Shown in pieces: positions 1-64,000 of a stretch of DNA of 64,000 bases. The stretch lies in the IMG/VR virus record IMGVR_UViG_3300045971_000356, positions 102,303-166,302 of that record; one strand, given 5' to 3'. The DNA is from a virus. Within the stretch, counting starts at the first letter, position 1. The number at the start of each line of letters is the position of its first letter. Position numbers and translations under genes: made by a program. The notes below the pieces were generated by a model. The model worked only from the letters and a program-made list of their open reading frames with translations. It had not been told where the DNA came from and did no database searches.

Positions 1-95
1 GTTGACTACGCTTCTGAACAACAAGATATGGGCCGTAAGGTGCGCATTGTTGAAGTGGCTGACGCTGATGACATCCTCGACACGGACGCAGCATA
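1..95 (+). CDS. 3' end of a hypothetical protein (partial)
   Basis: Open frame VDYASEQQ...DTDAA* ends directly before the ATG at 96. Confidence 0.6.
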
Positions 96-512
96 ATGCA
101 GCACACTGAGTTCGCATTATTGCCAGACACCACGCAGAACGATCTGCTTGAGTCTGGCATGATGTTTATGAAGTCCATCACAGAAGCATACGGTGCTGAC
201 ACTGGCATGCAACTGTGGGACACAATCGCATCTACGCTTGACCCAGAGATCAAAGGTCAAATCTTTTTCCGCATGCTCACTGGCGATGGACCTAACCACA
301 TCACACTAATGTCATCGCGAGCAAGGTCACTTGGCCAGTTTGTGGCTCTTATTAGGTGTATTCGCGGAGCAACTGGACTTGGACTTAAGGAAGCAAAAGA
401 CCTTTGCGACCTCGTTGAAGCAGGGTCAAAACAAAAAATTAAAATTCTTTCTACCGCAGACAAAAACGCATTTAAGCGTGAGTTGGCGGGAATGCAGGTG
501 TCGTTTTTATGA
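96..512 (+). CDS. Protein with a ribosomal protein bL12 (L7/L12) C-terminal-like domain
   Basis: Motif IRCIRGATGLGLKEAKDLCD resembles the bL12 CTD signature IKxVRxxTGLGLKEAKDLVE. Confidence 0.75.
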   Translation: MQHTEFALLPDTTQNDLLESGMMFMKSITEAYGADTGMQLWDTIASTLDPEIKGQIFFRMLTGDGPNHITLMSSRARSLGQFVALIRCIRGATGLGLKEAKDLCDLVEAGSKQKIKILSTADKNAFKRELAGMQVSFL

Positions 513-796
513 TTTCGCTTATATTTCACTTGCACAATCCGTGGAGAAAAGAAGAGTTCTCAAATTTGTATTGCAAGTCTGGTTTGATTTCAAAACATAA
601 AGCATGGGAATTTGAAATTTACAATCATACGCCCATTGTGTTAAGTGCCCAACTTGTTCTGAATTTCAGAACAGATCATGCTGGACTGACTATTGATTTT
701 GGAATGTTTGGTTACGAGGCAAGTTTTAAAATTTATGACACTCGTCATTGGGATCGCGACTTAAACAAATGGGAAGATCATGACGCTCCCATATGA
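509..796 (+). CDS. Hypothetical protein
   Basis: ATGA overlap with the upstream gene; operon packing. Confidence 0.7.
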   Translation: MISLIFHLHNPWRKEEFSNLYCKSGLISKHKAWEFEIYNHTPIVLSAQLVLNFRTDHAGLTIDFGMFGYEASFKIYDTRHWDRDLNKWEDHDAPI

Positions 797-1019
797 ACGA
801 ACTCGTGCCGTAATTCAAACGGAAGCATTTTTGATTGAGATTGCTAACGGCACAAAATATAAACGTGTGCCACGAGATCTAAAATATATGGCGTTAAGTT
901 TACTGCGACATTATCCCGGCACATCTGACTTGAAGATGACTCACAACGGATGGGGAAGTAAGTTACATGAGTTTATGTTTGAATGTCCGTTTGGAGACCC
1001 AGATGAGCCGTTCGCATGA
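780..1019 (+). CDS. BPSL0761-family-like protein
   Basis: MTLPYERTRAVIQT...LLRHYP pattern. Confidence 0.6.
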   Translation: MTLPYERTRAVIQTEAFLIEIANGTKYKRVPRDLKYMALSLLRHYPGTSDLKMTHNGWGSKLHEFMFECPFGDPDEPFA

Positions 1020-1279
1020 ATACCAAAAAACTGATAGTCATTGAAATCACCAGCATAACGCAATACATTGACGGGGCAAGATGGTTGCGTGAAAATGTTG
1101 GCCATGGAAAAATTTGGACTGCGCCACCTGAAAATCCGTTTAAGTCACGCATGCATTGGTGGGCGAAAGGGTACCCAGACAAATACATTTTCTGGTTTAA
1201 AGACCCAAAAGTGGCAACAATGTTTCGCTTATCATTGCCAGTCCGTGATAAATCTCCACTTGACATACGGGGGCTTTAG
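1016..1279 (+). CDS. Hypothetical protein
   Basis: ATGA overlap with the upstream gene. Confidence 0.65.
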   Translation: MNTKKLIVIEITSITQYIDGARWLRENVGHGKIWTAPPENPFKSRMHWWAKGYPDKYIFWFKDPKVATMFRLSLPVRDKSPLDIRGL

Positions 1280-1288
1280 TGCTATACT
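1260..1288 (+). promoter_or_regulatory. Sigma70-type early promoter, probably giving a leaderless mRNA
   Basis: TTGACA-N17-TATACT with ATG 6 nt downstream. Confidence 0.75.
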
Positions 1289-1294
1289 GATGTT

Positions 1295-1879
1295 ATGATA
1301 AGCAACAACATCATTTTTTTAGATCTGGATGGGCCAGCGTTTCCATACGCTACGATACGCTATCATCCAGACAACGGAACACCATACCCAGGCGATTTTG
1401 AAATGGGTGAGACTGTAACATACTGGCGGATGTGTGAACGGTTTAGACACTTATGGCAGCACCTTAGTGATACTCGCAATTTTAAGGTTGTTATCTCGTC
1501 CTCGTGGCGCAAATATTACAACAAAGAGTCTTGCTTTCATGATTTGTTTACAGTGAATGGGCTACCACTTAACTTACACGAAGATTGGAAAACACTTAAT
1601 CTCAAAACAAGTGGGTATGGACCTTACTCGTCAGGCTATGATTCCAACTGCTATCGTGCAGCAGAAATCAGTGAATGGATTGTGCGGCACAAAGAGGTTA
1701 ACGACTTTTTAATCTTAGATGACACAGAGTCTGGTTTTAGTTTGTATAGTAATGGTGCTGGGTGGGACAAGGTGCACGATTACATGAAAAACAGCATCAT
1801 AATGGTTGACGTTGACACTGGGTTGTCAAGCGGCAATATTGCGAAAATTTTGTCTAATACTTCAAGGTGGATATCATGA
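1295..1879 (+). CDS. HAD-superfamily phosphatase (Swiss-army-knife RNA repair type)
   Basis: IFLDLDG, VVISSSWR and ILDD motifs. Confidence 0.8.
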   Translation: MISNNIIFLDLDGPAFPYATIRYHPDNGTPYPGDFEMGETVTYWRMCERFRHLWQHLSDTRNFKVVISSSWRKYYNKESCFHDLFTVNGLPLNLHEDWKTLNLKTSGYGPYSSGYDSNCYRAAEISEWIVRHKEVNDFLILDDTESGFSLYSNGAGWDKVHDYMKNSIIMVDVDTGLSSGNIAKILSNTSRWIS

Positions 1880-2109
1880 AAAACATTTCTGAAATGTCAA
1901 CAACTGAACTTATCAAACTGCCGTATTCAGATGTTGTTCAAAGAGTTCGCAGTGGTGAATGGGGAGTAGAACATTTCACACAATGGGCTGAAGATCGCCT
2001 TAACTACGCATTTGGCGACGGGTATGACGAAGGTTATGAGACTGGTGAAGAACAAGAAAGAACCAAAAAGCTTGAAAATAAAAGCATGTATGTTATAATG
2101 CAGGCATAA
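1876..2109 (+). CDS. Hypothetical protein
   Basis: ATGA overlap with the HAD gene; ATG at 1876 preferred. Confidence 0.6.
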   Translation: MKNISEMSTTELIKLPYSDVVQRVRSGEWGVEHFTQWAEDRLNYAFGDGYDEGYETGEEQERTKKLENKSMYVIMQA

Positions 2110-2115
2110 ATACTA

Positions 2116-2138
2116 TTGCAAGGGATAGACCCGCGCAA
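2116..2138 (+). promoter_or_regulatory. G-ATAGA-C hairpin, copy 1 (before the relic NAMPT start)
   Basis: TTGC-AA-GGG-ATAGA-CCC-GC-GCAA upstream of AAGGAG. Confidence 0.65.
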
Positions 2139-2165
2139 CATTTTATATTTTAAAGGAGCTTTAAA

Positions 2166-2279
2166 ATGTCTTGTAAACTTCATTCATTCATTCATTCATT
2201 CATTCATTCATTCATTCATTCATTCATTCATTCATTCATTCATTCATTCATTCATTCATTCATTCAATCAATCATCACC
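2166..2279 (+). pseudogene. Relic original NAMPT N-terminus interrupted by a microsatellite
   Basis: Removing the (CATT)21 tract gives MSCKLQSII, versus MSKLDSII at 3301; same hairpin and RBS upstream. Confidence 0.6.
2179..2266. repeat. (TTCA)22 microsatellite
   Basis: Perfect 88 bp tetranucleotide tract. Confidence 0.95.
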
Positions 2280-3193
2280 GCAGTCTCTAATTTAGAGATA
2301 ATGTCCTCATTGAACCGAATTCGCAATAACTTAAATCCGTTTGTTGCAGCATATTCTGCTTTTATGTTGTCTCTTATCTGGGTCAACGCCAATTGATCAA
2401 CTCCCGAAATAAGTTTCGAAAAGGATATTGGTCTAAAATGATATTCACCGTCAAACTCTATCAAGAGATTCTGATTTGGAATAAAGAAATCGTATTTAAG
2501 ACGGCCTTTTTTAGATTTGTAATATAAGTTATTAAATGTTTTTTGATATTCGAAGTGTATATTATGTTTAACCAACCAGTTTTTAACAATAACTTCTCCC
2601 TTAGACGGATTAGAATTAGAGCAAGATGGGCAACCCACTCCGTTAGACCAATGATTTACCGGAGTTACAGAAAAATCACCATGTATGCTGCAAGTCACAT
2701 TAACTTTTTTATGAGCATTTACATAAATTACATTATTGTAGGAATATTGACCATTATGAGTTTTGTTGGCCTTCTCTATAAATCTGCTATTTCCAAGTTG
2801 AGTTTTATTAGCAGCAATATCTTTACCACAAAGAGGACATCCGGATTTATTTGTAATGTGTCCAATTTTGGTCTGGGTAAATTCGCCATGTATAGGACAT
2901 ATGATTATTAATTTCTTAGCTGATATATCAACGAGAGAATAATCATATTTGTTATTATGGATTTTATGGCCGTTGTTTATAAATCTACTAAGATTTTCCT
3001 CTTTAGTAAAACCGCGGCCGCTACATTTTAGACAACCATAACCGGAAAGATGGTTGTTCGGAGTAATCAAGAAGTCGCCATGCTCATTGCATGTAACGAT
3101 TACCTTGGTTTTAGCTGTGCTATACAATACTTTTGAATAATCAAACTTATTGCCATGCACTTTTTGAAATTTTGATATGACTGCTTGACACAT
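2264..3193 (-). CDS. Putative homing endonuclease (CxxHG Zn repeats plus C-terminal PD-(D/E)xK/Vsr-like nuclease)
   Basis: Three CxxHG/CxxC repeats; YDFFIP..LLIEFDGEYH; AT-rich; antisense; upstream ATAAATA and GGAG. Confidence 0.8.
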   Translation of the reverse strand: MCQAVISKFQKVHGNKFDYSKVLYSTAKTKVIVTCNEHGDFLITPNNHLSGYGCLKCSGRGFTKEENLSRFINNGHKIHNNKYDYSLVDISAKKLIIICPIHGEFTQTKIGHITNKSGCPLCGKDIAANKTQLGNSRFIEKANKTHNGQYSYNNVIYVNAHKKVNVTCSIHGDFSVTPVNHWSNGVGCPSCSNSNPSKGEVIVKNWLVKHNIHFEYQKTFNNLYYKSKKGRLKYDFFIPNQNLLIEFDGEYHFRPISFSKLISGVDQLALTQIRDNIKAEYAATNGFKLLRIRFNEDIISKLETAVMID

Positions 3194-3213
3194 ATTTACT
3201 CCTATTGTATAAT
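3185..3213 (+). promoter_or_regulatory. Consensus sigma70 promoter overlapping the HEG start codon, facing NAMPT
   Basis: TTGACA-N17-TATAAT. Confidence 0.8.
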
Positions 3214-3256
3214 GTATTTATGTATTTACAGTAGCTATATCAATTTTTATAGAAGA

Positions 3257-3275
3257 CCATGAGATAGACTTGTGG
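3257..3275 (+). promoter_or_regulatory. G-ATAGA-C hairpin, copy 2
   Basis: CCATGAG-ATAGA-CTTGTGG, 25 nt before the NAMPT ATG. Confidence 0.65.
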
Positions 3276-3300
3276 CAATTTTTAATAAAGGAGATTTATT

Positions 3301-4743
3301 ATGAGCAAGTTAGATAGTATTATATTAAATGTTGATAGTTATAAAGTAAGCATGAGCAGGCAGTATCCACCAGGAACTGAGTATGTGTACTCTTACATCG
3401 AATCACGCGGAGGCAAATATGACCGCACAGAATTTCTCGGGGTACAAGCACTTGCCAAGTATTTGGCCGAGCCAATCACGCAAGCGCAAATCGACTACGC
3501 AGATCGAATCTGGACACTCCATGGAGAACCTTTCAACCGAGAAGGTTGGCAGTACATTCTCGATAAACATGCTGGAAGACTTCCGTTGCGTATCAGAGCC
3601 GCTAAAGAAGGACTTATCATCCCTACGAAAAATGTGCTATGTACCATCGAAAACACAGACCCAAAATGCTTCTGGCTTACAACATGGGTCGAAACTGCCG
3701 CGTTACGTGCTATCTGGTACCCAACTACTGTGGGAACCACCAGCTGGCACATCAAGCAAGAAATTCTAAACTACTTGGAGATATCAGGTGATCCCACTAC
3801 TATTGCTTTTAAGCTTCATGATTTTGGTGCTCGCGGGGTTAGCTCTTGCGAGTCTGCTAAAATTGGGGGTGCGGCGCACCTTGTCAACTTCATGGGGACG
3901 GACACTATGTCTGGCATTCTGCACGTCAGTGATACCTACGGTAGCGATGTGTGTGGATTTAGTATCCCAGCCGCAGAACACAGTACCATCACAAGTTGGG
4001 GTCGTGCAAACGAAGTAGATGCTTACCGCAACATGGTCAAGCAGTTCGGTAAGCCTGGTGCCATCCTTGCCGTGGTATCTGACTCGTATGATATTTACAA
4101 AGCCTGCGAAATGTGGGGAACGGAGTTAAAAGATGACGTTATTGCAAGTGGTGCTACTGTTGTTATTCGTCCTGACTCTGGTGACCCTACTATTGTTCTT
4201 CCGAAAATGTTCAACATTCTTGGCAGCAGATTTGGATTTGTTAAAAATTCCAAAGGCTATAAAGTACTCAATAATGTTCGTGTTATTTGGGGCGATGGCA
4301 TTGATTCTATTAGCCTATCTGAAATACTTCGGACTGTTGTTGATGTAGGCGGTTGGTCTGCTGACAACATAGCATTCGGCATGGGTGGCGGACTCTTGCA
4401 ACAATGCAACCGTGACACCCAAGAGTTTGCTATGAAGGCTTCGGCTGTTGGTATTCGTGAATGGATACATGATGCTGCTGGTCTTTTGGAAAACAAGATT
4501 GTTTGGCGTGATGTATTCAAAGATCCAGTTACTGCTTCAAACAAAGCATCTAAGAAGGGTCGTGTGCAACTGTGGACAAATGGTGCTCCTCAAGGCACTG
4601 AATACGAAACCGCTGTAAATGCTCCTACTCGCTGGACTGACAAAGGCTTTGGCTGGGAAGATGCAATGCATACATACTTTGAAAATGGCAAGGTAGTATT
4701 CACACAAACGTTTGACGAAGTTCGTGCTAACTCAATGATGTAA
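3301..4743 (+). CDS. nadV: Nicotinamide phosphoribosyltransferase
   Basis: DSYK, LHDFGARG, SIPAAEHS, VSDSYD, IRPDSGDP and FGMGG motifs. Confidence 0.95.
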   Translation: MSKLDSIILNVDSYKVSMSRQYPPGTEYVYSYIESRGGKYDRTEFLGVQALAKYLAEPITQAQIDYADRIWTLHGEPFNREGWQYILDKHAGRLPLRIRAAKEGLIIPTKNVLCTIENTDPKCFWLTTWVETAALRAIWYPTTVGTTSWHIKQEILNYLEISGDPTTIAFKLHDFGARGVSSCESAKIGGAAHLVNFMGTDTMSGILHVSDTYGSDVCGFSIPAAEHSTITSWGRANEVDAYRNMVKQFGKPGAILAVVSDSYDIYKACEMWGTELKDDVIASGATVVIRPDSGDPTIVLPKMFNILGSRFGFVKNSKGYKVLNNVRVIWGDGIDSISLSEILRTVVDVGGWSADNIAFGMGGGLLQQCNRDTQEFAMKASAVGIREWIHDAAGLLENKIVWRDVFKDPVTASNKASKKGRVQLWTNGAPQGTEYETAVNAPTRWTDKGFGWEDAMHTYFENGKVVFTQTFDEVRANSMM

Positions 4744-4754
4744 AGGAGTTAAGC

Positions 4755-5018
4755 ATGACTAAACACCGCCTGATGAAAGATGAAGATGACTTTGCTGATA
4801 GTGTCGCAGTAGACGATGCGTCTTGGCAAGAGTTCATGGCCGCAGGCGGTGTTTATCCTAAACATGTAGATCCACCCACAGTGCCTGGCTCATTAGATGA
4901 CATTGAATTCAGTGAAGCATCAAAAGCAGAAGCAGAGTTCAATGCCACAGTGTTTAAAGATGCAGCAGTAAGCGCGACAGCATTTGACGATCTCAAAGAT
5001 AACGATTTAAGGAAATAA
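4755..5018 (+). CDS. Acidic hypothetical protein
   Basis: AAGGAG RBS; operon position. Confidence 0.65.
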   Translation: MTKHRLMKDEDDFADSVAVDDASWQEFMAAGGVYPKHVDPPTVPGSLDDIEFSEASKAEAEFNATVFKDAAVSATAFDDLKDNDLRK

Positions 5019-5019
5019 C

Positions 5020-5265
5020 ATGGTATCAATGTCTGAAGAATTTGCTGCATCACGCCACAAGCCTAAGTACGAGTTTATGGCTCGTGTTGAAGGCAAGTAC
5101 AAAAACATTCCCTTCGTCGGCAGCATCGGAAACGATACTGTGATTAGCGAAGCAGAAGGTCCAATATTTACCATCCATCTTGACTTGCCAATAAAAGTAG
5201 ACGGTGCTTACATCTGTTATCTAAAGTGTAAACAATCAGAGATTAAAAATCTCAAACGTCGTTAG
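5020..5265 (+). CDS. Hypothetical protein
   Basis: RBS; operon position. Confidence 0.65.
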   Translation: MVSMSEEFAASRHKPKYEFMARVEGKYKNIPFVGSIGNDTVISEAEGPIFTIHLDLPIKVDGAYICYLKCKQSEIKNLKRR

Positions 5266-5272
5266 TAAAACC

Positions 5273-5297
5273 ATTCGCAAAGATAGACTACGCGAAT
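5273..5297 (+). promoter_or_regulatory. G-ATAGA-C hairpin, copy 3
   Basis: ATTCGC-AA-AG-ATAGA-CT-AC-GCGAAT, 22 nt before the ATG. Confidence 0.65.
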
Positions 5298-5319
5298 CTA
5301 AAATTTTAAGGATCTTAAA

Positions 5320-6336
5320 ATGAAAAAATATCACTCTCTCGTAATGATCGGGCGCTTTCAGCCCGTACATAGTGCACACGCCGCAATTATTCGCCGTGCC
5401 GCCACACTTGCCCAACAGGTAATCATTATCGTTGGTTCAGCAAAGCAACCACGCACATACAAAAATCCCTGGTCGTCACACGAACGCAGGCTAATGCTTC
5501 AAAATGTGGTTGACTCCATTCAAACCGACGCAGTGGTGCGCATCGAGGAAAACATTGACACAATTTACAACGATCAAGCATGGGCTGGTCGCATACAGCA
5601 AATCGTTAGCAAGCACACCACCGCTGATGACAAAATCGGGATCATTGGGCACAAGAAAGACGAGTCCAGTTTTTACCTTGACATGTTCCCACAGTGGGAG
5701 TTTGAGAATGTGCCACTGCTTGAGCCGCTGCATGCGTCCAATGTGCGTGACCTTTACTTCCAAGAAAATGCCAACTTAAAGTTTTTACAAGGTGTGCTGC
5801 CACAACCTGTAATGCGTATGTTGGAGGGTTGGATTGGTACACCAGAGTACACCCAGGTAGTTCGTGAACGATTGTTCGTTGAAAAGTATCGCCAACAGTA
5901 TGCCTCACTGCCATACGAGCCAACCTTTGTCACCGCTGATGCTCTTGTGGTGTGTGCTGGCCATGTGCTTGTCGTTAAACGCAAGTCAGAGCCAGGCCGT
6001 GGATTGCTCGCGTTGCCAGGCGGATACTTGAACGCAAAGACTGACAAGTCGATGAAAGACTGTATGCTGCGTGAGTTGCGTGAGGAGACTGGTATCAAAG
6101 TGCCTGCTCCTGTGTTGCGTGGCTCCATTGTGTCGTCCCGTGTGTTTGACGGATTGGAACGTTCCGCACGTGGACGCATTATAACGCATGCGTTCCGCAT
6201 TGATCTCGCTGACACGGAACTGCCGCGGGTAAAGGGCGCTGATGACGCTTTCTCTGCTAAATTTATACCAATATCTGAACTTAAACCCGATAATATGTTT
6301 GAAGATCATTGGGAGATAATAAACGAAATGTTATAA
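5320..6336 (+). CDS. nadM: Bifunctional NMN adenylyltransferase / ADP-ribose pyrophosphatase (NadM-Nudix)
   Basis: IGRFQPVHSAH (HxxH) and Nudix box ALPGG...RELREETG; ends MFEDH. Confidence 0.93.
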   Translation: MKKYHSLVMIGRFQPVHSAHAAIIRRAATLAQQVIIIVGSAKQPRTYKNPWSSHERRLMLQNVVDSIQTDAVVRIEENIDTIYNDQAWAGRIQQIVSKHTTADDKIGIIGHKKDESSFYLDMFPQWEFENVPLLEPLHASNVRDLYFQENANLKFLQGVLPQPVMRMLEGWIGTPEYTQVVRERLFVEKYRQQYASLPYEPTFVTADALVVCAGHVLVVKRKSEPGRGLLALPGGYLNAKTDKSMKDCMLRELREETGIKVPAPVLRGSIVSSRVFDGLERSARGRIITHAFRIDLADTELPRVKGADDAFSAKFIPISELKPDNMFEDHWEIINEML

Positions 6337-6368
6337 TCATTTGCTCCTTTGACTAGTGGTATAAATAC

Positions 6369-7277
6369 ATGATGAGAACTTACAGAACTACCGAAACTGC
6401 ATTAGCAGACATTGCCGCCAAACACGGTAACAAAATAACAGCATTACCCACGTTTTCGTTCACAAACGTTGACAAGAAAGAAACGTTTGTTTGCAAAGAA
6501 CACGGGGAGTTCGAATCAACTGTTTATAGATTACTTAAATCGAAAGGTTATGGGTGTAATAAATGCTCCCCGTTTGGGCCAAAGGGGTGGGAGTATATGA
6601 AGCAGAAGATTTTCAACAAGCACGGTGATAGATATGAATACTATCTAAATGATGACACATACACCGCCGGTAGTAAATTAAAAATAATATGCCGTAAGCA
6701 TGGGGTATTTTATCAAAATTACGGAGATCATGTTACTGGTACTGGGTGCCCGACGTGTAGTAAAGAAGAAAAAGAAGTTTCAGTGAATGACTTTTTACTA
6801 AATGCAATAACTCACCACGGAAATTCTTACGGATATGATTACGTATTTGAGGATTATACAAAAGCCGCGTCAAAAGTTAGAATTATTTGTCCTAAGCACG
6901 GTATTTTCTTGCAGCAAGCAAACGATCACGGACGTGGTAGTGGATGCCCAAGTTGCAGTAATGCATCACGTGGTGAAAATTTAATTCGAAATTTTTTAAT
7001 TCGAAACAAAATAGAATATACCACACAAAAAACATTTCCTGATTGTGTTCGTAATAAAGGAAAATTAAAATATGACTTTTATTTGCCTGCACATAACATA
7101 CTAATCGAGTACGATGGAAAACAACACTTTGAAACAGGATTTTTGTGTCAGGACCTCGATGACATAAAGGCCACAGATGAATTTAAAACAAAATATGCTG
7201 CTGATAACGGATTTGTTTTATTACGCCTGCGATATGACGATAATTCTTTACAAATTTTACAGACAATGCTTGCATAA
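6369..7277 (+). CDS. Putative homing endonuclease, paralog of 2264..3193
   Basis: CxxHG repeats; YDFYLP..ILIEYDGKQH; TATAAATA at 6360. Confidence 0.8.
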   Translation: MMRTYRTTETALADIAAKHGNKITALPTFSFTNVDKKETFVCKEHGEFESTVYRLLKSKGYGCNKCSPFGPKGWEYMKQKIFNKHGDRYEYYLNDDTYTAGSKLKIICRKHGVFYQNYGDHVTGTGCPTCSKEEKEVSVNDFLLNAITHHGNSYGYDYVFEDYTKAASKVRIICPKHGIFLQQANDHGRGSGCPSCSNASRGENLIRNFLIRNKIEYTTQKTFPDCVRNKGKLKYDFYLPAHNILIEYDGKQHFETGFLCQDLDDIKATDEFKTKYAADNGFVLLRLRYDDNSLQILQTMLA

Positions 7278-7334
7278 TGTTGCTTTTTTACAACAAAAAT
7301 AATTGTTGACAATCAAGCATTTTGACTGTATAAT
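7278..7334 (+). promoter_or_regulatory. TGTTG-N8-CAACA palindrome plus sigma70 promoter
   Basis: Palindrome 7278-7295; TTGACA-N17-TATAAT 7306-7334; ATG 6 nt later. Confidence 0.75.
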
Positions 7335-7340
7335 AAGCGC

Positions 7341-7625
7341 ATGATACAAAAAACTGAATACGCTGTCTTTTGGGTAGACAGCACAAACACTGGCCCAGCC
7401 CATGTCAATCGTTTTGCCGCAATGGGCGAAGCGTTGGCGCTGATGCAAATACTGCGAGACAACGGACACCGTTTCGTGACTATGGCGTCTGAAAACATTG
7501 ACAACGTGGGGCTGATGGGCGTATCATCCATAGTGGACGGTAAGTGCCCAGACGGTTCTGAATTTCAAGGCCGTACAAGCCGCTATGGTGTGGCACTTGC
7601 ACGGAGCAAAAAGGAAGTATCATGA
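7341..7625 (+). CDS. Hypothetical early protein
   Basis: Directly follows the promoter. Confidence 0.7.
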   Translation: MIQKTEYAVFWVDSTNTGPAHVNRFAAMGEALALMQILRDNGHRFVTMASENIDNVGLMGVSSIVDGKCPDGSEFQGRTSRYGVALARSKKEVS

Positions 7626-7864
7626 CTAACGACGAATTTAAGATTTACAAAGCAAAAGTAGCCCGCAAGCATGCGTCATTGACACGCATTAAAAAAGAGT
7701 TCTTGGAACTGGTCGCACAGTGTACGCATAACGAACTGCGGCACAAAAAAGAGCATGAGGTTGGAGGCTACTTAAATACTGGCACAAACACAGAGTACGA
7801 CGAGTGCATCTTGTGCGGCAAAAAGTTTAATGTGGTTGAAACCTCAACAGGCATTTACGGGTAA
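7622..7864 (+). CDS. Hypothetical protein (CxH...CxxC)
   Basis: ATGA overlap. Confidence 0.65.
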   Translation: MTNDEFKIYKAKVARKHASLTRIKKEFLELVAQCTHNELRHKKEHEVGGYLNTGTNTEYDECILCGKKFNVVETSTGIYG

Positions 7865-7869
7865 ACATC

Positions 7870-8325
7870 ATGAAAATCGTAAAGGGCAATCTGCTTGACC
7901 TCGCAGAACAAGGGCACTTTCATGTTATTGTGCAAGGCTGCAACTGCTTTAACACGATGGGGTCTGGGCTTGCCAACGAGATCCGTGAACGTTATCCAGA
8001 CGCATGGCAGGTTGATCAAGAAACTCTGTCAGGTGACTACAATAAGCTCGGTAATTTTACTGTAATGCTTGGAAAACGTTTTAACATTGTCAACGCATAT
8101 ACACAATATGACTTTAGTCGTGGCAGCGATGTTTTTGAGTATACTGCGTTCCAACTTATCCTGCAGAAACTTGCTCACCAATATCCTGCCTGCAACTTTG
8201 GTTTTCCGAAGATTGGATGCGGGCTTGCTGGCGGTAATGAAAAAATAATTATGGACATGTTGCAACAGTTCAGCGACAACTTGCTACTAACTGGCGGCAC
8301 CGTAACAGTAGTTGAATTTGCATGA
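7870..8325 (+). CDS. Macrodomain / ADP-ribose processing protein
   Basis: KGNLL, GCNCFNTMGSGLA, FPKIGCGLAGG. Confidence 0.85.
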   Translation: MKIVKGNLLDLAEQGHFHVIVQGCNCFNTMGSGLANEIRERYPDAWQVDQETLSGDYNKLGNFTVMLGKRFNIVNAYTQYDFSRGSDVFEYTAFQLILQKLAHQYPACNFGFPKIGCGLAGGNEKIIMDMLQQFSDNLLLTGGTVTVVEFA

Positions 8326-8528
8326 AATATTGGAACAAGGATAAAAAAGTTAGGGTAAAGTGGGCAACGTCTCCTTCCCCAAAAATTAGTTCTGTTCCTA
8401 ATGCAAAAAATTGGTGCAAAAACAATGCAAGCACGGGCAAATTTTACTTTCACTATACAAATACGAGATGGTGGTTTGAACACGAGCACGATGCAACATT
8501 ATTCGCACTTGCTTGGTCAAATCGTTAA
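8322..8528 (+). CDS. Hypothetical protein
   Basis: ATGA overlap. Confidence 0.6.
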   Translation: MKYWNKDKKVRVKWATSPSPKISSVPNAKNWCKNNASTGKFYFHYTNTRWWFEHEHDATLFALAWSNR

Positions 8529-8749
8529 AAACACTTGACTTTGGCACATTTTAATGCTATACTAACCGCAAGTTACAAACAAAGATAGGTTAAATGAAAT
8601 GAATACAGAATCTAAGAGTATGCTTTGGCGAGGGGCATACCGACTTGGCTATGAAGTGGGATTTGCTATCGCAGCGATTGCGACGCTTGTCAACTTTGTG
8701 ATGTTCCCTTTCCCTCGCTATTAAACAACTTTTTAAAGGATTTTATATC

Positions 8750-9091
8750 ATGGCATACGCGACAGTGTTAATGACAAACGGTGTTGAAATTAAAAAGGCA
8801 CCAATTGGCTTTTCGTGGACTACGTTTTTCTTTGGCGGGTGGGTTGGTTTACTGCGCCAAGACTGGCTCAAAGGCAGTATCATCCTTGTTGGTGGGCTTT
8901 GCACCTATGGCATTGTGGGTATGGTGGCTGCTTTCTTCTACAATAAACTCTACATCAAAGGCTTGTTTGATCAAGGATATCGCGTTCACGCATTGCCACC
9001 AAATGTCTCAGAAGAAACACTACGCATCTACTGCGAGTATGTCGCGCTCCCTGGCGCTAAGGTACCTGCTGACAAGTCAGTAGCAGTTTAA
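8750..9091 (+). CDS. Membrane protein, HrgC/DUF2628-like
   Basis: KAPIGFSWTTFFFG...FYNKLYI with TM segments. Confidence 0.7.
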   Translation: MAYATVLMTNGVEIKKAPIGFSWTTFFFGGWVGLLRQDWLKGSIILVGGLCTYGIVGMVAAFFYNKLYIKGLFDQGYRVHALPPNVSEETLRIYCEYVALPGAKVPADKSVAV

Positions 9092-9390
9092 TTTTGATTG
9101 GACCTGTGTAAATTTTACACGGGTTCAATAGAAATATAAGTTGGAGTATGTTAAGTGTCGTATATAAGAATTGATGGATTTAGCGATAACCAAATGAAGC
9201 ACGCCGACATTTTGTGGCAACTACAATCTCAAGAAGAAGTTGAATTTTACTTGTCGGGGTTATTTAATAAAGATTGGGCGGACGCACAGATTGCTCTTCA
9301 CATGATTGCGGCTGAGGCTATTGACGGTATCAATCAAATTGAACCAGAGGTTGAAGAAATTATTAACAATATGAAGTAAAAGGCTTAATT

Positions 9391-9818
9391 ATGTTTTCAG
9401 AATCAAGATTCAAGCATTATCAAACAGGAGATGCAATCATTGATGCTCACCATCGTAATATTTTATCGTTAGCTGATGATACAATGGAACATTTGATTAA
9501 ATGGAAAGAATGCTTTACTGCTAACTGTCAATGCCAAGTTAACAATGTAATTCAAAATTTTATTGATGCACTAACTGATCATATCAATGAAGAAAATAAA
9601 TTCATGGATGACAATTTGTTTCAATATAGGGACATACATAAGAAAATTCATGAGCATTTTCTTATAGACGTTAAAAAGCAGTAGAATTTTATCAAAACTC
9701 AAGAGAGTCTGCCACACATGTTCAACATAAGTTGTATAAGTTAGTAGAACTATATTACTACCATATTGATAATTATGACTTGCAAATGGTACAGTGGATT
9801 AAGGAAAATAAAAAATGA
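9391..9818 (+). pseudogene. Hemerythrin-domain protein with a 1-nt frameshift in an A5 run
   Basis: IDAHH, HINEE and HKKIH in frame 0; final HIDNYD motif in the shifted frame after 9673-9677. Confidence 0.7.
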
Positions 9819-10507
9819 TGACAGAAGTATATGTTCGTAAAATGGCATCTATTCAAAAGATTGCCGAAGTAAAGGCTATTCCTGATGCAGATAAAATCTG
9901 TGCCTACCGTGTCAACGGGTGGTGGATTGTTGACCAAGTCGGCAAGTACGTCGTGGGCGATCTCGTTGTGTACGCAGAACCAGATTCATTCATCCCGGCC
10001 ACACTTGCACCTTTCTTGACAAAGCCAGGGCATTTTCCCAAGACGTATCTTAGTGTTGAAGGTGAAAAACTTCGAACTATCCGTCTGCGCAAGCAATTGT
10101 CTCAGGGACTGTTGCTGCCGCTAAATGTTGTGTTTGATGCCATGACGATGGAGCAGCGTTTGATTGCTGGCTCTGACGAGCTGATTGAAGGTACTGATGT
10201 ATCTGAAACACTGAATATCGTAAAGTGGGAAGCACCACCTGAGTTTACCTCTGCTGATGCTCGTGGATCATTTCCATCGTTCATCATCAAGACTGACCAA
10301 GAACGTGTGCAAAATTGTTTCGCCGATATGGAAGAACATTTTGAGCACCAAACATGGGAAGTTACAGAGAAGTGCGAAGGCTCTTCAATGACTGTGTATT
10401 TCCGAGATGGTGATTTTGGTGTCTGCAGCAGAAATTTAAATTTACTTGGAACTAAGTTTTTGCCATTTTCTTTTGATGATGAGCAAGTTGAAGATAAGAC
10501 TGTCTAG
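9815..10507 (+). CDS. RNA ligase (DRB0094/Rnl5-like), N-terminal half
   Basis: RKMASIQ, RLRKQLSQGL, KTDQERVQN, motif I EKCEGSS, CSRN. Confidence 0.88.
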   Translation: MMTEVYVRKMASIQKIAEVKAIPDADKICAYRVNGWWIVDQVGKYVVGDLVVYAEPDSFIPATLAPFLTKPGHFPKTYLSVEGEKLRTIRLRKQLSQGLLLPLNVVFDAMTMEQRLIAGSDELIEGTDVSETLNIVKWEAPPEFTSADARGSFPSFIIKTDQERVQNCFADMEEHFEHQTWEVTEKCEGSSMTVYFRDGDFGVCSRNLNLLGTKFLPFSFDDEQVEDKTV

Positions 10508-11261
10508 TCCGATTTAAATGATTGACTGTCATTACCTTTCGGTCGGATAGTCTACTACACAATAATTTGGCTGGGACGTTGGTTTTCTTATTGTTAACCC
10601 AACGATTGAACTCCATAAGTCTCATCACCTTTTTATCTATTAGTCTAGAAACATAAGTGATGTGCTTAGTTACACAGGCAAGTTTAGCGGATTTTGATTG
10701 AAGCTTTTTAGTTTCTGTTGATCTTTTACTACCATAATTTATACCCACATAGTTAGAAAGAGTTGGGTCATCTTTATGAATTCTAAAACAAATACCTGTT
10801 TTATTATCCTTTACTGTAATCCAATTCTTTTGACTATTTGATATATTTTTCTTGTGAGATTCACTAATGCATTTTCCAGTTTGGAAAGATACTAACTCTC
10901 CAGAAATATAACGAGGATCATTAACAGATACCCTAAACATAACACCAGTAGAATCTTTTACTACAACTAGATTTTTATTTGTGGGAGGATTTCCACCAAA
11001 AGATTTATTTAGTAATAATGGATGTCCCCAATGTTCTTTAATAAGATTTTGTTCAAAGTCGTTTGCATCTTGTGATTCATAAAATACCGCTAAAATTTCA
11101 TAATTATAATTGTCAAAATTTGGTTTTACAATTTTAGATGATGTCTTGTAAACAATTCCCAAATCAAATTCTGCTGGTACTTTATTTGCTTTCCTAAAAC
11201 CAAAATAAAATTCCGATGTTGTTTTATGAGTACACTTGTATACGTAGGGATAAATATTCAT
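10452..11261 (-). CDS. GIY-YIG/Seg-like homing endonuclease splitting the RNA ligase
   Basis: YPYVYKCTH...FYFGFR..Y.TSS N-terminus; basic C-terminal repeats; antisense. Confidence 0.75.
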   Translation of the reverse strand: MNIYPYVYKCTHKTTSEFYFGFRKANKVPAEFDLGIVYKTSSKIVKPNFDNYNYEILAVFYESQDANDFEQNLIKEHWGHPLLLNKSFGGNPPTNKNLVVVKDSTGVMFRVSVNDPRYISGELVSFQTGKCISESHKKNISNSQKNWITVKDNKTGICFRIHKDDPTLSNYVGINYGSKRSTETKKLQSKSAKLACVTKHITYVSRLIDKKVMRLMEFNRWVNNKKTNVPAKLLCSRLSDRKVMTVNHLNRTRQSYLQLAHHQKKMAKT

Positions 11262-11315
11262 GCTGGCATTCCTTTCAATGTTAGAGTTCATGGGTGTTCC
11301 ACCACCGCGATGAAC
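11260..11315 (-). ncRNA. Candidate structured leader of the HEG, copy 1
   Basis: GTTCAT-CGC-GGTG-loop-CACC-C-ATGAAC-TCTAA-hairpin-CCAGCA; same architecture as 46450-46515. Confidence 0.6.
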
Positions 11316-11322
11316 ATTTTTA

Positions 11323-11351
11323 TTGACACATATTAAACAATGTGTTATAAT
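11323..11351 (+). promoter_or_regulatory. Sigma70 promoter for the ligase C-terminal half
   Basis: TTGACA-N17-TATAAT. Confidence 0.8.
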
Positions 11352-11384
11352 ATATTTATCATATTTAATGGAAGTTTGGAAATT

Positions 11385-11942
11385 ATGATTGAAATTATTT
11401 CAAAAGATCAATTAGCAACATTACACATTGGTGACAAATTCATATATCGAGGAGCTGAGTATGTTGCTCAGTCGGAACCATACGAAAAGAATGGTCAAAT
11501 TGGTGTAGATGTAGATACAGACAATACGTTCTGGAAGATGGCACTTGAACTTGGTTTGAGGGAAAAGTTGACTAATGAAGGGTTAAACATTGCTATTCAA
11601 GGTGAACTATGTGGCCCTGGTATTCAAGGTAACATTTATAACTTGAGCAAGCACATGTTCTTTGTGTTTGATATTTTTGATATTGATCGTTTTGAATATA
11701 TTGTACCAAAATTGCGTAGAGATATCACTAAGGCTTTTGGGTTAACTGATGCACCTGTGCTTGAATGTGAAGCAACATTGTCTGGTCAAACATGCGCGTC
11801 ACTGCTAAATAAGGCAGATGGGCACTCTGTGCTTGGGCTAATTGGGTGTGCTCGTGAAGGTCTTGTCTTCAAGGCAAATTCTGACAGGCGAATTTCATTC
11901 AAAGCAGTTAGCAACAAATATTTAGAAAATATCAAAGATTAA
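11385..11942 (+). CDS. RNA ligase (DRB0094-like), C-terminal half
   Basis: NTFW, IQGELCGPGIQGN, FVFDI, REGLVFK, SFKAVSNKYL (motifs III-V). Confidence 0.88.
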   Translation: MIEIISKDQLATLHIGDKFIYRGAEYVAQSEPYEKNGQIGVDVDTDNTFWKMALELGLREKLTNEGLNIAIQGELCGPGIQGNIYNLSKHMFFVFDIFDIDRFEYIVPKLRRDITKAFGLTDAPVLECEATLSGQTCASLLNKADGHSVLGLIGCAREGLVFKANSDRRISFKAVSNKYLENIKD

Positions 11943-12227
11943 ATTAAGGAAATTAAATGAAAGAAAAATTTGTTAAACTTGTGATAATATGCGCTGTCGC
12001 CAGCGTCGGTGTTATTTTAGCTGACTTAGTATTGGTACTGAGTAGGGTATGAGTCTATTAGACTGGTTTTCAACGTACCGGCCGTTTGAGATGCCACTGG
12101 TTCCGCCAATGGCGGAACGATCTATGGTATATTATATACCACCTCCCAATACAACTTATACAACCATAGTATCAAAATATAAACCATTTTACTACTGTTC
12201 GAAGCCGTCTGTTAAACGGTGGAAACG

Positions 12228-12440
12228 ATGAAACAATATAATGATGACGATGAAAAATTGCTAAGGACCGCAGTAAAGGCATTCATAATGTTTGCTTTTG
12301 TAGTTCTTTTTGCTATAATGTCAGTATGGATCATTGTGTTTGCTTTTGCTGTAAAAACAAGTGAGACCATTGAAAAAGACGGGTTAAAAGCCGTAGTTGA
12401 ATCAGTTTGGTGTGGTAAAAATAAACAGTGCCTTAAATAA
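12228..12440 (+). CDS. Small membrane protein
   Basis: One hydrophobic segment. Confidence 0.55.
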   Translation: MKQYNDDDEKLLRTAVKAFIMFAFVVLFAIMSVWIIVFAFAVKTSETIEKDGLKAVVESVWCGKNKQCLK

Positions 12441-13276
12441 TGAAAAATCTTGTCCCATTTGAAGAAGTTGATGAATTAGAAAAGCTATTAGCCGATGCCG
12501 CCGCTCTGGACGAAGTCGAAACACCATCTTTGGTTTTATCTAAAGGCGGGTTCCTTACTTTTCATAATTGGGTATACGATGAAGCAGTAGGAAAAGGTGA
12601 GTATGTTGACGTTGATATAACTAACGACTGGCTACATAAGCGCGATAAAGACATTGTACTTGCTCCTGGTGTTACGCTCAATGACGTATTTTTATTCGTC
12701 TCTCGAGACGCAGAAATTTGGGACATTATCCTTACTAACTGCTATGTTAAAAAGTTTGTCGAGACTTGGAAAAAAATTGATCAAGCATCAATTAAATTTA
12801 CACACGAGTACGATCCAGAAGCAATCGAATACTTAGAAGTTTATTGGGCGCCAGATTTGTTTACGTGGGCAGGCAAAACTAAAATTTCAGGTGTATCACG
12901 TGCTGACTTGCATGGCAAAGGATTTGTGCTGCAAGATGACAAATACGAAGACGAAGAAAAAACTTACAAACTTTACTCCAAAGGCACCCGGATTCAATGG
13001 GGTGTTGATTTTACACCACTGATAGATTTGCTTGGCTTGCCTATTCAACTTGACACACAATTTAAAATCCAGCAAGAATGGCAAAAATACATGAAGCTGG
13101 ATGAAATTGCAACACTGCTTGATGCACATCGTGATTATAGTTTGCAAGAAGTGCTTGAAGGTATCTTTTGGGAACTAAGTTTTTACGGTGGTGAAGTTGA
13201 AAAACTTGAAAAACGCGATGAAGTGATGGCGATTAAAGATTCTATTGATTTTAAAAATTTAAGTATTGAGCCATGA
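12440..13276 (+). CDS. Hypothetical protein
   Basis: 278 aa ORF with TAATG coupling. Confidence 0.8.
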   Translation: MKNLVPFEEVDELEKLLADAAALDEVETPSLVLSKGGFLTFHNWVYDEAVGKGEYVDVDITNDWLHKRDKDIVLAPGVTLNDVFLFVSRDAEIWDIILTNCYVKKFVETWKKIDQASIKFTHEYDPEAIEYLEVYWAPDLFTWAGKTKISGVSRADLHGKGFVLQDDKYEDEEKTYKLYSKGTRIQWGVDFTPLIDLLGLPIQLDTQFKIQQEWQKYMKLDEIATLLDAHRDYSLQEVLEGIFWELSFYGGEVEKLEKRDEVMAIKDSIDFKNLSIEP

Positions 13277-13755
13277 AAGTTGGATTACGCCTTGGTAAAT
13301 GTGTTCTTGACATTGTCAAGGGTGACGTGTTAATTACAGACGTTCTTGTAATTGTCGCTAATTCACGGATAAATCCAAAAAATGATGAACAGTGGGCCAA
13401 GGTTTGGAACGTTTACAAAAATGAATCTAAAATTTGGGACGTTGGGATTCACGAAGAAGTTTTCAAGTACACTTTGCGCAGATTATTTGAACTTGGTAAA
13501 CTGCATCAGCCAAAAACGTATGGTGGCAGAACTCATTCTTTTAAAGAACCTTGGGTTGATATAGTCCCAACTCTTAGAGATACAGCAATTCCAGAAAATT
13601 TCAATATTCCAGGAAAACCGACGCCGAAACCGCTACCTAAATTAGGGTCAACAAGGCCTGCCACTCTTGCGGCAGAACAGCCAACGACAATGGCACCCAC
13701 AGTAATAGCATCGTTTCCAGAAATTGCAACAATAATGCCTGACATTATCTTGTGA
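13273..13755 (+). CDS. Hypothetical phage protein
   Basis: ATGA overlap; GKLHQP motif. Confidence 0.75.
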   Translation: MKVGLRLGKCVLDIVKGDVLITDVLVIVANSRINPKNDEQWAKVWNVYKNESKIWDVGIHEEVFKYTLRRLFELGKLHQPKTYGGRTHSFKEPWVDIVPTLRDTAIPENFNIPGKPTPKPLPKLGSTRPATLAAEQPTTMAPTVIASFPEIATIMPDIIL

Positions 13756-13818
13756 TTGTTACACAATAACAACATAAAAATACTTGACTTTTGGTCCAAA
13801 TGCCGTTATAATAGCAGC

Positions 13819-14169
13819 ATGAAGACAAAAATGTTAGCACTTTCAGCAATTATTGTACTGTCCGGTTGCGCCACAAAGCAACGTATGGACATTAAAATGC
13901 TGGAGAGATTGCCAGTCGATTGCGACCAAGCAGCAGCAGCACAACGATTTTTTGAACATCATTTGACGACGTCAGATGAGCGGATAACTGCCGTTTTTGA
14001 CCGTAACTGGTACAATGCAGCATTTAGTCCTGAAAAATTGAGTCAGGGTAATCAAATACTCTCAAGGGAATACGATGCAGTGGCAAGAAATAAACTCGAT
14101 CAATTGCGCAACTGCCCAAGCGCATTGCCATACAATAATCCAGAACATCAATATTTGAAATCGCAATGA
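13819..14169 (+). CDS. Lipoprotein
   Basis: Lipobox LSGC; start 6 nt after TATAAT (13807-13812). Confidence 0.75.
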   Translation: MKTKMLALSAIIVLSGCATKQRMDIKMLERLPVDCDQAAAAQRFFEHHLTTSDERITAVFDRNWYNAAFSPEKLSQGNQILSREYDAVARNKLDQLRNCPSALPYNNPEHQYLKSQ

Positions 14170-14774
14170 AACTCTTTACATTAACTGCGATGGCAATGTT
14201 GGTTGGGTGCTCAAGCACACCTCCGGTGGTACATCGCCCAGTCGTAGAACGTGAACAAGTTTGCACTATGCGCTCTACTGCGCACACACAAATAACACAA
14301 ACTCTTGAAGATGTGGCAGACATTCGTCCCATGATAACAAGCGTTGGTAACAATGCATATAAATGCTCGATAACTGCTCGTGTACAATATAAGCAGGCGT
14401 GGTATAATGTGTACGGTGAAAACACAGATTCGTTGTCAGTATCACAAAATGATGTATGTCTTGCCGCCGTTAAAGATGCAATGGTTACATTTTTAGCAGG
14501 CAAAGAATCAACCACAGTCACAGCAGAGCAGCAGATGGTGTGTACTGATGAACCCGCTATTAAAACTCGCCCAGTTGAAAAGGGTGAGAGGATTAGGATT
14601 AGTGAAGTTAAGCCGCATCCTGCAAAACCAACCTCGTTCCCATACAATGGAACTGAGTGCAAGATGTTTATTGAGCAAGGCGTTCGTAATAGCATGCTTT
14701 ACGAATGGCAGGGTGTTGCATGTAAAACAGGTAGGAACGGTGGCGATGAATGGACCGTCCTTGATAAATTTTAA
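14166..14774 (+). CDS. Lipoprotein
   Basis: Lipobox LVGC; several Cys. Confidence 0.8.
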   Translation: MKLFTLTAMAMLVGCSSTPPVVHRPVVEREQVCTMRSTAHTQITQTLEDVADIRPMITSVGNNAYKCSITARVQYKQAWYNVYGENTDSLSVSQNDVCLAAVKDAMVTFLAGKESTTVTAEQQMVCTDEPAIKTRPVEKGERIRISEVKPHPAKPTSFPYNGTECKMFIEQGVRNSMLYEWQGVACKTGRNGGDEWTVLDKF

Positions 14775-14797
14775 CTTAAGAAAGTGTAGGCAGTAAA

Positions 14798-15307
14798 ATG
14801 AAACGCAGTATGACAGCCCTTGTGGCAGTAACTTTGATGGTAATCGCAGGCTGCTCGTCAGCCCCTAAAGCACCTGAACCAGTAATGGCAGCACCCAAAA
14901 CGGTGATGTCAAACGTGCCTGATTGGTACGTCACGGTGCCCCCAGCACCTGCTGGCTATGTATTTGCAGCCGGAACAGCAGTAAGCCGCGATTTGTCCAT
15001 GAGCAAGGCAAAAGCACATTTGGACGCTGAAATTCAGCTTGCCAACAGGATTGCTGCGGAGGTAAGTACGATGATGAAAGATTATCGTCGTGACGCAGGC
15101 GATGATTTTGCCCAAGTAACTGAAATGGTTACAAATAAGGTGGCTTCCCGTGTTAAACTTGCTGCCAAAACGGACAAGACTATTATTATTTCCGAAGGCG
15201 GCGGGTTTCGCACGTATGTTTTGCTGCTTTCGTCAGATTTGAACGTAGCTGCACTACAGGCAGATAAGAATGCCGCAGAACGCGAGCTAGCAATGCGTAC
15301 GAACTAG
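14798..15307 (+). CDS. LPP20-like lipoprotein
   Basis: Lipobox IAGC; VPDWY...AAGTAVS.DLSMS..KA. Confidence 0.75.
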   Translation: MKRSMTALVAVTLMVIAGCSSAPKAPEPVMAAPKTVMSNVPDWYVTVPPAPAGYVFAAGTAVSRDLSMSKAKAHLDAEIQLANRIAAEVSTMMKDYRRDAGDDFAQVTEMVTNKVASRVKLAAKTDKTIIISEGGGFRTYVLLLSSDLNVAALQADKNAAERELAMRTN

Positions 15308-15324
15308 CATCCAGCCAAAATGAC

Positions 15325-15350
15325 AGAAAAGGGGCGAAAGCCCCTTTTCT
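15325..15350. terminator. Bidirectional intrinsic terminator
   Basis: AGAAAAGGGG-CGAAAG-CCCCTTTTCT. Confidence 0.8.
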
Positions 15351-15377
15351 TACGAGCTCGTATTCATAAATAAGTTG

Positions 15378-15851
15378 GTGCATGACAAAGAAACGCTAGT
15401 TAAACTGCTAAATACTCCGCTGCCAAGTAAACGGGTTCAACGCCGTGCCAATTATCGCCCAACAAAAGAGCAAATGGGGCTGATTTACGATATACTCAAT
15501 GATGTACTATTTGAGGGTAAACTCAAAAAACCCACGATTTACATGCGATCAATGAAATTTTGGGGGCTATGCTCTGTATACGATGCACCAAAAATCTTCT
15601 CCATTATTAGAATTAATAACGAATGTTTTTGCTTACATTGGTTTATCCTAATTTTAGCGCACGAAATGGTGCATCAGCATCAATGGGAGATAGATGGCCC
15701 AGAGATTACAAAGGCTGGCGGTGAAATAATGGTTGATCATAATGAGTCCTTTTTTAAGTTCACTGATAAGTTTATCGAGAATGGGCTTTCGTTAAAAGAA
15801 GCATACAGTAAACACGAGTGGATAAAGCACCAAGATCTTACTAAATTATAA
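15378..15851 (+). CDS. SprT-like zinc metalloprotease
   Basis: LAHEMVH (HExxH) plus downstream H..F; late promoter upstream; start codon uncertain. Confidence 0.75.
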   Translation: MHDKETLVKLLNTPLPSKRVQRRANYRPTKEQMGLIYDILNDVLFEGKLKKPTIYMRSMKFWGLCSVYDAPKIFSIIRINNECFCLHWFILILAHEMVHQHQWEIDGPEITKAGGEIMVDHNESFFKFTDKFIENGLSLKEAYSKHEWIKHQDLTKL

Positions 15852-15892
15852 AGAAAACTGTGCAGCATAAATACTATAACAGGATTTTGAAA

Positions 15893-16261
15893 ATGCCAAA
15901 CGACACTTCATTTATACGAGAACTGATCAATTTCATTGATCAACGGCTAGCTGCCCAAGAGCAAACTACTGCGGTTGGGAGTAACCCGGAAGACCAAAGT
16001 ACCGACGTTGGCAATGCTAACCAATCTGGCGTGAACCCAATGGATCGCGACGATATTTTTGTCCCACCGTTGCAAGCTAAGTTAGAAATCATGAAGAAGC
16101 TGTCTGGCATCCCGCTTAAAGATGAAACGTTAAAACAATCACAAGAACAAGGCGGGCCAACACTCAGTGATGAGCAAGTCGTCGCGCCGTCTCAAGCACA
16201 AGAGCTTAAAAAACATCTAACTATAGCAGATTTGTTCGGTAACGATGTAACAGGGGAATAG
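15893..16261 (+). CDS. Hypothetical late protein
   Basis: ATAAATA upstream; FVPPLQAKLE motif. Confidence 0.65.
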   Translation: MPNDTSFIRELINFIDQRLAAQEQTTAVGSNPEDQSTDVGNANQSGVNPMDRDDIFVPPLQAKLEIMKKLSGIPLKDETLKQSQEQGGPTLSDEQVVAPSQAQELKKHLTIADLFGNDVTGE

Positions 16262-16262
16262 C

Positions 16263-16994
16263 ATGGCGGGTGAAGGCTTTAACAACCCGAATACTACACA
16301 CGAGATTTTTAGTAGTCGTGTAAAAGTCCCAGCTACTGAATATGTTGGCCAGCAAGGTCGCTTATTTTATCACGAAGATACAGGTGAGTTGCGTATTAGT
16401 GACGGTGTAACACCACATGGTCACCCAATCTTCACACAAACTACATCCACTGGCAGCGTAACGCTATCATTATATGCTTCCAATGGAACACCAGCCAACA
16501 CTCCAATGGCAGTGGGAAATAACTCAACTGCGATGGGTGACGGTGCTATATCGTATGCTACTGGTAGTGTAACCCAATCGTCAGGCATATTTACTTCATA
16601 CGGTGATGCGCAAACTGGTAGTTATGTTTTTAGAACAGTCACAGTCAATAACTCATGGATGGAGATGTTTTTAGATGGCGTAACACAGAGGCTGATTATT
16701 CCAGCAAATGCGACGGTATCGTTTACTGCTAAAATCATTGCTCGTAGAACAGATTCAGGTAATGAAGGCGGAATTTACGAGATTAAAGGTGGAGTTGATA
16801 AAGGGCAATTCAACTCAAGCATTGCTCTTATTGGTAAAATCAACAAAACAGTAGTTTCAGAAGACAATCCAATCTGGGATGTCAATATAGATGTAGACAC
16901 TACGACCGGAGCACTTCGAATCTGGGTTAAAGGTGAGAACGGCAAAACAATACGCTGGGTCGCACATTTAGAAACAGTCGAAGTTCGTGACTAA
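16263..16994 (+). CDS. Virion/tail-associated protein
   Basis: N-terminal GRLFY..LRISDGVTP.G; C-terminal domain paralogous to the tip of 34540..37626. Confidence 0.7.
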   Translation: MAGEGFNNPNTTHEIFSSRVKVPATEYVGQQGRLFYHEDTGELRISDGVTPHGHPIFTQTTSTGSVTLSLYASNGTPANTPMAVGNNSTAMGDGAISYATGSVTQSSGIFTSYGDAQTGSYVFRTVTVNNSWMEMFLDGVTQRLIIPANATVSFTAKIIARRTDSGNEGGIYEIKGGVDKGQFNSSIALIGKINKTVVSEDNPIWDVNIDVDTTTGALRIWVKGENGKTIRWVAHLETVEVRD

Positions 16995-17012
16995 ACCGCA
17001 CTATTTAAGTTT

Positions 17013-17039
17013 AAAGCCCTGGAATCGCAGGGCTTTTTC
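17013..17039 (+). terminator. Intrinsic terminator
   Basis: AAAGCCCTG-loop-CAGGGCTTTTT. Confidence 0.75.
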
Positions 17040-17079
17040 ATGATTATCTATATGTAAAGCGTTCACGATAAATAAGAAC

Positions 17080-19269
17080 ATGAGAGTAAAACACTTTATC
17101 GCAGAACAGCAATTAGACGAGTTGGCAATGAACCCAACCTCCCTCCGCAGTGTCGCCGCAAAAATAGATGCCCGCGTTGGCATGGAGTTTGAAATGTATG
17201 TGCCCGACACAAATGGCGGAGAAGGCGATAGTGATTACGATGAATGGGAACCAGATTACGAAATGGATGAGTCAGTGTCTGATTTTGCCGACATTATAGC
17301 ATTCTTTAACAGCGGTGAATTTGCGGGCTCTTCTGGCCGTGCTTTAGGATTGTTTAAAGAGAAAATGGAGGAAGAATTTTTCGAATGGGTAGAAGAACAA
17401 ATACACGATAGTTGGCGCAAAGAAGGTCGTGATGCTATACGCGACTACATGGTAAACAACGATCTGTGGGACGAGGACGAGGCAATCACACTTGCGTTTG
17501 AGGAAATGGATCTCACAGACGACGAGAAAAATCGTGCTGAAAAAGTTGGAGCCCAGTTAAATGCCCGGAAATATAATCGCGTAAAAGGTGAAGTAAGTTA
17601 TCGCGGTGATGATGAAAAAAATTGGGATGAAGCAGCCAAAAGAGCAGAAGATGCGTTTGAAGAACGGGTTGGTGAAGAGTGGCAAGGGGAAGGTGAAATA
17701 TCCGACGCTGCTTTTGAAGAATACCAAAGTGAGGAACGCGAGAACTATTCAGAGCAAGATTTTTTGCGTGACAAAGGAATAAGAACAGCACTTAACGCTT
17801 TTGAAGAATTTGAACCGCGTGATGTCAACTGGCCACACATGGTCAATGTTGGCGGTGGCGGAAATGGGTCGCAGAGCGCAGATGATGTGGCACGAGATTT
17901 TGAAGAAATGATAGGTCGCCCAGTAATGTCAAGCGATAACTATCATGGAGTAAAGCGTAACGGTGTATCATACATTGTGGAGCCAGACTCAAGTTTAGAT
18001 GAGGCTAATAGCGGCGAGGATGCTGGGTTAGAGTTTGTATCCCCACCACTGCCTGTCAATGACATGCTGTCCGATTTAAAGAAAGTTAAAACATGGTGTG
18101 ACGATAAGGGATGCTACACTAACAGCAGCACTGGGTTACATATAAACATTAGTGTGCCAGGGATGGATGAAGAAGGTAAGTTAGATTATGTGAAGTTAGC
18201 ATTGCTCATGGGTGACAAGCATGTCATTGACCAGTTTGGTAGAGCAGGTAACACTTACGCAAAGTCCGCAATGGACATGATTAAAACTGCGGTTAGAACT
18301 CGCCCTGAGTCCGCCGCAGCAATGCTTGACAAAATGAAGGGCGGACTTGACAAGTTAGCAAGTAAAATAATTCACACCGGTAAAACAGAAAAATACACCA
18401 GCATCAACAACAAAGGAAACTACATAGAGTTTCGTAGTCCAGGCGATGACTGGCTTGGGAAATATTACAATCAGATTGAACCCACAGTGTTGCGTTTAGT
18501 TGTGGCGCTGGACGCAGCATGCGATCCAGAAAAATCTCGCCAAGAGTATCTTAAAAAGTTATACACTTTGCTAACACCATCGTCAAGCGCAGATCCACTC
18601 GCATATTTCGCACAGTATGCGGCAGGGGAGATTCCTAAGGCTGCGTTACGCTCGTTCATCAAACAGGTTCAGTTGACACGAAAAACTAAGCGTGAAGATG
18701 AAAAATTTGGCCCAGTGACAACTTGGACTGTCACTGACAATGTTTATGGGTATGTCAAGGGGGTCAAAGCACGGTCAGCAGCAGAGGCAATATCTGCTAC
18801 TAAACTTCTTTTAGGTGGAGATAGTGTGAATGCTCCGGATAGTCAGTTTACTGCGGTACAAAAAACACCGCAGCAAGCACCAGTGGACAATCTTGAAGGT
18901 AGGCCGTGGGCAAGATGGCGTATAAATGCTACTGCTGGCCGCACTATCCCAGTTTCTGCCAGGTCACATGCTGAGGCTATTCAACGGTGCGGTATACCAG
19001 AAGAACAAATAGTCAGTGTTGTCATTGACGATGGAAATTTAAGACCACCGCAGCAGGAACCTCAACGTAGAGAAGAGACCGACTTTGGCGAAGATGTTCC
19101 ATGGGAAATATACGATAGAGCATCAGGTGAGCGAAGATTTGTATCGTTTATGTCACAAGCAAATAATGGTCAGTTGGCGGCAGCAAACGCAGTAGCAATG
19201 TTAAACAACATAGCCACACCTGATGATCAGCGTCGTGGATTAGGTGTGCGTATGGTAGGTGGTGTGTAA
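17080..19269 (+). CDS. Putative amidoligase (COOH-NH2 ligase type 2) with capsid-targeting-like N-terminus
   Basis: GMEFE, EPDSSL, GLEFVSP, STGLHINI, KY.SIN, IEFRSPG; starts MRVKHFIAE. Confidence 0.8.
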   Translation: MRVKHFIAEQQLDELAMNPTSLRSVAAKIDARVGMEFEMYVPDTNGGEGDSDYDEWEPDYEMDESVSDFADIIAFFNSGEFAGSSGRALGLFKEKMEEEFFEWVEEQIHDSWRKEGRDAIRDYMVNNDLWDEDEAITLAFEEMDLTDDEKNRAEKVGAQLNARKYNRVKGEVSYRGDDEKNWDEAAKRAEDAFEERVGEEWQGEGEISDAAFEEYQSEERENYSEQDFLRDKGIRTALNAFEEFEPRDVNWPHMVNVGGGGNGSQSADDVARDFEEMIGRPVMSSDNYHGVKRNGVSYIVEPDSSLDEANSGEDAGLEFVSPPLPVNDMLSDLKKVKTWCDDKGCYTNSSTGLHINISVPGMDEEGKLDYVKLALLMGDKHVIDQFGRAGNTYAKSAMDMIKTAVRTRPESAAAMLDKMKGGLDKLASKIIHTGKTEKYTSINNKGNYIEFRSPGDDWLGKYYNQIEPTVLRLVVALDAACDPEKSRQEYLKKLYTLLTPSSSADPLAYFAQYAAGEIPKAALRSFIKQVQLTRKTKREDEKFGPVTTWTVTDNVYGYVKGVKARSAAEAISATKLLLGGDSVNAPDSQFTAVQKTPQQAPVDNLEGRPWARWRINATAGRTIPVSARSHAEAIQRCGIPEEQIVSVVIDDGNLRPPQQEPQRREETDFGEDVPWEIYDRASGERRFVSFMSQANNGQLAAANAVAMLNNIATPDDQRRGLGVRMVGGV

Positions 19270-20630
19270 TGTTTTTAACCGAATTTTTTAAAGATGATGA
19301 GCGTGCTCAGATTGAAAGATTACGCGGCACTATTCCACTTGAAACCTGGTGTTCTATTCTCGAACATCACTTAGTCAATGACAGCATACCACTATTGGAA
19401 TCACTTGATCAGAATTTAGTTGATAAAATTAGAAATACCCAATCGTTATCCGCAAGCGTGTCAGTGGGTGACGAATGTATAATTATGCCAATTATTATTA
19501 TCAATAATACGTTACAAATATATGACACTCAAGGAAATTACCCAGCAAAGTCTCAAGTGGAATTTAGTTTAGTAACAGCGAAAGACGGACAGGTTATAAC
19601 AGTTAAATTTAATGATGGCACAGTGTCAACCTTTCCAAATGAGAGATTGTCAAAGCTAACTTATATGACGGTGATTTTATCCAAAAGTAAACAAGACTAT
19701 AACAAATTGCTGACATGGGTAAAATCAATAAGCGATACTGATCTTCCGCCAGTGGCGACCTTGGCAGAATCAAAATTGATGGAATCTGCGACCGCAGAAA
19801 TCTACCACTATGCTAACACGAGCCTTGCGGCAAAGATAATGCGTGACGGTATGTTCAAGTTGAGCAACACTACAGGCAACCAATCTGAAGAAAAATACGC
19901 ATTGCCTGGCTATCCATATTTTTTAAGCACTACTCGAAGTAAAGTGGGTGACTACCATCGCTATGCTGGCTCATCAGCCTGTATGTTTGTTCTTGATGGC
20001 AACTGGTTTAACCAGCATTATAAATCACGCCCAATAGATTACTGGGATCGCTCGTGGAACTATCCTGATTCCCCACGTACTCGTGAAAGTGAAGATCGTA
20101 TTTACAGCAAGTCCCCGTCTATTCCGTTAAACGGCGTTAAAGCAGTTCATGTGTACATTCAAGAACAAAGCGAGTATAGAAGTCCAGAAGTTCGCGGTAT
20201 TTTAATCCAAGCTAAGAAGATGGGCATACAAGCTTATCTATACACTGATGAAACTGCGTGGAGATTACAAAATATTCGCCGTGCTGTAACACCAGGACAA
20301 GCCGCAGCGGTGCTAAAAGGTCCACAACAGCCTGGTTATTCACGCCAACCGTATGACGCAGTTGAGCCATGGTTAGAACTAATCATGAAAAAGAACAAGG
20401 CAGAGTTGTCACCCAAGGCAGAGAAATTGCGTTATAATTTAGTGTACTATGGATCACGATACGAAAACGAGGACAGTGGATTGTCGAATGACATGGCAAA
20501 CTCCCGCAAGCCAGACTCTGGCGGCTACGACATCGCAGTGAAGATAACGGACTACATGCGTAGAAATAGAATACCAGATTTGCTTACATTGAAAAACATG
20601 CTGGTTAAAAAGTGGGATAACATCAAATGA
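19269..20630 (+). CDS. Putative internal virion protein; C-terminal half possibly ADP-ribosyltransferase-like
   Basis: IYH...FLSTTRS...ESEDRI ordering; internal L-x-E sites. Confidence 0.45.
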   Translation: MFLTEFFKDDERAQIERLRGTIPLETWCSILEHHLVNDSIPLLESLDQNLVDKIRNTQSLSASVSVGDECIIMPIIIINNTLQIYDTQGNYPAKSQVEFSLVTAKDGQVITVKFNDGTVSTFPNERLSKLTYMTVILSKSKQDYNKLLTWVKSISDTDLPPVATLAESKLMESATAEIYHYANTSLAAKIMRDGMFKLSNTTGNQSEEKYALPGYPYFLSTTRSKVGDYHRYAGSSACMFVLDGNWFNQHYKSRPIDYWDRSWNYPDSPRTRESEDRIYSKSPSIPLNGVKAVHVYIQEQSEYRSPEVRGILIQAKKMGIQAYLYTDETAWRLQNIRRAVTPGQAAAVLKGPQQPGYSRQPYDAVEPWLELIMKKNKAELSPKAEKLRYNLVYYGSRYENEDSGLSNDMANSRKPDSGGYDIAVKITDYMRRNRIPDLLTLKNMLVKKWDNIK

Positions 20631-20783
20631 CTAATCAAAATAATACCCCAATTAAAAGACGAAGGTTATATAAAGAGCAATCTGAAAATTCTGTTCTAAA
20701 AAATAATGCTTCGATCGAAAATCAATTGTCGCAAACAGTTATAATAATGCGTCAAATGCATGCTCTTGTTACGAAGTTAGAAC

Positions 20784-21086
20784 ATGAAAATCAAAGAAAT
20801 ACTAAGTGAGTCAGCGGATTGGATCCACAATTTTTGGCTACTTCATTCAGTGGACATTAAATCTTTCTTGGACGATACACAAAAATTATATCAATTGTAT
20901 AATGTATCATCGGAAAAAGATTTAATTAAATCTGAATTAGTGAGGACATATAGTTATTTAGATGAATTATTGCGAAATCCAAAATGGGAACACCTTGAAG
21001 AAGATCCAGATTATGACAAGATATATGATGGTTTACTTGATGTTTACGAAGGTATTCAATCTTTTTTACGAGCAAATAGTAAATGA
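20784..21086 (+). CDS. Putative internal head protein
   Basis: Starts MKIKEILSE; similar to 21487..21795. Confidence 0.65.
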   Translation: MKIKEILSESADWIHNFWLLHSVDIKSFLDDTQKLYQLYNVSSEKDLIKSELVRTYSYLDELLRNPKWEHLEEDPDYDKIYDGLLDVYEGIQSFLRANSK

Positions 21087-21490
21087 AATCCACAGAGTTT
21101 ATTGACGAGCATAGTAACTATGCTATCAACCCAGCATACACACCAGAGGTAATGCGTGAGCTAACTCTTATGTGCCGCGCGGCTGAAGGTTACTTTGAAA
21201 AGCATGGGTTCAAACTACACTTCACTGACCACTTTTTCGATCAGATGAAATTAAAGCGTGGCAATCGCGACATTTACACTACACAGGATTTAATGGCAAC
21301 GCTGGTGAAGATTTTACAACGCGGCATGCAGTTTTTCAAAGGCAAAGTGCCAGGCACAAATTTTGTTTTTTACGATCAGCACACTAATATTCACATCGCA
21401 ATAAAGCGTGATAATGTAGATTTTTATGTTGCTACTACCACTGTTCGCGACTACAAATGGACTGGTGAAGGACAGGTGATAAGACTATGA
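21083..21490 (+). CDS. Putative internal head protein
   Basis: Starts MKSTEFIDE; FTDHFFDQ motif. Confidence 0.65.
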   Translation: MKSTEFIDEHSNYAINPAYTPEVMRELTLMCRAAEGYFEKHGFKLHFTDHFFDQMKLKRGNRDIYTTQDLMATLVKILQRGMQFFKGKVPGTNFVFYDQHTNIHIAIKRDNVDFYVATTTVRDYKWTGEGQVIRL

Positions 21491-21795
21491 GAGCAAAAGA
21501 ATTTATTACTGAGTCGGCTGAGACTATTGAAACGTATTTGGCACTTATGGGATTTTCATACACAAAGTTAGAGCAGCAGTCTTCTTTAGTAAAACAATAT
21601 TATGATGCCCACAAAATAAGTCATGAAAAAATGAAGAGTTATCTAATAGATATCAATATAGCAATACACTCAGTCACTGACGACCCAAATGTATGGAATA
21701 AATTCAGTGATGATCCGGAAGTTAGTGTTATATACAACAAGATAGCAACCTTGGCAAATAGCAACTATGAATATTTAGAGAGGAATACAGCATAA
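21487..21795 (+). CDS. Putative internal head protein
   Basis: Starts MRAKEFITE. Confidence 0.65.
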   Translation: MRAKEFITESAETIETYLALMGFSYTKLEQQSSLVKQYYDAHKISHEKMKSYLIDINIAIHSVTDDPNVWNKFSDDPEVSVIYNKIATLANSNYEYLERNTA

Positions 21796-22388
21796 TGTTT
21801 AACAGAATACCACTGTGGAATGAGCGGCAAATTTTAATTAGCGAATCAACATATCTTGCTGATACCCATTGGGAAAAAAACCTTGCTTTGCGCGGAAAAA
21901 AAGTTGAGGTAATGCTTGAACAAATAAGTAGTGAATTAAACGAGGTAAACATAGACAACAGCAAGGGTGCTGGTGCTGTACCATACAATGCTGACGTTGA
22001 TTACTTTGGTGTTCGTGTGTTGATGGAACCGTCTACATTTTTAGCGTTAGCAGCACCACTGACAGAGCCAGTGAGCAAAGAAGGGCTAATGAAGCATTTA
22101 CAAAATGGCGGTTCCATTGGTGCTCCATTCCTTGATATCAATGTGCCGCCAGAGTGGGACGATGGCAACTTCAAGCAGTATGCTAAGATACGCGGGCACG
22201 AAGGTCGCAACAGGATGATGGCAGTTATGGATCTTGAAGGCGATGCTCCTATTGAGGTGCATTTGTTTTTCAAGCAGTATCGCCGCCGCGAAGTAACAGA
22301 TCAGATGATTGCTAAGGCCAATGAGGGTATGATTAGAGAACAAACGACCACATTGATACCTGGACCATTGTTTAAGGTAGTAGCATGA
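21795..22388 (+). CDS. ParB/Srx-like protein
   Basis: APFL...IRGHEGRNR motif. Confidence 0.55.
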   Translation: MFNRIPLWNERQILISESTYLADTHWEKNLALRGKKVEVMLEQISSELNEVNIDNSKGAGAVPYNADVDYFGVRVLMEPSTFLALAAPLTEPVSKEGLMKHLQNGGSIGAPFLDINVPPEWDDGNFKQYAKIRGHEGRNRMMAVMDLEGDAPIEVHLFFKQYRRREVTDQMIAKANEGMIREQTTTLIPGPLFKVVA

Positions 22389-22828
22389 GAGCAACTGAAT
22401 TCTTATCTGAAGGTATTATCAACTGGGTATCAAGAAAACTTGGTAGAGCGTGGGGCAAGCCCGGAGACGTAGTACATGGTAATGTGGTGGCAGACTATTT
22501 AGAAAATTCAACGTACCATACAGAAAGCAAGCTAAAAAAAATTAGAAAAAGTAAATTTCAATTGACTAATTTAGATTTAGCGACAGCCGAGAAATACAGG
22601 CATTTTACTAACTCCCAAAATCACGGGTCCGTTATAGATATTGACAAATTAGATAATGCACGGCAGATGAAGATTACATATGACAGCTTGATTAAATATC
22701 CCCCAGTGTTAGCACACGATGGATTTATTTGGGATGGCAATCATCGTCTTGAACGAGCAATAGAGTTGCAGTTACCCAGCATTCCTGTATTATTACAAGT
22801 TAGTATGGATAAAAGGAGTAGTATATGA
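22385..22828 (+). CDS. ParB/Srx-like protein with capsid-targeting-like tag
   Basis: MRATEFLSE; PPVL..IWDGNHRL. Confidence 0.7.
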   Translation: MRATEFLSEGIINWVSRKLGRAWGKPGDVVHGNVVADYLENSTYHTESKLKKIRKSKFQLTNLDLATAEKYRHFTNSQNHGSVIDIDKLDNARQMKITYDSLIKYPPVLAHDGFIWDGNHRLERAIELQLPSIPVLLQVSMDKRSSI

Positions 22829-22980
22829 ATGATCAACCAGAAAAATTACAATTCAATATTGACGGCTCAATTAAAGAAAATAGTCAACCCATTGATGCCG
22901 CACAAGAAAAAAAGTATTTAGACGATCTTGCAGTAGAGATAAATCAATGGTGTGAGGAAATCTTAAATGCGAGCAACTGA
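22825..22980 (+). CDS. Small hypothetical protein (51 aa, not in the ORF track)
   Basis: AAGGAG RBS and ATGA overlap. Confidence 0.55.
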   Translation: MNDQPEKLQFNIDGSIKENSQPIDAAQEKKYLDDLAVEINQWCEEILNASN

Positions 22981-23446
22981 ATTTTTACTTGAAGCAACCG
23001 GTGGGATCATGAACATTTTGCGCCGTGAGTTACCGGGCTGGCCTGATTATATTATCAAGGATATGGTCTACACTACTATCAATAATCAGAAAGATTTAGA
23101 AGAGAAGATAGAGCATGTACGGTGGTTAGCAACACAAATTTCATCTTGGAAATTCTATCCTAAAATGCCACTTACATTTGATATGCTAAGTCAAGACACA
23201 CAAAAGAAAATGAAAGTTGATCGTAACTTTGGATCTAAGAATCCGTTTGGAGTCGTTAACGATGAACAGCGAAGTGCTACTGCTGATACTATTGTTGGCA
23301 GTAAGGGGATGGAAAATTTGCCACCAGTGATAATGGTTAAAGAAGCAGACGGGCTCGACTTGTGGGAAGGTTGGCATAGAACCATGGCAGCATTTCGGTC
23401 TCACCCAGAAGGATTTAAAATAAATGCGTGGATAGGACAAAAATGA
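22967..23446 (+). CDS. ParB/Srx-like protein with capsid-targeting-like tag
   Basis: MRATEFLLE; PPVIM..LWEGWHR. Confidence 0.65.
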   Translation: MRATEFLLEATGGIMNILRRELPGWPDYIIKDMVYTTINNQKDLEEKIEHVRWLATQISSWKFYPKMPLTFDMLSQDTQKKMKVDRNFGSKNPFGVVNDEQRSATADTIVGSKGMENLPPVIMVKEADGLDLWEGWHRTMAAFRSHPEGFKINAWIGQK

Positions 23447-24096
23447 GAGCAAACGAATTTTTACTTGAAGGATTAAATCATCCAATGATTGTAGTGGATG
23501 TACAGCCAGAGTACGCTTACTATACACCACAGACTGAAAAAATCTGTGCTGACATTATTCGCTTTGTCACTAAGCAAACTGGTCCAGTGTTGATGCTTGT
23601 CAATGCTGAGGATTCTGGCGTATCTGCAGACACAAAAGAGTTTATCACACAATATTGGAACAACATAGATGTTGAAGATTGGGACGACGAAGATCCGTCT
23701 GTCGTAACCAACAACGTTAACTGGTCGCGGTTTACCTTCATTGATAAGGGATATGGCCACCTTAGGTCCTGGATGGATCAAGGTGTTCCGCCCGCCGTTA
23801 TAATTAAAGTGATACGAGCAATGTATCAAGAAAAAGTAAACGATAGCAGAGAATTATTTGGCGGCGAAGACTCTGATGAATATGAAGCAGGAATGCAAAC
23901 TCTTATGGGAAATTATGTCAGTCATGCCATAGGCGGTGATTGTATATCCGTTGGTTGGGCGTGTGTTGCTACATTGAAAAAATTTAGTGGTGCTTACTTA
24001 GTTGGTGGCGGAAGGAACGAGTGCTTACGAGAAGTTGAATTATTGATGAATGCGTTTAACATTAAATATAAGAGAATAGACTCATTAGTATACTAA
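23443..24096 (+). CDS. Isochorismatase-fold cysteine hydrolase with capsid-targeting-like tag
   Basis: MRANEFLLE; IVVDVQ, DKG, NECL (Asp-Lys-Cys triad). Confidence 0.65.
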   Translation: MRANEFLLEGLNHPMIVVDVQPEYAYYTPQTEKICADIIRFVTKQTGPVLMLVNAEDSGVSADTKEFITQYWNNIDVEDWDDEDPSVVTNNVNWSRFTFIDKGYGHLRSWMDQGVPPAVIIKVIRAMYQEKVNDSRELFGGEDSDEYEAGMQTLMGNYVSHAIGGDCISVGWACVATLKKFSGAYLVGGGRNECLREVELLMNAFNIKYKRIDSLVY

Positions 24097-24097
24097 T

Positions 24098-25216
24098 ATG
24101 AAAATAAACGAAATATTACGAGAATTAGCCTACCCAGGCAACATTGGGATTATGGAACTAACTAAGTTCTTTCAGATGGCCACTGATGAGCAAAAAATGC
24201 ATTTTAAGAAATTAAAAGCATCAGGCAAAACAGAAGCAGCATGGAAATTTATGCAGTCTGTCGTTGATGTTAAGCTGCATGAAGGTGGCTGGGCTAACCC
24301 AGTTACACAAGGAACGCATATTACACCACAGTTAGTTGACATGGTGTTTAAAGTATTGAACATTTTCGTTAAACGATTAAATGTATTTCTACAAAGCAAG
24401 GAAATTCCGCCAGTTGAGTTAGGTAATCCTTGCGGTAGCACAACGTATTATAAACGTGATTTAATGCAAAACCCCACCCGTGAATACGGTGACATAGATG
24501 TCAACTTGTTCATCCCACGCATTGAGGGAACAACAAATAATGCTAACGCTGATATTATCCGCACTGCGGTTCAAGAGTTTTGCGAAGGTGACCCAGATTT
24601 CCAAACAAGTAACGGAACAAACGTTATCGTTAGGGTTGGAAAAGACTATATACAAGTTGATTTAATAACGGCGTTTTACCACAACAAAGAATGGACTAAT
24701 GCATTAGCACCTGAATACAATGTCAAAGGTGTGTTATGCAACAGCATTTACTCATCACTTGGCGAAGCGTTAAGCCTTAGCATTGGTGGTGGACATGGTG
24801 TTCAAGGTAAGTTTGATAGCGAAGGAAACTTAGTGCCGTTCAAAACAGTTAAAGGAGTTACTCTTAAAACGATCACAAACAAACCAGACTCGTGGGCGTT
24901 AGACATTGCTAAGTTCTTTGGATGTAAGAAAATACACCCATTGCTTAAACAATATCCAGGCAAGTTAGACGAAGTGAGAGTTGCTGACATGATAAACAGT
25001 ATTAAGGGAATTGCACTATCCATGGAGTTAAATGGAGTTGGTAACTCGTCAGAGTTACTGCAAAAAATCAAATCAATATACTTGGGCAAAATAGAGAAGG
25101 CTGCAACGAGCAGCAAGTATGACAAAGCAGCAACGCCCGAAGCAAAAGCAAAAGCAGATCACACTAAAGAAATGTTGATACAAAAGTCAACTGAATTTGC
25201 CAAAATGTTTGATTAA
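24098..25216 (+). CDS. Pol-beta-superfamily nucleotidyltransferase-like protein with capsid-targeting-like tag
   Basis: MKINEILRE; GS...YGDIDV...QVDL. Confidence 0.65.
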   Translation: MKINEILRELAYPGNIGIMELTKFFQMATDEQKMHFKKLKASGKTEAAWKFMQSVVDVKLHEGGWANPVTQGTHITPQLVDMVFKVLNIFVKRLNVFLQSKEIPPVELGNPCGSTTYYKRDLMQNPTREYGDIDVNLFIPRIEGTTNNANADIIRTAVQEFCEGDPDFQTSNGTNVIVRVGKDYIQVDLITAFYHNKEWTNALAPEYNVKGVLCNSIYSSLGEALSLSIGGGHGVQGKFDSEGNLVPFKTVKGVTLKTITNKPDSWALDIAKFFGCKKIHPLLKQYPGKLDEVRVADMINSIKGIALSMELNGVGNSSELLQKIKSIYLGKIEKAATSSKYDKAATPEAKAKADHTKEMLIQKSTEFAKMFD

Positions 25217-25271
25217 GTTGTTTTAATACAACAAAATAACCGTTGACTTTTGGCTCAAACGGCTATACAAT
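25217..25271 (+). promoter_or_regulatory. GTTG-N8-CAAC palindrome plus sigma70 promoter
   Basis: TTGACT-N17-TACAAT with ATG at 25278. Confidence 0.7.
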
Positions 25272-25277
25272 AGCCGT

Positions 25278-25430
25278 ATGAAGCAATTAATGTACGTTTA
25301 CACTTCCACCCGCAAGAATCTGTGTGGTGAACTTACACCAATCGTGATTGAAACCAATCTCACGTATGCTTTGCCTTATTGGCAGGCACGAAAACGCAGT
25401 AATCCCAAAATATTTTGGAAAATTGCTTGA
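25278..25430 (+). CDS. Small leaderless early protein (50 aa)
   Basis: ATG 6 nt after the -10 box. Confidence 0.55.
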   Translation: MKQLMYVYTSTRKNLCGELTPIVIETNLTYALPYWQARKRSNPKIFWKIA

Positions 25431-25483
25431 CTTTATTGCCTTTTGGCTGTATAATACTCACATACACAAGCAAAGGAAGTAAA

Positions 25484-25900
25484 ATGAGCACACATTCAGT
25501 TATTGGTGTTATGCACGGGGATAAATGTAAAGCAGTTTATTGTCACTGGGATGGGTACCTTGAACATAACGGGAATATGTTGTTAAAACACTACGATTCC
25601 GCCAAAGCAAATCACCTCGTTTCGTTGGGCTCCGTCAGCGCACTAGAACGCTCTGTCGTGCCCGCAACTGAAGCCCACAGCTTCGACACCCCAGAGACGG
25701 GCGTCACATTGTTCTACGGGCGCGATCGTGGGGATACGGACGTTGATTTTGAGGTTTTTCACAGCGATCAAGAGATGTTTGAGTACTACGAGGAGAGTTT
25801 CTACTACGTCATGAAGGACGGAGTGTGGTATTTTAGCAACGGTTTTCATGGCTGGATGACGCTTGAATCAGCACTAGAAACAGCAAAAGAAACGGTGTAA
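25484..25900 (+). CDS. Conserved-looking phage early protein
   Basis: Own promoter and RBS; VYCHWDGY and YGRDRG motifs. Confidence 0.75.
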   Translation: MSTHSVIGVMHGDKCKAVYCHWDGYLEHNGNMLLKHYDSAKANHLVSLGSVSALERSVVPATEAHSFDTPETGVTLFYGRDRGDTDVDFEVFHSDQEMFEYYEESFYYVMKDGVWYFSNGFHGWMTLESALETAKETV

Positions 25901-25939
25901 ACTGTTGACTTTTGGCCCTTTTAGCTGTATAATCCACGT

Positions 25940-26305
25940 ATGGAACAAGAAATCAAAACGTTAAATGCCCTTCAGCGGCGTATCACCAGAACATTATACA
26001 GATGTGTTCCTGGTAGCGCACGGGCTGGCAAAGTGCGTATGATGTACGCAAGAATCGTGCGCAAACTCGAGCTGATTCACGGTCCAGATGCTCATTGCAG
26101 CCTTGTGGACTACGATTTGGCTAACACATATTCAGACTGGCACAAAGAACTCACTGGCTCTCGCCCCAAAGCGTTTGTTACCCGTGCTGATGTGCAAGCC
26201 TGGATCATCCGTCACAGTTCACCAGAGGCTATGGCGGAGAGAATCAAACTCTGGGACGCCGAGAGCAGAATTCTTGGCAGCACTAACTACAAGGAATCAG
26301 TATGA
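25940..26305 (+). CDS. Hypothetical early protein (leaderless)
   Basis: TTGACT-N17-TATAAT-N6-ATG. Confidence 0.75.
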   Translation: MEQEIKTLNALQRRITRTLYRCVPGSARAGKVRMMYARIVRKLELIHGPDAHCSLVDYDLANTYSDWHKELTGSRPKAFVTRADVQAWIIRHSSPEAMAERIKLWDAESRILGSTNYKESV

Positions 26306-26580
26306 ACAACCCAACACCATTGCCCGAACTTGAAGAAGGCAAAAACAAAATTCTCAAAGCAGGCTGGACACTGGTCCGCAAATCTTTTGTCGCAACTGTA
26401 ACACTAATCTCCGAGATTGCAGTTATTGCGGTGATTGGCTCAATGGCTGGCTCGTACTTGTCAGCCAAAACCATCGTGTCAGACTGCCAAACTGTCAGTC
26501 TTGCCAAAGTTGGCGACACTTATATTAAATGCTCATTGGTTGAGCCAACTAAAGATCCCGTAACAGCACCCCCACGGTAA
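26302..26580 (+). CDS. Membrane protein
   Basis: TM segment; ATGA overlap. Confidence 0.65.
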   Translation: MNNPTPLPELEEGKNKILKAGWTLVRKSFVATVTLISEIAVIAVIGSMAGSYLSAKTIVSDCQTVSLAKVGDTYIKCSLVEPTKDPVTAPPR

Positions 26581-26592
26581 GGAGTATAAGTC

Positions 26593-26799
26593 ATGTTTAA
26601 GTTTTTATCTGGCATCGCGTTTGGCATTTTCATTATGGTCACTGCAACTAATCCGCAAGCGGTGAAAAATCTCGCTGGCAAAGCAGTGGACGCAACGCAC
26701 AACGGAGTCACTGCTACTGTTGAAACTCTCAACAAGCCTGAAGAATCTACTTTGGTCACTAAAGCAAAAGAAGTGGTCAAGGAAGTAGCGCCCAAGTAA
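26593..26799 (+). CDS. Small membrane-anchored protein
   Basis: AAGGAG RBS; N-terminal hydrophobic segment. Confidence 0.65.
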   Translation: MFKFLSGIAFGIFIMVTATNPQAVKNLAGKAVDATHNGVTATVETLNKPEESTLVTKAKEVVKEVAPK

Positions 26800-26928
26800 T
26801 GGCGCGAATATTTGATTTTGGTTAAATCAGTCACAAAAAACCGTTGACAAACAGGCCAAAGTCAAGTATCATTAGCACATGAAGCAAACACTTCATTTTT
26901 ATCTTTTTAACCCAAATAGGAGTTAGTT

Positions 26929-27300
26929 ATGAGTAAGTATACAGTCGCTGGTGTTTCCAAACTGAACGGCGAGTTCAAGGTGCGTTTTGCACATGATCTC
27001 ATGTATGTCAAGGGCTTGTCCAAGGCAGGCAATACTGACATTGAGTTGGTTGAGGCTCCGTCCGCAATGGACAAGCCAGAGTTGACCGAGTGGTTGAAGA
27101 CCACGGACCTGTACAACCGTGCAGAGTTCAAGGAAGCGATTGACGATCGCAGTGCTATGTACGTCAAGTTGGCCAAGGCTAAAGCGCCGAAGGCTGTCAA
27201 AGTGGCCAAGCCTGTGAAGGCTAAGAAGGTCGCTGCACCAGCAAAGAGCAAGGCAGAAAAGCTTGCTGAACTTGCTGCTCGTGTGCCCGTCACTGAGTAA
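26929..27300 (+). CDS. Protein with Lys/Ala-rich histone-like tail
   Basis: AKAKAPKAVKVAK...; strong RBS; promoter and terminator flank it. Confidence 0.75.
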   Translation: MSKYTVAGVSKLNGEFKVRFAHDLMYVKGLSKAGNTDIELVEAPSAMDKPELTEWLKTTDLYNRAEFKEAIDDRSAMYVKLAKAKAPKAVKVAKPVKAKKVAAPAKSKAEKLAELAARVPVTE

Positions 27301-27317
27301 CGCAACGTTACCACAGC

Positions 27318-27343
27318 AAACCCCGCGCAATGCGGGGTTTCTT
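27318..27343 (+). terminator. Intrinsic terminator
   Basis: AAACCCCGC-GCAAT-GCGGGGTTT. Confidence 0.75.
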
Positions 27344-27416
27344 CTTGACATCTTGCTAAACGATGTTATAATGAAGGTGAGGGAAGAAGTTAGTTAAACA
27401 GTAAAGGAGTTACAAA

Positions 27417-27620
27417 ATGCCTGAAGTCAGACCACAAGCGTTATTTAAAGTTGAGATTATCGAGTCCGAGCGTGGCTGGGGTTCAAAGATTGACGAGACT
27501 AAGTTTTTCGACAACCAGTCCGAAGCAGAAGCGTTTTGCAAGCAATATAACGCACAAAACACTGAAACGGTTGTTCCAGATTGGTACATGTACGCAAGAT
27601 ATGTGGGTCGTGTTGCGTAA
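27417..27620 (+). CDS. Hypothetical early protein
   Basis: Own promoter and AAGGAG RBS; ESERGWG motif. Confidence 0.7.
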   Translation: MPEVRPQALFKVEIIESERGWGSKIDETKFFDNQSEAEAFCKQYNAQNTETVVPDWYMYARYVGRVA

Positions 27621-27667
27621 AAACAACAAAAATAATGCTTGACTGCCAAGCATTTTGGCTGTATAAT
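27611..27667 (+). promoter_or_regulatory. TGTTG-N8-CAACA palindrome plus sigma70 promoter
   Basis: TTGACT-N17-TATAAT; nearly identical promoter and leader at 27931-27980. Confidence 0.75.
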
Positions 27668-27699
27668 AGTCACATACAGCAACAAATGTGGAGTTAAAA

Positions 27700-27924
27700 A
27701 TGGAAGAACTTAAAGCCTTGTTTCCGAAAACACGTCGTATTGCCGCCCCAACCGGTGATATCCCAATGTACTTTTTCGTCGAAAACGAAGCCAAAATCCG
27801 TGCAGCCGCAAAAGAATACTTCCCCAATGGCTACCGCGTGATTTTCCGCGGTCCGCGCCCATACAAGGACGCAACGATGACCCGCCGCGCAGACGCCACT
27901 AGTGTTTTGCTGTATTCGCGTTAA
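27700..27924 (+). CDS. Hypothetical early protein
   Basis: GGAG RBS; FRGPR motif. Confidence 0.65.
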   Translation: MEELKALFPKTRRIAAPTGDIPMYFFVENEAKIRAAAKEYFPNGYRVIFRGPRPYKDATMTRRADATSVLLYSR

Positions 27925-27991
27925 AAACAGTTGACAGTCAAGCATTTTGGTGCTATAATAGTCACATACAGCAACAGATAGGACCACGCAA

Positions 27992-28408
27992 ATGGCTACA
28001 ATTACGAAAACCCAACTGGCGCAAGTTCGCGCTGATCTCAATGCTGCACTTGCTATGGTAGCAACGAAACACGGCATTGACTTTGCTATTGGCACAATCC
28101 GTTTTAACGCTGAAACAATGCGTACCACATTGAGTGGTGTTGTTCGCGGTGCTGCTGGCACATCTACTGCCAAGCCCACTGATCCAAAGTTGGTAGCGTT
28201 TTTGACACGCGGTGCACGTTTGTTGGGACACCCAAGCATCAACGAAAACGACAAGTTCCACTCACTGGGCCTGGGCACTGTCAAGTTCGTGGGTTATAAC
28301 ACCCGCGCCAAAGCATACCCGTTTATCGTCCAAACAACTGGCGGCAAGCGTTACAAAATCAACGAAGCCCGTGCTAAGGCACTCGCAGACTCAGGAATTG
28401 TTGTATGA
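27992..28408 (+). CDS. Hypothetical early protein
   Basis: Own promoter at 27931; GYNTRAKAYPF..GKRYK. Confidence 0.75.
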   Translation: MATITKTQLAQVRADLNAALAMVATKHGIDFAIGTIRFNAETMRTTLSGVVRGAAGTSTAKPTDPKLVAFLTRGARLLGHPSINENDKFHSLGLGTVKFVGYNTRAKAYPFIVQTTGGKRYKINEARAKALADSGIVV

Positions 28409-28632
28409 AAAGCATTAAACTGTACCTTGTTGCCGGCACTGAAGTGACATTTTACCTCAGTGAAGCGCAAAGCATTGTGGTGATTGATGTGGCAGAGCCC
28501 AGGAATAGCTGCAAGCTCATTGACGGCATCCATAACAACGGTGGCTGGCACATTGCTGAATCCGCTGGCTCGTTGAACAAAAAGCTCAACGCACTGTTTA
28601 ACCCAAAGCCCTTTAACTCGGGACCAAAATAA
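28405..28632 (+). CDS. Hypothetical protein
   Basis: Overlap coupling at both ends. Confidence 0.65.
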   Translation: MKSIKLYLVAGTEVTFYLSEAQSIVVIDVAEPRNSCKLIDGIHNNGGWHIAESAGSLNKKLNALFNPKPFNSGPK

Positions 28633-28963
28633 TGGCTGAAGCATTCCGCGAAACAACACAGTGGAAAGGCTCCACTGTCAAAAATGGCATTTACTTACTC
28701 GAGGGCGACAAGTGCCTCGCGTTCCGCAACTTTAAATCTGAGACCACTTACTTCACAAAGCCAATAACGATCGACAAGCGTGGTCGCACGTTTGAGAAGT
28801 TGGGCAAGATTCCGTTTGTTGTTGAAGCAGAAGTAAAAACTGATCTGCGCGAAGTAGCAGGCAGCAAAGGCGCCATTTACTACGTAAATGATGAAGAAAA
28901 ACCTGTACGTGCGCTGGATTTCAGTTTAGGGGAAAGTGTCGCCACCTCGAAGAACTGAAATAA
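28632..28963 (+). CDS. SWIM zinc-finger protein with a 1-nt frameshift in the A5 run at 28897-28901
   Basis: GSKGAIYYV then TCTCAGFQFRGKCRH in the -1 frame. Confidence 0.7.
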
Positions 28964-29822
28964 CCTTCCACCCTTTATGCTGTTTCCTATCGCCAAGTGC
29001 GACGTCCGACATTGTCCCATTGTTTAAGTTATTTTCTCGACAAAACTCCCTCATGTTTGATACAACTATCGATTCTTGAGTTGGAGAGAGTAAGAGCCAC
29101 TCTATTGCGCGGTTTGCTACATTCCTCTGCTTTGGTGATTTAGGCTTAATAAGGTAGCAGTTATCAAAATGATACCGTTTCATATTACCAGGATTAGTTC
29201 CTTGAAACAAACAATGGGGGCAAGTTATTAAAGGTCTGCTTGCGTTTTGGTCACGAGTGCGATTAGATTGGGCTTTTCTTTTTTCTTCGGTCCAAGTTGC
29301 CTTCATATTTGCCCTTGCGCTATCTGTCATCTTGGTTCCACGAAGGCGGTCACCGACCGCTTTGCCAAACCCCTCGGGCTTTTTCTTGCCTTTAAGTTTT
29401 TCTGAAGCCTTTAACGCCGCGGCTGCTTTAGTTTCTGGTGTTCTATAATCTGGATGACCTATTTGTGACTTTGACAGATTCTTGCGGTGTTGCTCTGTCC
29501 GCTCTTGTCCAACTGGGAATCCGTGAAGACCATCTTCATCGATTGCATTAGCCCATATCTTTTTGCCATCTTTGTTTCTGGCTTTCACAATATCGTGATA
29601 TTTTGAAAAAGAAAGTGCTTCTTCAACTAAAGTTTCTTTATTGGTGTATAAACGGCACCAAATCGTAGTCACATCTTTGCCGTGTTTTTCAAGATGTTTT
29701 AACCAGTAATCACCTGATCCTAAATATTTGATAGGATCTATTTTAGTTGTTTTGCAGAAATATTTGAGGCCTGTTTTATTATGCTGCTTAACACAAAGCC
29801 AAGTTGGTTTAAATGGTTCCAT
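28926..29822 (-). CDS. GIY-YIG/Seg-like homing endonuclease with NUMOD3-like repeats
   Basis: TWLCVKQH..TGLKYF.KT..YLGSG; CPHC; ATAAATA 5 nt upstream of the ATG. Confidence 0.8.
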   Translation of the reverse strand: MEPFKPTWLCVKQHNKTGLKYFCKTTKIDPIKYLGSGDYWLKHLEKHGKDVTTIWCRLYTNKETLVEEALSFSKYHDIVKARNKDGKKIWANAIDEDGLHGFPVGQERTEQHRKNLSKSQIGHPDYRTPETKAAAALKASEKLKGKKKPEGFGKAVGDRLRGTKMTDSARANMKATWTEEKRKAQSNRTRDQNASRPLITCPHCLFQGTNPGNMKRYHFDNCYLIKPKSPKQRNVANRAIEWLLLSPTQESIVVSNMREFCRENNLNNGTMSDVALGDRKQHKGWKVISVLRGGDTFP

Positions 29823-29833
29823 ACTATTATTTA

Positions 29834-29884
29834 TTTAAGTATCGCGGAAACTGCAAACATTTATATCAAAAACACTTGACTTAA
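29834..29884 (+). pseudogene. Relic original C-terminus of the SWIM protein
   Basis: FKYRGNCKHL versus FQFRGKCRHL before the HEG. Confidence 0.7.
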
Positions 29885-29927
29885 CAGCAAGAATCGCGTA
29901 TAATACAGCATACGCAAAAGGACACAT

Positions 29928-31337
29928 ATGAACGCACCCCAGACTATTTTGGCAGAGATTACTGCTAACGATTCAAAACTTGCCAAACAAGCTATCCTCG
30001 AACGCGAGGCAAAGGCTGGCAATGACAACTTTTTCAAAGGGCTGTTGCTTGCTTGCAACCAGGTGATCACATTCGGGGTCAAAGCGGTTGAAGAAAAGCC
30101 AGTCAAACGTGCTAACGAGCCAGCGCCAAAAGGCTTATCACATGATGTGTTTTTCAAGCTGACTGACAAATTGGCAAAGCGTGAGCTGACTGGTGATGCT
30201 GCGCAGGTAGCTATTGCGCATGCCCGCAACATGGCAACGGCAGAAGAATGGAACGGCTGGTTCCGTTTGGTTCTAATCAAGGACTTGAAGGCAGGCTTTA
30301 GCGAAAGCACTATTAACAAAGTTTGCGAAACAAAATACCCACAATATTCAGTCCCGTTGTTTGAATGCCAGTTGGCTCACGACGGTGCTAACTACGAAGA
30401 AAAGTTAGTTGGCAAGAAACTTGTTGACACAAAACTTGACGGTATGCGTGTCATTACCGTTGTTTACCCTGACGGTAAGGTGGACCAGTTTAGCCGCAAC
30501 GGCAAGGAACTTGTCAACTTCATTAAGGTGAAGGAACAGTTGAGTAAGGTTGCTAAATTTTTCGCAGAGCCTACTGTGCTGGACGGCGAGATTATGTCAG
30601 CCTCATTCCAAGACTTGATGAAGCAAGCACGTCGCAAAACTGATGTGCAAGCAGACGACGCAGTGTTGAATTTATTTGACATCGTTACGTTGAAAGACTT
30701 CCAAGCAGGCATTAGCAACAATCGTCAAATTGACCGTAGCTACACGCTTGGCATTTGGTTTGAGAACGTAAAAGACAAAGTGCCTAACGTTAACGTGCTG
30801 GGTCAAGAACTTGTTGATCTTGACACCCCTGAAGGGCAAGCCCGTTTGGATGAGATCAACGCCATTGCGTTGGCTGGTAAGTATGAAGGCATCATGCTTA
30901 AAGATCCAGAAGCACCATACGAGTGCAAACGCAGTGTGGCATGGTTGAAGATCAAACCTTACATTGAAGTGACGCTCAAAGTTGTCGACGTTGAAGAAGG
31001 TAGTGCAGACAGCAAATTTGTTGGCACCATGGGCGCAGTGGTGTTTGAAGGCGAAGATGACGGCAAGTTTATTAACGTACATTGCGGCGGTGGCTTCAGC
31101 GTTAAACAACGTGCGCAAATTTGGGCAACCCATACTGGCAAGCCAGTTGAGTGGAAGAAAAAGGAAGGCGGCAAGTGGGTAACTATTGTTGAGCAACCTA
31201 ACAAAGGCGGCATGATTGGCATGCTTGGTGAAGTACGTGCTGACGCTATTACAAAGAGCGATAGCAAGGATCACTACAGCTTGCGTTTTCCGCGGTTCAA
31301 GATTTGGCGTGGTTTTGCGCCTGGTGAAAAACTTTAA
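29928..31337 (+). CDS. lig: ATP-dependent DNA ligase
   Basis: KLDGMR, LDGEI, EGIMLK, WLKIKP, SLRFPRF. Confidence 0.95.
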   Translation: MNAPQTILAEITANDSKLAKQAILEREAKAGNDNFFKGLLLACNQVITFGVKAVEEKPVKRANEPAPKGLSHDVFFKLTDKLAKRELTGDAAQVAIAHARNMATAEEWNGWFRLVLIKDLKAGFSESTINKVCETKYPQYSVPLFECQLAHDGANYEEKLVGKKLVDTKLDGMRVITVVYPDGKVDQFSRNGKELVNFIKVKEQLSKVAKFFAEPTVLDGEIMSASFQDLMKQARRKTDVQADDAVLNLFDIVTLKDFQAGISNNRQIDRSYTLGIWFENVKDKVPNVNVLGQELVDLDTPEGQARLDEINAIALAGKYEGIMLKDPEAPYECKRSVAWLKIKPYIEVTLKVVDVEEGSADSKFVGTMGAVVFEGEDDGKFINVHCGGGFSVKQRAQIWATHTGKPVEWKKKEGGKWVTIVEQPNKGGMIGMLGEVRADAITKSDSKDHYSLRFPRFKIWRGFAPGEKL

Positions 31338-31346
31338 GGAGATAAC

Positions 31347-31697
31347 ATGAAACATTCAATTAAACTTACTTTTCTCGCACTCGCAGTGGCATCGCTATCT
31401 GCTTGCATGCCTAACTACTCCAACGGCTCACGGGCTGGGGTAGTCAACAAGCTATCTGAAAAAGGGCTGGTATTTAAATCATATGAAGGTGAAATGCTAT
31501 TGGGCGGCATTAGGACTACTGAAAATGGCACTGCCGCAAACTTGTTTGCGTTTAACGTTGACTCCAGTCAAGTCGCTGCCGTTACAGCGGCAATGAAATC
31601 TGGCAAACGGGTTGAGCTCGTTTACCGGCAATGGGCAGTAAGTCCTTTTACCATTGGCTCAGACTACGTCATTATCGACGTTAAGCCAGCGGAGTAA
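31347..31697 (+). CDS. Lipoprotein
   Basis: LSAC lipobox; YSNGSRAG..KG..FKSYEG. Confidence 0.75.
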   Translation: MKHSIKLTFLALAVASLSACMPNYSNGSRAGVVNKLSEKGLVFKSYEGEMLLGGIRTTENGTAANLFAFNVDSSQVAAVTAAMKSGKRVELVYRQWAVSPFTIGSDYVIIDVKPAE

Positions 31698-31712
31698 AGC
31701 TAAGTAACTAAC

Positions 31713-31946
31713 ATGGAAGAGAAAAACACATACACCCGCACGGTAGTCGTTACTAACGAAGCTCGCTGCCTAAAGTGCCTGGACGTTATTCAGTCTGTCC
31801 ACAGGCACGATTTCAACACTTGCTCATGTGGCAACTTATCTGTTGACGGCGGCAATGCCTACTTACGGCGTAGCGTTCGTGACGGGCACGACAGTTGGGT
31901 AGATTTAAGTGAAACATACGACGAAGAAGTCGAGAAAAACTGGTAA
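31713..31946 (+). CDS. Small Zn-binding phage protein
   Basis: CxxC..S.HRHDF..CSCG..VDGG. Confidence 0.75.
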   Translation: MEEKNTYTRTVVVTNEARCLKCLDVIQSVHRHDFNTCSCGNLSVDGGNAYLRRSVRDGHDSWVDLSETYDEEVEKNW

Positions 31947-31952
31947 CACATT

Positions 31953-32126
31953 ATGACAAACAAAACACAAACATGGGAAGTTACGGTCGAAGAAGACCCA
32001 GCAGATTCTGAAAATGTAATCCTTCCGTTCCCGGAAGATATGCTCGCTCAGTTAGGCTGGGTTGATGGTGACACACTAAACTGGGCCGTACAAGAAGACG
32101 GCACAGTTATTCTCACTAAAGTTTAA
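31953..32126 (+). CDS. AbrB/MazE-like DNA-binding protein (57 aa, not in the ORF track)
   Basis: ILPFPEDMLAQLGWVDGDTL. Confidence 0.7.
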   Translation: MTNKTQTWEVTVEEDPADSENVILPFPEDMLAQLGWVDGDTLNWAVQEDGTVILTKV

Positions 32127-32494
32127 AGTGGTGGCAGGTTAGCGATAATACGGGCTGCCCTGCCCGCTTTGATAAGGCCAATTGACTCTAAAAATTTGAC
32201 GCCAGAAATTGTGTCAACTAAGTGCAAATCTACCTCGCCGCTAACTTCCAAATCTTTTTGCAACGTAGTTACTGTTGCTTTTATCGACCCAGAAAATGCT
32301 GAGTTGTATTGAATATTATCGATTGCAGTTCTCTCTGCTAATGTAAATAATTTTCTAAATTGATACTTAGTTAGCATTAACGGTTCTGCTGAAATAGGTG
32401 CAGCCACAACTACGCTTGGGTGTAATTGTTCTTGAGTTAACGGATTTGGACTACCAATAACGATTGGTTTCTTTTGAATAATTTGTGTTGCCAT
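32123..32494 (-). CDS. Tail-fibre-associated protein, paralog of 40804 and 41505
   Basis: LTKYQFRKLFT..E...GLI.AGRA motif. Confidence 0.7.
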   Translation of the reverse strand: MATQIIQKKPIVIGSPNPLTQEQLHPSVVVAAPISAEPLMLTKYQFRKLFTLAERTAIDNIQYNSAFSGSIKATVTTLQKDLEVSGEVDLHLVDTISGVKFLESIGLIKAGRAARIIANLPPL

Positions 32495-32546
32495 TTTGAG
32501 AATATCTCCAGTATCAAGTATTTATCTATTCAATCAAAACACACAG

Positions 32547-32572
32547 AAAAGAAAAGGGCATTTAGCCCTTTT
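32547..32572 (-). terminator. Intrinsic terminator
   Basis: GAAAAGGGC-TAAAT-GCCCTTTTC-TTTT on the minus strand. Confidence 0.75.
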
Positions 32573-32766
32573 CCAATAATCGTTTACCCATTCCTGGATC
32601 TACGAATTTTGCTACAGCAAGAGTTCTAAATAATGCTAACCTGTCAGTAATGTGATCTGGTAAGTCCCCATTATTTAACTTACTAACTCTGAGCCTGACT
32701 CGACTTTGGATGGTGATGATTTGAGAGTCATCACCATCAGTGTTGTCACTGTCGTCAGGGTCTGTA

Positions 32767-33027
32767 TTACTTAGAAGCTGCGACTGCTGGTACTGCGGCT
32801 GGTTTGACTGCTTCAGCAGCCTTGCTTTTTGCAGGCTTCACAGTCTTTGCTTTCTTAGCCTTAGCTGCGACTTTGGTCTCATTCACCTTAGCTTGAACTG
32901 CTGGCTCAGCTTTCTTAGCTGCGATTGGCTTAGCCACAACTGGTGCAGATGCTGGAGCAACTGGAGCAGTTTGAGCGAAAGCAGAGATAGACAAGGCGGA
33001 TACGAGAGCGATAAGCAATTTTGACAT
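32767..33027 (-). CDS. Secreted Lys/Ala/Pro-rich small protein
   Basis: Signal peptide ending SAFA-Q; AAGGA RBS. Confidence 0.75.
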   Translation of the reverse strand: MSKLLIALVSALSISAFAQTAPVAPASAPVVAKPIAAKKAEPAVQAKVNETKVAAKAKKAKTVKPAKSKAAEAVKPAAVPAVAASK

Positions 33028-33214
33028 AATAAATTTCCTTTTTGGTTAATGTAGCAGAACTTTTCTGCTAGTCTATATATAACGCGGTAGAGTGGCGATC
33101 CGTTGACACCTATTTTGGTTAAATTGCTCAAAATATCTGTTGCTATTGCTCCACGAGTTTGCTATTATAGCGGTATGTTGCGAAAGCAGCTATTTACTTA
33201 AAGGAAAATGAAAA

Positions 33215-33460
33215 ATGGCAGAAACTACACAAAAACTCACACAAGCACAATTGCTGGAAACCACTCTCCGTGGCAAGGGCATTGAACTTACCGCAGCACA
33301 AGCTCGTGCTAAGTATGGTATCAAGAACCTCCGTGCTCGTATGACGGATTTGCGTCAAGCTGGGTTGAACATCAAGACCCGCGTTAACTATCGTGGTGCT
33401 AACGCCTATTCTATCACTGCTCGTGATGTGAATGGTAGCCGCAAGTTAGTTACACTATAA
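33215..33460 (+). CDS. Winged-HTH DNA-binding protein
   Basis: LT..QA..YGI.NLRARM.DLR..G. Confidence 0.75.
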   Translation: MAETTQKLTQAQLLETTLRGKGIELTAAQARAKYGIKNLRARMTDLRQAGLNIKTRVNYRGANAYSITARDVNGSRKLVTL

Positions 33461-33547
33461 AAGTAACACGTCGCGAAAGCGCAACAATGGGGCATTCGTG
33501 CCCCATTTCTATTGTTAAATATCAAATAGTAGTATATAATAGCTAAC

Positions 33548-34402
33548 ATGACCACAGAAATCTTCGCAATCAGTGACTTACATTTAGACATGTCACGAAA
33601 AATACCAACGTTACCTGGCGGTGACATTTTGGTTCTTCCGGGCGACATTACTGAGGCTCGTAACATTAAGAAGTTCACGGAGCAAGAACATGCTGCGATG
33701 CGTGGGATTGAGTACTCGAAACTGACTGTTAAAGAGCGTGTTGCTAAGTTTTTACGCGAAGAATGTTCTGAAAAATACAACCATATCGTGTATGTGGCTG
33801 GTAATCACGAGCATTACCGCAACACGTATCAAAAGACAATCAAGCACATAAAGGAAAACGTCCCATATAACTTTCATGTGTTAGAGAAAGACGCATTCAT
33901 CGTTAAAGACGTTATGTTTTTGGGCGGAACATTGTGGACTGATATGAATCGTGGCGACCCTATTACACGGCAAGTCGTGAAATACGGGATGAACGATTTC
34001 AAATACATCCGTCGTGAGAGAAACGGGGATTACATCAAGTTTTCGCCTGCTGACGCTGAAGCCGAGCACCATTCCACACTTGCGTATTTTAAGACAATGC
34101 TCACCTTGCCTACAATGTGGGACAAGAAAGTCGTTATTATTACGCATCATGCGCCAACCGGGCAAAGCACTGCACCACAGTATAAGTCGGACTTTGCGAT
34201 GAATGGTGCTTACCATAGCAGACTTGATGATTTTATATTGGATCATCCGCAGATTCAGCTTTGGTTTCACGGCCATACTCATCACAAGTTTGATTATATG
34301 GCGGGCGACTTTACTCGCGTTATTTGTAACCCGTATGGGTATCGCATGAGCGGGTTTGATGAGGATACTGGGTGGGACCCAGAGTTAAAATTCACTGTTT
34401 AA
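33548..34402 (+). CDS. Calcineurin-like metallophosphoesterase
   Basis: SDLH, GD, GNHE, THH, HGHTH. Confidence 0.9.
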   Translation: MTTEIFAISDLHLDMSRKIPTLPGGDILVLPGDITEARNIKKFTEQEHAAMRGIEYSKLTVKERVAKFLREECSEKYNHIVYVAGNHEHYRNTYQKTIKHIKENVPYNFHVLEKDAFIVKDVMFLGGTLWTDMNRGDPITRQVVKYGMNDFKYIRRERNGDYIKFSPADAEAEHHSTLAYFKTMLTLPTMWDKKVVIITHHAPTGQSTAPQYKSDFAMNGAYHSRLDDFILDHPQIQLWFHGHTHHKFDYMAGDFTRVICNPYGYRMSGFDEDTGWDPELKFTV

Positions 34403-34539
34403 TTACTATTCTCCACTAAGATAACACGGGCTGTTTACTCAGCCCGTGCCTTTGAGTGCGGACAGATAAATAATGTTATATCAATGCGGAAGTAACAGTT
34501 ACTTCACTTGACACTTATTTTAACATAACGGAGCATAAC

Positions 34540-37500
34540 ATGGATTTTAATTTTGACACAGGCACGATAACAGACGTTTTAGAACTTGACCCTGGGTCAA
34601 ATGCGTTAAAGATATTAGGCACCGGCGGCCTTGTCATTCCATCAGGAACTACAGCCCAGCGTACAGGTAGTACAAACGCATTGCGTTATAACACAGACAC
34701 TGGTTTGTTTGAGGGTCTCAACTCAGCTACTTGGGTTCCATTTCAAGCTTCAACTACTAATTTAACTGGTATTTCAAATTTATCCGGCACTGGTTTGTTA
34801 TCTCAAACTGGTCCAGGTACATATTCGCAATTAACAATTACTGGCACAGCAAGCAATATTACTGTAACTAACGGCAACGGTGTAGCAGGTAATCCGACAA
34901 TTAACTTAGCAACTGCTGGCACGGCTGGTACATACGTTACGACAACAACTGATGCTTATGGCCGTGTAACTTCTGGCACTACAACGCAAGCATGGTCAAC
35001 ACTTACTGGTACTCCAACAACGTTAGCTGGGTACGCAATAACTGACGCAGTTAAAAATGCTGGATCAGTAGTTAGCTTCCAAGCTGGTGTATTTGCCAGC
35101 CGCCCAACTGCTGGAACAGCAGGCCGCTTCTACTTTGCTACAGACACAAATGCTACATATTATGATACTGGCTCTGCTTGGTTGTTAAACGAAGCAGCAG
35201 TTACTGGTGATGTAGCAATCGCAGCAGGTACAGGTACCGCCACATTAGCAACGGTTAACAGCAACGTAGGAACATTTGGTTCTACCACACAGATTCCAGT
35301 AGTAACAGTTAACGCTAAGGGCTTGGTGACAGCAGTTACCACAGCAAGCATTTCTGGTGCTATCACTTTAACTGGTGACGCAACTGGTACAGGTTCAACT
35401 GGTGGCAATACTGCCGTTACTTTAGCGACAGTTAACAGTAATGTTGGTACATATGGTGATTCAAGTCATGTATCCCAAGTTACTGTAAACGCTAAGGGCT
35501 TAGTAACATCAGCTTCAAACGTAGCAATTCAAAATACAGTAGCTTTAACTGGCGATGTAACTGCGTCTGGAACCACTGCCGGATCAACAGCAGCGACTTT
35601 AGCAACTGTTAACAGCAATGTTGGCGCATTTGGTGATTCAAGCCATGTCGCAACATTCACAGTTAATGCTAAGGGCTTAACAACAGTAGCTGGAAATGTT
35701 TTGATTACACCAGCAGCAATTGGTGCTATTAACGTTAGCCAACTTGGTGTAGCAAACGGTGTAGCAACATTGAACGCAAGCGGCAAGTTATTAGATGCGC
35801 AAATTCCAGCAGCATTGGTTGGCGCGATGGTTTATCAAGGTGTATGGAACGCTACTACCAATAGTCCAGCATTAGTTTCTGGTACAGGCACAAAGGGTAA
35901 CTACTACAAAGTATCAGTAGCAGGCACGACAACGATTGACGGGGTTAACACTTGGAACGTTGGCGACATGATTGTTTACAACGGTACAACGTGGGACAAG
36001 ATTGACGGTTTAGCGACTGAAGTTACAAGCGTATTTGGTCGCGTTGGTGCAGTTACAGCAGCATTAGCAAGTTCAGACTTCGCTAACCAAGGTACTGTAA
36101 CAACAGTATTACACGGTAACGCAAATGGCGCGCCAAGCTGGGGTGCTGTTAGCTTGTCGTCAGACGTTACGGGCACATTGCCAGCAACATCATTCCCAGC
36201 ATTGACTGGTGACATTACTACAACGGTCGGTGCTACGAGCACAACATTGGCAACAGTAAACGCAAACGTTGGAACATTTGGTTCTACATTGTTAGTGCCG
36301 GTGGTAACAGTAAATGGCAAGGGTTTGGTAACTGGTGTAACAACAGCAACTATTCCAAACACAGTAGCATTAACTGGTGACGGTACTGCTTCTGTAACAA
36401 CTGGTGGCAGTGGTGCGTTGACGTTATCAACAGTTAACAGCAACGTTGGTGCATTTGGTTCTAATACACAGGTAGCAACATTTACAGTTAACGGTAAAGG
36501 CTTAGTTACTGCCGCTGGCAACGTAACGATTCCAAATACAGTAGCGTTGACTGGTGATGTAACAGCAACCGGTACAACTGGCGGTTCCGTGGCAGCAACG
36601 TTAGCAACTGTTAACAGCAATGTAGGCTCGTTTGGTTCTGCTACAGCGATCCCAGTAGTAACAGTAAACGGCAAAGGGTTGGTTACTGCGGTGTCAACTG
36701 TTGCGATCTCTGGTAACATTACAGTAACTGGTGACGCAACTGGTACAGGCACGACAGGCGCAAACACTGCTATTACATTGAACACGGTCAACAGCAACGT
36801 TGGCACATTTGGTGATTCTACACACGTTCCAGCGTTTACAGTTAACGCCAAGGGCTTGGTGACAGCAGCAGGCAATATAGCAATTACCGCAGCAGGTACA
36901 GGCGGCGTATCAAACGCAGGTGGTGCTCCAAGTATCCAAGAAGGTACATTAGCTGGACGCCCAGCGGCAGGCACAGCAGGTGCATTGTATGTAACAACTG
37001 ACACTAACATGATCTTCCGCGACACGGGCGCAGCATGGACAGAAATCGGTGAGTCTACTTTACTTTATACTGAAAACGCATCGTCGCCAGTGGCAAGCAC
37101 TGTTTCTGGTACAAACGCAGTATCTATTGGTTCCGGTAACACAGCAAGTGGCGTTTCTTCAGTGGCAACTGGTACTGGTGCAGTAGCATCTAACTATGGT
37201 GCTGAAGTTCATGCAACTGGCTCTTTTACTGCCGCGGGTGATGCACAGACTGGTAAATATGTATTGCGTAACATTACAACTAATGCTACCCAAACGGAAG
37301 TATTTTTAGATGGGTCAGCAGCTCGTATTATATTACCAAATAACAGCGCGATGACATATTCCGCATACGTAGTTGGACGTTGCACTTCTGCAACTGGTAA
37401 TTACGGTGCTTGGAAGATTGAAGGTTTAATTAGACGCGATGCTAATGCAGCAGCTACAGCAATGGTTGGAACACGCAGCAGAACTACGTTAACTGCCGCG

Positions 37501-37626
37501 GCTGGATGGAGTGCTGATGTAACGGCTGATGCAACTAATGGTGCATTAACCTTTAAGGTTACTGGTGCTGCTGGTCAAACAGTACGTTGGGTAGTTACTG
37601 TAATTACGTCAGAATGCACTAATTAA
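34540..37626 (+). CDS. Long tail fibre protein with seven ~59 aa repeats
   Basis: TLATVNSNVGxFG...TVNAKGLVT x7; PTTLAGYAITDA fibre repeat; late promoter upstream. Confidence 0.85.
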   Translation: MDFNFDTGTITDVLELDPGSNALKILGTGGLVIPSGTTAQRTGSTNALRYNTDTGLFEGLNSATWVPFQASTTNLTGISNLSGTGLLSQTGPGTYSQLTITGTASNITVTNGNGVAGNPTINLATAGTAGTYVTTTTDAYGRVTSGTTTQAWSTLTGTPTTLAGYAITDAVKNAGSVVSFQAGVFASRPTAGTAGRFYFATDTNATYYDTGSAWLLNEAAVTGDVAIAAGTGTATLATVNSNVGTFGSTTQIPVVTVNAKGLVTAVTTASISGAITLTGDATGTGSTGGNTAVTLATVNSNVGTYGDSSHVSQVTVNAKGLVTSASNVAIQNTVALTGDVTASGTTAGSTAATLATVNSNVGAFGDSSHVATFTVNAKGLTTVAGNVLITPAAIGAINVSQLGVANGVATLNASGKLLDAQIPAALVGAMVYQGVWNATTNSPALVSGTGTKGNYYKVSVAGTTTIDGVNTWNVGDMIVYNGTTWDKIDGLATEVTSVFGRVGAVTAALASSDFANQGTVTTVLHGNANGAPSWGAVSLSSDVTGTLPATSFPALTGDITTTVGATSTTLATVNANVGTFGSTLLVPVVTVNGKGLVTGVTTATIPNTVALTGDGTASVTTGGSGALTLSTVNSNVGAFGSNTQVATFTVNGKGLVTAAGNVTIPNTVALTGDVTATGTTGGSVAATLATVNSNVGSFGSATAIPVVTVNGKGLVTAVSTVAISGNITVTGDATGTGTTGANTAITLNTVNSNVGTFGDSTHVPAFTVNAKGLVTAAGNIAITAAGTGGVSNAGGAPSIQEGTLAGRPAAGTAGALYVTTDTNMIFRDTGAAWTEIGESTLLYTENASSPVASTVSGTNAVSIGSGNTASGVSSVATGTGAVASNYGAEVHATGSFTAAGDAQTGKYVLRNITTNATQTEVFLDGSAARIILPNNSAMTYSAYVVGRCTSATGNYGAWKIEGLIRRDANAAATAMVGTRSRTTLTAAAGWSADVTADATNGALTFKVTGAAGQTVRWVVTVITSECTN

Positions 37627-37633
37627 GTTTAAA

Positions 37634-37795
37634 ATGGATTACAATAAACATTATACATTATTAATTGACAGAGCAAGACCCCGTATTAAAATAGATGGTG
37701 AAAAATATGAACTACATCATATTTTACCACGGTGTCTTGGCGGGGGCAATAGAAAAATAAATTGTCTAATTGTGAGACCAAATAATGGATTTTAA
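37634..37795 (+). pseudogene. Truncated HNH homing endonuclease
   Basis: MDYNKHY..LI.RA...ELHHILPRCLGG.N, then ends; similar to the N-terminus of 59932. Confidence 0.7.
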
Positions 37796-38972
37796 TAATG
37801 ACTCAGGTACATTAGCAAATGTTGCGGTAATTAGTGGTTTCACTAGTACCGTAGCACTGCAATATTTGGGCGGTGTAGTATTACCAACTGGGGCGACAGC
37901 AGACCGCCCGGCGTCTCCAGTAGTTGGTACTTCTCGCTATAGCTCAACTCTGAATAAAACTGAATATTGGAATGGTTCTGTTTGGCAAACTGACGTTGTC
38001 AGCATTGCTGAATGTACAGATGCTTCAATAACAACCCCAGTATTGAATCAGGTATTGCAATATAATGGTACTAAGTGGACAAATTCATCATCGTCTACTC
38101 CGTCGTCAATATCAGGAACTATAAACACCTGGACTTTAGTTTCTGGTTCCAGATACTATAATGATTTTGTACATGGGTTAGGCACGACTAACGTTGTAAT
38201 TCAATTATATGATTCAACCACGAATGCCTTAATACAAGCTGATAGCTTAGTGCTAACTAACGCCAATACAGTAAGAGTAACGGTTATTGGTAATACAAGG
38301 TCGTTGCATATAGTTGTCATTGCCAATGGCATGTATATTGGTAGTGCTGGTACTTCTATCCTAGAAGGAACCTTTGCTTCTCGACCGCCAGCGGGGGTAG
38401 TAGATCGTTTGTTCTTGTCATATGATACAAAAGTGTTTTATCGTGATAATGGAACGTCGTGGGACATTATGTCTGCGTCGTCGGGCACAGTTAAATCGTA
38501 CACGTTCTATGCTAACAGCTTAGACTCCCCGAATACTGCTGACTTTGCGGTTAACGCATTGGCTCCAGTTATATCAGACCCAGCTAACACTGCGATTAAT
38601 GTTCGCTCATTCAGCAATACAGTTGAACAAGGCGTTGGATTAATGTGCCCGGTTCCGTCTGGATCACAAACAATTACATTCAAGATTCGTGGCAAGCCTA
38701 CCACTGCTCCTGGTACAGCAACTACAGTTACTCACAAAGTTTACTCTAGACAAGTCCCAAACAATGCTGCAATGGGAGCATGGTCAGCAGCAACCACTTT
38801 CACAGCATTAACAGTTCCAACTAATGCCTTTTACCAACTGTACACTCAATCTTATTCATTGGCTGCACTTGGATTAGTCGTTGGTAATACATATCACTTC
38901 GAATTAACTCGCGCAATTGGCGGGCTAGCGAATGCTTGGTTAGTTGTTGAAGTAGTTGTAGAGTTCACATAA
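37785..38972 (+). CDS. Tail fibre protein
   Basis: MDFN N-terminus like 34540; LPTGATADRP; QVLQYNGTKWTN. Confidence 0.8.
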   Translation: MDFNNDSGTLANVAVISGFTSTVALQYLGGVVLPTGATADRPASPVVGTSRYSSTLNKTEYWNGSVWQTDVVSIAECTDASITTPVLNQVLQYNGTKWTNSSSSTPSSISGTINTWTLVSGSRYYNDFVHGLGTTNVVIQLYDSTTNALIQADSLVLTNANTVRVTVIGNTRSLHIVVIANGMYIGSAGTSILEGTFASRPPAGVVDRLFLSYDTKVFYRDNGTSWDIMSASSGTVKSYTFYANSLDSPNTADFAVNALAPVISDPANTAINVRSFSNTVEQGVGLMCPVPSGSQTITFKIRGKPTTAPGTATTVTHKVYSRQVPNNAAMGAWSAATTFTALTVPTNAFYQLYTQSYSLAALGLVVGNTYHFELTRAIGGLANAWLVVEVVVEFT

Positions 38973-38973
38973 C

Positions 38974-39711
38974 ATGGCAGTTCAGTTTACAACCAATGGC
39001 GATTCTTTGGCGAACGCTACCGATACCACGTTCTTCTCATCGTCTACGGCAGCACAGTCCATCAACGTATGGATTAATGCACTCTGGGACGGGGCAGCAA
39101 AAACGAGCAGTATGGTAGGAATGTATAACGCAACTGGAACCACAGCTATTCAAATTGGATCTCGTACCGCAGCGGGACAATGTGATATATGGACTTGGGG
39201 AGGTGGTATAATGATTACCTCTACTGGTATCACGATCCCAGCAAATACTTGGGTTAACATTACATACACGTATGATGGGACGAGCCATCGTCTGTATTAT
39301 AACGGTGTGTTAAATAACACAGTAGTTAACGGAACTGCTCCCCGTACTGCGCAAATTGCAGGTAACCTCAATCAAGTATTCTTGAATGGATTTTCCACTG
39401 GGGCAGCATCCGAAACAGCAACATTTCAAGTTGATACCTACTATTATTATAGTCGTGTTCTGTCAGTTGATGAAATAATGACAATTTACAATGCACGTGG
39501 TAATCGCCATGGTATTGTATATGGATCATTGTTACGATACGAATTCGACGAAGGTGTTCAAGGCGATAATGTTGCATCTATTAGAAATCAAACAACATAT
39601 CCATTGGCAGTTAGTGACTTAGTATCAAACAGTGCTAGAACACCCAAAGTGACTTATGCTCCGGGATCAGTTAACAGTAATCTCAGAGTTCCGCTTGGGT
39701 GCAACGGATAA
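38974..39711 (+). CDS. LamG/concanavalin-A-like virion protein
   Basis: WVNITYTYDG...LYYNG...YSRVLS..EI. Confidence 0.8.
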   Translation: MAVQFTTNGDSLANATDTTFFSSSTAAQSINVWINALWDGAAKTSSMVGMYNATGTTAIQIGSRTAAGQCDIWTWGGGIMITSTGITIPANTWVNITYTYDGTSHRLYYNGVLNNTVVNGTAPRTAQIAGNLNQVFLNGFSTGAASETATFQVDTYYYYSRVLSVDEIMTIYNARGNRHGIVYGSLLRYEFDEGVQGDNVASIRNQTTYPLAVSDLVSNSARTPKVTYAPGSVNSNLRVPLGCNG

Positions 39712-39719
39712 ATATCATT

Positions 39720-40802
39720 ATGACTACAGAAATACTTGGATCAATTACATACGCAGAAACTCCCACAGTTAATGGAACTGCGGTGCTACTCAATGGCAGT
39801 AACCCAACTTCTGCAAATATTACCTTTGGTAATGTTGACGCATCTGGTACATTAACCGCAGTAAACCTGTCAGGAACAAATACTGGTGATCAAGTTATTC
39901 CGACCACATTGCCGGCGTCAGATGTATTTGCTTGGGCCAAAGCAGCAACAAAACCAACTTATACTTACACTGAAGTTGGTGCGCAAGTAGCAGGAAGTTA
40001 TTCAGCGGCAGTTCACGCCCATGCGACCACAGATATTACTGGGTTTGCCGCTGCGGCATTAGCGGCTGCGCCAGCAGAAACTACTGTTACTATTAAGACT
40101 GCGTTGGGTATTACTACACTAAGTGGTTCGAATACAGGTGACCAAACAATTACATTAACTGGCGATGTCACTGGATCAGGCACTGGCAGTTTTGCTGCTA
40201 CTTTATCAAATATCGGAACTGCTGGTACTTATACAACAGTAACTACAGATGCAACTGGTCGCGTTACGGGTGGATCAGCGACACAATCATGGTCAACAAT
40301 TACTGCTACACCAACAACACTGGCTGGCTATGGAATCACTGACGGTGGTGGCGGAACTGCATCAGTGTTACAGACATTAGTTACAGCAGTTCCGGCAGCA
40401 TCAGGAACATCAACTATTACGTTAAACAATAGTACGCCAACAATTACCAGTGGTACTCAACTATGGTCTCAAGTGATTACCCCGTCATTGGTATCAAGCA
40501 AAGTTGCATTGCGCGGAACATTTATTGTTTCTCACGCTACTGCGGCAAGAACTGTGGTAGCGATGGTGTTTAGGGGGTCAACTTGTATTTCAGTGGTAGC
40601 ACAATACTGTGGTACCACAGCAAATACAATTAATACATTGCCAATTTCAATTGTTGATTCTCCAGCAGCGACAACAGCTCAAACATATTCAATCCGTATT
40701 GCAGGATCAGGCACTGGCACTTGGTATGTTGGGCAAACAGGGACACCATATTTCGCAGGGCTATTAGCAACGAGCGATATTTTAACACAGGAATTAGCAT
40801 AA
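39720..40802 (+). CDS. Tail fibre protein
   Basis: SGTNTGDQ, KPTYT..EVGA, PTTLAGYGITD; ATAAATA just upstream. Confidence 0.8.
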   Translation: MTTEILGSITYAETPTVNGTAVLLNGSNPTSANITFGNVDASGTLTAVNLSGTNTGDQVIPTTLPASDVFAWAKAATKPTYTYTEVGAQVAGSYSAAVHAHATTDITGFAAAALAAAPAETTVTIKTALGITTLSGSNTGDQTITLTGDVTGSGTGSFAATLSNIGTAGTYTTVTTDATGRVTGGSATQSWSTITATPTTLAGYGITDGGGGTASVLQTLVTAVPAASGTSTITLNNSTPTITSGTQLWSQVITPSLVSSKVALRGTFIVSHATAARTVVAMVFRGSTCISVVAQYCGTTANTINTLPISIVDSPAATTAQTYSIRIAGSGTGTWYVGQTGTPYFAGLLATSDILTQELA

Positions 40803-40803
40803 A

Positions 40804-41259
40804 ATGGCATACACCTACATTCAAGCGATAGGGTTGGGTTTTCCAGGAGTTGAGTGCCACGCACTTGGTGATGGATCAGTTTACGCAGACATTGTCTGGG
40901 ACGCAGGCGTCGCAATGCCGTCACAAGCAACATTAGATTCTTGGATTGCCGCAAATCCAGAAACAGTTTCAGTTAAAATTACGGTATTAGCATTGCGAAA
41001 TCGCTTTACTCAAACTGAAAAAGTAACATTAGAGATGGCAGCATTAGACAATCCGGCAGCCACATCACAGCAACGTCAGTTAGCTGCCGGTATTCGAGTA
41101 ATGATGGCAGACTTAAATGTGGCAACATTCGTTGATGTAACTCGACCAGACACGATCGCAGGAATTCATTCGTTAGAAACGTATGGTCTCATTGCTGCTG
41201 GCCGTGCTGCACAAATTCTATCAACAGATACTCTTCTCATTGAACAATATAAGGAATAA
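40804..41259 (+). CDS. Tail-fibre-associated protein
   Basis: Paralog of 41505 and 32123. Confidence 0.7.
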   Translation: MAYTYIQAIGLGFPGVECHALGDGSVYADIVWDAGVAMPSQATLDSWIAANPETVSVKITVLALRNRFTQTEKVTLEMAALDNPAATSQQRQLAAGIRVMMADLNVATFVDVTRPDTIAGIHSLETYGLIAAGRAAQILSTDTLLIEQYKE

Positions 41260-41263
41260 TATC

Positions 41264-41482
41264 ATGGCAACATCAATTAAAACAAAAAAATTAGTTTACG
41301 AAGCAACAAAAGTTTCAGTAAAACAAAGTGATGTGGTGCAAACTGCTGCATTGGGCGCAGTTACGGTTGAAAGCATTCACGCAGCAAGAAAGAAATCAGG
41401 GCACGGTAGTATAACACTTAAATTGCCAGACGGTCGTTTATGTGATTATTCTCCAGCCGTAATAAATGCCATTTGGCAATAA
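41264..41482 (+). CDS. Hypothetical protein
   Basis: AAGGA RBS before MATSIK. Confidence 0.6.
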   Translation: MATSIKTKKLVYEATKVSVKQSDVVQTAALGAVTVESIHAARKKSGHGSITLKLPDGRLCDYSPAVINAIWQ

Positions 41483-41504
41483 ATAAGTGTAAAGGATAGT
41501 AACA

Positions 41505-41933
41505 ATGGCAATTTCATATTTAGACGCAATACGTCAAGGATTCCCGACAGTAATGGCAGTGTCGCTTGGCGACCCGTTTATCTACTCAAACATAGATTGG
41601 ACTGGTGGCGATGCTATTCCGTCACAAGATGATTTAGATTTGTGGATCAGTCAGAATCCAGGTTGGAATCCAACTATGGAACTTACTAAGTATCAATTTA
41701 GGCAACTGTTCACGTTGAACGAAAAAGTTGCGATCGATAACTTCAAAGATAATCCAGGTATTCCAGCGAATTACAAAGCAATTTTAGTGTCAGTGATGAA
41801 GGATTTAGAGTTATCTGAGGTTGTTCACTTGGATAATCCACAAGTCGCACAAGGTATTGCGCTATTAGAACAATTGGGATTGCTCGCGGCCGGTAGGGGC
41901 ACACAGATAATGTCTAACACTGCACCAGTATAG
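41505..41933 (+). CDS. Tail-fibre-associated protein
   Basis: Paralog of 40804. Confidence 0.7.
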   Translation: MAISYLDAIRQGFPTVMAVSLGDPFIYSNIDWTGGDAIPSQDDLDLWISQNPGWNPTMELTKYQFRQLFTLNEKVAIDNFKDNPGIPANYKAILVSVMKDLELSEVVHLDNPQVAQGIALLEQLGLLAAGRGTQIMSNTAPV

Positions 41934-41956
41934 GTTTTATTAAAGGAGAGACCACT

Positions 41957-42649
41957 ATGATTTCTAAATTAGTAACAGCTTGGTTATGGTCAAAGGTCGT
42001 GGCCAAGGCAAAAACAGAAGCAGGAATGCAACTGTTTTACAAGTTTATAGATTGGGGTACGGTTGCCATTGGCAACGTATCATGGAAATCAAAACGTGTG
42101 ATGACTGATGCTGATCGTGATGTGTTGCGGCAAAAGCTGGAAAAAGACTACTACATTATTTTAACAATGCATCGTGGGTTTCTGTCATCGTGGGCAATAG
42201 CGATAGCGCATTTCTTTATGACATGGAAGTTTGGCTATTATGCACACGTTTTGATGAACTTAGAAGACACAGTGTCAACTGATGCTGATTATAAATTTAT
42301 TGAAGCAACGAGACTTGGCACTCAGTATTCAGGATTTGACCACGTGTTCAATCAGCAAACAAGTTCAGTAGCATTGCTAAGACCAAAATATATGACATTA
42401 GATCATTGGACTGAAGTTTTGGATCGCTCACGCACTTATTTGGGTCGTCCATACGATACGTTATTTGATTTGTCGAGTGACCAGAAGTTGAGTTGTGTTG
42501 AATTAGTACGTGACGCATTACGTGGTGAACCACACTACGAGCGTGACTTTGCTAACTTCGAAGCGATGATTACTAAATCGAAAAACTTAGACCCACAAAT
42601 GTTTTATGAGTGCACAGACTTTGTAGTTGAGTGGGAAGTAAGGCACTAA
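41957..42649 (+). CDS. Permuted papain-like NlpC/P60 (YiiX/YebB-like) enzyme
   Basis: YAHV...IEA...LGRPYD..F...SCVELV (His before Cys). Confidence 0.8.
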   Translation: MISKLVTAWLWSKVVAKAKTEAGMQLFYKFIDWGTVAIGNVSWKSKRVMTDADRDVLRQKLEKDYYIILTMHRGFLSSWAIAIAHFFMTWKFGYYAHVLMNLEDTVSTDADYKFIEATRLGTQYSGFDHVFNQQTSSVALLRPKYMTLDHWTEVLDRSRTYLGRPYDTLFDLSSDQKLSCVELVRDALRGEPHYERDFANFEAMITKSKNLDPQMFYECTDFVVEWEVRH

Positions 42650-42700
42650 ATTTAGTCATTTACGTTTGACTTAACATGCCTTGTTTTACTATAATCAGGC

Positions 42701-43075
42701 ATGTCTTTATATAACTACGCATCACCACAGCAGCACCAAACGGCTTACCCGCCACAGCCTGGGCCAAATCCCCCAGCCAGTGGGTTAACATCTGGCACGA
42801 TCATAGCAGCAAACACTGGGCCTTATACGATTGCAAACTCAGGAGTACAAACTGGGTTAAATATAACAGGCAGCATATCATCATCATCAACTGTACACGC
42901 ATCTGATGTTTTACTTGACGGAGTTAGCGTTAAGGAATCACTGGCAACACTGGCTAAGATAAACGAGCGTTTAGCGATTTTGGTACCTGACCCTTCCAAA
43001 CTTGAAAAATTTGCAGCACTCAAAGCGGCGTATGCTGACTATTTGCTACTTGAAAAATTGTGTACTGACGCATGA
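42701..43075 (+). CDS. Hypothetical phage protein
   Basis: Leaderless start after a promoter; INERLAIL.P motif. Confidence 0.7.
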   Translation: MSLYNYASPQQHQTAYPPQPGPNPPASGLTSGTIIAANTGPYTIANSGVQTGLNITGSISSSSTVHASDVLLDGVSVKESLATLAKINERLAILVPDPSKLEKFAALKAAYADYLLLEKLCTDA

Positions 43076-43458
43076 ACTTCATGTACAAAGAACGGCTTAA
43101 AGGGTTGTGTGACAAGTACAAGATCAAAATACTTGACGACAATAGGCGAACGCCAGTGTTGCTCGCAAACGAATATTTTGTTGAGCCAACAGATAAAAAC
43201 ATAGCGACAACTGTGAGAGTCGTAGATACAGAGCCGCTTGTGACGCTTGAAATCCCACTAAGCAAGTTTAACTTACTTGCTGCCGTTGAGGCAAAGTTTT
43301 TCAACAACGAATACGATATCGGGCATCGCAAAGTGTTTGAAAACATGATGGACATACATCAAGAGGAAAAGGTATTACGCGAGCAGTATCCCGCAGTGGC
43401 AGATGCGTATTCAGCCTACAGCACATTGTTACATTTGTGTAAAATTCAGTCAAAATAG
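43072..43458 (+). CDS. Hypothetical protein
   Basis: ATGA overlap. Confidence 0.7.
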   Translation: MNFMYKERLKGLCDKYKIKILDDNRRTPVLLANEYFVEPTDKNIATTVRVVDTEPLVTLEIPLSKFNLLAAVEAKFFNNEYDIGHRKVFENMMDIHQEEKVLREQYPAVADAYSAYSTLLHLCKIQSK

Positions 43459-43503
43459 AGCCATTTCTTTAGGTAATCTTCACTTTTTGTGCTATTATAG
43501 CGT

Positions 43504-44016
43504 ATGATTAAACTAAAACCTATCGCATACTTACTCGTGGGAGTGCCTGGCTCTGGCAAATCCACTTGGGCTGACCCATACTTGACGAAAGATGGATTTC
43601 AGTTAGTGTCCACTGACGCTTACATTGAAAACACTGCTACAATGCTTGGCAAAACTTACGGAGAAATCTTCAAGGCTACCATTGGCGAAGCAACCAAAAT
43701 AATGGAAGACAGCATCAACAAATTCATGGCTGCGTCACAAAACATGGTGTGGGATCAAACCAACTTGAGCATGAAGTCGCGACGTGAAAAGTTGAACAAG
43801 TTACTTGACGCTGGGTACGATGTAACTGCGGTTGCGTTTGAAATCCCAACCACAGAGTTGGAAAATCGTCGCAAGTCTCGTGAGTTGGCAACTGGTAAGC
43901 ACATTCCCGCAAACATCTGCGAAAGCATGGGGAAGACTTATCAACGCCCAACACGGTTAGAAGGATTCAAGCGTGTTATTATTGTGACACCTGATGGAGA
44001 AATTGAAGGGGGTTAA
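43504..44016 (+). CDS. P-loop polynucleotide-kinase-like protein (AAA_33)
   Basis: GVPGSGKST, STD, WDQTN, P...EGF. Confidence 0.85.
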   Translation: MIKLKPIAYLLVGVPGSGKSTWADPYLTKDGFQLVSTDAYIENTATMLGKTYGEIFKATIGEATKIMEDSINKFMAASQNMVWDQTNLSMKSRREKLNKLLDAGYDVTAVAFEIPTTELENRRKSRELATGKHIPANICESMGKTYQRPTRLEGFKRVIIVTPDGEIEGG

Positions 44017-44017
44017 C

Positions 44018-44149
44018 ATGAAAGAGTACGATGAAGATGACCCAATCAACCCAGGGCGTGGTTTAGCGAATGGGTTGATTTTAAGTGCCATTGTGTGGGG
44101 CATTGTGTGGGGCATTGTGTATGGCATCTACTATGTTTTCTCGCGTTAA
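44018..44149 (+). CDS. Small membrane peptide (43 aa) with a 12-bp repeat
   Basis: IVWGIVWGIVYG encoded by tandem GGCATTGTGTGG. Confidence 0.55.
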   Translation: MKEYDEDDPINPGRGLANGLILSAIVWGIVWGIVYGIYYVFSR

Positions 44150-44189
44150 ATATGCTCTGTTAAAAATTCTCGGGATTCAGCATAAATAT

Positions 44190-44576
44190 ATGATGAGTCC
44201 CGTACCAGCTTACATTGAAAAAAACGACACAGATCACAAAGAGATATTAGATCACTTTGCAACATTACCTGCTGGTGAAGTACAGCAACTTGCATGGTTG
44301 TACACGAGCATGGACTTGCTTGTTGAACACTTCTCGTATGAAGAGCAATGGATGACAAGCGTTGGCTACCCTGGTTTTGAACTGCACCAACAAGTACACA
44401 AGGAATATTTACGGTTGCTGATGAACATCATCACTGACACCTCAAAACACCCAGAGAACATTACTGACAGCATCACAATGTTCACCAGAGCAATCAAAAC
44501 GCACAAAGAAGCAGAAACCATGTCGCTTCATTTGTACTATACGGACACCGTTCCAGCGCCTTTAGGCTTGACATAG
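44190..44576 (+). CDS. Hemerythrin-domain protein
   Basis: DH, HFSYEE, HQQVH, HKEAE; ATAAATA upstream. Confidence 0.8.
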   Translation: MMSPVPAYIEKNDTDHKEILDHFATLPAGEVQQLAWLYTSMDLLVEHFSYEEQWMTSVGYPGFELHQQVHKEYLRLLMNIITDTSKHPENITDSITMFTRAIKTHKEAETMSLHLYYTDTVPAPLGLT

Positions 44577-44616
44577 CGTTTATTTTGTGTTATACTGTGA
44601 ATACCACAGTAAAAAC

Positions 44617-45069
44617 ATGAATAACATGAAAAAAATCATTATCATGGACATTGATGGCACTATCGCCAACATTACGCATCGTCGCGCCTATGTGCAACTG
44701 CGTCCAAAGAACTGGCCAGCGTTTAACCGCGCCATGGTTAAGGACACGATTTATCCAGATATTCTGTGGATGTACAACGTGCTAAAAAACCAGGAAGACA
44801 CGCTAATGTTTATCGCATCAGGCCGTGGCGAGGAAAACCGTGACGTTACTGAAAAGTGGCTGGCTGACAACGGTATTGAATACATGAATCTGTTTATGCG
44901 CCCAGCAAAAGATCATCGCCAGGACAACATCATCAAGTTTGAAATCCTGGAACAAATCCGCAGGGAATACGGTGAGCCGTTCATGGTGTTTGACGATAGA
45001 GATCAAGTTGTTAACATGTGGCGTGAGAACGGTGTTCGCTGCATGCAAGTTTCCCCAGGCGATTTTTAG
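44617..45069 (+). CDS. HAD polynucleotide 3'-phosphatase (PseT C-domain-like)
   Basis: DIDGT, SGR, LFMR, FDDR..VV.MWR. Confidence 0.88.
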   Translation: MNNMKKIIIMDIDGTIANITHRRAYVQLRPKNWPAFNRAMVKDTIYPDILWMYNVLKNQEDTLMFIASGRGEENRDVTEKWLADNGIEYMNLFMRPAKDHRQDNIIKFEILEQIRREYGEPFMVFDDRDQVVNMWRENGVRCMQVSPGDF

Positions 45070-45070
45070 T

Positions 45071-45361
45071 ATGGCCAAAGTAACGCATGACCTTGACGAG
45101 CGGTTAGCCCCGCTTGTTGAGGAGTGCACCCCTCTCCGCATTGTGATTACAAGCAAGGTGGCTGGTGATAAATATTACCTGCACTTTGACGGTACAAAGT
45201 CATATGACGATGTAGAAAAGTGGGACGATTATTGGATCAGTTTTGAATATTATATCTTACAGACTTTACACAAGCACAGTATAGTGGACAGAAAAGTGAT
45301 TGCACGTGGCAAAGGCACACTGGTAGTTTTTATTGGAACTTTGTTTGACTTTTTGAAATAA
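45071..45361 (+). CDS. Hypothetical protein
   Basis: ATG directly after the upstream stop. Confidence 0.6.
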   Translation: MAKVTHDLDERLAPLVEECTPLRIVITSKVAGDKYYLHFDGTKSYDDVEKWDDYWISFEYYILQTLHKHSIVDRKVIARGKGTLVVFIGTLFDFLK

Positions 45362-45402
45362 GTACACTATAATGGACAAGAAGCAACGTGCAACTCAAAT
45401 AA

Positions 45403-45792
45403 ATGATAATAAACGAAATAATAGATAAGGTATTTGCCAGACGATCTCTATTAGAAGATGCGTTTGTGACGGAAATGGCTAACTTTATAGCTGATGTAAC
45501 GGACTTGCCTGGTAATATTGTTATTTGGACCAAAACACAACCTGAAATGTTGCCACACGACAAATACAGGATGAAAATTTATAAGGATAGAATTCATTGC
45601 GCTACATACAGCATAGGTCAAACACCATCGTTGGCATGGGAAATTGGAAGAACTAAATTTAGGCTTGACGCATATGAAATTGGCGAAGTTAAGAAACTAA
45701 TCCAAGAATATTCAAGTTTATTCATTCAATATGTTGACGCAAAACTAACAGCAGACGAAGTAAAAATTGAAATCCAAAAATTGAAAAGATAA
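45403..45792 (+). CDS. Hypothetical protein, possible capsid-targeting tag
   Basis: MIINEII...LLE..VTEMAN. Confidence 0.6.
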   Translation: MIINEIIDKVFARRSLLEDAFVTEMANFIADVTDLPGNIVIWTKTQPEMLPHDKYRMKIYKDRIHCATYSIGQTPSLAWEIGRTKFRLDAYEIGEVKKLIQEYSSLFIQYVDAKLTADEVKIEIQKLKR

Positions 45793-45794
45793 TA

Positions 45795-45896
45795 ATGAAA
45801 TACCAATTTCCACATATCCACAATTTGGATCAAGTTTTACCTGTTGTTAAAGACCGGCCAGAATTCATCGTGTCTGAAAAGGACGGGCGCCACTAA
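45795..45896 (+). pseudogene. Relic original N-terminus of the Rnl1-like ligase
   Basis: 16/31 aa identical without gaps to the N-terminus at 46573. Confidence 0.85.
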
Positions 45897-46459
45897 TGTT
45901 GCCGCAATCTTGCATTTCGCTCACGTAAAGATGCCGCAATTTTTCCCCGTGTTTCAGCAGATACTGTATGCCCCATTTTTGATGCTGATATTTGAGCCTT
46001 CTTTTCTTCAGAATGTCTACATAATCTTACTTTAGCAGAAATGCCAGCCCTAACTTCAGCAGATCTATTTGCCCCTGCACGTGACTTCTTTGCGCGGGTC
46101 TCATCTGAAATAGGTGGTCTATTTTTAGCAGACTTAGACATTTTGATTCTTGTTTCTTCAGATATACCAGTTGCTCCTTCTCCTCCGTCAGTTCTGTTTG
46201 CGAGAATTCCAGTGTGTAAATCTTTTCGACCATGCCATTGAATCATTCTTCGCTCTATTGCAAATGCCCCAAGTTCAGTTAACCCAGTCTCAAGTATTAT
46301 GATCAATGATTTGTCTAACGGGATAGGAAAATATTTATGAGTTGTTATTGCTCTATTACCAGAACCCTTACCAATGTAATATGGAGTTCCTGCTTTGGCA
46401 GTTTTGGAATCTTTGTCACGCAAGTATGCGTAGACGTAATAAGTATTATTGCTGGACAT
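45893..46459 (-). CDS. GIY-YIG homing endonuclease with NUMOD3 repeats
   Basis: YYVYAYLR...PYYIGKG..R; NRTDGGEG; SEETR.KMS. Confidence 0.85.
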
Positions 46460-46515
46460 AAAAGCCTTTCGTCAGGTTGTTTAGAGTAGTTGGAACCGCC
46501 AAGTTCGCGAACTAC
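46450..46515 (-). ncRNA. Candidate structured leader of the HEG, copy 2
   Basis: TATAAATA then GTAGTT-CGC-GAAC-loop-GTTC-C-AACTAC-TCTAA-hairpin-CCAGCA. Confidence 0.6.
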
Positions 46516-46572
46516 ACTAATATTTATACAAATTTATTGACTCCACGACATTTATCGTATATAATTCTAACT

Positions 46573-47187
46573 ATGAAATATCAATTTGAACCAGCATCAC
46601 ACATAAGCGACTATTTGGCAGCAATCAAAGATCGTTCTGAATTTGTAGTCGTCGAAAAAGACGGCGGCTACACAGTCATAAATTATTTGGTCCAAATGGC
46701 CGATACTTTTCCAGACCCAGAGACTGCGTCTTCTCCAGAAGAACGTCGCAATTTTATTTTGCGTCGTGAATGTCGCGGAATTATTTTCAGCACTGCCACT
46801 GGTCATGTCATTGCAAAAAGATTGCACAAGTTTTTCAACGTAAACGAACGCGAGGAAACTCAAGTTGGCAAAGTTGATTTTTCTGAGCCACACGTGATCT
46901 TGGAAAAGTTGGACGGATCAATGATTACTCCAGTTTGGACGACCCTAGGCTTGCGTTGGGGAACAAAAATGGGTGTGACTATGGTTGCACTGCCAGTTGA
47001 AGAGTTTGTCGCAGAGCATCCAGAGTATGTGGATTTAGCAGAGCTATGCCGCGACAACAGATTAACCCCCATATTTGAGTGGACTTCCCGCAAGCAAACC
47101 ATCGTCATTGATTACCCAACAGACAATCTAGTATTGATTGCTATCCGCAATAATGTTACTGGGGAATATCTTCCTTACGACGAATGA
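46573..47187 (+). CDS. T4 Rnl1-like RNA ligase, N-terminal half
   Basis: RECRG, KFFN, EKLDGS, IFEW, LIAIRNN.TG.Y; promoter 46537-46565. Confidence 0.88.
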   Translation: MKYQFEPASHISDYLAAIKDRSEFVVVEKDGGYTVINYLVQMADTFPDPETASSPEERRNFILRRECRGIIFSTATGHVIAKRLHKFFNVNEREETQVGKVDFSEPHVILEKLDGSMITPVWTTLGLRWGTKMGVTMVALPVEEFVAEHPEYVDLAELCRDNRLTPIFEWTSRKQTIVIDYPTDNLVLIAIRNNVTGEYLPYDE

Positions 47188-47806
47188 TGGTTTTGAATAT
47201 GTGGTGTAATGCTGCTTCAGATATCGGAGCATTGTAAGAGATGATCTTTTTGTCGCGGCATTCTTTTATTACACTATCGTTTACAGTGGCATAATGTTCA
47301 AATATTTTATGCAGCAGGTTTTTAAGGCGAGTTTCCATAATATGGATAGTTTGCTGTGCTTTTTGCTCGCCACGCTTATGAGGTATTCCTTTATTCCACG
47401 GTATTTTTCCTATGTTTTTACCTATCATGCTGGCAGATATTTTACCTCTTGTAACGACAGTTTGAAAGACACGCCTAGGTGGGCGACTATTTTCGCAAAT
47501 GTTCATCAAAATACCATTTGCGTCATACCCTTTTCTGCCATAAATCTTAATCTGGGCTTCCTCTAAATCATATGCCGCGGTTTCACACATTCCTTCTTGA
47601 AACAACTGTATTACTGGTTCAATCCCTTTCCCCCTCAATGATTTGATTTTATCCTGCACTCTCTTAGATGATTTATTTCTGGACCTTCCTGTCATTAAAT
47701 GCGAGTCTGCTCTATTACCGCTTCCTTTTCCGACATAAAAAGGTTGACTTGTTGTTGGATCTAGTATAAAATACACATAATAGTTATTGTTCATTGTGAG
47801 CACCAT
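47156..47806 (-). CDS. GIY-YIG homing endonuclease splitting the RNA ligase
   Basis: YYVYFILDP...PFYVGKG..R...H; IPWNKG. Confidence 0.82.
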   Translation of the reverse strand: MVLTMNNNYYVYFILDPTTSQPFYVGKGSGNRADSHLMTGRSRNKSSKRVQDKIKSLRGKGIEPVIQLFQEGMCETAAYDLEEAQIKIYGRKGYDANGILMNICENSRPPRRVFQTVVTRGKISASMIGKNIGKIPWNKGIPHKRGEQKAQQTIHIMETRLKNLLHKIFEHYATVNDSVIKECRDKKIISYNAPISEAALHHIFKTIIRRKEDIPQ

Positions 47807-47828
47807 TCAAAGTTTATAAAGTATTTAT

Positions 47829-48425
47829 ATGATTACCATGAAATCGTTAGGTTTACAGTTCAAAATCCCCGTAGTGAAAGCATACAACGGTACCGCTGCT
47901 AACATGCAAGCACTGATCGACCAAGTTGGACCAATGGTGGGTTTGGAAGGCTTTGTGGTGCGGTTTGAGTCCGGGCACATGGTGAAAATCAAGGCTGAGG
48001 ACTACGTGCGTAAGCACAAGGCTAAAGACATGATTGGCCGTGAGAAGAACATTGTTGAACTGCTTGTAACAGAAAAGATGGACGATGTCAAGCCTTTCCT
48101 GGATGCTGTTGATCTTGCTCGTGTAAACGAGTTTGAAAAGCAGTTCTGGAACGGTGTAAAGGATGTCGGCTCTGAGTTGCTATTGCTGCGTGAATATGCT
48201 ACCACTCATAACCTTGACGGCGATCGCAAAACGTTCGCTAACGAGTTTGTGAAAAAGTTGGCACCGGTGATGGCGCGGTTTATGTACAAGATGTTTGACA
48301 AAACGGAAGACCCAATAGAGTTGTTGAAAACTGCTATATCGCAATCGTGCGGAACGCAAGTTAAAATCGACGAAGCACGTTGGATGTTCAAATGCAACTG
48401 GAACGGCAATGCCGTAGAGGAGTAA
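47829..48425 (+). CDS. T4 Rnl1-like RNA ligase, C-terminal half
   Basis: EGFVV (motif IV) and VKIKAEDY (motif V); candidate promoter 47744-47772. Confidence 0.85.
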   Translation: MITMKSLGLQFKIPVVKAYNGTAANMQALIDQVGPMVGLEGFVVRFESGHMVKIKAEDYVRKHKAKDMIGREKNIVELLVTEKMDDVKPFLDAVDLARVNEFEKQFWNGVKDVGSELLLLREYATTHNLDGDRKTFANEFVKKLAPVMARFMYKMFDKTEDPIELLKTAISQSCGTQVKIDEARWMFKCNWNGNAVEE

Positions 48426-48426
48426 G

Positions 48427-49293
48427 ATGTCCGCCAGGTTTAAGCCCAGCAGGCATTGGACTAGTTCAGACCTTGTTTCGTTTATACGGAACAAGGTCTT
48501 CGGTCTCTATAAACCCGTTGCGCTACAGTGGGGCGAGTGGGAGAAGTGGGAAAACGAAACACGCAGGAAAAGGCCCATCGCATATTTTGTGACTGAGGTG
48601 TTGCCTAAGTGGCTTGAAGTTATTCCAAACCATACTATCACGTATTACGAAGAGTTTAACACTTATTGGACGAATCGCAATGGCAATACCCATTGCTTGC
48701 CATCGCGGCTTAAAGTTGGCGAATACCACTCAATGGAGAATCGCATACTCCACAGTTTGTTTGACTCATTCGTTGATTTTATTGAAATAGATACAGCACA
48801 GCACTGTATTGCTTGGAATGAGAAGAAAAGCCTGGACAAATATAAAGTGCCGTGGCGGTATAGGATTGAATCGCTGTCATGGCTATTTGGTGTTTACCGT
48901 TGCCCGCAAGCAGGCATTGATCGTCTCAAATATGAAATGGGTTTTGGCAATGAGGACGCACCTAGCCTCGCGCCAGTTGACCCGATTACGTCAGAAATGG
49001 CCAGAGAACAAATGGCAATATACACATGGTGGAAAGAGATTCGTCCATCACGCGGTGAAGTTTGGCCAATCTCTGGGTTGGAGGCTTTTTGGGATGAGAT
49101 GGAAACAAAACACAAGATGAGTGAGGACACTAAATACTCGTGGATCACTGCTCGGAAAAACTTTACACCCGCCGAGAAGAAGAAATACGATGCTTGCGCT
49201 AATAAGAAAGATATGTTGGAACAGCAATGGGACGATGAAGACGATTTGATGATTGCCAGATTAATGAAAATACGGAGAAAATTATGGACCTAA
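48427..49293 (+). CDS. Hypothetical protein (Trp-rich)
   Basis: GAGGAG RBS; 288 aa. Confidence 0.8.
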   Translation: MSARFKPSRHWTSSDLVSFIRNKVFGLYKPVALQWGEWEKWENETRRKRPIAYFVTEVLPKWLEVIPNHTITYYEEFNTYWTNRNGNTHCLPSRLKVGEYHSMENRILHSLFDSFVDFIEIDTAQHCIAWNEKKSLDKYKVPWRYRIESLSWLFGVYRCPQAGIDRLKYEMGFGNEDAPSLAPVDPITSEMAREQMAIYTWWKEIRPSRGEVWPISGLEAFWDEMETKHKMSEDTKYSWITARKNFTPAEKKKYDACANKKDMLEQQWDDEDDLMIARLMKIRRKLWT

Positions 49294-49601
49294 GCAATGT
49301 TATTGATTATTTGATTATTGGTTTTATTGCGGCGTTAATTTGGAAATTTTTAACAAAGAACTCTTCTGAGTTAGAATCTATTAAAGAGGACTCTAAAAAA
49401 ATAGTGGTGCTAAACATCACTGAAGTTGACCAAATATTTTTGGTACACAAGTCTGATACAAAAGAGTTTGTATTTCAAACTAAAACGCTTGAAGAAATTT
49501 TACCAAAACTAAAAACAACATTTGTTGATACTCCGATTATGTTTATGAGTGATGATTTCAGATTGTTAGCGTTGTTTACGATGAACGAGGAGAAAAAATG
49601 A
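49284..49601 (+). CDS. Membrane-anchored hypothetical protein
   Basis: N-terminal TM segment. Confidence 0.65.
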   Translation: MDLSNVIDYLIIGFIAALIWKFLTKNSSELESIKEDSKKIVVLNITEVDQIFLVHKSDTKEFVFQTKTLEEILPKLKTTFVDTPIMFMSDDFRLLALFTMNEEKK

Positions 49602-50011
49602 TATCAGTGCAAAAACCAGCAGTGGGTATTTTGACTCAATATGAAAGCGAGTATGGGTCAATGTTTAAAGTCCCGTGCTCATGTGGATGTGATTCAGAAG
49701 TAGCATTTGATCTTGATATCGACGATGATACCAAACAAATCACTGCACATATTTACGCTACCACCAAAACCAATTACTGGCGTGAACGAGTTGAAGTAAC
49801 GTACAGAGAAAATTGGCTTGTTTTGGGAATTAAAACAGCAGTTAACGAGGTGTACAACCGCATCGCCATTGCGTACACCGCGTTAGTTAAAGGATACGTT
49901 CAAACTGAGTCCTATGTGATATTGTCAAGGCAGCAAGCGTTGAACTTGGCAAGCACTTTAGAGTCAGAAATAAAACGTATTACACCAGTTAGACGAGTTC
50001 GGGCTAAATAA
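49598..50011 (+). CDS. Hypothetical protein
   Basis: GAGGAG RBS; CSCGC motif. Confidence 0.7.
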   Translation: MISVQKPAVGILTQYESEYGSMFKVPCSCGCDSEVAFDLDIDDDTKQITAHIYATTKTNYWRERVEVTYRENWLVLGIKTAVNEVYNRIAIAYTALVKGYVQTESYVILSRQQALNLASTLESEIKRITPVRRVRAK

Positions 50012-50034
50012 TCTACACTATAGGAGACAATTAC

Positions 50035-50256
50035 TTGGCGAAAGAGGAAGGCATTAAATTTGATGGCACTGTAACTGAAGTGCTTCCAAATGCCACATTT
50101 AGGGTTGTTTTGAATGATACCCAGCATAAAATCATTGCTTACTTAGGCGGGAAACTGCGTCAACATACAATTAACGTATTGCTTGGCGACCGCGTTCAAG
50201 TTGAAATGTCAGTTTACGACAACACCAAAGGTCGAATCATTTACCGTAACCAGTAA
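50035..50256 (+). CDS. infA: Translation initiation factor IF-1
   Basis: AKEE.I...G.V.E.LPNATFRV.L...GK.R...I..L.GD.V.VE.S.YD..KGRI.YR; TTG start. Confidence 0.93.
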   Translation: MAKEEGIKFDGTVTEVLPNATFRVVLNDTQHKIIAYLGGKLRQHTINVLLGDRVQVEMSVYDNTKGRIIYRNQ

Positions 50257-50392
50257 CGCTTAACGCAGTTAGCGTTATCCATCCTTATTAGATAAATACT
50301 GCAATAAGGACGATTTTCTATGATTGCACGTAGAAAATCCTGTAAAACAAATCAAGATAAATACTTGATCAAACAGTAACTGGATAACATTA

Positions 50393-53300
50393 ATGGCACT
50401 TTTAACAATACCACCAACAGTAGACGTAGGGCTTGTACCTAATGACGGAACTGGACAACCGCTAAGAAATGCGTTTGTTACAGTAAATGAGGCAATTACC
50501 TCGTTAACACAGTTTATTACGGGCGGGCCAACGTTTACATCCGCGGAAGTAACGGGGCAACTAACAGTTTCCACTCTTACGTCGCAATCAGGAAATTACA
50601 CTGGAATTTTGTATGCTGGCGGAAACTTAGCTAGCACATCAAATAATACAGGGTCATTGCGTGTCGTTGGTGGTGCAGGCATATCAGGAAATGTATTTGT
50701 TGGTGGAGTTATTAACGGTGAGATTGTAAGTACAGGTATTACTGCTGATTCGTTATTAGTTAACGGCCCAGCTGAAATCACTGGTAATGTAATAACTGGA
50801 GCATTGAGTGTTGGCAGGGTTGGTGCCTTAGCAGACTTAGTTGTTACGCACAATGCTGAGATCTGGGGTGAGTTAACTGTACACGGCAACGTGGTTACGA
50901 TTCAAACGTCGGAGTTTAAAGTAGTCGACCCAGTCATTGAACTAGGTAAAGCACAAGACGCAGTATTGTCAAATAATGATGGTCGAGACCGTGGCTTATC
51001 TTTTTACTGGTATGATGAAGTTGCTGCCACGCAAAAACAAGGATTTTTTGGCTTTGAAAATGAAACCAGCGAGTTTACATTTCAGCCAAGTGTCACTATA
51101 GGTAACACCAATACATTCTCAGGCAGCTATGGTAACATTCGTGTTAACCAAATAACTGCCAACGTAATGTCCACTGGTACTAGTGAGTTTAACAATATTA
51201 ATGTAAGTAACATCACAGTATCAAATACAGTAACCGTAGCAAATGGATTAACAGTAGCTAATGGCATCACTGGCACTTTATTAACCGCAGCACAGCCAAA
51301 CATTACCTCGTTGGGAACGTTAAATGGTGTGGCGATTGCTGGTAATGTAACGGTAACTGTTGGGGATATTACAGTAGCGGCTGGTAAAACAATTTATGTT
51401 GGCGGTGTACCTGTTGCATTAAGTAGCGAAGCATTTCACGGCGGATCTGTACCGCTAAACACTCAATTTACGCAAAATACCGCATCAACATCAACTACGA
51501 CCGGAACTGTTACAGTAACTGGTGGTATTGGTGCAACTGGTAACGTAAACGTTGGTGGAAATGTAGCAGCCACTGGTGTTACTGCTACATCAGGATTCAC
51601 TGGTACGTTACTTACTGCTGACCAACCAAATATTACAACGGTTGGTACGTTGGGTAACTTAGCTATTTTTAACAACTTATCTACCTACTCAGCAAGTGCT
51701 AACAATATCACTGTAGCATCATATTTAAATGCTGCTAGCATTACTGCACAGGCAGGTGGTTTTACTGGCACGTTGATGACTAACGCTCAGCCAAACATCA
51801 ACACTGTTGGCACTCTATCCTCACTCAATGTCACAGGTAACATAACAACCGGTGCAGGACAATTTGTTGGCCCAGTGACTGGCAACGTAACTGGTAACGT
51901 TTCTGGGTCAGCATTAACTGTAACAGCTAATGCACAACCAGTAATCACTTCAGTTGGTACTTTAACTTCACTGGCAGTAACTGGCAATGTAGGCGCTGGT
52001 GGGTTTACTTCAAGTGTCGGGTCTATCAATGTTGGCGGAACTATTGTAGCAGGAAGTACAATAACTGGCACGTCATTGGTAGGCAACATAGCAACAGCAG
52101 CACAACCAGCAATCACCTCAGTTGGCCCGTTAACATCGTTGTCAGTGACTGGCAACACAACAGTTGGTGGGATTTTATCTACTGCTGGTGACATAATTAC
52201 AACTGGTGCTGGCACAAAAAATATCGGCACAACAGCAAATAAATTTGGAACTATTTTTTCAACTAGCATTGTTAACGCTGGATCAATTTCAGGTGCTGAA
52301 ATGACAGGTAATTTTAACGGTACCATTGGCAATAATTTACCAGCAAGTGGTACATTTACTAGCATTACTGTCAACGGGCAAGTAGAAAGCACTATTAGTG
52401 GATTTAAATTCCCTGACGGCACAATACAATCATCAGCAGGCGTATCTGGCTCAGGATCAGTTTCATACGCATCTACTGCGGGAGCAGTAACCAGCCAAGC
52501 AAACTCTGCAACTATTACCGCAGCATCAGCAAATGTTGCCTCACAAATTATATTGCGAGATAGCTCAGGTAATTTCTCTGCAGGTACAATGACAGGTAAT
52601 GTGGCAGGTAACGTAACTGGTAACGTAACTGGTAACGTAACTGGTAACGTAACTGGTAACGTAACTGGTAACGTGTCCGGCACAGCAGCTACAGTAACAG
52701 CAAATGCACAACCAGCCATTACAAGCGTGGGAACGCTAACAAGTTTGGGTGTAACTGGTACCGTCAATGCAGGAACATTTAGCGGCCCACTAAGTGGAGA
52801 CGTGTCAGGTAACGTCACTGGCAATGTCACTGGTAATGCAGACACTGCATCTAAATTCCTTACTGCTAAGGCAATTAACGGTGTTAACTTTGATGGATCT
52901 TCCCCAATAACTATTACTGCTAACGCAGCAACGCTATCTAGCAATACTCTTGCGTCTGGGGTAACAGTGTCAAGTTTAACCTCAGTGGGTGTTCTTACTT
53001 CATTGACTGTATCTGGCGTTATATCAGCGCAGGGCGGTGTTGCTGGCAATGTTACGGGTACTTCATCAAATGCTACCAACTTTAACGTAACAGACAATAA
53101 CGGAACTACGTTAACGTATTATCCCGTGATGTCAGTTGGAACATCAGGAAGCAACGCCGGGACAGTAGCTAGCAGCAAAATTAGTTTTGTTCCAAGTACA
53201 GGCACTTTGACAGCGACGAAGTTTGTTGGTGATGGGTCATCATTGACTAATGTGCCATATACGTCACTGGCAGGATCACCAGCAGGTAATGTAACAATTG

Positions 53301-54256
53301 GATCAACGACTATCAACCTTGGGTCTACTGTATCTGCATTGACTGGATTAACTTCCGTGACATCAGCAGCATTTAGCGGTCCATTGACTGGTGATGTAAC
53401 TGGTAATGTTTCTGGTAATGCTTTACATGTAACAGCAAATGCACAACCAGCCATTACAAGCGTGGGCACACTAACCTCCTTGACCGTTTCTGGTGCAGCA
53501 TTAGTCGGGACAGACTTAACCATTACTGGTAACTTGACGGTTAACGGTACGCAAACTACATTAAATGCGACTACTTTGTCAGTCAATGATTTACACATTG
53601 AGTTGGCAGTAGGTGCCGCTAGTGCGGCTGCGGCAAATACTGGTGGTATTCACTTACAAGGTGCTGGCGCAAATATTGTTTATGCTTCTGCAGACGACAG
53701 TTGGAACTCTAATAAGAAGTTCGTAGCAACTAGCTTTTACGGATCTGGTGTTGGGATAACTTCGATACCAAATAGTGCGACCACTGCTACCTCAGCGGCT
53801 GGGTTTAACACGATTGTTTCACGTGACGGATCTGGTAATTTTAGTGCTGGAACTATAACAGCAATAGCATCAAATGCAACATACGCCGACTTAGCAGAAA
53901 AATATCAGTCAGACGTTTATTATGAGCCAGGTACTGTTTTAGTATTTGGTGGCGAGTTCGACGTTACTATAGCAACATTATTTGCAGACACTGCGGTAGC
54001 AGGTGTAGTGTCAACTGCACCTGCGTACTTGATGAATAAAGACGAAGAGCGTTCAGTAGCGGTTGCATTACGCGGAAAGGTTTCAGTTAAAGTTGTTGGA
54101 CCAGTACGAAAAGGCGATTTGCTGGTAGCTAGCTCAACACCAGGGTATGCGGAAAGTGTTCATGGTGATGGTAGTCACGGCGTAGCGATTTTTGCTAAGT
54201 CAATGACTGAAGATTTAACAGAAGGTCAGAAGGTAATTTACGCAGTAATTCTATAG
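50393..54256 (+). CDS. Large tail fibre / baseplate-attached protein
   Basis: VG..PNDGTG..LR.AF N-terminus; AQPxITSxGTL and GNVT repeats; YADLAEKY...VALRG C-domain. Confidence 0.85.
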   Translation: MALLTIPPTVDVGLVPNDGTGQPLRNAFVTVNEAITSLTQFITGGPTFTSAEVTGQLTVSTLTSQSGNYTGILYAGGNLASTSNNTGSLRVVGGAGISGNVFVGGVINGEIVSTGITADSLLVNGPAEITGNVITGALSVGRVGALADLVVTHNAEIWGELTVHGNVVTIQTSEFKVVDPVIELGKAQDAVLSNNDGRDRGLSFYWYDEVAATQKQGFFGFENETSEFTFQPSVTIGNTNTFSGSYGNIRVNQITANVMSTGTSEFNNINVSNITVSNTVTVANGLTVANGITGTLLTAAQPNITSLGTLNGVAIAGNVTVTVGDITVAAGKTIYVGGVPVALSSEAFHGGSVPLNTQFTQNTASTSTTTGTVTVTGGIGATGNVNVGGNVAATGVTATSGFTGTLLTADQPNITTVGTLGNLAIFNNLSTYSASANNITVASYLNAASITAQAGGFTGTLMTNAQPNINTVGTLSSLNVTGNITTGAGQFVGPVTGNVTGNVSGSALTVTANAQPVITSVGTLTSLAVTGNVGAGGFTSSVGSINVGGTIVAGSTITGTSLVGNIATAAQPAITSVGPLTSLSVTGNTTVGGILSTAGDIITTGAGTKNIGTTANKFGTIFSTSIVNAGSISGAEMTGNFNGTIGNNLPASGTFTSITVNGQVESTISGFKFPDGTIQSSAGVSGSGSVSYASTAGAVTSQANSATITAASANVASQIILRDSSGNFSAGTMTGNVAGNVTGNVTGNVTGNVTGNVTGNVSGTAATVTANAQPAITSVGTLTSLGVTGTVNAGTFSGPLSGDVSGNVTGNVTGNADTASKFLTAKAINGVNFDGSSPITITANAATLSSNTLASGVTVSSLTSVGVLTSLTVSGVISAQGGVAGNVTGTSSNATNFNVTDNNGTTLTYYPVMSVGTSGSNAGTVASSKISFVPSTGTLTATKFVGDGSSLTNVPYTSLAGSPAGNVTIGSTTINLGSTVSALTGLTSVTSAAFSGPLTGDVTGNVSGNALHVTANAQPAITSVGTLTSLTVSGAALVGTDLTITGNLTVNGTQTTLNATTLSVNDLHIELAVGAASAAAANTGGIHLQGAGANIVYASADDSWNSNKKFVATSFYGSGVGITSIPNSATTATSAAGFNTIVSRDGSGNFSAGTITAIASNATYADLAEKYQSDVYYEPGTVLVFGGEFDVTIATLFADTAVAGVVSTAPAYLMNKDEERSVAVALRGKVSVKVVGPVRKGDLLVASSTPGYAESVHGDGSHGVAIFAKSMTEDLTEGQKVIYAVIL
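52607..52674 (+). repeat. 12-bp tandem repeat (GGTAACGTAACT) x5 plus a partial copy, encoding GNVT
   Basis: Perfect in-frame repeat. Confidence 0.9.
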
Positions 54257-54266
54257 GAATACATTT

Positions 54267-54581
54267 ATGCTAATCAAATCTAATTTAATACCACAACCAT
54301 TTTGGGCATTTACTGTTTGGCCGTTTATCGTTGTTCGTCCAGAACATGCAGACGACAAGGGAATTATTGCGCACGAAAACGTGCACTTTAAAGAGCAAGC
54401 ATGGATAACACCAATTTGGTGGCTGCGTTATGCTTTGTCTAAAAAATTCCGCGTTGATGCTGAAGTAAGGGCATACAAAGCGCAGATAAATATGAATGTA
54501 CTTACTGTTGAACAAGCTGCACAATGACTCATGAAATATGACTCGACTCTTACATTAGCTGACGCTATTAAAAGGTTTTAA
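54267..54581 (+). CDS. HExxH protein with an internal TGA at 54525-54527
   Basis: AHENVH...EVRAY; the frame continues LMKYDSTLTLADAIKRF to a TAATG junction with the next gene. Confidence 0.6.
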
Positions 54582-57500
54582 TGTCACAACTTATTTGGTT
54601 AACCCCACCGGGGCTCATTAACAAAATTCCTGAAGAGGAATACTATGAGTTCCAACTTGATGCGTACAATACTAACGGTGGTGATTTAAAATTCACTATC
54701 ATCGCTGGTAAGTTACCTGGTGGGCTACAGTTATTTAGGTCTGGGTTAATTCAAGGTATTCCAATCATCGAGAAAATATCAGGCACTGCACCTGAGTTTA
54801 CTTTTAAGTTTACAGTTCGTGCCACAACCACCGCCGGCAAGGTAAGCGATAGAACATTTAGTTTAACCATTAACTCAATCGCGTTACCACAAATTGTTCC
54901 AAAGAATGTTTCGCTTGGCACAGTGTTTGATGGTGAATATTTAGACTTACAATTAATTGCCCTTGATCCACATCCGTTAACTCCACTGACTTGGGAAATA
55001 ACCAGTGGGTCATTACCCAATGGCACCACTATGTCATCTGATGGCAGAATTACAGGATATGTATTACCGTCATATGTAGATAATCCAAACGTCAGATTAG
55101 GGTGGGGCACAACTGGCTGGGACTATGTGTCGTGGGATCAAAGTACATTAACGTCACAAACATTAACATATAGGTTTACTGTCGATGTTTACGATGGCTC
55201 ACGACGTGATAATGCTATGTACACCATGCTGGTGCAAGCAAAAGGGTTATATACCGCCGACAATACATTAATCGATATATCCGGCACAAATATTTTAGCA
55301 AGCACAGATAATTCACACAATCCGTTTATTACAACGTTACCACAGTCGTTGCCAACACAACGGCAGTTAACTAACTTTGCGTTCAAAGTAGATGGAATAG
55401 ACTTAGACGGCGACGTACTTGAGTATCATCTAATTACCAGTGATGCCGACACGTATGATGCAAGTCCGTTTGATTCTGTGGGATTCGAAAATGTCGATTA
55501 TTCAGTTCCCGATCTCGTAATAGATCCAGTTACTGGTTGGTTGTCTGGCGTTATGCCTGCCCAAGTTGAAGATGTGAAAACATATACTTTCCAAGTTGAA
55601 TGTTTTAAGCGTGACTATTCAATTGTACGTAGTGAGCCAGTTACATTCAAATTGACTATTTTAGGTGATACTGGCAACATTATCACTTGGGTTACGCCGG
55701 CTAACTTGGGAGAGATTGTAAATGGAGAGATTAGCAGTTTACGTATTGCCGCTGCATCTACTCGTAACAAAGTATTAAACTATCGTATTCAAGAAGGTTC
55801 ACCAAACCCGCCTAACATATTACCATCAGATGAAGTAATAACATACACCCCTAACAATGCAAGCAAGTTACCGCAAGGGTTAAAACTGTTACCTAACGGA
55901 TTAATTGTAGGCAGGTCGACATTCGAATATTTTAGCCTTGATGGTGGAACTACTACATTAGATAGCAGTACGACAAGTTACGATAGAACATTTACATTTA
56001 CGGTAACTGCTTCTGACGGCGAGTATTATTTCTACGCTGATTCTAAGACTGGGAACACTGTTATAGTGTATCACTTTGATGAGTTACCTGAAAAAATAGT
56101 ATCGGAAAATTTGTTTTTAGCAGCTAACCCAACAGTAATATCAAGCAAAACGTTTACAGTTAAAGTTAGAAATGTTAACAAAGCACCGTACGAAAATTTG
56201 TATTTACGCGCATTCTTGCCTAAAACAAAAATGGACGACTTTAATGCGTTAATGAGTAATCCTGATATCTTTCCAGCAGAGTTAATTTACAGAGCAGAAG
56301 ATCCATGGTACGGAAAAGCAACTCAAGTTAAAGTATTGTTTGCGTCGGGACTGACTGCATCTAATGTAGAGACTTACGCTAATACGGTGCACACGAGTCA
56401 CTACAATAAGTTCGTGGACTTTAAAGACATCAAGACAGCAGTGGCGTTAGATGAAAACTTTAACCCTATCTACGAAGTAGTGTATGTTGAAGTTATAGAC
56501 AACTTGACAGTCAATGGCAAATCAATATCTCGAGTAATGGATCGTAGTAGTGAAGTGAAGGGAATTTACACTAATGCCCCATATAACATAGTGTATCCAA
56601 ATAGTTTTGATAACATGAAGGAAAACGTTGTATACTTTACTCACTACACTAACCGCGGAGCACTTCCAGATTGGATGTTGGATCAGCAAGAGAACGGTAG
56701 AATTTTAGGATTTACCCGTGGATTTATATTGGCATATACAGTGCCAGGAGCCAGCAAGTTAATCGCTTATAGATTACTCCACTCTGGGTTCTCGTTCAAT
56801 AACCTAGATTTCCTTGCTGACAGATATCAACTTGATAACTACTTGAGCAAAAACTACAGCATACCTGACACTGCGTTTATTCCATCGCTGGAAACGACGT
56901 TTGATAGGTTGCCACCCGCAGGTGGCCCGCACCCATACGCTGGCGCAGTAGACATAGCAGTGATGTTGCCATTTGACGAGATTAATGGTAGGACACTTGA
57001 CTACTTGACAAGGAAGGGTGGTATTAACGGTACAATGCCGCTGCGTGAAGGTATGACGTTAGTGTTTGCGAAGCAAGAAAACTTCACTAACGTTTTTGAG
57101 CAGTCCACAGTAACTGACGTATATGATACAAGTAACTACGATGCGTTAAGTTTTAATGCGTCTATAGTTGCACCAGAATACAACTCACCAAACAATGGAT
57201 GGAATATTGAACTGAGCATTTACGACTCAGAACGTTATGCACAAGGTAGTTATACAGGTAGATACCCATATTACGACAACGTAGACGATGGATATTTTGA
57301 TCCAACTTTTTACGACGATGCAAAATATGATCGAGCAGCAGTAGTCCCAGGCTATTTGGAGAGCATTATGAACCCGGCCGTGTTTAACGAGCGTGGTGGC
57401 ATTTGGAAAGTAACAATAACAAGTGAAAATGTTGTTATCTTGGAACCAGTTATACGCTACAATGCAGCGGGTAATAGGATGAGCACTGTACAGCCAAACG

Positions 57501-57745
57501 AGTATGTGCAGGTGTCTGCTAATAGTAAAATTTACGGTGGCTGCAAAATCTTTTACGACACAGTAGCAAAGCCAGGTAACACAATGCCTGAATACTCGCT
57601 GCTTACTATCAAGAATATGACCATGCAGGAATCAACGTATTTTGATGGTGGTAAAACACGATTCTTTAATAACGTGGACATGTATGCACCACCAGAAACT
57701 GACGATAAATACTTGAAATTCCCTAAGACAAATATCTACGTGTAA
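54581..57745 (+). CDS. Virion structural protein with Ig-like repeats (baseplate-type)
   Basis: Repeated W.TP.G, G.LP.GL.L...G.I.G and F.FTV.A motifs. Confidence 0.8.
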   Translation: MSQLIWLTPPGLINKIPEEEYYEFQLDAYNTNGGDLKFTIIAGKLPGGLQLFRSGLIQGIPIIEKISGTAPEFTFKFTVRATTTAGKVSDRTFSLTINSIALPQIVPKNVSLGTVFDGEYLDLQLIALDPHPLTPLTWEITSGSLPNGTTMSSDGRITGYVLPSYVDNPNVRLGWGTTGWDYVSWDQSTLTSQTLTYRFTVDVYDGSRRDNAMYTMLVQAKGLYTADNTLIDISGTNILASTDNSHNPFITTLPQSLPTQRQLTNFAFKVDGIDLDGDVLEYHLITSDADTYDASPFDSVGFENVDYSVPDLVIDPVTGWLSGVMPAQVEDVKTYTFQVECFKRDYSIVRSEPVTFKLTILGDTGNIITWVTPANLGEIVNGEISSLRIAAASTRNKVLNYRIQEGSPNPPNILPSDEVITYTPNNASKLPQGLKLLPNGLIVGRSTFEYFSLDGGTTTLDSSTTSYDRTFTFTVTASDGEYYFYADSKTGNTVIVYHFDELPEKIVSENLFLAANPTVISSKTFTVKVRNVNKAPYENLYLRAFLPKTKMDDFNALMSNPDIFPAELIYRAEDPWYGKATQVKVLFASGLTASNVETYANTVHTSHYNKFVDFKDIKTAVALDENFNPIYEVVYVEVIDNLTVNGKSISRVMDRSSEVKGIYTNAPYNIVYPNSFDNMKENVVYFTHYTNRGALPDWMLDQQENGRILGFTRGFILAYTVPGASKLIAYRLLHSGFSFNNLDFLADRYQLDNYLSKNYSIPDTAFIPSLETTFDRLPPAGGPHPYAGAVDIAVMLPFDEINGRTLDYLTRKGGINGTMPLREGMTLVFAKQENFTNVFEQSTVTDVYDTSNYDALSFNASIVAPEYNSPNNGWNIELSIYDSERYAQGSYTGRYPYYDNVDDGYFDPTFYDDAKYDRAAVVPGYLESIMNPAVFNERGGIWKVTITSENVVILEPVIRYNAAGNRMSTVQPNEYVQVSANSKIYGGCKIFYDTVAKPGNTMPEYSLLTIKNMTMQESTYFDGGKTRFFNNVDMYAPPETDDKYLKFPKTNIYV

Positions 57746-57783
57746 TAGTAAATTGACTAAATATAAGATACAAGGAAAACTTT

Positions 57784-58380
57784 ATGAGTTCAAACATTAA
57801 CCCAGCAGCGATAAACGGTGCTTACCCAATCGCAGGCCAAGACAACGATTCTCAAGGATTTCGTGACAATTTCACGAACATCCGTAATAACTTAGCATCA
57901 GCAAAGTTAGAGATTGAAGAGTTACAAACTAAAGCAGTATTGAAATCTGCATTGATTAGCAGCGGTGTAGCAGATAATAATTTTGGTGGTTCTATACTCC
58001 GCAATGCAAAAGCAGTAAGTTTTACCAAACCAGCATATCAAATTTTGACCACAACTGGCATCGTTTCTGTAGCATACGCAAATGGTGACTTCCAATATTT
58101 TGATACAACTGGCGCAGTAGACCTTATTTTTGACGCATCGTGGCCTACAGGCACTGCGACTTACTCATCGTTTCGTGTATTAGTTAATGTTACCGACCTT
58201 GCTCATACCATTACGTTAGATCCAAAAGTTACAATCGGCGCGGCAAACGTGCCTGGTGCTGCTCCTGGGTCAATCATTACTGCGCCAGTAACTGGGCATT
58301 ACATGTTTGAGTTTAGCACGTATGACGGTGGTTTGAATGTTATCGTTAGCACGTTAAACTGGCCACAAGCGTTAGTTTAA
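57784..58380 (+). CDS. Virion structural protein
   Basis: YPIAGQDNDSQGFRDNF; follows late genes. Confidence 0.7.
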   Translation: MSSNINPAAINGAYPIAGQDNDSQGFRDNFTNIRNNLASAKLEIEELQTKAVLKSALISSGVADNNFGGSILRNAKAVSFTKPAYQILTTTGIVSVAYANGDFQYFDTTGAVDLIFDASWPTGTATYSSFRVLVNVTDLAHTITLDPKVTIGAANVPGAAPGSIITAPVTGHYMFEFSTYDGGLNVIVSTLNWPQALV

Positions 58381-58444
58381 CCAATTACGTTGACTCCTGA
58401 AGCGAGTTTTGCTATCATTGCAGAACTTATTCAGGAGTTTCATT

Positions 58445-58879
58445 TTGCAAATTGATTTAAACAAATATACAGAGTTCGTAGAAGCGATCACAAGTAAAGA
58501 GAGTAACGATTTGACATCGTTTATGGACAGTTTGGACGCATTAGATGCAAACTACGATGACAAGACAGACACATATGGTCCAGATGTCAATGTTCCACTT
58601 TTACTAACTTCAGCAATGGGAATGTGTGGCGAGGCAGGCGAATTTTCAGAGATCTTCAAGAAAGTTGTTTTCCACCGTAAGCCGTTCACTGAAGAAACCC
58701 ACGCTCATGCTGTAAAAGAACTGGGTGACATCATATTTTACTGGACTAACGCATGTCGTGCACTCGGAGTAGACCCCAACGATGTGATTAAAGGTAATGT
58801 TGACAAATTGTCTGCCAGATACCCTGGCGGGGTATTTTCAGCAGAACGATCTGAAAATCGTGAAGTGGGCGATGTGTAG
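58445..58879 (+). CDS. mazG: MazG-like nucleotide pyrophosphohydrolase
   Basis: GEAGEF.E..KK...KELGD..N..KL..RY; AGGAG before a TTG start. Confidence 0.85.
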   Translation: MQIDLNKYTEFVEAITSKESNDLTSFMDSLDALDANYDDKTDTYGPDVNVPLLLTSAMGMCGEAGEFSEIFKKVVFHRKPFTEETHAHAVKELGDIIFYWTNACRALGVDPNDVIKGNVDKLSARYPGGVFSAERSENREVGDV

Positions 58880-58933
58880 CCAAGCGATGTGATCCCGTTA
58901 CTTAAATTTTTACATAAAGCAGAGGAGTGAACT

Positions 58934-59179
58934 ATGAGTTTTCATCCATTAGTAGGCGACTTAACACAACTTACAACAGACGAGCTCCACAAAAAGTTCG
59001 CTGACTTGAACAAACGCATTAGTCAAGCGTATGGTATGGGCATGAGTGATGCTGTGCAGCAACTACAGATGATTTTGGAAAGTTACCGTTACGAGATTGC
59101 TTTGCGTAATCAGAAGATGATGGAAGAAATGGCCAATAAAACGGCTGAGTTTAAACACATTATTGACATTGGGCGGTAA
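58934..59179 (+). CDS. Hypothetical phage protein
   Basis: GAGGAG RBS; FHPL motif. Confidence 0.75.
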   Translation: MSFHPLVGDLTQLTTDELHKKFADLNKRISQAYGMGMSDAVQQLQMILESYRYEIALRNQKMMEEMANKTAEFKHIIDIGR

Positions 59180-59181
59180 TC

Positions 59182-59421
59182 ATGCCAAAGCGGGTAGGCA
59201 AGGCAAAGCGCGAATTGTGGAAAGCGTTAACACGACTACCACAAAATGACTTACCTAAGAAAATAAGAAACCCATCCTGGGTATATTCATCGCCAATAAT
59301 AATAATTGGGAAAGATGAGTATGAGAAGATGTTCCTCATCAAAAGTTCAGACGAAATAAAAAACGGCATTGACGCAGAACTTATGGCTACACTAACTTTA
59401 AAGAAGCTGCCATGGAAGTAG
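59182..59421 (+). CDS. Hypothetical protein
   Basis: Operon packing. Confidence 0.55.
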   Translation: MPKRVGKAKRELWKALTRLPQNDLPKKIRNPSWVYSSPIIIIGKDEYEKMFLIKSSDEIKNGIDAELMATLTLKKLPWK

Positions 59422-59948
59422 ATAAATTTGGGGTCGCTCATCAAAACACAAACGAGTTATGCGACTTGCTGTATTGTGACCCGTCAGCAGACTTGTATAA
59501 AGCGTTGGTTGACGATCCAGAAGAATTCAACGTAAGCGTTAAAAAACTGTATTGCGACATCAAGCCACTACAAAAATATACAATCTTCCACCGTCTCGCA
59601 GGACAAACGTTTGAAGATCAACTACACGACTTTGACACTGCTAATCAAGAGCAATGGCTGATGCCAGAAAAATACAAGAAACTTGACATAGCAGAGTGGT
59701 TGATTAAGCAATGCGCGAACGAGGAAGAACTTCAACGTGTGGGCATGGAGTTACTCATGTATCAAGATCGTGGGCTAATGCCACTGCTAAAGTATATGAA
59801 GTATTTAGTGGATCATTTTAGAGAAAATGGTGTAATTTGGGGTGTTGGCCGCGGAAGTAGCACTGCGTCATTTGTATTATTTCTTATCGGAATTCATAAA
59901 ATTAATGCCCTATACTACGACCTTGACATCAATGAATTTCTTAAATAA
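59412..59948 (+). CDS. Stand-alone DNA polymerase III alpha (DnaE) fragment
   Basis: RV..EL...WGVGRGSSTAS.VL.LIGI..I. Confidence 0.8.
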   Translation: MEVDKFGVAHQNTNELCDLLYCDPSADLYKALVDDPEEFNVSVKKLYCDIKPLQKYTIFHRLAGQTFEDQLHDFDTANQEQWLMPEKYKKLDIAEWLIKQCANEEELQRVGMELLMYQDRGLMPLLKYMKYLVDHFRENGVIWGVGRGSSTASFVLFLIGIHKINALYYDLDINEFLK

Positions 59949-60555
59949 CAAATATACCATTTGGTATGAAAATATTGTTGCTAATGCAAAGTCCAGAGCA
60001 ACCACAGTATATGTTGAAAAACATCACATCATTCCCAAATCATTGGGCGGAACTGACGACACAAACAACCTTGTGTCACTGACTGCCCGTGAGCATTTTA
60101 TAAGTCATTGGTTACTTGTAAAAATGACAACAGGGACAGAGAAAACTAAAATGATGTATGCTTTATTTTGCATGCGTCGGAATAGCAACAGCAAAAAACA
60201 AGAAAGATATAGTTCGAATATCACTAGTAGAGTTTATCAATATTATAAAACTGAATTTATTCAACGTCATTCACAAACTTTAACTGGGAAGACTTGGAGC
60301 GGAACTAGCGATCATAAAGCAAATAGATTAAAAAATGCGCAGTTGTCAATGCATTCTCCAGAGGCTAGAGCTAAACGATCTCAATCAATGCAGGGCAAAA
60401 ATACAGGCCCAATGACTGAGGCTGGCAAAGCTAAAATGTCTGCTGCGAAAAAAGGTCACACTTGGGAAGAGATTTATGGTATTGAAGGTGCGATGAAGAA
60501 AAGAGAAATGCGAAAAATTAAAGCCCATGCAAGAAACGCAATAAATACAAGATAA
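59932..60555 (+). CDS. HNH homing endonuclease with NUMOD3-like tail
   Basis: EKHHIIPKSLGG.D..NNLV.LTAREHF..H. Confidence 0.85.
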   Translation: MNFLNNKYTIWYENIVANAKSRATTVYVEKHHIIPKSLGGTDDTNNLVSLTAREHFISHWLLVKMTTGTEKTKMMYALFCMRRNSNSKKQERYSSNITSRVYQYYKTEFIQRHSQTLTGKTWSGTSDHKANRLKNAQLSMHSPEARAKRSQSMQGKNTGPMTEAGKAKMSAAKKGHTWEEIYGIEGAMKKREMRKIKAHARNAINTR

Positions 60556-60570
60556 CAGTAGGACACAAAT

Positions 60571-61221
60571 ATGGGAAACGTATACAGAACAGCAAACGGT
60601 CGTCAAGTTGACGCTGACGGCATTAGGTTAGCAAACGAGCATGTTATTGCACTTGGTAACTTACGAGTAAATGCTCGTGGCGATGAACTTGGTCCAGGCG
60701 GACGAGTAGTTAAGACTCGTGACCAGGTTATGAAGGAATACTATTCATTAAACACTCCAACTGCAATGGACATGGTAATCCCTGTTACTCCACCGCCAGT
60801 TGTTGCACCCGTGAATAAACCAGTAGTTATTGCCCCAAAAGTTGAAGAAATTGTGCAGTTTAATCCCAATTCAGGCATCGATCCTGAAGATTTTGCCCCA
60901 ATTCCTCAGCCTTCTCCAGCACCAGTAGCCAAGCCAGCACCTGTTGTAAAAATGGTGCCGGATATTATCGAAGCGCCTGTCGCAGTGGTTCCAGAAATAA
61001 TTCAGCCGGTTGTAGTCGTTGCACCAGCAGTGGTGCCTGTTGTTCCTGCACCTGTTGCAGTGGCACCAAAAATAACATCGCCTATTACAGCAAAGCCTGC
61101 GGAGCAACCAACAGCACCACTTATTCGTGGCAGTTTGGCAAGCGCAGTGGCAAAGAAGACTCGCGTTGAGCAAGTAGAAAAATTACCGTTAAACAAAGCA
61201 AACGGCGTTCAAAGATTTTAA
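60571..61221 (+). CDS. Phage protein with a Pro/Val/Ala-rich linker
   Basis: YRTANG...VNARGDELGPGG; late promoter at 60541. Confidence 0.75.
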   Translation: MGNVYRTANGRQVDADGIRLANEHVIALGNLRVNARGDELGPGGRVVKTRDQVMKEYYSLNTPTAMDMVIPVTPPPVVAPVNKPVVIAPKVEEIVQFNPNSGIDPEDFAPIPQPSPAPVAKPAPVVKMVPDIIEAPVAVVPEIIQPVVVVAPAVVPVVPAPVAVAPKITSPITAKPAEQPTAPLIRGSLASAVAKKTRVEQVEKLPLNKANGVQRF

Positions 61222-61236
61222 TAACAGGAGCATCCA

Positions 61237-61605
61237 TTGACAACAGCACTTCCAAGCGCATTAGCGCCTATCGAGATTACCGGCCTTCATCCAATCCGTG
61301 ACCACGTATTGATTGAAGACATGTCGTTCACTGAACGATTTACTTCAGGTGGCATCTTCCTTCCATCTGACGACGGTAAAGCACAAGGCATTCGTCCACG
61401 CTGGGGTAAAGTTTTTGCTGTAGGTCCAGATCAAGTTGACGTGCAAGTTGGTCAATATATCTGTGTTGCCCACGGCAGGTGGACTCGTGCTATTAAAATC
61501 AAAGACTCTACAGGAATACATGAAATTCGGCGCGTCGACAACGACGATATTCTTCTTATTTCTGATGAGCCCGTGTCAGACGACACAATGGGCAGACCAC
61601 TTTAA
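61237..61605 (+). CDS. groES: Co-chaperonin GroES-like protein
   Basis: PIRDHVL...T.GGI.L...G.V.AVGP..V.VG. Confidence 0.85.
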   Translation: MTTALPSALAPIEITGLHPIRDHVLIEDMSFTERFTSGGIFLPSDDGKAQGIRPRWGKVFAVGPDQVDVQVGQYICVAHGRWTRAIKIKDSTGIHEIRRVDNDDILLISDEPVSDDTMGRPL

Positions 61606-61670
61606 CCATTATACTTGAAAAGTTATCTGCTTGTTAGCTATAATAACAGACAGATAACTTAAGGATCAGC

Positions 61671-62603
61671 ATGTCAGAAATCAATTCACTTTGGGTGGAA
61701 AAATATCGCCCACCAACGTTAGACGGATATGTCTTTCAAAATGAAGAGCAAAGAGCACAAATACAATCTTGGGTAGATGCAAAGTCCATTCCAAATTTAT
61801 TGTTTAGCGGTAGTGCCGGAATTGGTAAAACAACGGTTGCTAAAATTTTAATCAACGCACTTGGCATGGACGAGTTTGACGTGTTAGTGGCAAATGGGTC
61901 AAAGGAAGGTAGAAAGATTGAATGGGTCAACAAACTCATTAATTTTTGCCAAACTATGCCATTTGGAGATATGAAGATTGTGCTAATTGACGAAGCTGAT
62001 TACATGAACAATCAATCCGTACAACCAGCATTGCGTAACTTGATGGAAGAATACAGTAGCACAGTTCGATTTATTTTAACGTGCAACTACCCACACAAAA
62101 TCATCCCAGCAATACATAGCAGGTGCCAAGGTTTTCACATTGACAAAATTGACCACACTGAATTTACTGCTCGTGTTGCGACAGTGTTAGTCACTGAAAA
62201 CATTGCATTTGATTTGGACACGCTCGACAGCTATGTAAAGGCAACATATCCAGACTTGCGCAAATGCCTTAACTCATGCCAACAAAACTCATCATCTGGC
62301 ACATTACGCACACCAACAAGCGGATCATCGTCAGCTGATTACAAGTTAGCAATGGTTGATTTGTTTAAGAAGGGTAAAGTGCGTGAAGCACGTACATTAA
62401 TTTGCAGCAACGTGGATACAGAGGAAATTGACGATATATTCCGCTGGATGTATGACAACTTGGATATCTGGAGTAAAACAGACCAAGGCCAAGACGCAGC
62501 TATTCTGATTATTCGGCAAGGGTTGTTGAACCATGCTGCAATTGGAGATGCTGAGGTAAACTTGTCAGCGACATTGACTGAGTTGTCACAAATTGAAAGT
62601 TAA
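61671..62603 (+). CDS. Clamp loader large subunit (RFC / T4 gp44-like)
   Basis: WVEKYRP, GSAGIGKTT, DEAD, SRC. Confidence 0.93.
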   Translation: MSEINSLWVEKYRPPTLDGYVFQNEEQRAQIQSWVDAKSIPNLLFSGSAGIGKTTVAKILINALGMDEFDVLVANGSKEGRKIEWVNKLINFCQTMPFGDMKIVLIDEADYMNNQSVQPALRNLMEEYSSTVRFILTCNYPHKIIPAIHSRCQGFHIDKIDHTEFTARVATVLVTENIAFDLDTLDSYVKATYPDLRKCLNSCQQNSSSGTLRTPTSGSSSADYKLAMVDLFKKGKVREARTLICSNVDTEEIDDIFRWMYDNLDIWSKTDQGQDAAILIIRQGLLNHAAIGDAEVNLSATLTELSQIES

Positions 62604-62604
62604 C

Positions 62605-62931
62605 ATGAAACAAAAACCAATTTACCTTATTGCCACTTACTCAGCAAAACCCAAGAACCCAAAAATGACCCACATTAAGGGTTACATGTCAGACCCGGCA
62701 AACATTGCTTGGGATGAACAAGTGCATCTTACTCGCGGACTAAAAAATCGTGACGCAATGAACGCTCGCATCTTGTTGAACATTACAGAGCAGAAGGTTG
62801 AGAAAAACACAATTGGTGGTAACAAATCCTTCATTGAGTTGTTTGAATATTTCTACACTAACTCCTCTAAAGAGATCAGCGGCGCATTGCGTCAACTTGG
62901 TGTCACTGTGCCTGAAGCAACGCAAGCATAA
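62605..62931 (+). CDS. Hypothetical protein
   Basis: ATG directly after the clamp loader stop. Confidence 0.7.
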   Translation: MKQKPIYLIATYSAKPKNPKMTHIKGYMSDPANIAWDEQVHLTRGLKNRDAMNARILLNITEQKVEKNTIGGNKSFIELFEYFYTNSSKEISGALRQLGVTVPEATQA

Positions 62932-62938
62932 ATATCAG

Positions 62939-63520
62939 ATGAAGGCAAATGAAATATTAGAGGCATTTAATGCAGGCAGAATGCCGGCAATCAAATCTGA
63001 TGATTATCAAGAATCTTACCTTCCTATTTTGCAAAAAGCAAAAAAGTTAGCTGATGTTAGAAAAAATTTAGAACTGTTTTGCTATGCTAACAAAATTTAT
63101 TTGTTAGTTAAAGATGAAGAAGTAATTGTTGGGAATTTGAACTTATCACCACAAAACATCGCAGGTAAAGAATATTTGCATGTAGATGGGATCTTTGTGC
63201 GGGAAGAATATAGAAAAACCGCAGCACTTTATTGGTTATTATATTCGGTTAAAGAAGTCTTAAAGAGAACCCCAGTCATTGCCGACGGCGCAATGTTTAC
63301 CGACGGGCAAGCACTGATACGAGCGATTCAAGACCATAGTATGTTTAACGCACACAAGTTGAATAAAGACACAGGTGAAAAATCCGAGTTGACTGGTCTA
63401 ATCACCAGCGATGTATATTGCTATATCTTTGAATCAACGAAACTTGGATTTGGTAAACACTTCTTCGAAGGTACAACTTTACCATTTATTTGGTACCCAC
63501 TATTCGAGGAATTGCCATGA
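62939..63520 (+). CDS. Possible GNAT-like protein with capsid-targeting-like tag
   Basis: ATAAATA-N4-ATG; MKANEILE; VDGIFVREEYRK. Confidence 0.55.
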   Translation: MKANEILEAFNAGRMPAIKSDDYQESYLPILQKAKKLADVRKNLELFCYANKIYLLVKDEEVIVGNLNLSPQNIAGKEYLHVDGIFVREEYRKTAALYWLLYSVKEVLKRTPVIADGAMFTDGQALIRAIQDHSMFNAHKLNKDTGEKSELTGLITSDVYCYIFESTKLGFGKHFFEGTTLPFIWYPLFEELP

Positions 63521-63762
63521 GCTCAATGTTTGCTAAAATGTATGCGGTAAAGAAAAAGCGGGTCCGCGACCCTTCTTTACCGCCACCCCCAAATTTGCTG
63601 TCGCACGACAAGACAATCCGCGGGATCAACATGACGCTTGAGCAGACACAGGCAATTGTGCAGCAACAGGCAGATGAGCTCAGATCTGTCAAAAATAAGC
63701 TGAGTCAAGCCATGTATCGTATAGAATTGCTCACAAATTACATGCGAAACAGCAGAAAATAG
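63517..63762 (+). CDS. Coiled-coil hypothetical protein
   Basis: GAGGA RBS; ATGA overlap. Confidence 0.65.
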   Translation: MSSMFAKMYAVKKKRVRDPSLPPPPNLLSHDKTIRGINMTLEQTQAIVQQQADELRSVKNKLSQAMYRIELLTNYMRNSRK

Positions 63763-63834
63763 CGTTTTTAGGCTTGACTGTCAAGCGTTTTGGCTGTATA
63801 ATACAGACATACGCAGAAACAAACGGAGTTTAAA

Positions 63835-64000
63835 ATGACAGTTACAGTTAAACAAGTTAAAGACGCACTGGGTACAACCGGTAGCAAAGTTTCCAAGCTT
63901 AAAAACGGTAACGTCATGGTGCGTCGCGGTTACTTTTACCGCAATGGCATGGACGATGTCGCGTTCAACAACCTAGTCGTTAACGCACTGCAAAAGGCAG
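63835..64000 (+). CDS. Early protein (partial)
   Basis: Promoter 63774-63802 and GGAG RBS. Confidence 0.65.
   Translation, partial: MTVTVKQVKDALGTTGSKVSKLKNGNVMVRRGYFYRNGMDDVAFNNLVVNALQKA

Follow-up and report, generated by a model that had tools for sequence, protein, structure and literature searches.

Five antisense homing endonuclease genes (HEG-A to HEG-E) were found inside genes of this 166-kb phage, all free-standing minus-strand ORFs of the 64-kb stretch of DNA that was analysed (the window; Table 1). They probably entered their host genes by DNA-break repair without splicing (intronless homing) and persist as antisense cassettes that limit the damage. This reading draws on the anatomy of the cassettes, the contiguous alleles in relatives, the horizontal history of cassette B and purifying selection on HEG-B and its leader, all four established from the sequences. 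The observation behind the original prediction was confirmed, while its interpretation is partly supported.

As proposed, a divergent control region would serve both directions: an ATAAATA-type element (at B, also a structured leader) for the HEG, and a near-consensus sigma70 promoter restarting transcription of the downstream host sequence. At A and D, a new 5' gene end (leader plus first codons, or 33 codons) would have been brought in and the native 5' end stranded upstream. At C, this would be a new 3' end, antisense to the last codons of HEG-C, with the native 3' end stranded downstream. At B and E, the upstream half would gain a stop (at B also a short tail) and the downstream half a start (at B a 44-residue leader), turning a one-chain ligase into two chains. 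The nucleases would cut HEG-less alleles near the insertion sites, relics would arise where repair is homologous on one side alone, and the carrier would be immune to its own nuclease through site disruption or a diverged replacement. The split ligases would reassemble and work.

Nucleases and promoters

The ORFs are all present at the predicted positions and match homing endonuclease families. HEG-E reaches the GIY-YIG Pfam threshold and shares PHROG 15526 with HEG-D, which has a YVY...YIGKG motif. HEG-B hits PHROG 314 and gives a weak alignment with the D/E profile, HEG-C matches the homing endonuclease PHROGs 655 and 2081, and HEG-A combines treble-clef zinc-finger repeats with a sub-threshold DUF559 (Vsr-like) C-terminus. 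Two nuclease families had been claimed; at least two nuclease types are involved.

An outward sigma70 promoter, predicted for four HEGs, was found at all five. The pattern TTGAC[AT]-N17-TATAAT occurs at 3185, 11323, 29876 and 46537, with a two-mismatch version at 47744 for HEG-E, against a background of 0.02-0.05 sites per 240 nt. Such promoters also lie beside related HEGs in L013, L101, L111 and L094. Counting against the proposed reading, nine HEG-like ORFs lie antisense in the genome's first 100 kb, and just one of them starts within about 100 nt of a sigma70 consensus promoter. As for the ATAAATA-like late promoters ascribed to the HEGs, the window has seven minus-strand ATAAATA motifs, and five of these precede the start codons of the five HEGs, at a distance of 12-68 nt.

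Table 1. Positions of the cassette features in the window
Feature	Position	Strand	Remark
NAMPT 5' relic	2072..2186	+	promoter, hairpin, RBS, ATG, about 7 codons
Relic promoter TTGAAA-N17-TATAAT	2072-2100	+	within NAMPT 5' relic
Relic GATAGAC-loop hairpin	2116-2138	+	within NAMPT 5' relic
Relic RBS AAAGGAG, then ATG and about 7 codons (MSCKLHS)	ATG 2166	+	within NAMPT 5' relic
(TTCA)24 microsatellite	2179..2275	.	between NAMPT relic and HEG-A 3' end
HEG-A, 309 aa	2264..3193	-	zinc-finger repeats, DUF559/Vsr-like C-terminus
Outward promoter TTGACA-N17-TATAAT	3185-3213	+	-35 box overlaps HEG-A start codon
ATAAATA of HEG-A	3221-3215	-	upstream of start codon
Leader hairpin of full-length NAMPT, then RBS	3257-3275 (hairpin)	+	
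Full-length NAMPT gene	3301-4743	+	promoter-leader-gene block 3185..4743
Ligase N half, TIGR02306/PHA02142-type	9815..10507	+	motif I and SRN present
Conserved tail LGTKFLPFSF.., 13-20 residues	10445-10507	+	end of ligase N half
HEG-B, Seg-like GIY-YIG	10452..11291	-	
Promoter TTGACA-N17-(TGT)TATAAT	11323-11351	+	upstream of B leader
ATAAATA of HEG-B	11359-11353	-	upstream of start codon
Cassette-borne leader, 44 residues	11385-11516	+	precedes ligase C half
Ligase C half, from DNTFWK	about 11517-11942	+	promoter-leader-C-half block 11323..11942
Small SWIM-like zinc-finger gene	28632..28963	+	overlaps HEG-C 3' end
HEG-C, 298 aa	28926..29822	-	
ATAAATA of HEG-C	29834-29828	-	upstream of start codon
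Zinc-finger gene old 3' end, relic (FKYRGNCKHL..., then stop)	29834..29884	+	
Promoter TTGACT-N17-TATAAT	29876-29904	+	ahead of DNA ligase
ATP-dependent DNA ligase, full-length	29928-31337	+	promoter-gene block 29876..31337
Rnl1 5'-end relic, 33 codons	45795..45896	+	ATG 2 nt past upstream gene's stop
HEG-D, GIY-YIG with NUMOD3-like repeats	45893..46459	-	
TATAAATA of HEG-D	46528-46521	-	upstream of start codon
Promoter TTGACT-N17-TATAAT	46537-46565	+	ends 7 nt ahead of ATG 46573
Rnl1 replacement 5' end	46573-46671	+	continues into Rnl1 N half
Rnl1 N half	to 47187	+	promoter-start-N-half block 46537..47187
HEG-E, GIY-YIG	47156..47806	-	last 9-10 codons antisense to Rnl1 N-half end
Promoter TTGACT-N17-TAAAAT	47744-47772	+	inside HEG-E
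TATAAATA of HEG-E	47829-47822	-	upstream of start codon
Rnl1 C half	47829..48425	+	motifs IV, V and Rnl1 C-domain

Relics and replacement ends at A, C and D

A relic of the old gene end together with a replacement end had been claimed for three sites, and both were recovered at A, C and D, with significance at D, support at C and moderate support at A. At D, the relic and the diverged new start form a flank duplication with a tblastx E-value of 1e-8, and a second start occurs in 0 of 78 other Rnl1 loci. At the nucleotide level, the relic is 69% identical to the closest HEG-free alleles and the replacement 52-59%. The residue counts (21/31 versus 16-17/31; Fisher p=0.3) on their own suggest a non-significant trend towards a native relic and a foreign replacement. 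Of the distant relatives, only 35 are closer to the relic, versus 28. Since the promoter ends just before the new ATG, the mRNA is probably leaderless.

At C, the last 10 or more codons of the zinc-finger gene are displaced to the far side of HEG-C. The relic matches the functional end of the L101 orthologue in 8/10 residues and 21/30 nt, versus 6/10 and 17/30 for the replacement copy, and these comparisons support a relic plus replacement end. The gene body runs in frame 0 to about 28893, after which a 1-nt deletion in an A-run puts it out of frame with the replacement end, which begins at about 28919; the CxC...CxH end lies in frame +2 (28898-28963). The gene may therefore be dead in this phage. 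A 42%-identical HEG occupies the equivalent position in G004/L101.

At A, the DNA similarity of the NAMPT relic is not significant (p=0.14; the relic is short), so the case is built on the hairpin, its spacing and a parallel in L113, where a relic of the same kind adjoins the orthologous HEG. Three of the five GATAGAC sites in the window sit 38-42 nt ahead of the ATG of a NAD-salvage gene or the NAMPT relic. HEG-A orthologues (68-69% identical) lie antisense immediately upstream of NAMPT in L112 and L113, and the HEG-promoter-leader-NAMPT arrangement is found in three genomes; in HEG-free G001, another gene directly precedes NAMPT. There is moderate support for a NAMPT leader and start codon stranded as a relic by HEG-A. 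HEG-A (69% identity versus 87% for its host gene) and HEG-C (42% versus 65-68%) are more diverged than their host genes, and thus give no sign of recent transfer.

The replacement ends and promoters could also have arisen without a dedicated mobile unit, a possibility that falls just short of an even chance. Co-conversion would copy the HEG and the donor flank up to the crossover, the HEG normally being intergenic, just upstream of the target gene's promoter. Relics would arise only if the recipient lacked homology on the far side, which would then be joined illegitimately. HEG-A orthologues are indeed always upstream of promoter, leader and NAMPT gene, and L066 has an intergenic HEG-D-like gene upstream of an Rnl1 that is intact and has a TTGACA promoter. 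Furthermore, the relic junctions at A differ between the window and L113, the microsatellite occupies the left junction at A, and D is the only one of the genome's 14 antisense HEG-like ORFs whose flanks are duplicated at the protein level at E<=1e-3 (C, 0.006). At A and D, the promoter could just as well have belonged to the donor gene and been co-converted. For A, C and D, co-conversion differs from intronless homing of damage-limiting cassettes mainly in emphasis; the evidence against it comes from B and E, where the promoters lie inside DNA that is missing from contiguous alleles.

Split RNA ligases at B and E

As predicted, two HEGs split RNA ligases: B and E interrupt two different ligase genes that are contiguous in relatives. 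Alignment with HEG-free relatives, proposed as a check, defined the breakpoints. The B-type ligase is intact in L005-L008 (83-91% amino acid identity to the ligase N half in the window), and window positions 10427-11519 stand in place of 30 nt of L005. Homology of the N half to intact alleles stops at 10444. The true start of HEG-B is likely ATG 11261 (MNIYPYVYK), behind a covarying 5'-UTR hairpin.

HEG-B, its promoter and the 44-residue leader are about 88% identical to the metagenomic contig L108, whose ligase is only about 65% identical, whereas a HEG-free allele shares about 90% identity with the ligase of this phage. Sliding nucleotide identity to HEG-bearing L108 is 0.83-0.93 over about 10355-11570. 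In the outer ligase it is 0.5-0.7, against 0.84-0.98 for HEG-free L005. The dS between the two cassettes is 0.56, and that between the two N halves is saturated. These values establish, at the level of sequence comparison, a mobile cassette with a horizontal history, in which the HEG moves along with its promoter and the coding sequence next to it. L108 and L111 have both retained the promoter, the tail and the leader (three genomes with the window), and the leader has a dN/dS of 0.11, the same as HEG-B, indicating purifying selection on both. This conservation of promoter and leader also speaks against co-conversion.

The leader was not recognised as a recoded ligase segment by HMM searches or hhalign (P=0.12), and no homologue outside this cassette was found among 1.84 billion representatives; a recoded gene end is not detectable, and the leader appears to be an orphan peptide. 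At E, the C half starts with MIT and then resumes exactly at the N-half stop, the two halves abut on intact homologues without loss or overlap, and there is no replacement end. L039 and L119 carry HEG-E orthologues at the identical site and have a more distant Rnl1 than HEG-free L012-L014. Of the predicted mobile unit of HEG, promoter and recoded gene end, co-travel therefore holds at B and replacement ends at A, C and D, but B carries no detectable recoded ligase end and E no replacement.

It is unlikely that the interruptions have simply killed dispensable accessory genes (two RNA ligases and a small zinc-finger gene) whose decaying pieces have not yet accumulated stops. RNA-repair genes are accessory, and the zinc-finger gene at C carries a frameshift. 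Against this reading, the two halves of each ligase still form open frames with the catalytic motifs in place, in three independent genomes per ligase. The dN/dS is 0.09-0.25 for the ligase halves and 0.11 for the cassette leader, and the tail peptide at B is conserved through synonymous changes, even without an overlapping HEG.

Removal of the insertions at the RNA or protein level, by a group I/II intron or split intein that would leave the genes not really in pieces, is highly improbable. Metagenomic B-type ligase homologues carry inteins elsewhere (PF14890: P0005, P0013, P0035), and phages commonly contain fractured genes that have split inteins (PMC2677866). However, the HEGs are antisense and, in line with the prediction, no Rfam family matched anywhere in the window, which argues against a group I intron; Pfam found no intein or Hint domain in either half. 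At E, no residues are added past MIT. At B, the tail starts with Leu, the leader ends in ..VD ahead of Thr, a Cys/Ser nucleophile and a terminal His-Asn are lacking, and tail and leader amount to about 60 residues.

Comparison with known systems

Fractured genes couple a split intein to a GIY-YIG or Vsr-like HEG that is free-standing (Dassa et al. 2009, PMC2677866). As in this phage, enzyme genes are broken by such HEGs, control elements (TATAAATA and a hairpin in the HEG 5' UTR) arrive with the HEG, and HEG ends overlap host coding sequence. They differ in having three ORFs on one strand and split inteins that rejoin the protein, whereas in this phage the HEG lies on the other strand and intein parts are absent.

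Among T4-like phages, mobE lies in the Aeh1 gene nrdA, mobA between T4 genes 39 and 60 and seg in gene 43 of phage 25, and Seg proteins perform intronless homing (reviewed in PMC2988022). Like B and E, these free-standing HEGs interrupt a contiguous enzyme gene within the catalytic domain, leaving two ORFs that have a stop and start of their own, are patchy among relatives and have co-converted flanks. According to the review, every T4 HEG apart from segD runs in the direction of its neighbours (PMC2988022), whereas the five here are all antisense and each has an outward promoter beside it. RNA ligases are new as hosts, and B adds a conserved orphan tail and leader.

The gene-patching principle is known from fungal mitochondria and yeast, and is barely described in phages. 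Mitochondrial mORF hybrids occur in atp6 of Allomyces macrogynus and in atp6, atp9, cox2 and nad3 of Glomus (PMC3630166), and Endoconidiophora has 3' duplications of atp6 and cob (PMC6279837). These likewise join an endonuclease ORF to a diverged gene-end copy without an intron, the native end being the duplicate closer to relatives. C is the best match, with A and D its mirror image: they replace 5' ends (promoter, leader, start codon), whereas mORFs replace 3' ends. The phage host, the antisense HEGs and the sigma70 promoter within the inserted block are further differences. WHO elements home into FBA1 in Torulaspora and Lachancea yeasts, and every time one integrates the gene receives a new 3' end (Coughlan et al. 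2020, PMC7282813). They also overwrite a gene end without splicing and leave old ends as relics. WHO cleavage is allele-specific, as would be expected in the phage. The WHO system belongs to a eukaryotic nucleus and its proteins are intein-like LAGLIDADG/zinc-finger fusions, unlike the GIY-YIG and Vsr-like nucleases here, and no phage site shows more than one relic.

Genome setting and nuclease families

The window forms the final 64 kb of one virus record of 166,302 bp, with almost all genes on the plus strand. A megablast search of positions 2000-12000 against phage records revealed no close phage record at the DNA level; partial relatives are present in IMG/VR and in metagenome contigs. Five antisense homing endonuclease genes (HEG-A to HEG-E) had been claimed inside host genes. 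The host genes concerned are NAMPT (A), a TIGR02306/PHA02142-type RNA ligase (B), a small zinc-finger gene (C) and Rnl1 (D and E). At each of these sites, a minus-strand ORF matching a homing-endonuclease PHROG was indeed found. The whole genome holds at least 14 antisense HEG-like ORFs, and PHROG annotation of the large neighbouring ORFs added little context.

Coordinates of the homing endonuclease genes and of associated features in the window
Feature	Position	Strand	Remark
HEG-A	2264-3193	-	ORF with homing-endonuclease PHROG match
HEG-B	10452-11291	-	ORF with homing-endonuclease PHROG match
HEG-C	28926-29822	-	ORF with homing-endonuclease PHROG match
HEG-D	45893-46459	-	ORF with homing-endonuclease PHROG match
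HEG-E	47156-47806	-	ORF with homing-endonuclease PHROG match
GATAGAC hairpin, relic	2116-2138		loop 38-42 nt before start codon
GATAGAC hairpin, NAMPT	3257-3275		loop 38-42 nt before start codon
GATAGAC hairpin, NadM-Nudix gene	5273-5297		loop 38-42 nt before start codon
(TTCA)24 microsatellite	2179-2275		97% pure
NAMPT	3301-4743		full length
B-type RNA ligase, first half	9815-10507		N half
B-type RNA ligase, second half	11385-11942		C half
Rnl1 N half	46573-47187	+	abuts C half on intact homologues
Rnl1 C half	47829-48425	+	MIT as sole addition

HEG-E is the only one of the five above the cutoff of a curated GIY-YIG profile, Pfam LEM-3_GIY-YIG (29.6 bits, cutoff 27). HEG-D carries the classic motif (YVYAY...) and shares PHROG 15526 with HEG-E. 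HEG-B matches PHROG 314 at 8e-17 and, in hhalign, gives a weak match to the D/E profile (E=5e-4, probability 32%), in which YVYK..FYFGF is aligned with YVYA..YYIGKG. The resemblance of HEG-C to GIY-YIG is limited to motifs (WLCVKQH..GLKYFCKT..YLGSG), with 1.6% probability against the D/E profile in hhalign; its catalytic domain had no match in Pfam and nothing meaningful in a PDB sequence search. HEG-C is a member of a recurrent family. HEG-A has DNA-binding treble-clef zinc-finger repeats (DUF4379, 31.9 bits, cutoff 24.5; CapR, 30.9 bits, cutoff 24.2), followed by a C-terminus with a sub-threshold match to the Vsr-like DUF559 (16.9 bits, cutoff 20.6) and nothing meaningful in a PDB sequence search. 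PHROG 559 labels this family as 'HNH'.

Absence of introns and inteins

The original prediction held that neither group I introns nor inteins accompany these genes. Rfam families, group I introns included, gave zero matches at gathering thresholds anywhere in the 64-kb window. The non-coding DNA adjoining each HEG amounts to just 22-114 nt, and the ribozyme core that would mark an intron-encoded HEG was not found around any of them. The host-gene halves contain no intein domains, no N-terminal Cys/Ser and no C-terminal His-Asn. The layout of fractured genes, i.e. split-intein halves around a HEG with three ORFs on one strand, was not found either, the HEGs being antisense.

Two RNA ligases split by HEGs

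As predicted, two HEGs split an RNA ligase, and these are two different ligase genes. Both HEG-B and HEG-E separate two intact ORFs with their own stop and start, broken within the catalytic domain of a protein that is contiguous in relatives.

Four IMG/VR relatives have the B-type ligase as one uninterrupted gene, which shows 83-91% amino acid identity to the N half of the window's ligase. Compared to the HEG-free locus L005, positions 10427-11519 stand in place of 30 nt. The break falls between SRNLNL and DNTFWK, within the nucleotidyltransferase domain, with a loss of four residues; motif I and SRN lie on the N half and the later motifs on the C half. The same split arrangement is found in two further metagenomic lineages (L107-L110 and L111). 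Sliding identity between the window and L108, a contig with a B-type cassette, is 0.83-0.93 across about 10355-11570 but just 0.5-0.7 in the outer ligase, while these outer parts are 0.84-0.98 identical to HEG-free L005. The dS is 0.56 between the two cassettes and saturated between the corresponding N halves. Cassette B illustrates clearly, in a natural setting, how the history of a mobile block can differ from that of its host gene. On the homologues compared, the B-type RNA ligase family can be regarded as a hot spot for mobile elements.

Along with the HEG and a promoter, the block supplies the N half with a short conserved tail and the C half with a leader of 44 residues. The promoter (TTGACA-N17-TATAAT with TG extension) is kept in all three genomes and the leader is under purifying selection, with a dN/dS of 0.11 equal to that of HEG-B. 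When 1.84 billion representatives were searched with a profile, the only matches were this split-ligase cluster and two repeat proteins, with no homologues of the leader outside the cassette. The proposed recoding of the gene end is not supported at B, as the leader is not detectably ligase-derived: descent from the ligase stretch that precedes the break, considered from MAFFT and tblastn alignments (YEKNGQIGV with YFRDGDFGV), was rejected as unproven, with no match of a family HMM in the first 43 residues and P=0.12 in hhalign. A complex prediction of the ligase N-lobe plus tail with the leader scored 0.23 against a mark of 0.32, which gives no answer and is not evidence either way. A tentative and rather unlikely reading is that cassette B is a portable gene-splitting kit, in which the orphan tail (13-20 residues) and the 44-residue leader form an intein-free association module through which the two chains restore a single active site. 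In that case, even the interior of a catalytic domain would be open to a homing endonuclease that has neither intron nor intein.

The 5' UTR of HEG-B (11262-11352, minus strand) forms a hairpin with compensatory changes across three genomes (window, L108 and L111), followed by UCUAAC, a Shine-Dalgarno mini-hairpin and the ATG at 11261, which is probably the true start. Similar hairpins are known to control the translation of free-standing HEGs. Among metagenomic homologues of the B-type ligase, P0005, P0013 and P0035 have inteins at two other sites at least, and locus L010 (4001-5255) has a GIY-YIG gene on the same strand after codon 135.

At E, the two Rnl1 halves meet on intact homologues with no loss and no overlap; motif I is on the N half, EGFVVRF and KIK are on the C half, and the N half ends opposite the last 9-10 codons of the antisense HEG-E. 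Orthologues of HEG-E (55-58% identical) occupy exactly the same site in L039 and L119, the Rnl1 of which is more distant from the window's Rnl1 than the HEG-free alleles L012-L014. This patchy distribution argues for mobility or precise loss. The split ligase halves may reassemble into an active enzyme, for which the indirect evidence consists of purifying selection. An interruption at a different site is seen in L111 (6972-8558), where an Rnl1 N part of 302 aa is followed by an antisense HEG-D-like NUMOD3 gene.

Relics and replaced gene ends

Three of the HEGs were expected to leave a relic of the old gene end on one side and a diverged replacement on the other. Duplicated gene ends are present at A, C and D.

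The duplication at D is a 33-codon ORF (45795-45896) that starts 2 nt past the stop of the upstream gene and duplicates the first 31-33 codons of Rnl1 (tblastx E=1e-8, 48% amino acid identity), which restarts at 46573. The two start copies are separated by the antisense HEG-D, by TATAAATA on the minus strand and by TTGACT-N17-TATAAT on the plus strand. The ATG follows 7 nt after the end of the -10 box (46560-46575) and a Shine-Dalgarno sequence is absent; the new Rnl1 mRNA is therefore probably leaderless. Compared to the three closest HEG-free alleles, the relic has 69% nucleotide identity and the replacement 52-59%, with amino acid counts of 21/31 and 16-17/31, respectively, a difference not significant alone (Fisher p=0.3). 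None of the 78 other Rnl1 loci has a second start. No close donor allele for the replacement end was found among 80 Rnl1 loci, nor were flank duplications at HEG-D relatives in other loci. In L066, a HEG-D-like gene is intergenic, upstream of Rnl1, the layout that would be expected of a donor.

At A, the NAMPT leader has a hairpin with a GATAGAC loop 38 nt before the ATG, and the same hairpin is found at the NadM-Nudix gene. A third copy, at 2124, precedes the ATG at 2166 by 42 nt; the RBS is again the same, and TTGAAA-N17-TATAAT is found upstream. This relic ORF reads MSCKLHS and then runs into the microsatellite, which fills precisely the stretch from the relic NAMPT start to the 3' end of HEG-A. 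When the relic and the NAMPT leader are simply aligned as DNA, the similarity is not significant (p=0.14). HEG-A orthologues are antisense and directly upstream of NAMPT in L112 and L113, and in L113 a relic hairpin and RBS adjoin the 3' end of the orthologue. Compared to the G001 allele, which lacks the HEG, NAMPT has 64% identity over its first 22 residues and 87% overall, which fits a co-conversion tract. As the GATAGAC hairpin is kept with different stems in two other phages (L112 and L113), it may be a shared regulatory leader of NAD-salvage genes.

The DNA ligase downstream of HEG-C is full length and is therefore not the invaded gene; a pattern scan of viral contigs for relatives of this ligase gave no match, and one relative was reached by another search. 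The invaded gene is the small upstream ORF, which has an orthologue in G004/L101. This orthologue ends in a SWIM-like CxC...CxH motif, the window copy of which (28898-28963) overlaps the last codons of HEG-C from about 28919. A second copy of the final ten codons is located on the far side of HEG-C (29834-29863). Based on the small numbers available (10 aa, 30 nt), this relic copy matches the real end of the orthologue at 8/10 aa and 21/30 nt, versus 6/10 aa and 17/30 nt for the HEG-adjacent copy. Compared to the orthologue, an A-run (28886-28897) has lost 1 nt near 28893, so that the body of the small gene (28632-28958) and the motif are in different frames. Candidate explanations are a real mutation (pseudogene), an error of the assembly and programmed frameshifting.

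Probable intronless homing and comparison with known systems

Intronless homing is the best reading of the five insertions, given the sequences compared. Its hallmarks, i.e. no intron or intein, patchy presence and mosaic flanks, were all found: A, B, D and E each have close alleles without the HEG, and the cassette mosaic is seen at B. A duplicated gene end around the HEG, with one copy in frame and one stranded as in mORFs and WHO elements, is found at A, C and D; at C the frame fails upstream, owing to the separate 1-nt deletion. As a trend in small numbers, the stranded copy at C and D is nearer to HEG-free relatives than the inserted copy, which is the expected direction. The nuclease would cut the HEG-less allele, and repair would copy the HEG and adjoining donor DNA. 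Homology on both sides would give a clean insertion, as at B and E. With homology on the gene-internal side only, the other side would be joined illegitimately and the recipient's gene end would stay as a relic (A, C and D). Immunity would be due to the splitting of the site at B and E, and to the divergence of the replacement copy at A, C and D.

T4-like phages are an established case of intronless homing and of genes split by free-standing HEGs (PMC2988022). Fungal mORFs (PMC3630166, PMC6279837) and WHO elements of yeast (PMC7282813) are established cases in which gene ends are replaced and relics left. The so-called fractured genes (PMC2677866) have HEG families and control elements in common with the window, but they involve split inteins on the same strand, whereas the window's HEGs are antisense and without intein. 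No paper was found on antisense HEG cassettes with outward promoters, on replaced 5' ends in phages or on split RNA ligases. One phage region would span the full range of intron- and intein-free HEG life within genes, in which the gene front is replaced, the gene back is replaced or the gene is made into two chains, with a promoter restarting transcription each time. A principle known in fungal mitochondria and yeast would then apply to phages as well, and also to 5' ends that include regulatory leaders. The relic boundaries predict the cut site of each nuclease, so that experiments on target sites, immunity and split-enzyme assembly can be designed directly.

Promoters and ATAAATA motifs

Allowing one mismatch to TTGACA-N16-18-TATAAT, the whole genome has 37 sigma70-type sites on the plus strand and 1 on the minus strand, a strong strand bias. 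Four outward sigma70 promoters had been placed at HEG 5' ends, and four such sites do fall between 8 nt inside and 78 nt beyond the start codons of HEG-A to HEG-D. For HEG-E, a version with two mismatches is located in the 5' part of the HEG coding sequence and is partly conserved in L039. The promoters of B, D and E lie in DNA missing from the contiguous alleles. Outward promoters are also found beside related HEGs in L013, L101, L111 and L094, the background being 0.02-0.05 per 240 nt. Of the nine antisense HEG-like ORFs in the genome's first 100 kb, just one starts within about 100 nt of a sigma70 consensus promoter. The pairing of HEG and promoter may therefore be limited to that part of the genome which is rich in sigma70 sites.

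Only seven minus-strand ATAAATA motifs are present in the window, and five of them precede the five HEG starts by 12-68 nt. The suggested role of this motif as late promoter is proposed by analogy to T4 and Aeh1 (PMC2677866, PMC2988022). In the whole genome, minus-strand ATAAATA is located 7-69 nt upstream of 11 of the 14 antisense HEG-like ORFs. A sixth antisense ORF in the window (32123-32494, minus strand, 123 aa), which is not HEG-like, has ATAAATA 31 nt upstream, at 32525. Outside the window, in the tRNA cluster at positions 1-10100 of the record (G000:C1), duplicate tRNA-Pro(TGG) and tRNA-Trp(CCA) adjoin antisense HEG-like ORFs.

Follow-up and report, generated by a model that had tools for sequence, protein, structure and literature searches.

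What are the two similar, structured leaders that precede homing endonuclease genes on the minus strand of this phage DNA, and which strand does their structure belong to? The window analysed here is the whole stretch of 64,000 nt taken from a 166-kb IMG/VR record. An earlier note had described the leaders as conserved and with all stems pairing; both lie on the minus strand where it had placed them, and the sequences of both copies agree with its description. They belong to a portable control cassette, about 85 bases long and heading homing endonuclease genes, in which a bulged hairpin (P1), UCUAA, a Shine-Dalgarno (SD) mini-hairpin (P2) and CAGC are present in both. The third nuclease gene of the window (47156-47806) lacks the element.

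Copy 1:
10452..11261, minus strand: GIY-YIG-type homing endonuclease gene, product starting MNIYPYVYK
11315-11286, minus strand: P1, GTTCAT CGC GGTG GTGGAA CACC C ATGAAC
11285-11281, minus strand: TCTAA
11280-11267, minus strand: SD mini-hairpin P2, as seen on the sense strand
11266-11262, minus strand: CCAGC
11261-11259, minus strand: nuclease ATG
Copy 2:
45893..46459, minus strand: GIY-YIG-type homing endonuclease gene
46515-46486, minus strand: P1, GTAGTT CGC GAAC TTGGCG GTTC C AACTAC
46485-46481, minus strand: TCTAA
46455-46451, minus strand: CCAGC
46459-46457, minus strand: nuclease ATG, upstream of CAGC, unlike in copy 1

The skeleton pattern of the element occurs twice in the window against 0.26 occurrences expected. 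A 16-base skeleton gave, among the matches listed, 124 matches in 124 loci, 120 of which are IMG/VR contigs. In these matches, the stem positions that the skeleton leaves unconstrained are paired 8 out of 8, except in three with 7 out of 8. Covariation of the element is 0.429 versus 0.130 in shuffled sequences (0 of 500 shuffles). A covariance model recovers six copies in the 166-kb record, at 49-83 bits, copy 2 scoring 70.1 bits. Together, skeleton count, covariance-model copies, stem pairing and covariation indicate that the element is more than chance. Each of two independent pattern scans returned at least 120 IMG/VR matches. Rfam 15 yielded no match at gathering score in the 64-kb window, and none at E<=1 on either strand of five loci holding the element. 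These results support the suggestion that a structured element, covarying and so far undescribed, accompanies homing endonuclease genes; the original observation is confirmed, and is stronger than first stated.

The cassette heads hundreds of nuclease genes in uncultured T4-like giant phages. It is common to 4-13 nuclease genes per genome, of the GIY-YIG, HNH and NUMOD3 types, with SegE also among the cassette-headed proteins, and the position of the start codon slides inside its fixed DNA frame. By their protein content the carriers are T4-like: in five of five large contigs with the cassette, a capsid protein of the Gp23 type (E 1e-80 to 1e-98) is accompanied by a segment resembling the late sigma factor gp55 (E 5e-8 to 7e-6). 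The 166-kb fragment itself, about 47% complete, has no match to gp55 or Gp23. The cassette was found in none of the cultured phages tested.

On the sense strand, P1 is paired in 99.7% of cells. The CGC and C "bulges" contain a covarying R:Y pair (G-C 144, A-U 9, A.C 19), hence P1 forms a single helix in which only two lone C residues bulge out, and relative to the nuclease gene the arm that carries them is constant. The TGG of its loop, which the earlier note saw in both copies, is found in only about half of the family when members are ascertained independently of the loop. Its proposed pseudoknot with the distal CCA is consequently left without support: loops such as CGCCAA, TTGCCG and CGGCAA have no TGG, CAG never varies and no covariation links the two. 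The terminal loop falls into two reverse-complement classes, TTNNNS and SNNNAA, with eight reciprocal pairs, which would be harmless if the sense and antisense partners were always complementary. GAAAGG, placed by the earlier note in a variable hairpin, is the SD sequence; it lies mostly in the loop of a sense P2 of only 3-4 bp and about -2.5 kcal/mol.

The earlier note had taken the mRNA leader as the selected structure. Judged by wobble asymmetry and by a pairing of UCUAA with CAGC, the conserved RNA fold belongs to the opposite strand, not to that of the nuclease gene. The non-Watson-Crick cells of the lower P1 stem and of the R:Y pair are 44 sense A.C, that is antisense G.U, in at least 19 distinct stems, with no true sense G.U cells; overall, 318 antisense G.U stand against 27 A.C, the sense-strand wobbles. 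The "linkers" of the sense strand, UCUAA and YCAGC, pair in the antisense RNA through C-G, U-A, an invariant G.U and R-U, and the next pair is U.G in 74, U-A in 40, C-G in 33 and C.A in 1. Across 150 distinct antisense-oriented sequences, 97.6% of cells are paired, 15 of 19 pairs show double changes, all 11 pairs of the P1 counterpart (P1') covary, and overall covariation reaches 0.557 versus 0.203 when shuffled (0 of 500). Folding of the CTAA..CAGC segment gives 8.2 bp (-5.7 kcal/mol) in antisense versus 4.5 bp (-2.5 kcal/mol) in sense, and that of the whole overlap -16.7 versus -12.7 kcal/mol, the antisense strand folding better in 150 of 175 cases. Loci whose upstream phage gene lies on the same strand (n=56) and those where it lies on the opposite one (n=109) show the antisense-specific wobbles at equal frequency, hence the antisense fold is intrinsic to the cassette. 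The predicted antisense RNA cores of the window are as follows, that of copy 1 having exactly this shape as its minimum free energy (MFE) fold.

11262..11315, plus strand: copy 1 core, MFE fold -17.4 kcal/mol; +1 G 11262, P2' 11263-11284, A 11285, P1' 11286-11315
11316..11330, plus strand: copy 1 U-rich tail after P1', AUUUUUAUUGAC, which complements the nuclease gene's degenerate box
46451..46515, plus strand: copy 2 core, MFE fold -17.2 kcal/mol; +1 G 46451, extended P2' 46452-46484, A 46485, P1' 46486-46515

In copy 1, P2' has 8 bp and a CCUUUC loop, which is an anti-SD, while P1' has 11 bp with two bulged G. The tail after P1' was not flagged by a simple terminator scan in either window copy. 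It is a poor terminator, beginning with AC and with an interrupted U-run, so that the antisense RNA may read into the neighbouring gene.

Other proposals of the earlier note found no support. If the element were a recognition end in double-stranded DNA, pairing compatible with G.U would not be required. Nothing points to a ribozyme or a nuclease cofactor: no Rfam model of small self-cleaving ribozymes (hammerhead, twister, pistol, hatchet and others) matches, and the nucleases headed by the cassette come from at least two families that are unrelated and protein-only. As a separate observation, G.T-tolerant pairing would fit a single-stranded DNA hairpin too.

The core is flanked by two facing TAAATA boxes with mirrored 5-nt spacers. 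The boxes of the two window copies are listed here with the sigma-70-type promoters found beside them.

11326-11321, minus strand: copy 1 upstream degenerate box TCAATA, the nuclease gene's own, one mismatch
11251..11256, plus strand: copy 1 mirror box TAAATA (TATTTA on the minus strand), inside nuclease codons 2-4, 5 nt before G 11262
11323..11351, plus strand: copy 1 sigma-70-type promoter, TTGACA-17-TATAAT, 12/12, facing the C-terminal half of an RNA ligase gene
46521..46528, minus strand: copy 2 exact TATAAATA box, predicted late-type nuclease promoter
46440..46445, plus strand: copy 2 mirror box TAAGTA, one mismatch to TAAATA, inside the nuclease gene, 5 nt before G 46451
46537..46565, plus strand: copy 2 sigma-70-type promoter, TTGACT-17-TATAAT, 11/12, facing a plus-strand gene starting at about 46573

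The claim that the copy 2 leader lies downstream of a late promoter agrees with the exact box at 46528-46521, which precedes P1 by a 5-nt spacer; the promoter itself is predicted. In T4, late transcription starts 5 nt after the box. Across the family, 3-5 nt separate the end of the upstream box from the start of P1 in 90 of 98 loci, with a box-N5-G(P1) spacer in 67 of 98, so that the late transcript would contain all of P1. On the coding strand of the record, the density of ATAAATA is about 7-fold higher between genes than within them; TATAAATA is not enriched genome-wide.

This geometry, by which P1 would begin at +1, is what a functional sense 5' UTR would use, in a modified form of the earlier note's view, P1 stabilising the late nuclease mRNA against 5'-end-dependent decay or binding a phage regulator at the two bulged C, and P2 presenting or partly masking the SD. 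The near-complete pairing of P1 and the constant arm of its bulges relative to the gene agree with such a role, and hairpins control the translation of I-TevI, mobE and segB, that of seg43(25) lying just upstream of the RBS (PMC2988022). We consider it very unlikely, since it leaves unexplained the invariant A.C and C.A mismatches that are G.U on the other strand (44 to 0; 318 to 27) and the conservation of UCUAA, CAGC and a TATTTA read in three frames, and the sense P2 has only 3-4 bp. A sequestering hairpin of the I-TevI type was rejected, as P1 is fully in the late transcript and no stable helix covers the SD or AUG. The T-even hairpins (I-TevI, I-TevII, I-TevIII, segB and Aeh1 mobE; PMC2988022, PMC3014915) share with the cassette a late promoter before the nuclease gene and a structure at the translation start, an arrangement which presumably keeps the nuclease low or late. 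However, each is idiosyncratic, with its promoter enclosed in a stable hairpin by which the RBS is hidden on the longer early transcripts alone, whereas the cassette is one conserved family across nuclease types, with its large hairpin wholly downstream of the box, as the earlier note had pointed out for copy 2, its SD mostly in a loop and its fold selected on the other strand.

The mirror box lies within the nuclease gene. TA.TTA is invariant in 99 of 99 leaders ascertained without specifying it, TACTTA variants occurring in several family members, and the CAGC-N5-box spacer is kept in 77 of 98. Because the box is translated as MxIY, MYL or MIF, that is in all three reading frames, the constraint acts on nucleotides.

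We give a probability of about 0.5 to the reading that the cassette encodes a cis-antisense RNA of ~60-70 nt, with an anti-SD loop, which would restrain translation of the nuclease in the manner of IS10 RNA-OUT. The two facing T4-type late-promoter boxes, ~66 bp from box to box, would enclose a stretch of ~56 nt transcribed both ways, the upstream box starting the nuclease mRNA exactly where P1 begins and the mirror box, in codons 2-4, starting the opposite-strand RNA at the G facing the last C of CAGC. The latter is predicted to fold into P2' (8-9 bp), whose loop displays the complement of the nuclease SD, then P1' (11 bp, two bulged G) and a U-rich tail. As its sequence complements the nuclease 5' UTR throughout, the two would pair, loop-to-loop at the SD first, and the mRNA would be blocked for translation or destabilised, so that a potentially toxic nuclease stays low. 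Of this scheme, the fold and the strand it belongs to, the conservation and spacing of the boxes and the association with nuclease genes are shown, whereas promoter activity of the boxes, the positions of the RNA ends and repression by the RNA are predicted. No RNA run was found to contain this DNA.

RNA-OUT of IS10 is a 69-nt RNA from the opposite strand, complementary to the translation-initiation region of the transposase mRNA and responsible for multicopy inhibition (PMC5006887). The IS10/Tn10 RNA-IN/RNA-OUT pair and the cassette have in common a nuclease-type gene of a mobile element, a short structured opposite-strand RNA and a promoter located within the gene's 5' end (both predicted for the cassette), complementarity to the translation-initiation region and a possible copy-number-dependent action in trans (PMC5006887). 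The cassette holds a stable antisense-selected fold whose P2' loop is the anti-SD, and its conserved boxes, their mirrored 5-nt spacers and the gp55-like sigma of the carriers would fit a layout of facing promoters, which are predicted. There is, however, no sequence or fold homology between the two, and the cassette differs in overlapping the whole 5' UTR (~56 nt), in its two hairpins and T4-late-like boxes, in its lytic giant phage hosts and in an RNA predicted from sequence. An antisense RNA over a homing endonuclease gene has been seen experimentally in a T4-like phage: CfrI of cyanophage S-PM2 (Millard et al. 2010, as described in PMC2984593), which is ~225 nt long and connects psbA with the nuclease gene. 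In the S-PM2 genome, the covariance model gave no significant hit, the best one (E 0.098) being at an unrelated site.

Since each genome has 4-13 genes with the cassette, an RNA from one of them could also act on the others. That the cassettes form a genome-wide, copy-number-sensing network, and double as a recombination handle that swaps nuclease genes between sites, is speculative and rather unlikely. The anti-SD loop and the shared P1, CAGC and UCUAA segments would let the RNA of each gene repress the other nuclease genes in trans. If so, "multicopy inhibition" of homing endonucleases would be a collective throttle by which giant phages tolerate many selfish nucleases.

In the main rival reading, the antisense strand serves the phage. 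Inserted together with its nuclease gene, in most cases antisense to the phage genes, the cassette may supply a bottom-strand fold that is a terminator/promoter module resembling the PeSLs (promoter-early stem-loops), which offsets the polarity of the insertion and does not regulate the nuclease: a stem-loop, a promoter that restarts transcription (the mirror late box, with sigma-70 in a subset) and a hairpin-capped leader would restore or insulate expression of the downstream phage gene. We regard this as possible but doubtful. The upstream phage gene is on the opposite strand in 66-70% of loci, and all six copies of the 166-kb record are on the minus strand, against 201 of its 242 genes on the plus strand. 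On the bottom strand, P1' and its AT-rich tail are directly followed by a strong sigma-70-like promoter in 44 of 194 loci, both window copies included; this 23% (at least 10/12 at that position) compares with 3-5% in controls. In these loci, the order of stem-loop, AT-rich stretch, -35/-10, SD and start is that of PeSLs, which are likewise small, repeated, portable regulatory cassettes in T4-like genomes (PMC2839356, PMC4122927), and seg and mob genes of T4 are known to embed promoters for downstream phage genes (PMC2988022). Yet conservation of the mirror box and antisense fold is no lower in the 34% of loci with no bottom-strand gene to serve, 77% of loci have no sigma-70 promoter, and a promoter would be self-defeating with a terminator only 56 nt past it. 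PeSLs, moreover, have simple, variable stems without a link to nuclease genes, and lack the second hairpin, the facing late boxes and the 11-bp helix with its two fixed bulges.

A function at the level of DNA has also to be weighed, the cassette, or a single-stranded hairpin extruded from its bottom strand, being a site of recombination or template switching by which nuclease genes move between sites and phages, or the boxes clamping transcripts that read through, as they do in T4 gene e and I-TevI. Unrelated nuclease families headed by the same cassette, a start codon sliding in a fixed DNA frame, flips in terminal loop orientation, which are a DNA-level event, and the proposal of PeSLs as recombination points would all fit. 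We nevertheless consider it very unlikely, because homology alone would not keep 15 covarying pairs and strand-specific wobbles. As for the clamp, the two boxes pair in 65 of 98 read-through folds, but with only about -5 kcal/mol of A-U pairs that do not covary, and own pairings have no advantage over cross pairings (-5.01 versus -4.88 +/- 0.17).

One copy stands without a nuclease gene (G000:C1:35914-35985). It lies between two plus-strand genes, directly preceding one of them as a module serving phage transcripts would, and keeps both hairpins while the mirror box is missing; the fold can thus persist as part of a phage-strand mRNA.

In the window, the cassette, a control element of about 85 bases that heads nuclease genes, is present in two copies on the minus strand. 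An earlier note had described a layout shared by both leaders, and the minus-strand sequence agrees with that description in copy 1 and copy 2. Their features are listed below, P1 being the first of two hairpins (P1 and P2) on the nuclease-gene (sense) strand and SD the Shine-Dalgarno sequence.

11315-11286, minus strand: P1 hairpin, copy 1
11285-11281, minus strand: UCUAA, copy 1
11280-11267, minus strand: SD mini-hairpin, copy 1
11266-11262, minus strand: CCAGC, copy 1
11261, minus strand: ATG, copy 1
10452-11261, minus strand: GIY-YIG-type gene behind copy 1
46528-46521: exact TATAAATA box, copy 2
46515-46486, minus strand: P1 hairpin, copy 2
46485-46481, minus strand: UCUAA, copy 2
46459, minus strand: ATG, copy 2, upstream of CAGC
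46455-46451, minus strand: CCAGC, copy 2
45893-46459, minus strand: GIY-YIG-type gene behind copy 2

The window has one more nuclease gene, a GIY-YIG gene at 47156-47806 (minus strand), that lacks the cassette: it has an exact TATAAATA at 47829-47822 and neither P1 nor P2.

A covariance model built in this analysis and run on the 166-kb record containing the window identified six cassette copies (49-83 bits), all on the minus strand. In this record, 201 of the 242 called genes are on the plus strand and many of the 41 minus-strand genes are nuclease-sized (170-290 aa), which, together with the orientation of the six cassettes, suggests that its nuclease genes are mostly inserted antisense to phage genes. 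A first search of IMG/VR with a 16-base skeleton pattern gave at least 120 matches, and in all the matches listed, including 3 in this record, 8/8 of the unconstrained stem positions are paired (7/8 in three). A second search, which specified the flanks alone (box, CTAA, CAGC, box), matched at least 120 entries; 175 distinct leaders were obtained from those listed, 111 of which do not fit the first pattern. Each pattern fixes some columns by construction, and the analyses were restricted to the columns that are free in the relevant set.

The great majority of about 225 environmental contigs fetched contain the cassette, and most of these contigs have different metagenome identifiers. Of five large carrier contigs, all five encode a Gp23 capsid protein of T4 type and a sigma segment resembling gp55, and two are complete genomes (361 kb and 328 kb) with 13 and 4 copies, respectively. 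Neither Gp23 nor T4 gp55 was matched in the 166-kb record, a negative that is uninformative because the record is a genome fragment. Placement of the phage by DNA ligase tblastn was uninformative, since identity to SPO1-like phages was only about 31%. Among the 96 proteins encoded downstream are NUMOD3 (22), HNH (10), HNH_3 (8), HNH_5 (7), SegE_GIY-YIG (6) and GIY-YIG (5) types, hence the cassette serves unrelated nuclease families. In cultured phages, blastn with a consensus leader found no match among 50,697 phage records, and covariance-model scans of T4, KVP40, Aeh1, Aeromonas phage 25 and S-PM2 gave nothing significant, the best results (E of 0.098 and 0.23) both falling at unrelated sites. 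Megablast with the copy-1 locus returned no match. As the earlier note had expected of an undescribed RNA, no Rfam family was matched at gathering score or at E<=1, and the literature searched yielded no description of an RNA motif associated with nucleases. Among public sequencing runs, those listed as containing this DNA are pond and wetland DNA contigs, with no RNA run among them.

On the sense strand, the order is a (T/A/C)TAAATA box, 5 nts (sometimes 3-4), P1, UCUAA, P2, YCAGC, a start codon of sliding position and TA(T/C)TTA. P1 consists of 6 bp, C-R-C opposite Y, 4-5 bp and a loop of 4-8 nts, while P2 has 3-4 bp and a loop holding most of the SD; the GAAAGG previously noted in the variable hairpin is, like AAGGAG, simply the SD. 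Sense P1 is 99.7% paired, with double changes at every unconstrained pair, and the stem covariation first noticed between the two window copies was upheld (0.429 vs 0.130 shuffled, 0/500). In the independent set, the P1 internal loop reads CGC/C in 144 cases, CAC/T in 9 and CAC/C in 19, and T never occurs with G. Because of this covarying pair, P1 is one helix with two single-C bulges, and it is in this form, rather than as a plain internal loop, that the proposed CGC/C bulge stands. Conservation of TGG in the loop proved wrong, since TGG is not kept in the independently ascertained set and was an artefact of the first search pattern; the suggested TGG:CCA pseudoknot was dropped. P1 loops belong to one of two classes that are reverse complements of each other (TTNNNS and SNNNAA), and eight reciprocal pairs occur, for example TTGGCG (32) and CGCCAA (6); the window copies have TTGGCG and GTGGAA. 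Among the fetched loci L131-L235, loop orientation flips freely and the bulges never switch arm. The two classes point to repeated small inversions of the P1 loop, the bulged lower helix never inverting.

The TA.TTA motif, outside the first search pattern, is invariant in 99/99 leaders and is translated as MxIY, MYL or MIF; being read in differing frames, it reflects a constraint on nucleotides, not protein. This mirror box, within codons 2-4 of the nuclease gene, repeats the upstream TAAATA box in reverse complement, and the spacers are mirrored as well (box-N5-G(P1) in 67/98, CAGC-N5-box in 77/98). The T4 late promoter, TATAAATA, is centred near -10 and leaves about 5 nts before +1. With this geometry, transcripts are predicted to start at either end of the conserved core and to run towards each other, their starts lying about 56 nts apart. 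In the 166-kb record, the intergenic density of ATAAATA on the coding strand is about 7-fold the genic one, and roughly one in two exact TATAAATA boxes is at a nuclease gene. A promoter:TATTTAT clamp was considered and rejected, being weak and without own-versus-cross signal. Outside the window, at G000:C1:30227-30282 of the same record, two exact TATAAATA boxes about 48 bp apart face each other around the start of another GIY-YIG gene (MSFIYIVTN). The interval contains no P1 hairpin, and the arrangement looks like a stripped-down facing-box layout.

The central result concerns the strand that folds. At the R:Y pair and in the lower stem of P1, the sense strand has 44 A.C cells, spread over at least 19 distinct stems, which correspond to G.U on the antisense strand; true sense G.U is absent there, three apparent cases being parsing offsets. 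On the antisense strand, 5'-CUGR pairs with UUAG-3' through C-G, U-A, an invariant G.U and either A-U (117) or G.U (33), and the neighbouring pair is U.G (74), U-A (40), C-G (33) or C.A (1). The sense "linkers" are thus pairing partners on the antisense strand, where they extend P2 to a helix of 8-9 bp, P2'. In the CTAA..CAGC segment, 8.2 bp (-5.7 kcal/mol) are formed on the antisense strand vs 4.5 bp (-2.5 kcal/mol) on the sense strand, and the fold of the whole overlap (-16.7 vs -12.7 kcal/mol) is better on the antisense strand in 150/175. Across 150 antisense-oriented sequences, 97.6% of cells are paired and double changes occur in 15/19 pairs, with covariation of 0.557 vs 0.203 shuffled (0/500) and slid controls all at most 41% paired; the overall antisense tally is 2461 Watson-Crick, 318 G.U and 27 A.C. 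The plus strand of both window copies folds into an unpaired G followed by P2', a single A, P1' (the counterpart of P1) and a U-rich tail, at -17.4 and -17.2 kcal/mol.

At roughly even odds, the cassette would be the source of a cis-antisense RNA of about 60-70 nts whose anti-SD loop restrains nuclease translation. From its predicted start 1 nt before P2', this RNA would present CUCCUU/CCUUUC, the anti-SD, in the loop of P2', be stabilised by P1' and end in a tail complementary to the nuclease gene's own promoter box; by base-pairing to the 5' UTR of the nuclease gene, it would prevent ribosomes from binding. Both the promoter role of the boxes and the positions of the RNA ends are what we infer. 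Such an RNA would account for the frame-independent box and mirrored spacers, for the strand-specific wobbles, conserved "linkers" and near absence of sense G.U, and for the tolerance of loop flips. It would share the logic of IS10 RNA-OUT, a 69-nt RNA showing multicopy inhibition (PMC5006887). P1' as a textbook terminator was rejected, as it was not flagged by a terminator scan.

As the main alternative, the bottom-strand fold may serve the phage's own mRNA. Two thirds of the insertions are antisense to neighbouring genes, and in 23% of loci, both window copies included, a near-perfect sigma-70 promoter directly follows P1', a stem-loop followed by a sigma-70 promoter being the layout of the PeSL cassette of T4-like phages (PMC4122927). 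In T4, promoters of downstream genes are known to lie within seg and mob genes (PMC2988022), and the P1' tail is a poor terminator. A service to phage mRNA is further suggested by a solo copy in this record, which keeps both hairpins, has no mirror box and lies between two plus-strand genes:

G000:C1:35914-35985 (L129:1501-1572), minus strand, outside the window: solo cassette without a nuclease gene

This copy is followed by a 9-codon stub and fills a 120-nt gap; it ends 3 nts before the next ATG, and the mirror TATTTA is missing. Antisense-specific wobbles are equally frequent at loci with a co-directional (n=56) and with a divergent (n=109) upstream phage gene, hence the fold looks intrinsic to the nuclease cassette. 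The antisense-RNA and phage-mRNA readings are compatible with each other.

In large phages, no selfish element is commoner than the homing endonuclease gene and, to our knowledge, descriptions of its control are limited to hairpins of individual genes in a few T-even phages. The cassette is a single structured RNA module, strongly covarying, common to unrelated nuclease families and absent from Rfam, with 4-13 copies per genome in the two complete carriers. As an antisense repressor, it would amount to a general rule for the coexistence of phages and their selfish nucleases, and would provide a compact two-promoter, two-hairpin part testable in T4-type systems. If the fold serves phage mRNA instead, mobile nuclease cassettes would bring their own repair kit for interrupted genes. 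According to a 2010 review, no small regulatory RNA had been characterised in T4 (PMC3014915).

Among the neighbouring genes in the window, an RNA-ligase-like gene lies in two open frames (9815-10507 and 11384-11942, plus strand) split by the antisense nuclease cassette, the nuclease gene being at 10452-11261 (minus strand). A KxDG-like motif (EKCEGSS) is present in its first half, and its second half, with GELCGPGIQ, has its own perfect sigma-70 promoter and its own start codon. A second ligase-like gene (46573-47187 and 47829-48425, plus strand; EKLDGSM motif) is apparently split by the GIY-YIG gene at 47156-47806. A nicotinamide phosphoribosyltransferase and a cytidylyltransferase/NUDIX (NadM-like) protein, encoded at 3301-4743 and 5320-6336 (plus strand; PHROG E of 5e-143 and 6e-72), together form an NAD salvage pair.

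Follow-up and report, generated by a model that had tools for sequence, protein, structure and literature searches.

A short N-terminal tag resembling the T4 capsid-targeting sequence heads an array of unrelated proteins in an uncultured giant phage

The window analysed here is a 64,000-nt stretch (positions 102,303 to 166,302) of the 166,302-bp viral record IMGVR_UViG_3300045971_000356; coordinates refer to the window unless stated otherwise, and all of the features described lie on its + strand. Between positions 17080 and 25216 the window carries eight consecutive tagged ORFs, starting at 17080, 20784, 21083, 21487, 22385, 22967, 23443 and 24098, the products of which begin with a nine-residue sequence of the form M-[KR]-x-x-[EH]-[FI]-[IL]-x-E. 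The eight N-termini quoted in an earlier note on this DNA are all present at these ORFs, with the sequence given there; the start of the 23443 gene is the ATG and not the upstream GTG at 23428.

Just 3' of the gene that precedes the array, a terminator-like hairpin read from the sequence (AGCCCTG/CAGGGCT, with a 6-nt loop and a T-run; 17015..17038) is predicted to mark where a new transcription unit begins. An ATAAATA motif (17068..17074) begins 12 nt ahead of the array's first ATG; it corresponds to seven of the eight bases of the T4 late promoter and may be a late promoter or a translation signal. Of the copies of ATAAATA in the record, 41 of 85 are found within 60 nt 5' of a start, against 4.6% expected. 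The motif also precedes non-structural genes, which counts against its reading as a signal for late expression, and it was not found upstream of the head genes of two relatives (G003 and G040). The array had been described as preceded by a late promoter, a claim that the sequence does not verify: the exact T4 sequence, TATAAATA, does not occur upstream of 17080 and shows no enrichment in the window, and the 7-mer alone is present near the first ATG. Only relatives of this phage yielded a gp55-like sigma factor. Most of the tagged genes have a poor Shine-Dalgarno sequence and overlap the preceding stop codon.

The first gene of the array (17080..19269) encodes a tagged amidoligase of 729 aa (MRVKHFIAE), residues 270-377 of which match Amidoligase_2 (PF12224) with a score of 25 bits (cut-off, 22). 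More than 2000 homologues of the protein have an N-terminus resembling the tag. After its own tag, the protein shows a second site, L-D-E, placed ahead of a conserved 'AMNP' start. The following gene (19269..20630) codes for a protein of 453 aa, the N-terminus of which is degenerate (MFLTEFFKD). In alignments with relatives, residues 165-453 of this protein match proteins of about 290 aa that start with MRATEFLTE, and an internal remnant of the tag, K-L-M-E (residues 169-172), stands at the position of the relatives' tag, with L170 and E172 invariant. For its body, the ESM Atlas gave DUF-level leads only. We also had the impression of a candidate ADP-ribosyltransferase-like H-Y-E pattern in this body. 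A putative untagged ORF of 60 aa (20627..20809; from the ORF list) lies between this gene and three short tagged ones: a 100-aa protein (20784..21086; MKIKEILSE), a 135-aa protein (21083..21490; MKSTEFIDE), with an orthologue at 66% identity, and a 102-aa protein (21487..21795; MRAKEFITE).

The 197-aa product of the next gene (21795..22388) has no strict tag at its N-terminus; an internal remnant, S-E-L-N-E/VNIDN (residues 46-55; slashes mark the bond after Glu), aligns on the MRLRELLSE/VKIDN starts of relatives, and the motif H-E-G-R-N-R-M suggests that its body may be ParB/Srx-like. Two further tagged proteins, of 147 aa (22385..22828; MRATEFLSE) and 159 aa (22967..23446; MRATEFLLE), carry D-G-N-H-R and E-G-W-H-R motifs, respectively, and are separated by a second putative untagged ORF in the operon, of 51 aa (22825..22980; from the ORF list). 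In relatives, the body of the 22967 protein is fused to a GNAT domain or to a second ParB-like module. The array ends with a tagged enzyme of 217 aa with an isochorismatase/cysteine-hydrolase fold (23443..24096; MRANEFLLE) and with a tagged protein of 372 aa with a nucleotidyltransferase body of the Pol-beta superfamily (24098..25216; MKINEILRE). In the latter, the tag is followed by a mobile three-helix module, 'YPGNIG..MEL' (about residues 10-58), then by a second site, K-L-H-E/GGW, and by the nucleotidyltransferase body (residues 65-372); in the tagged homologues of this protein, Glu9 mostly stands directly before GGWA.

Seven of the eight tagged bodies have no Pfam or PHROGs match, and PDB sequence searches returned chance-level matches only; AlphaFold2 (AF2) models and structure matches were informative for the last two. 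The model of the 23443 protein (pLDDT 86.7) was compared with 48,161 chains, and the top 28 matches all belong to the isochorismatase/cysteine-hydrolase superfamily (Z 7.8-10, 117-129 residues aligned). D19, K102 and C194, a candidate Asp-Lys-Cys triad, are invariant in 42 sequences, and a Pfam match is absent at E up to 10. The model of the 24098 protein (pLDDT 89.9, with residues 1-15 and 59-64 below 50) matches Pol beta/PolX with a Foldseek probability of about 1, and its residues 66-296 match ASFV PolX and Pol beta with a VIA Z of 9.6; G113-S114 and D132/D134, in the G-S and D-x-D motifs, are invariant, and one homologue has a PF01909 match. In both models the tag is a low-confidence N-terminal segment detached from the rest of the protein. 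The amidoligase, cysteine hydrolase and nucleotidyltransferase named in the earlier note are thus borne out by the Amidoligase_2 match and by fold matches (Z 8-10 and 9.6, respectively). The ParB/Srx-like assignment of the 22385 protein stands as a lead: the protein falls by structure in a ParB_N cluster of the ESM Atlas (TM 0.43/0.69), and motifs of the form D/E-G-x-H-R, in which the Arg is conserved in the ParB/Srx superfamily, are visible in 22385 (DGNHR) and 22967 (EGWHR), but neither protein has a Pfam match. Elsewhere in the record, tagged proteins include a T7 gp0.7-like kinase (phrog_15752, E 2e-8), a GNAT protein (E 9e-5) and a DUF6267 protein.

We searched for the tag with a strict pattern, M[KR]xx[EHQ][FIL][ILF]xE, and with a slightly looser version of it. 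Over the full 166,302 bp of the record, 11 ORFs matched the strict pattern and 13 the looser one, against none in 20 shuffled genomes; five tagged ORFs lie outside the window (record coordinates 48244, 55257, 56572, 60055 and 60504). The bodies are mutually unrelated beyond the first 10 residues or so, with the exception of two weak paralogue pairs (20784/21487, E 2e-4; 22385/22967, E 1e-4), and the possibility that the tag is the mark of one paralogous family was therefore rejected. The earlier note had also listed MKANEILE, the start of a 193-aa ORF (62939..63520) with a weak GNAT signal (Pfam Acetyltransf_1, E 0.0037, under the cut-off) and an ATAAATA motif 11 nt upstream. This N-terminus does not match the strict pattern, its Glu being at position 8, but the same variant occurs in orthologues of the 23443 protein; it is a plausible eight-residue form of the tag, and the ORF is a tentative member of the tagged set.

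Across 80 related loci and two genomes, the tag heads 116 of 1930 ORFs, about 465 times the rate at which the pattern occurs internally (1.3e-4 per internal position), and in 176 of 183 cases the tag begins at the ORF's first ATG. Among 142 tags, position 3 is Ala in 80, a preference that the search pattern does not impose, and position 7 is Ile, Leu or Val in 140; Glu9 is demanded by the pattern itself. The information content drops to about 0.5 bit directly past Glu9. The tag is found in 81 of 120 homologues of the 24098 protein and, in its strict form, in 102 of 120 homologues of the 23443 protein; it is retained in orthologues as the bodies diverge, and Glu9 adjoins the conserved start of the body. 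The synonymous usage of the Glu and Phe codons of the tag equals background, and codon 2 is skewed (AGA 0.64 vs 0.21 in the background; AAA 0.91 vs 0.63), so that part of the conservation of the tag may serve translation. We conclude that the tag is genuine and that it works as a protein feature.

The tag is characteristic of a clade of uncultured phages with genomes of about 300-520 kb, distant kin of PA5oct (family Arenbergviridae), which is the closest cultured phage. No match was found among 50,697 cultured phage records, either for the array by megablast or for the 23443 and 24098 proteins by tblastn, and an amidoligase-based scan of IMG/VR found no close relatives; the relatives used here show 64% identity in the clamp loader and have about 55 proteins in common with the record. 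The 166-kb record is 47% complete and neither a protease nor a capsid gene was found in it; the link to a head protease thus rests on the relatives. A head protease of the T4 gp21 type (Peptidase S77) is present in each of the seven relatives with a completeness of 90% or more, and a head module resembling gp20-21-22-23 is also present in relatives. The capsid proteins of the relatives and of PA5oct contain the sequence [FY]-L-x-E/NASAG, which aligns near FLTE/A of T4 and is a predicted maturation site; a 66-aa tagged protein aligns with this capsid site (E 1e-5). Relatives also fuse the bodies seen in the window, that of the amidoligase included, into proteins of 1345-2006 aa. In PA5oct, a protein-level scan found three strict tags and no homologues of the cargo bodies of the window were found. 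One of these tagged proteins, EST35_0150, is encoded between the portal and protease genes and is annotated, on the basis of ESI-MS/MS, as a virion protein; the product of a second strict-tag ORF, EST35_0271, was not detected in virions.

These features recall T4, in which IPII and IPIII start with MKTYQEFIAE and gp24 with MAKINELLRE, similar ends being found in Alt, gp22, gp21 and gp67. The gp21 protease cleaves after the Glu of I/L-x-E motifs (PMC12991175), the 10 N-terminal residues of IPIII are enough for packaging (PMC9026906), and T4 internal proteins and tagged enzymes such as Alt are ejected (PMC3012670, PMC9026906). As in the capsid-targeting sequences (CTS) of IPI, IPII and IPIII and the propeptides of gp24 and Alt that gp21 cuts, a short tag stands here at the extreme N-terminus of unrelated proteins. 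The layout is common to both, i.e., a basic residue, an acidic one, two hydrophobic ones, any residue and Glu (MRAKEFITE and MKINEILRE in the window), and the protease family and the order of the head genes in the relatives are those of T4. The two systems also differ. The T4 tag has ten residues and the present one nine; the T4 system belongs to Straboviridae, whereas the hosts of the present tag are the uncultured phages of about 300-520 kb; and T4 tags small basic proteins, whereas here at least 13 genes in half a genome are tagged, mostly for enzymes, many of them acidic. Moreover, the longer proteins keep internal L-x-E junctions, unlike in the T4 CTS system, and the present system is known from sequence alone.

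We consider it likely that the nine-residue sequence, M-[RK]-A/x-x-E-[FI]-[ILV]-x-E, is a T4-type propeptide for capsid targeting and that the proteins bearing it are packaged, cleaved and injected. The proposal of the earlier note, that unrelated enzymes share a T4-like capsid-targeting tag with a prohead-protease site, is supported and withstood every computational test capable of refuting it: in the relatives the tag and the S77 protease occur together and the predicted capsid maturation site has the same motif, conservation of the tag among orthologues ends sharply at Glu9, and the domains of the cargo are of the polyvalent type (see below). Some observations count against a T4-type system, namely the replacement of Glu9 by Asn in some orthologues, the acidic nature of many cargo proteins compared with the basic internal proteins of T4, and the position of a second cluster of tags among replication genes. 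In the scheme we propose, the array (17080-25216) would be transcribed as a single, tightly coupled operon during head building, and the tag would bind the scaffolding core of the prohead, drawing the attached protein inside. The prohead protease of the gp21 family (Peptidase S77), which would cleave after hydrophobic-x-Glu, would cut after Glu9 and also at internal L-x-E junctions, as in the 19269, 21795 and 24098 (K-L-H-E/GGW) proteins. The freed enzymes would remain in the DNA-filled head, exit with the DNA at the next infection and act ahead of any phage gene expression, most likely in host take-over or counter-defence. The phage thus probably injects an enzyme kit with its DNA; the cargo from the window would comprise an amidoligase, a Pol-beta-fold nucleotidyltransferase, an enzyme with a cysteine-hydrolase fold and two or three ParB/Srx-like proteins.

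The tagged proteins could instead enter the prohead and lose the tag without being injected effectors, acting in the producing cell or in the capsid, as assembly helpers, core or scaffold components or DNA- or capsid-modifying enzymes, or being degraded and expelled like scaffold. EST35_0150, the sole strict-tag protein detected in virions, is encoded at the position of the T4 prohead core genes 67/68, the scaffold and core proteins of T4 have similar N-termini, several of the tagged proteins are both small and acidic, and modification of head proteins by an amidoligase is conceivable in principle. However, the kinase, GNAT, Pol-beta nucleotidyltransferase and ParB-like domains are classes of injected polyvalent proteins (PMC5512222), the tagged Alt and internal proteins of T4 are ejected (PMC3012670, PMC9026906), and the bodies, rather than being scaffold-like coiled coils, are folded enzymes in which catalytic residues are conserved; we judge this alternative unlikely. 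We think it very improbable that the tag is read by machinery unrelated to the capsid, i.e., by a modifying enzyme, of which the amidoligase is the obvious candidate, or as a signal for degradation or localisation. The amidoligase gene adjoins clusters of tagged genes in many relatives, and amidoligases have been proposed to act as peptide-modifying ligases. However, the amidoligase bears the tag itself, and it was not found in two tag-bearing genomes, G019 (99% complete) and G040 (100% complete, with eight tagged ORFs), in which positive controls were matched; the amidoligase as the partner of the tag was rejected on this co-occurrence. Moreover, the presence of the S77 protease in seven of seven near-complete genomes, and the fit of the tag to both the known motif of that protease and the capsid maturation site, argue against any reader outside the capsid.

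A role of the tag mainly as a translation signal, at the level of the mRNA or the nascent peptide in genes with weak Shine-Dalgarno sequences and with no part in sorting, would agree with the strong bias at codon 2 towards AGA and AAA and with the poor Shine-Dalgarno sequences and overlapped stops of most tagged genes. We see only a marginal chance for it, as synonymous choice at the Glu and Phe codons is that of the background, the conserved unit consists of classes of amino acids (F/I, I/L/V, E) and not of bases, and the internal remnants retain L-x-E far from any start codon.

In addition to T4, two other systems bear on the reading of the tag as a capsid-targeting propeptide. The polyvalent proteins of phages and conjugative elements carry 2 to 15 effector domains per polypeptide (Iyer, Burroughs, Anand, de Souza and Aravind, 2017; PMC5512222), with kinase, GNAT, Pol-beta nucleotidyltransferase and ParB-like domains among the principal ones, and are thought to be packaged and injected (PMC5512222). 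The tagged genes draw on the same repertoire (kinase, GNAT and Pol-beta nucleotidyltransferase, with ParB_N as a lead only), and the same delivery with the DNA is proposed; a word search of PMC5512222 did not find amidoligase or isochorismatase-like domains. Polyvalent proteins are multi-domain, whereas the genes of the window mostly combine one tag with one body, and fusions are seen only in relatives. In the giant phages phiKZ, 201phi2-1 and SPN3US, many proteins inside the head are cut after Glu and ejected into the host (PMC9026906, PMC7411985, PMC10052503); the protease is a distant homologue of gp21 and the cleavage after Glu is as proposed here, but the sites are S/A-x-E, a short common N-terminal tag is lacking, and these phages, which have virion RNA polymerases, form a separate lineage.

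The mechanism as such is not new, being known from T4; the present reading joins two ideas hitherto kept separate, the T4 capsid-targeting sequence and the phage polyvalent proteins. If it is true, the proteins that these abundant but uncultured giant phages deliver together with their DNA would be predictable from sequence, and the amidoligase, nucleotidyltransferase, nicotinamidase-like hydrolase, ParB-like protein, kinase and GNAT protein would form a list of candidates for take-over or counter-defence. The short tag could also be tested as a way to load phage heads with foreign proteins. More tentatively, and with somewhat less than even confidence, we suggest that the tag serves as a clade-wide 'zip code', that effector domains are swapped between tagged genes and polyproteins with protease-cut L-x-E joints, and that the 'YPGNIG..MEL' module is a second loading adaptor; if the 'zip code' reading is true, sequence alone would suffice to list the whole injected proteome for hundreds of uncultured phages with genomes of about 350 kb. 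The three-helix 'YPGNIG..MEL' module is always preceded by Glu.

The array at 17080-25216 is formed by twelve ORFs, each overlapping or abutting the next as in a coupled operon, with a hairpin with a T-run immediately upstream (17015-17038). All eight N-termini that the earlier note had compared to the T4 capsid targeting sequence (CTS) were found in the window, and the start codon of the 23443 gene is its ATG rather than the GTG upstream. Across the whole record, 13 ORFs have this nine-residue tag, which ends in Glu9, versus none in 20 shuffled genomes; the window excludes five of them (record coordinates 48244, 55257, 56572, 60055 and 60504). In an all-against-all BLAST of the tagged proteins, paralogy was limited to two weak pairs, the rest being alike only in the first ~10 residues. 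Judging from alignments, two larger untagged ORFs, 19269 and 21795, are also members of the tagged set: the 19269 protein aligns over residues 165-453 with proteins of ~290 aa from relatives, which start MRATEFLTE, its K-L-M-E falling exactly on their tag, and the 21795 protein has S-E-L-N-E/VNIDN at the place of MRLRELLSE/VKIDN in relatives.

The source is a linear IMG/VR virus record of 166,302 bp, estimated to be 47% complete, of which the window is bases 102303-166302; it codes for a T4-type clamp loader, an ATP-dependent DNA ligase, NAMPT, an NMNAT/Nudix enzyme and tail-like proteins. By clamp loader, PA5oct, a Pseudomonas jumbo phage, is the closest cultured phage (50% identity); Phosso, Atu_ph07 and RsoM2USA come next. 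Much nearer is G003, a complete IMG/VR genome of 346,856 bp (clamp loader 64% identity), which has ~55 proteins and long syntenic runs in common with the record.

Comparison among relatives indicates that the tag is a clade-wide signal acting at the protein level. More than 2000 homologues of the 17080 amidoligase come from metagenomes, and almost every one starts with a tag-like sequence. In 80 IMG/VR loci around amidoligase homologues, together with G003 and the record, we counted 183 tagged ORFs (142 distinct); 176 begin at their own first ATG, and the bodies fall into 33 BLAST clusters. The pattern is present at 6.0% of ORF starts versus 1.3e-4 per internal position. Ala3 was found in 80/142 distinct tags, though the search pattern left position 3 free, and immediately past Glu9 the information content falls sharply, to ~0.5 bit. 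The tag is retained in 81/120 homologues of the 24098 protein and in 102/120 of the 23443 protein, Glu9 being followed at once by the conserved first residues of the body (GGWA.. or G-L-N-H-P..). A basic C-terminal module (…NFADGKNPGRKGL…), absent from the record, is common to several tagged proteins of relatives (G003 59896, locus L092; L048:15000-16085; L063:3134-4201; L075:12781-14223).

The tag is probably a T4-type capsid-targeting propeptide. MKTYQEFIAE is the start of two T4 genes, and T4 gp24, Alt, gp22, gp21 and gp67 have starts with similar hydrophobic-x-Glu ends (compare MAKINELLRE of gp24 with MKINEILRE of the 24098 protein). IPIII residues 1-10 are enough for packaging, processing is governed by CTS residues 8 and 10, and with Asp at position 10 targeting persists while cleavage is blocked (PMC9026906); the prohead protease gp21 cleaves after the Glu of I/L-x-E motifs (PMC12991175). 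T-even internal proteins are varied defence proteins with the CTS as their sole common part (PMC3012670). In a recurrent variant of the 24098 homologues (e.g. P0142, P0149, P0150 and P0154), Asn replaces Glu9 (…EFLLN/GGWA); by analogy with the T4 Asp10 variant, these proteins might be targeted yet uncleaved. In both AlphaFold models, of the 24098 and 23443 proteins, the tag is detached and of low confidence (mean pLDDT for the first ten residues 44 in one model and 51 in the other), and the K-L-H-E/GGW linker of the 24098 protein has a pLDDT <50.

Neither an S77 protease (the gp21 family) nor a gp23-type capsid gene is in the 47%-complete record. The protease was detected in 7/7 relatives that are >=90% complete, four found via the amidoligase and three solely via a DNA pattern of the tag. 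The 46 records matched by this pattern are without exception pieces of genomes with an estimated size of roughly 300-520 kb. The gene order of G003 is that of T4: portal, acidic protein, protease, scaffold-like protein and capsid protein. In PA5oct and five relatives, the capsid protein has several hydrophobic-x-Glu sites within its first ~45 residues, the final one being [FY]-L-x-E/NASAG, which aligns near T4 FLTE/AEIGG. The first 24 residues of a conserved, tagged 66-aa protein of G003 (62030-62230, locus L093; …EFIKE/NASVGATSSG) copy this putative maturation site (48% identity, E 1e-5), the tag Glu falling on the capsid Glu; no copy was found in the record. Similar ORFs of ~65 aa occur in many loci (e.g. 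L055:15274 and L061:18665).

Among the enzymes proposed earlier for the array, the amidoligase of 17080 was confirmed by an Amidoligase_2 match of 25 bits (cut-off 22), and structural models support two others. The body of 24098 has a predicted Pol-beta/PolX nucleotidyltransferase fold (pLDDT 89.9; Foldseek probability ~1; VIA Z 9.6; G-S and D-x-D invariant), and that of 23443 a predicted isochorismatase/cysteine-hydrolase fold (pLDDT 86.7; best 28 matches all in the superfamily, Z 7.8-10; D19, K102 and C194 invariant). The ParB/Srx-like assignment of 22385 and 22967, with DGNHR and EGWHR motifs and an Atlas lead, stays at the level of a lead. Elsewhere in the record, tagged ORFs match DUF6267 (48244; E 8e-28), a T7 gp0.7-like kinase (55257; phrog_15752, E 2e-8; Kinase-PolyVal weak) and GNAT (56572; E 9e-5). 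Kinases, GNATs, Pol-beta NTases and ParB-like domains are principal domains of polyvalent proteins, proposed to be packaged and injected by phages (PMC5512222). In relatives, the amidoligase and several of these bodies are fused in single ORFs of 1345-2006 aa, and multi-domain forms retain L-x-E at the joints.

Residues ~10-61 of the 24098 protein (window 24125-24280) form a mobile three-helix module, YPGNIG..MEL ... VGVKL[QH]G, matched by 251 cluster representatives of 60-1313 aa. It is placed N-terminally in 68, in the middle in 40 and C-terminally in 26, or stands alone (60-90 aa), with Glu nearly always just before and KEFxE often after; it could be a loading adaptor. The window also holds NAD salvage genes, for NAMPT and a bifunctional NMNAT/Nudix enzyme (3301-4743 and 5320-6336), which with the tagged nicotinamidase-like hydrolase make an NAD-centred theme possible.

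A purely translational role for the tag is unlikely, because synonymous codon use for its conserved Glu and Phe equals background and internal tag remnants exist; codon 2 is the sole biased codon, favouring AGA and AAA, and translation may contribute there. The tag could also be the leader of a modifying enzyme, with the amidoligase as candidate partner; we reject the amidoligase in this role, as it is missing from G019 and G040, both complete and tag-bearing (G040 has eight tagged ORFs), in searches in which positive controls matched. The tagged proteins may also be packaged, yet not be injected effectors. For packaging through the tag, PA5oct provides a hint of experimental support: of its three strict tags, one is on EST35_0150 (73 aa), whose gene lies between the portal and protease genes and which is annotated 'structural protein, ESI-MS/MS', an annotation that EST35_0271, also with a strict tag, does not carry. 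Propeptides are not discussed in the PA5oct paper, and full-text literature searches returned no account of capsid-targeting tags for this clade or for these families of enzymes. T4 relatives are already known to have CTS-like sequences (PMC9026906), and the mechanism itself is T4's.

The late promoter that the earlier note placed before the array was not recovered: exact TATAAATA has three copies in the window versus 3.75 expected, none of them upstream of 17080. A 7-mer, ATAAATA, lies 12 nt ahead of the 17080 ATG (at 17068; other examples are at 6361, 39708 and 62928) and is strongly enriched upstream of starts in the whole record (41/85 copies versus 4.6% expected), often beginning 8-13 nt from the ATG, at the Shine-Dalgarno position. 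The 7-mer may act in translation, or it may be a promoter giving leaderless or short-leader mRNAs; non-structural genes are among those that it precedes, and the head genes of G003 and G040 lack it upstream. G003 (E 6e-6) and G040 (E 7e-7) gave a match to a gp55-like late sigma factor, and the 47%-complete record gave none. Late expression of the array is thus no more than plausible. Directly 3' of the array, at 25243-26872, are three near-consensus sigma-70-type promoters (TTGAC[TA]-17-TATAAT/TATCAT, 11/12) and one 10/12 match, each preceding a small gene, in what looks like a change from the long operon to early-type units.

A homing-endonuclease gene of G003 (207.4-208.2 kb, phrog_655) is matched by at least six ORFs of the record, at 5937(-), 34580(-), 58673(+), 90232(-), 95951(-) and 162207(+), the last being window 59905; the record's genome thus has multiple copies of this endonuclease family.
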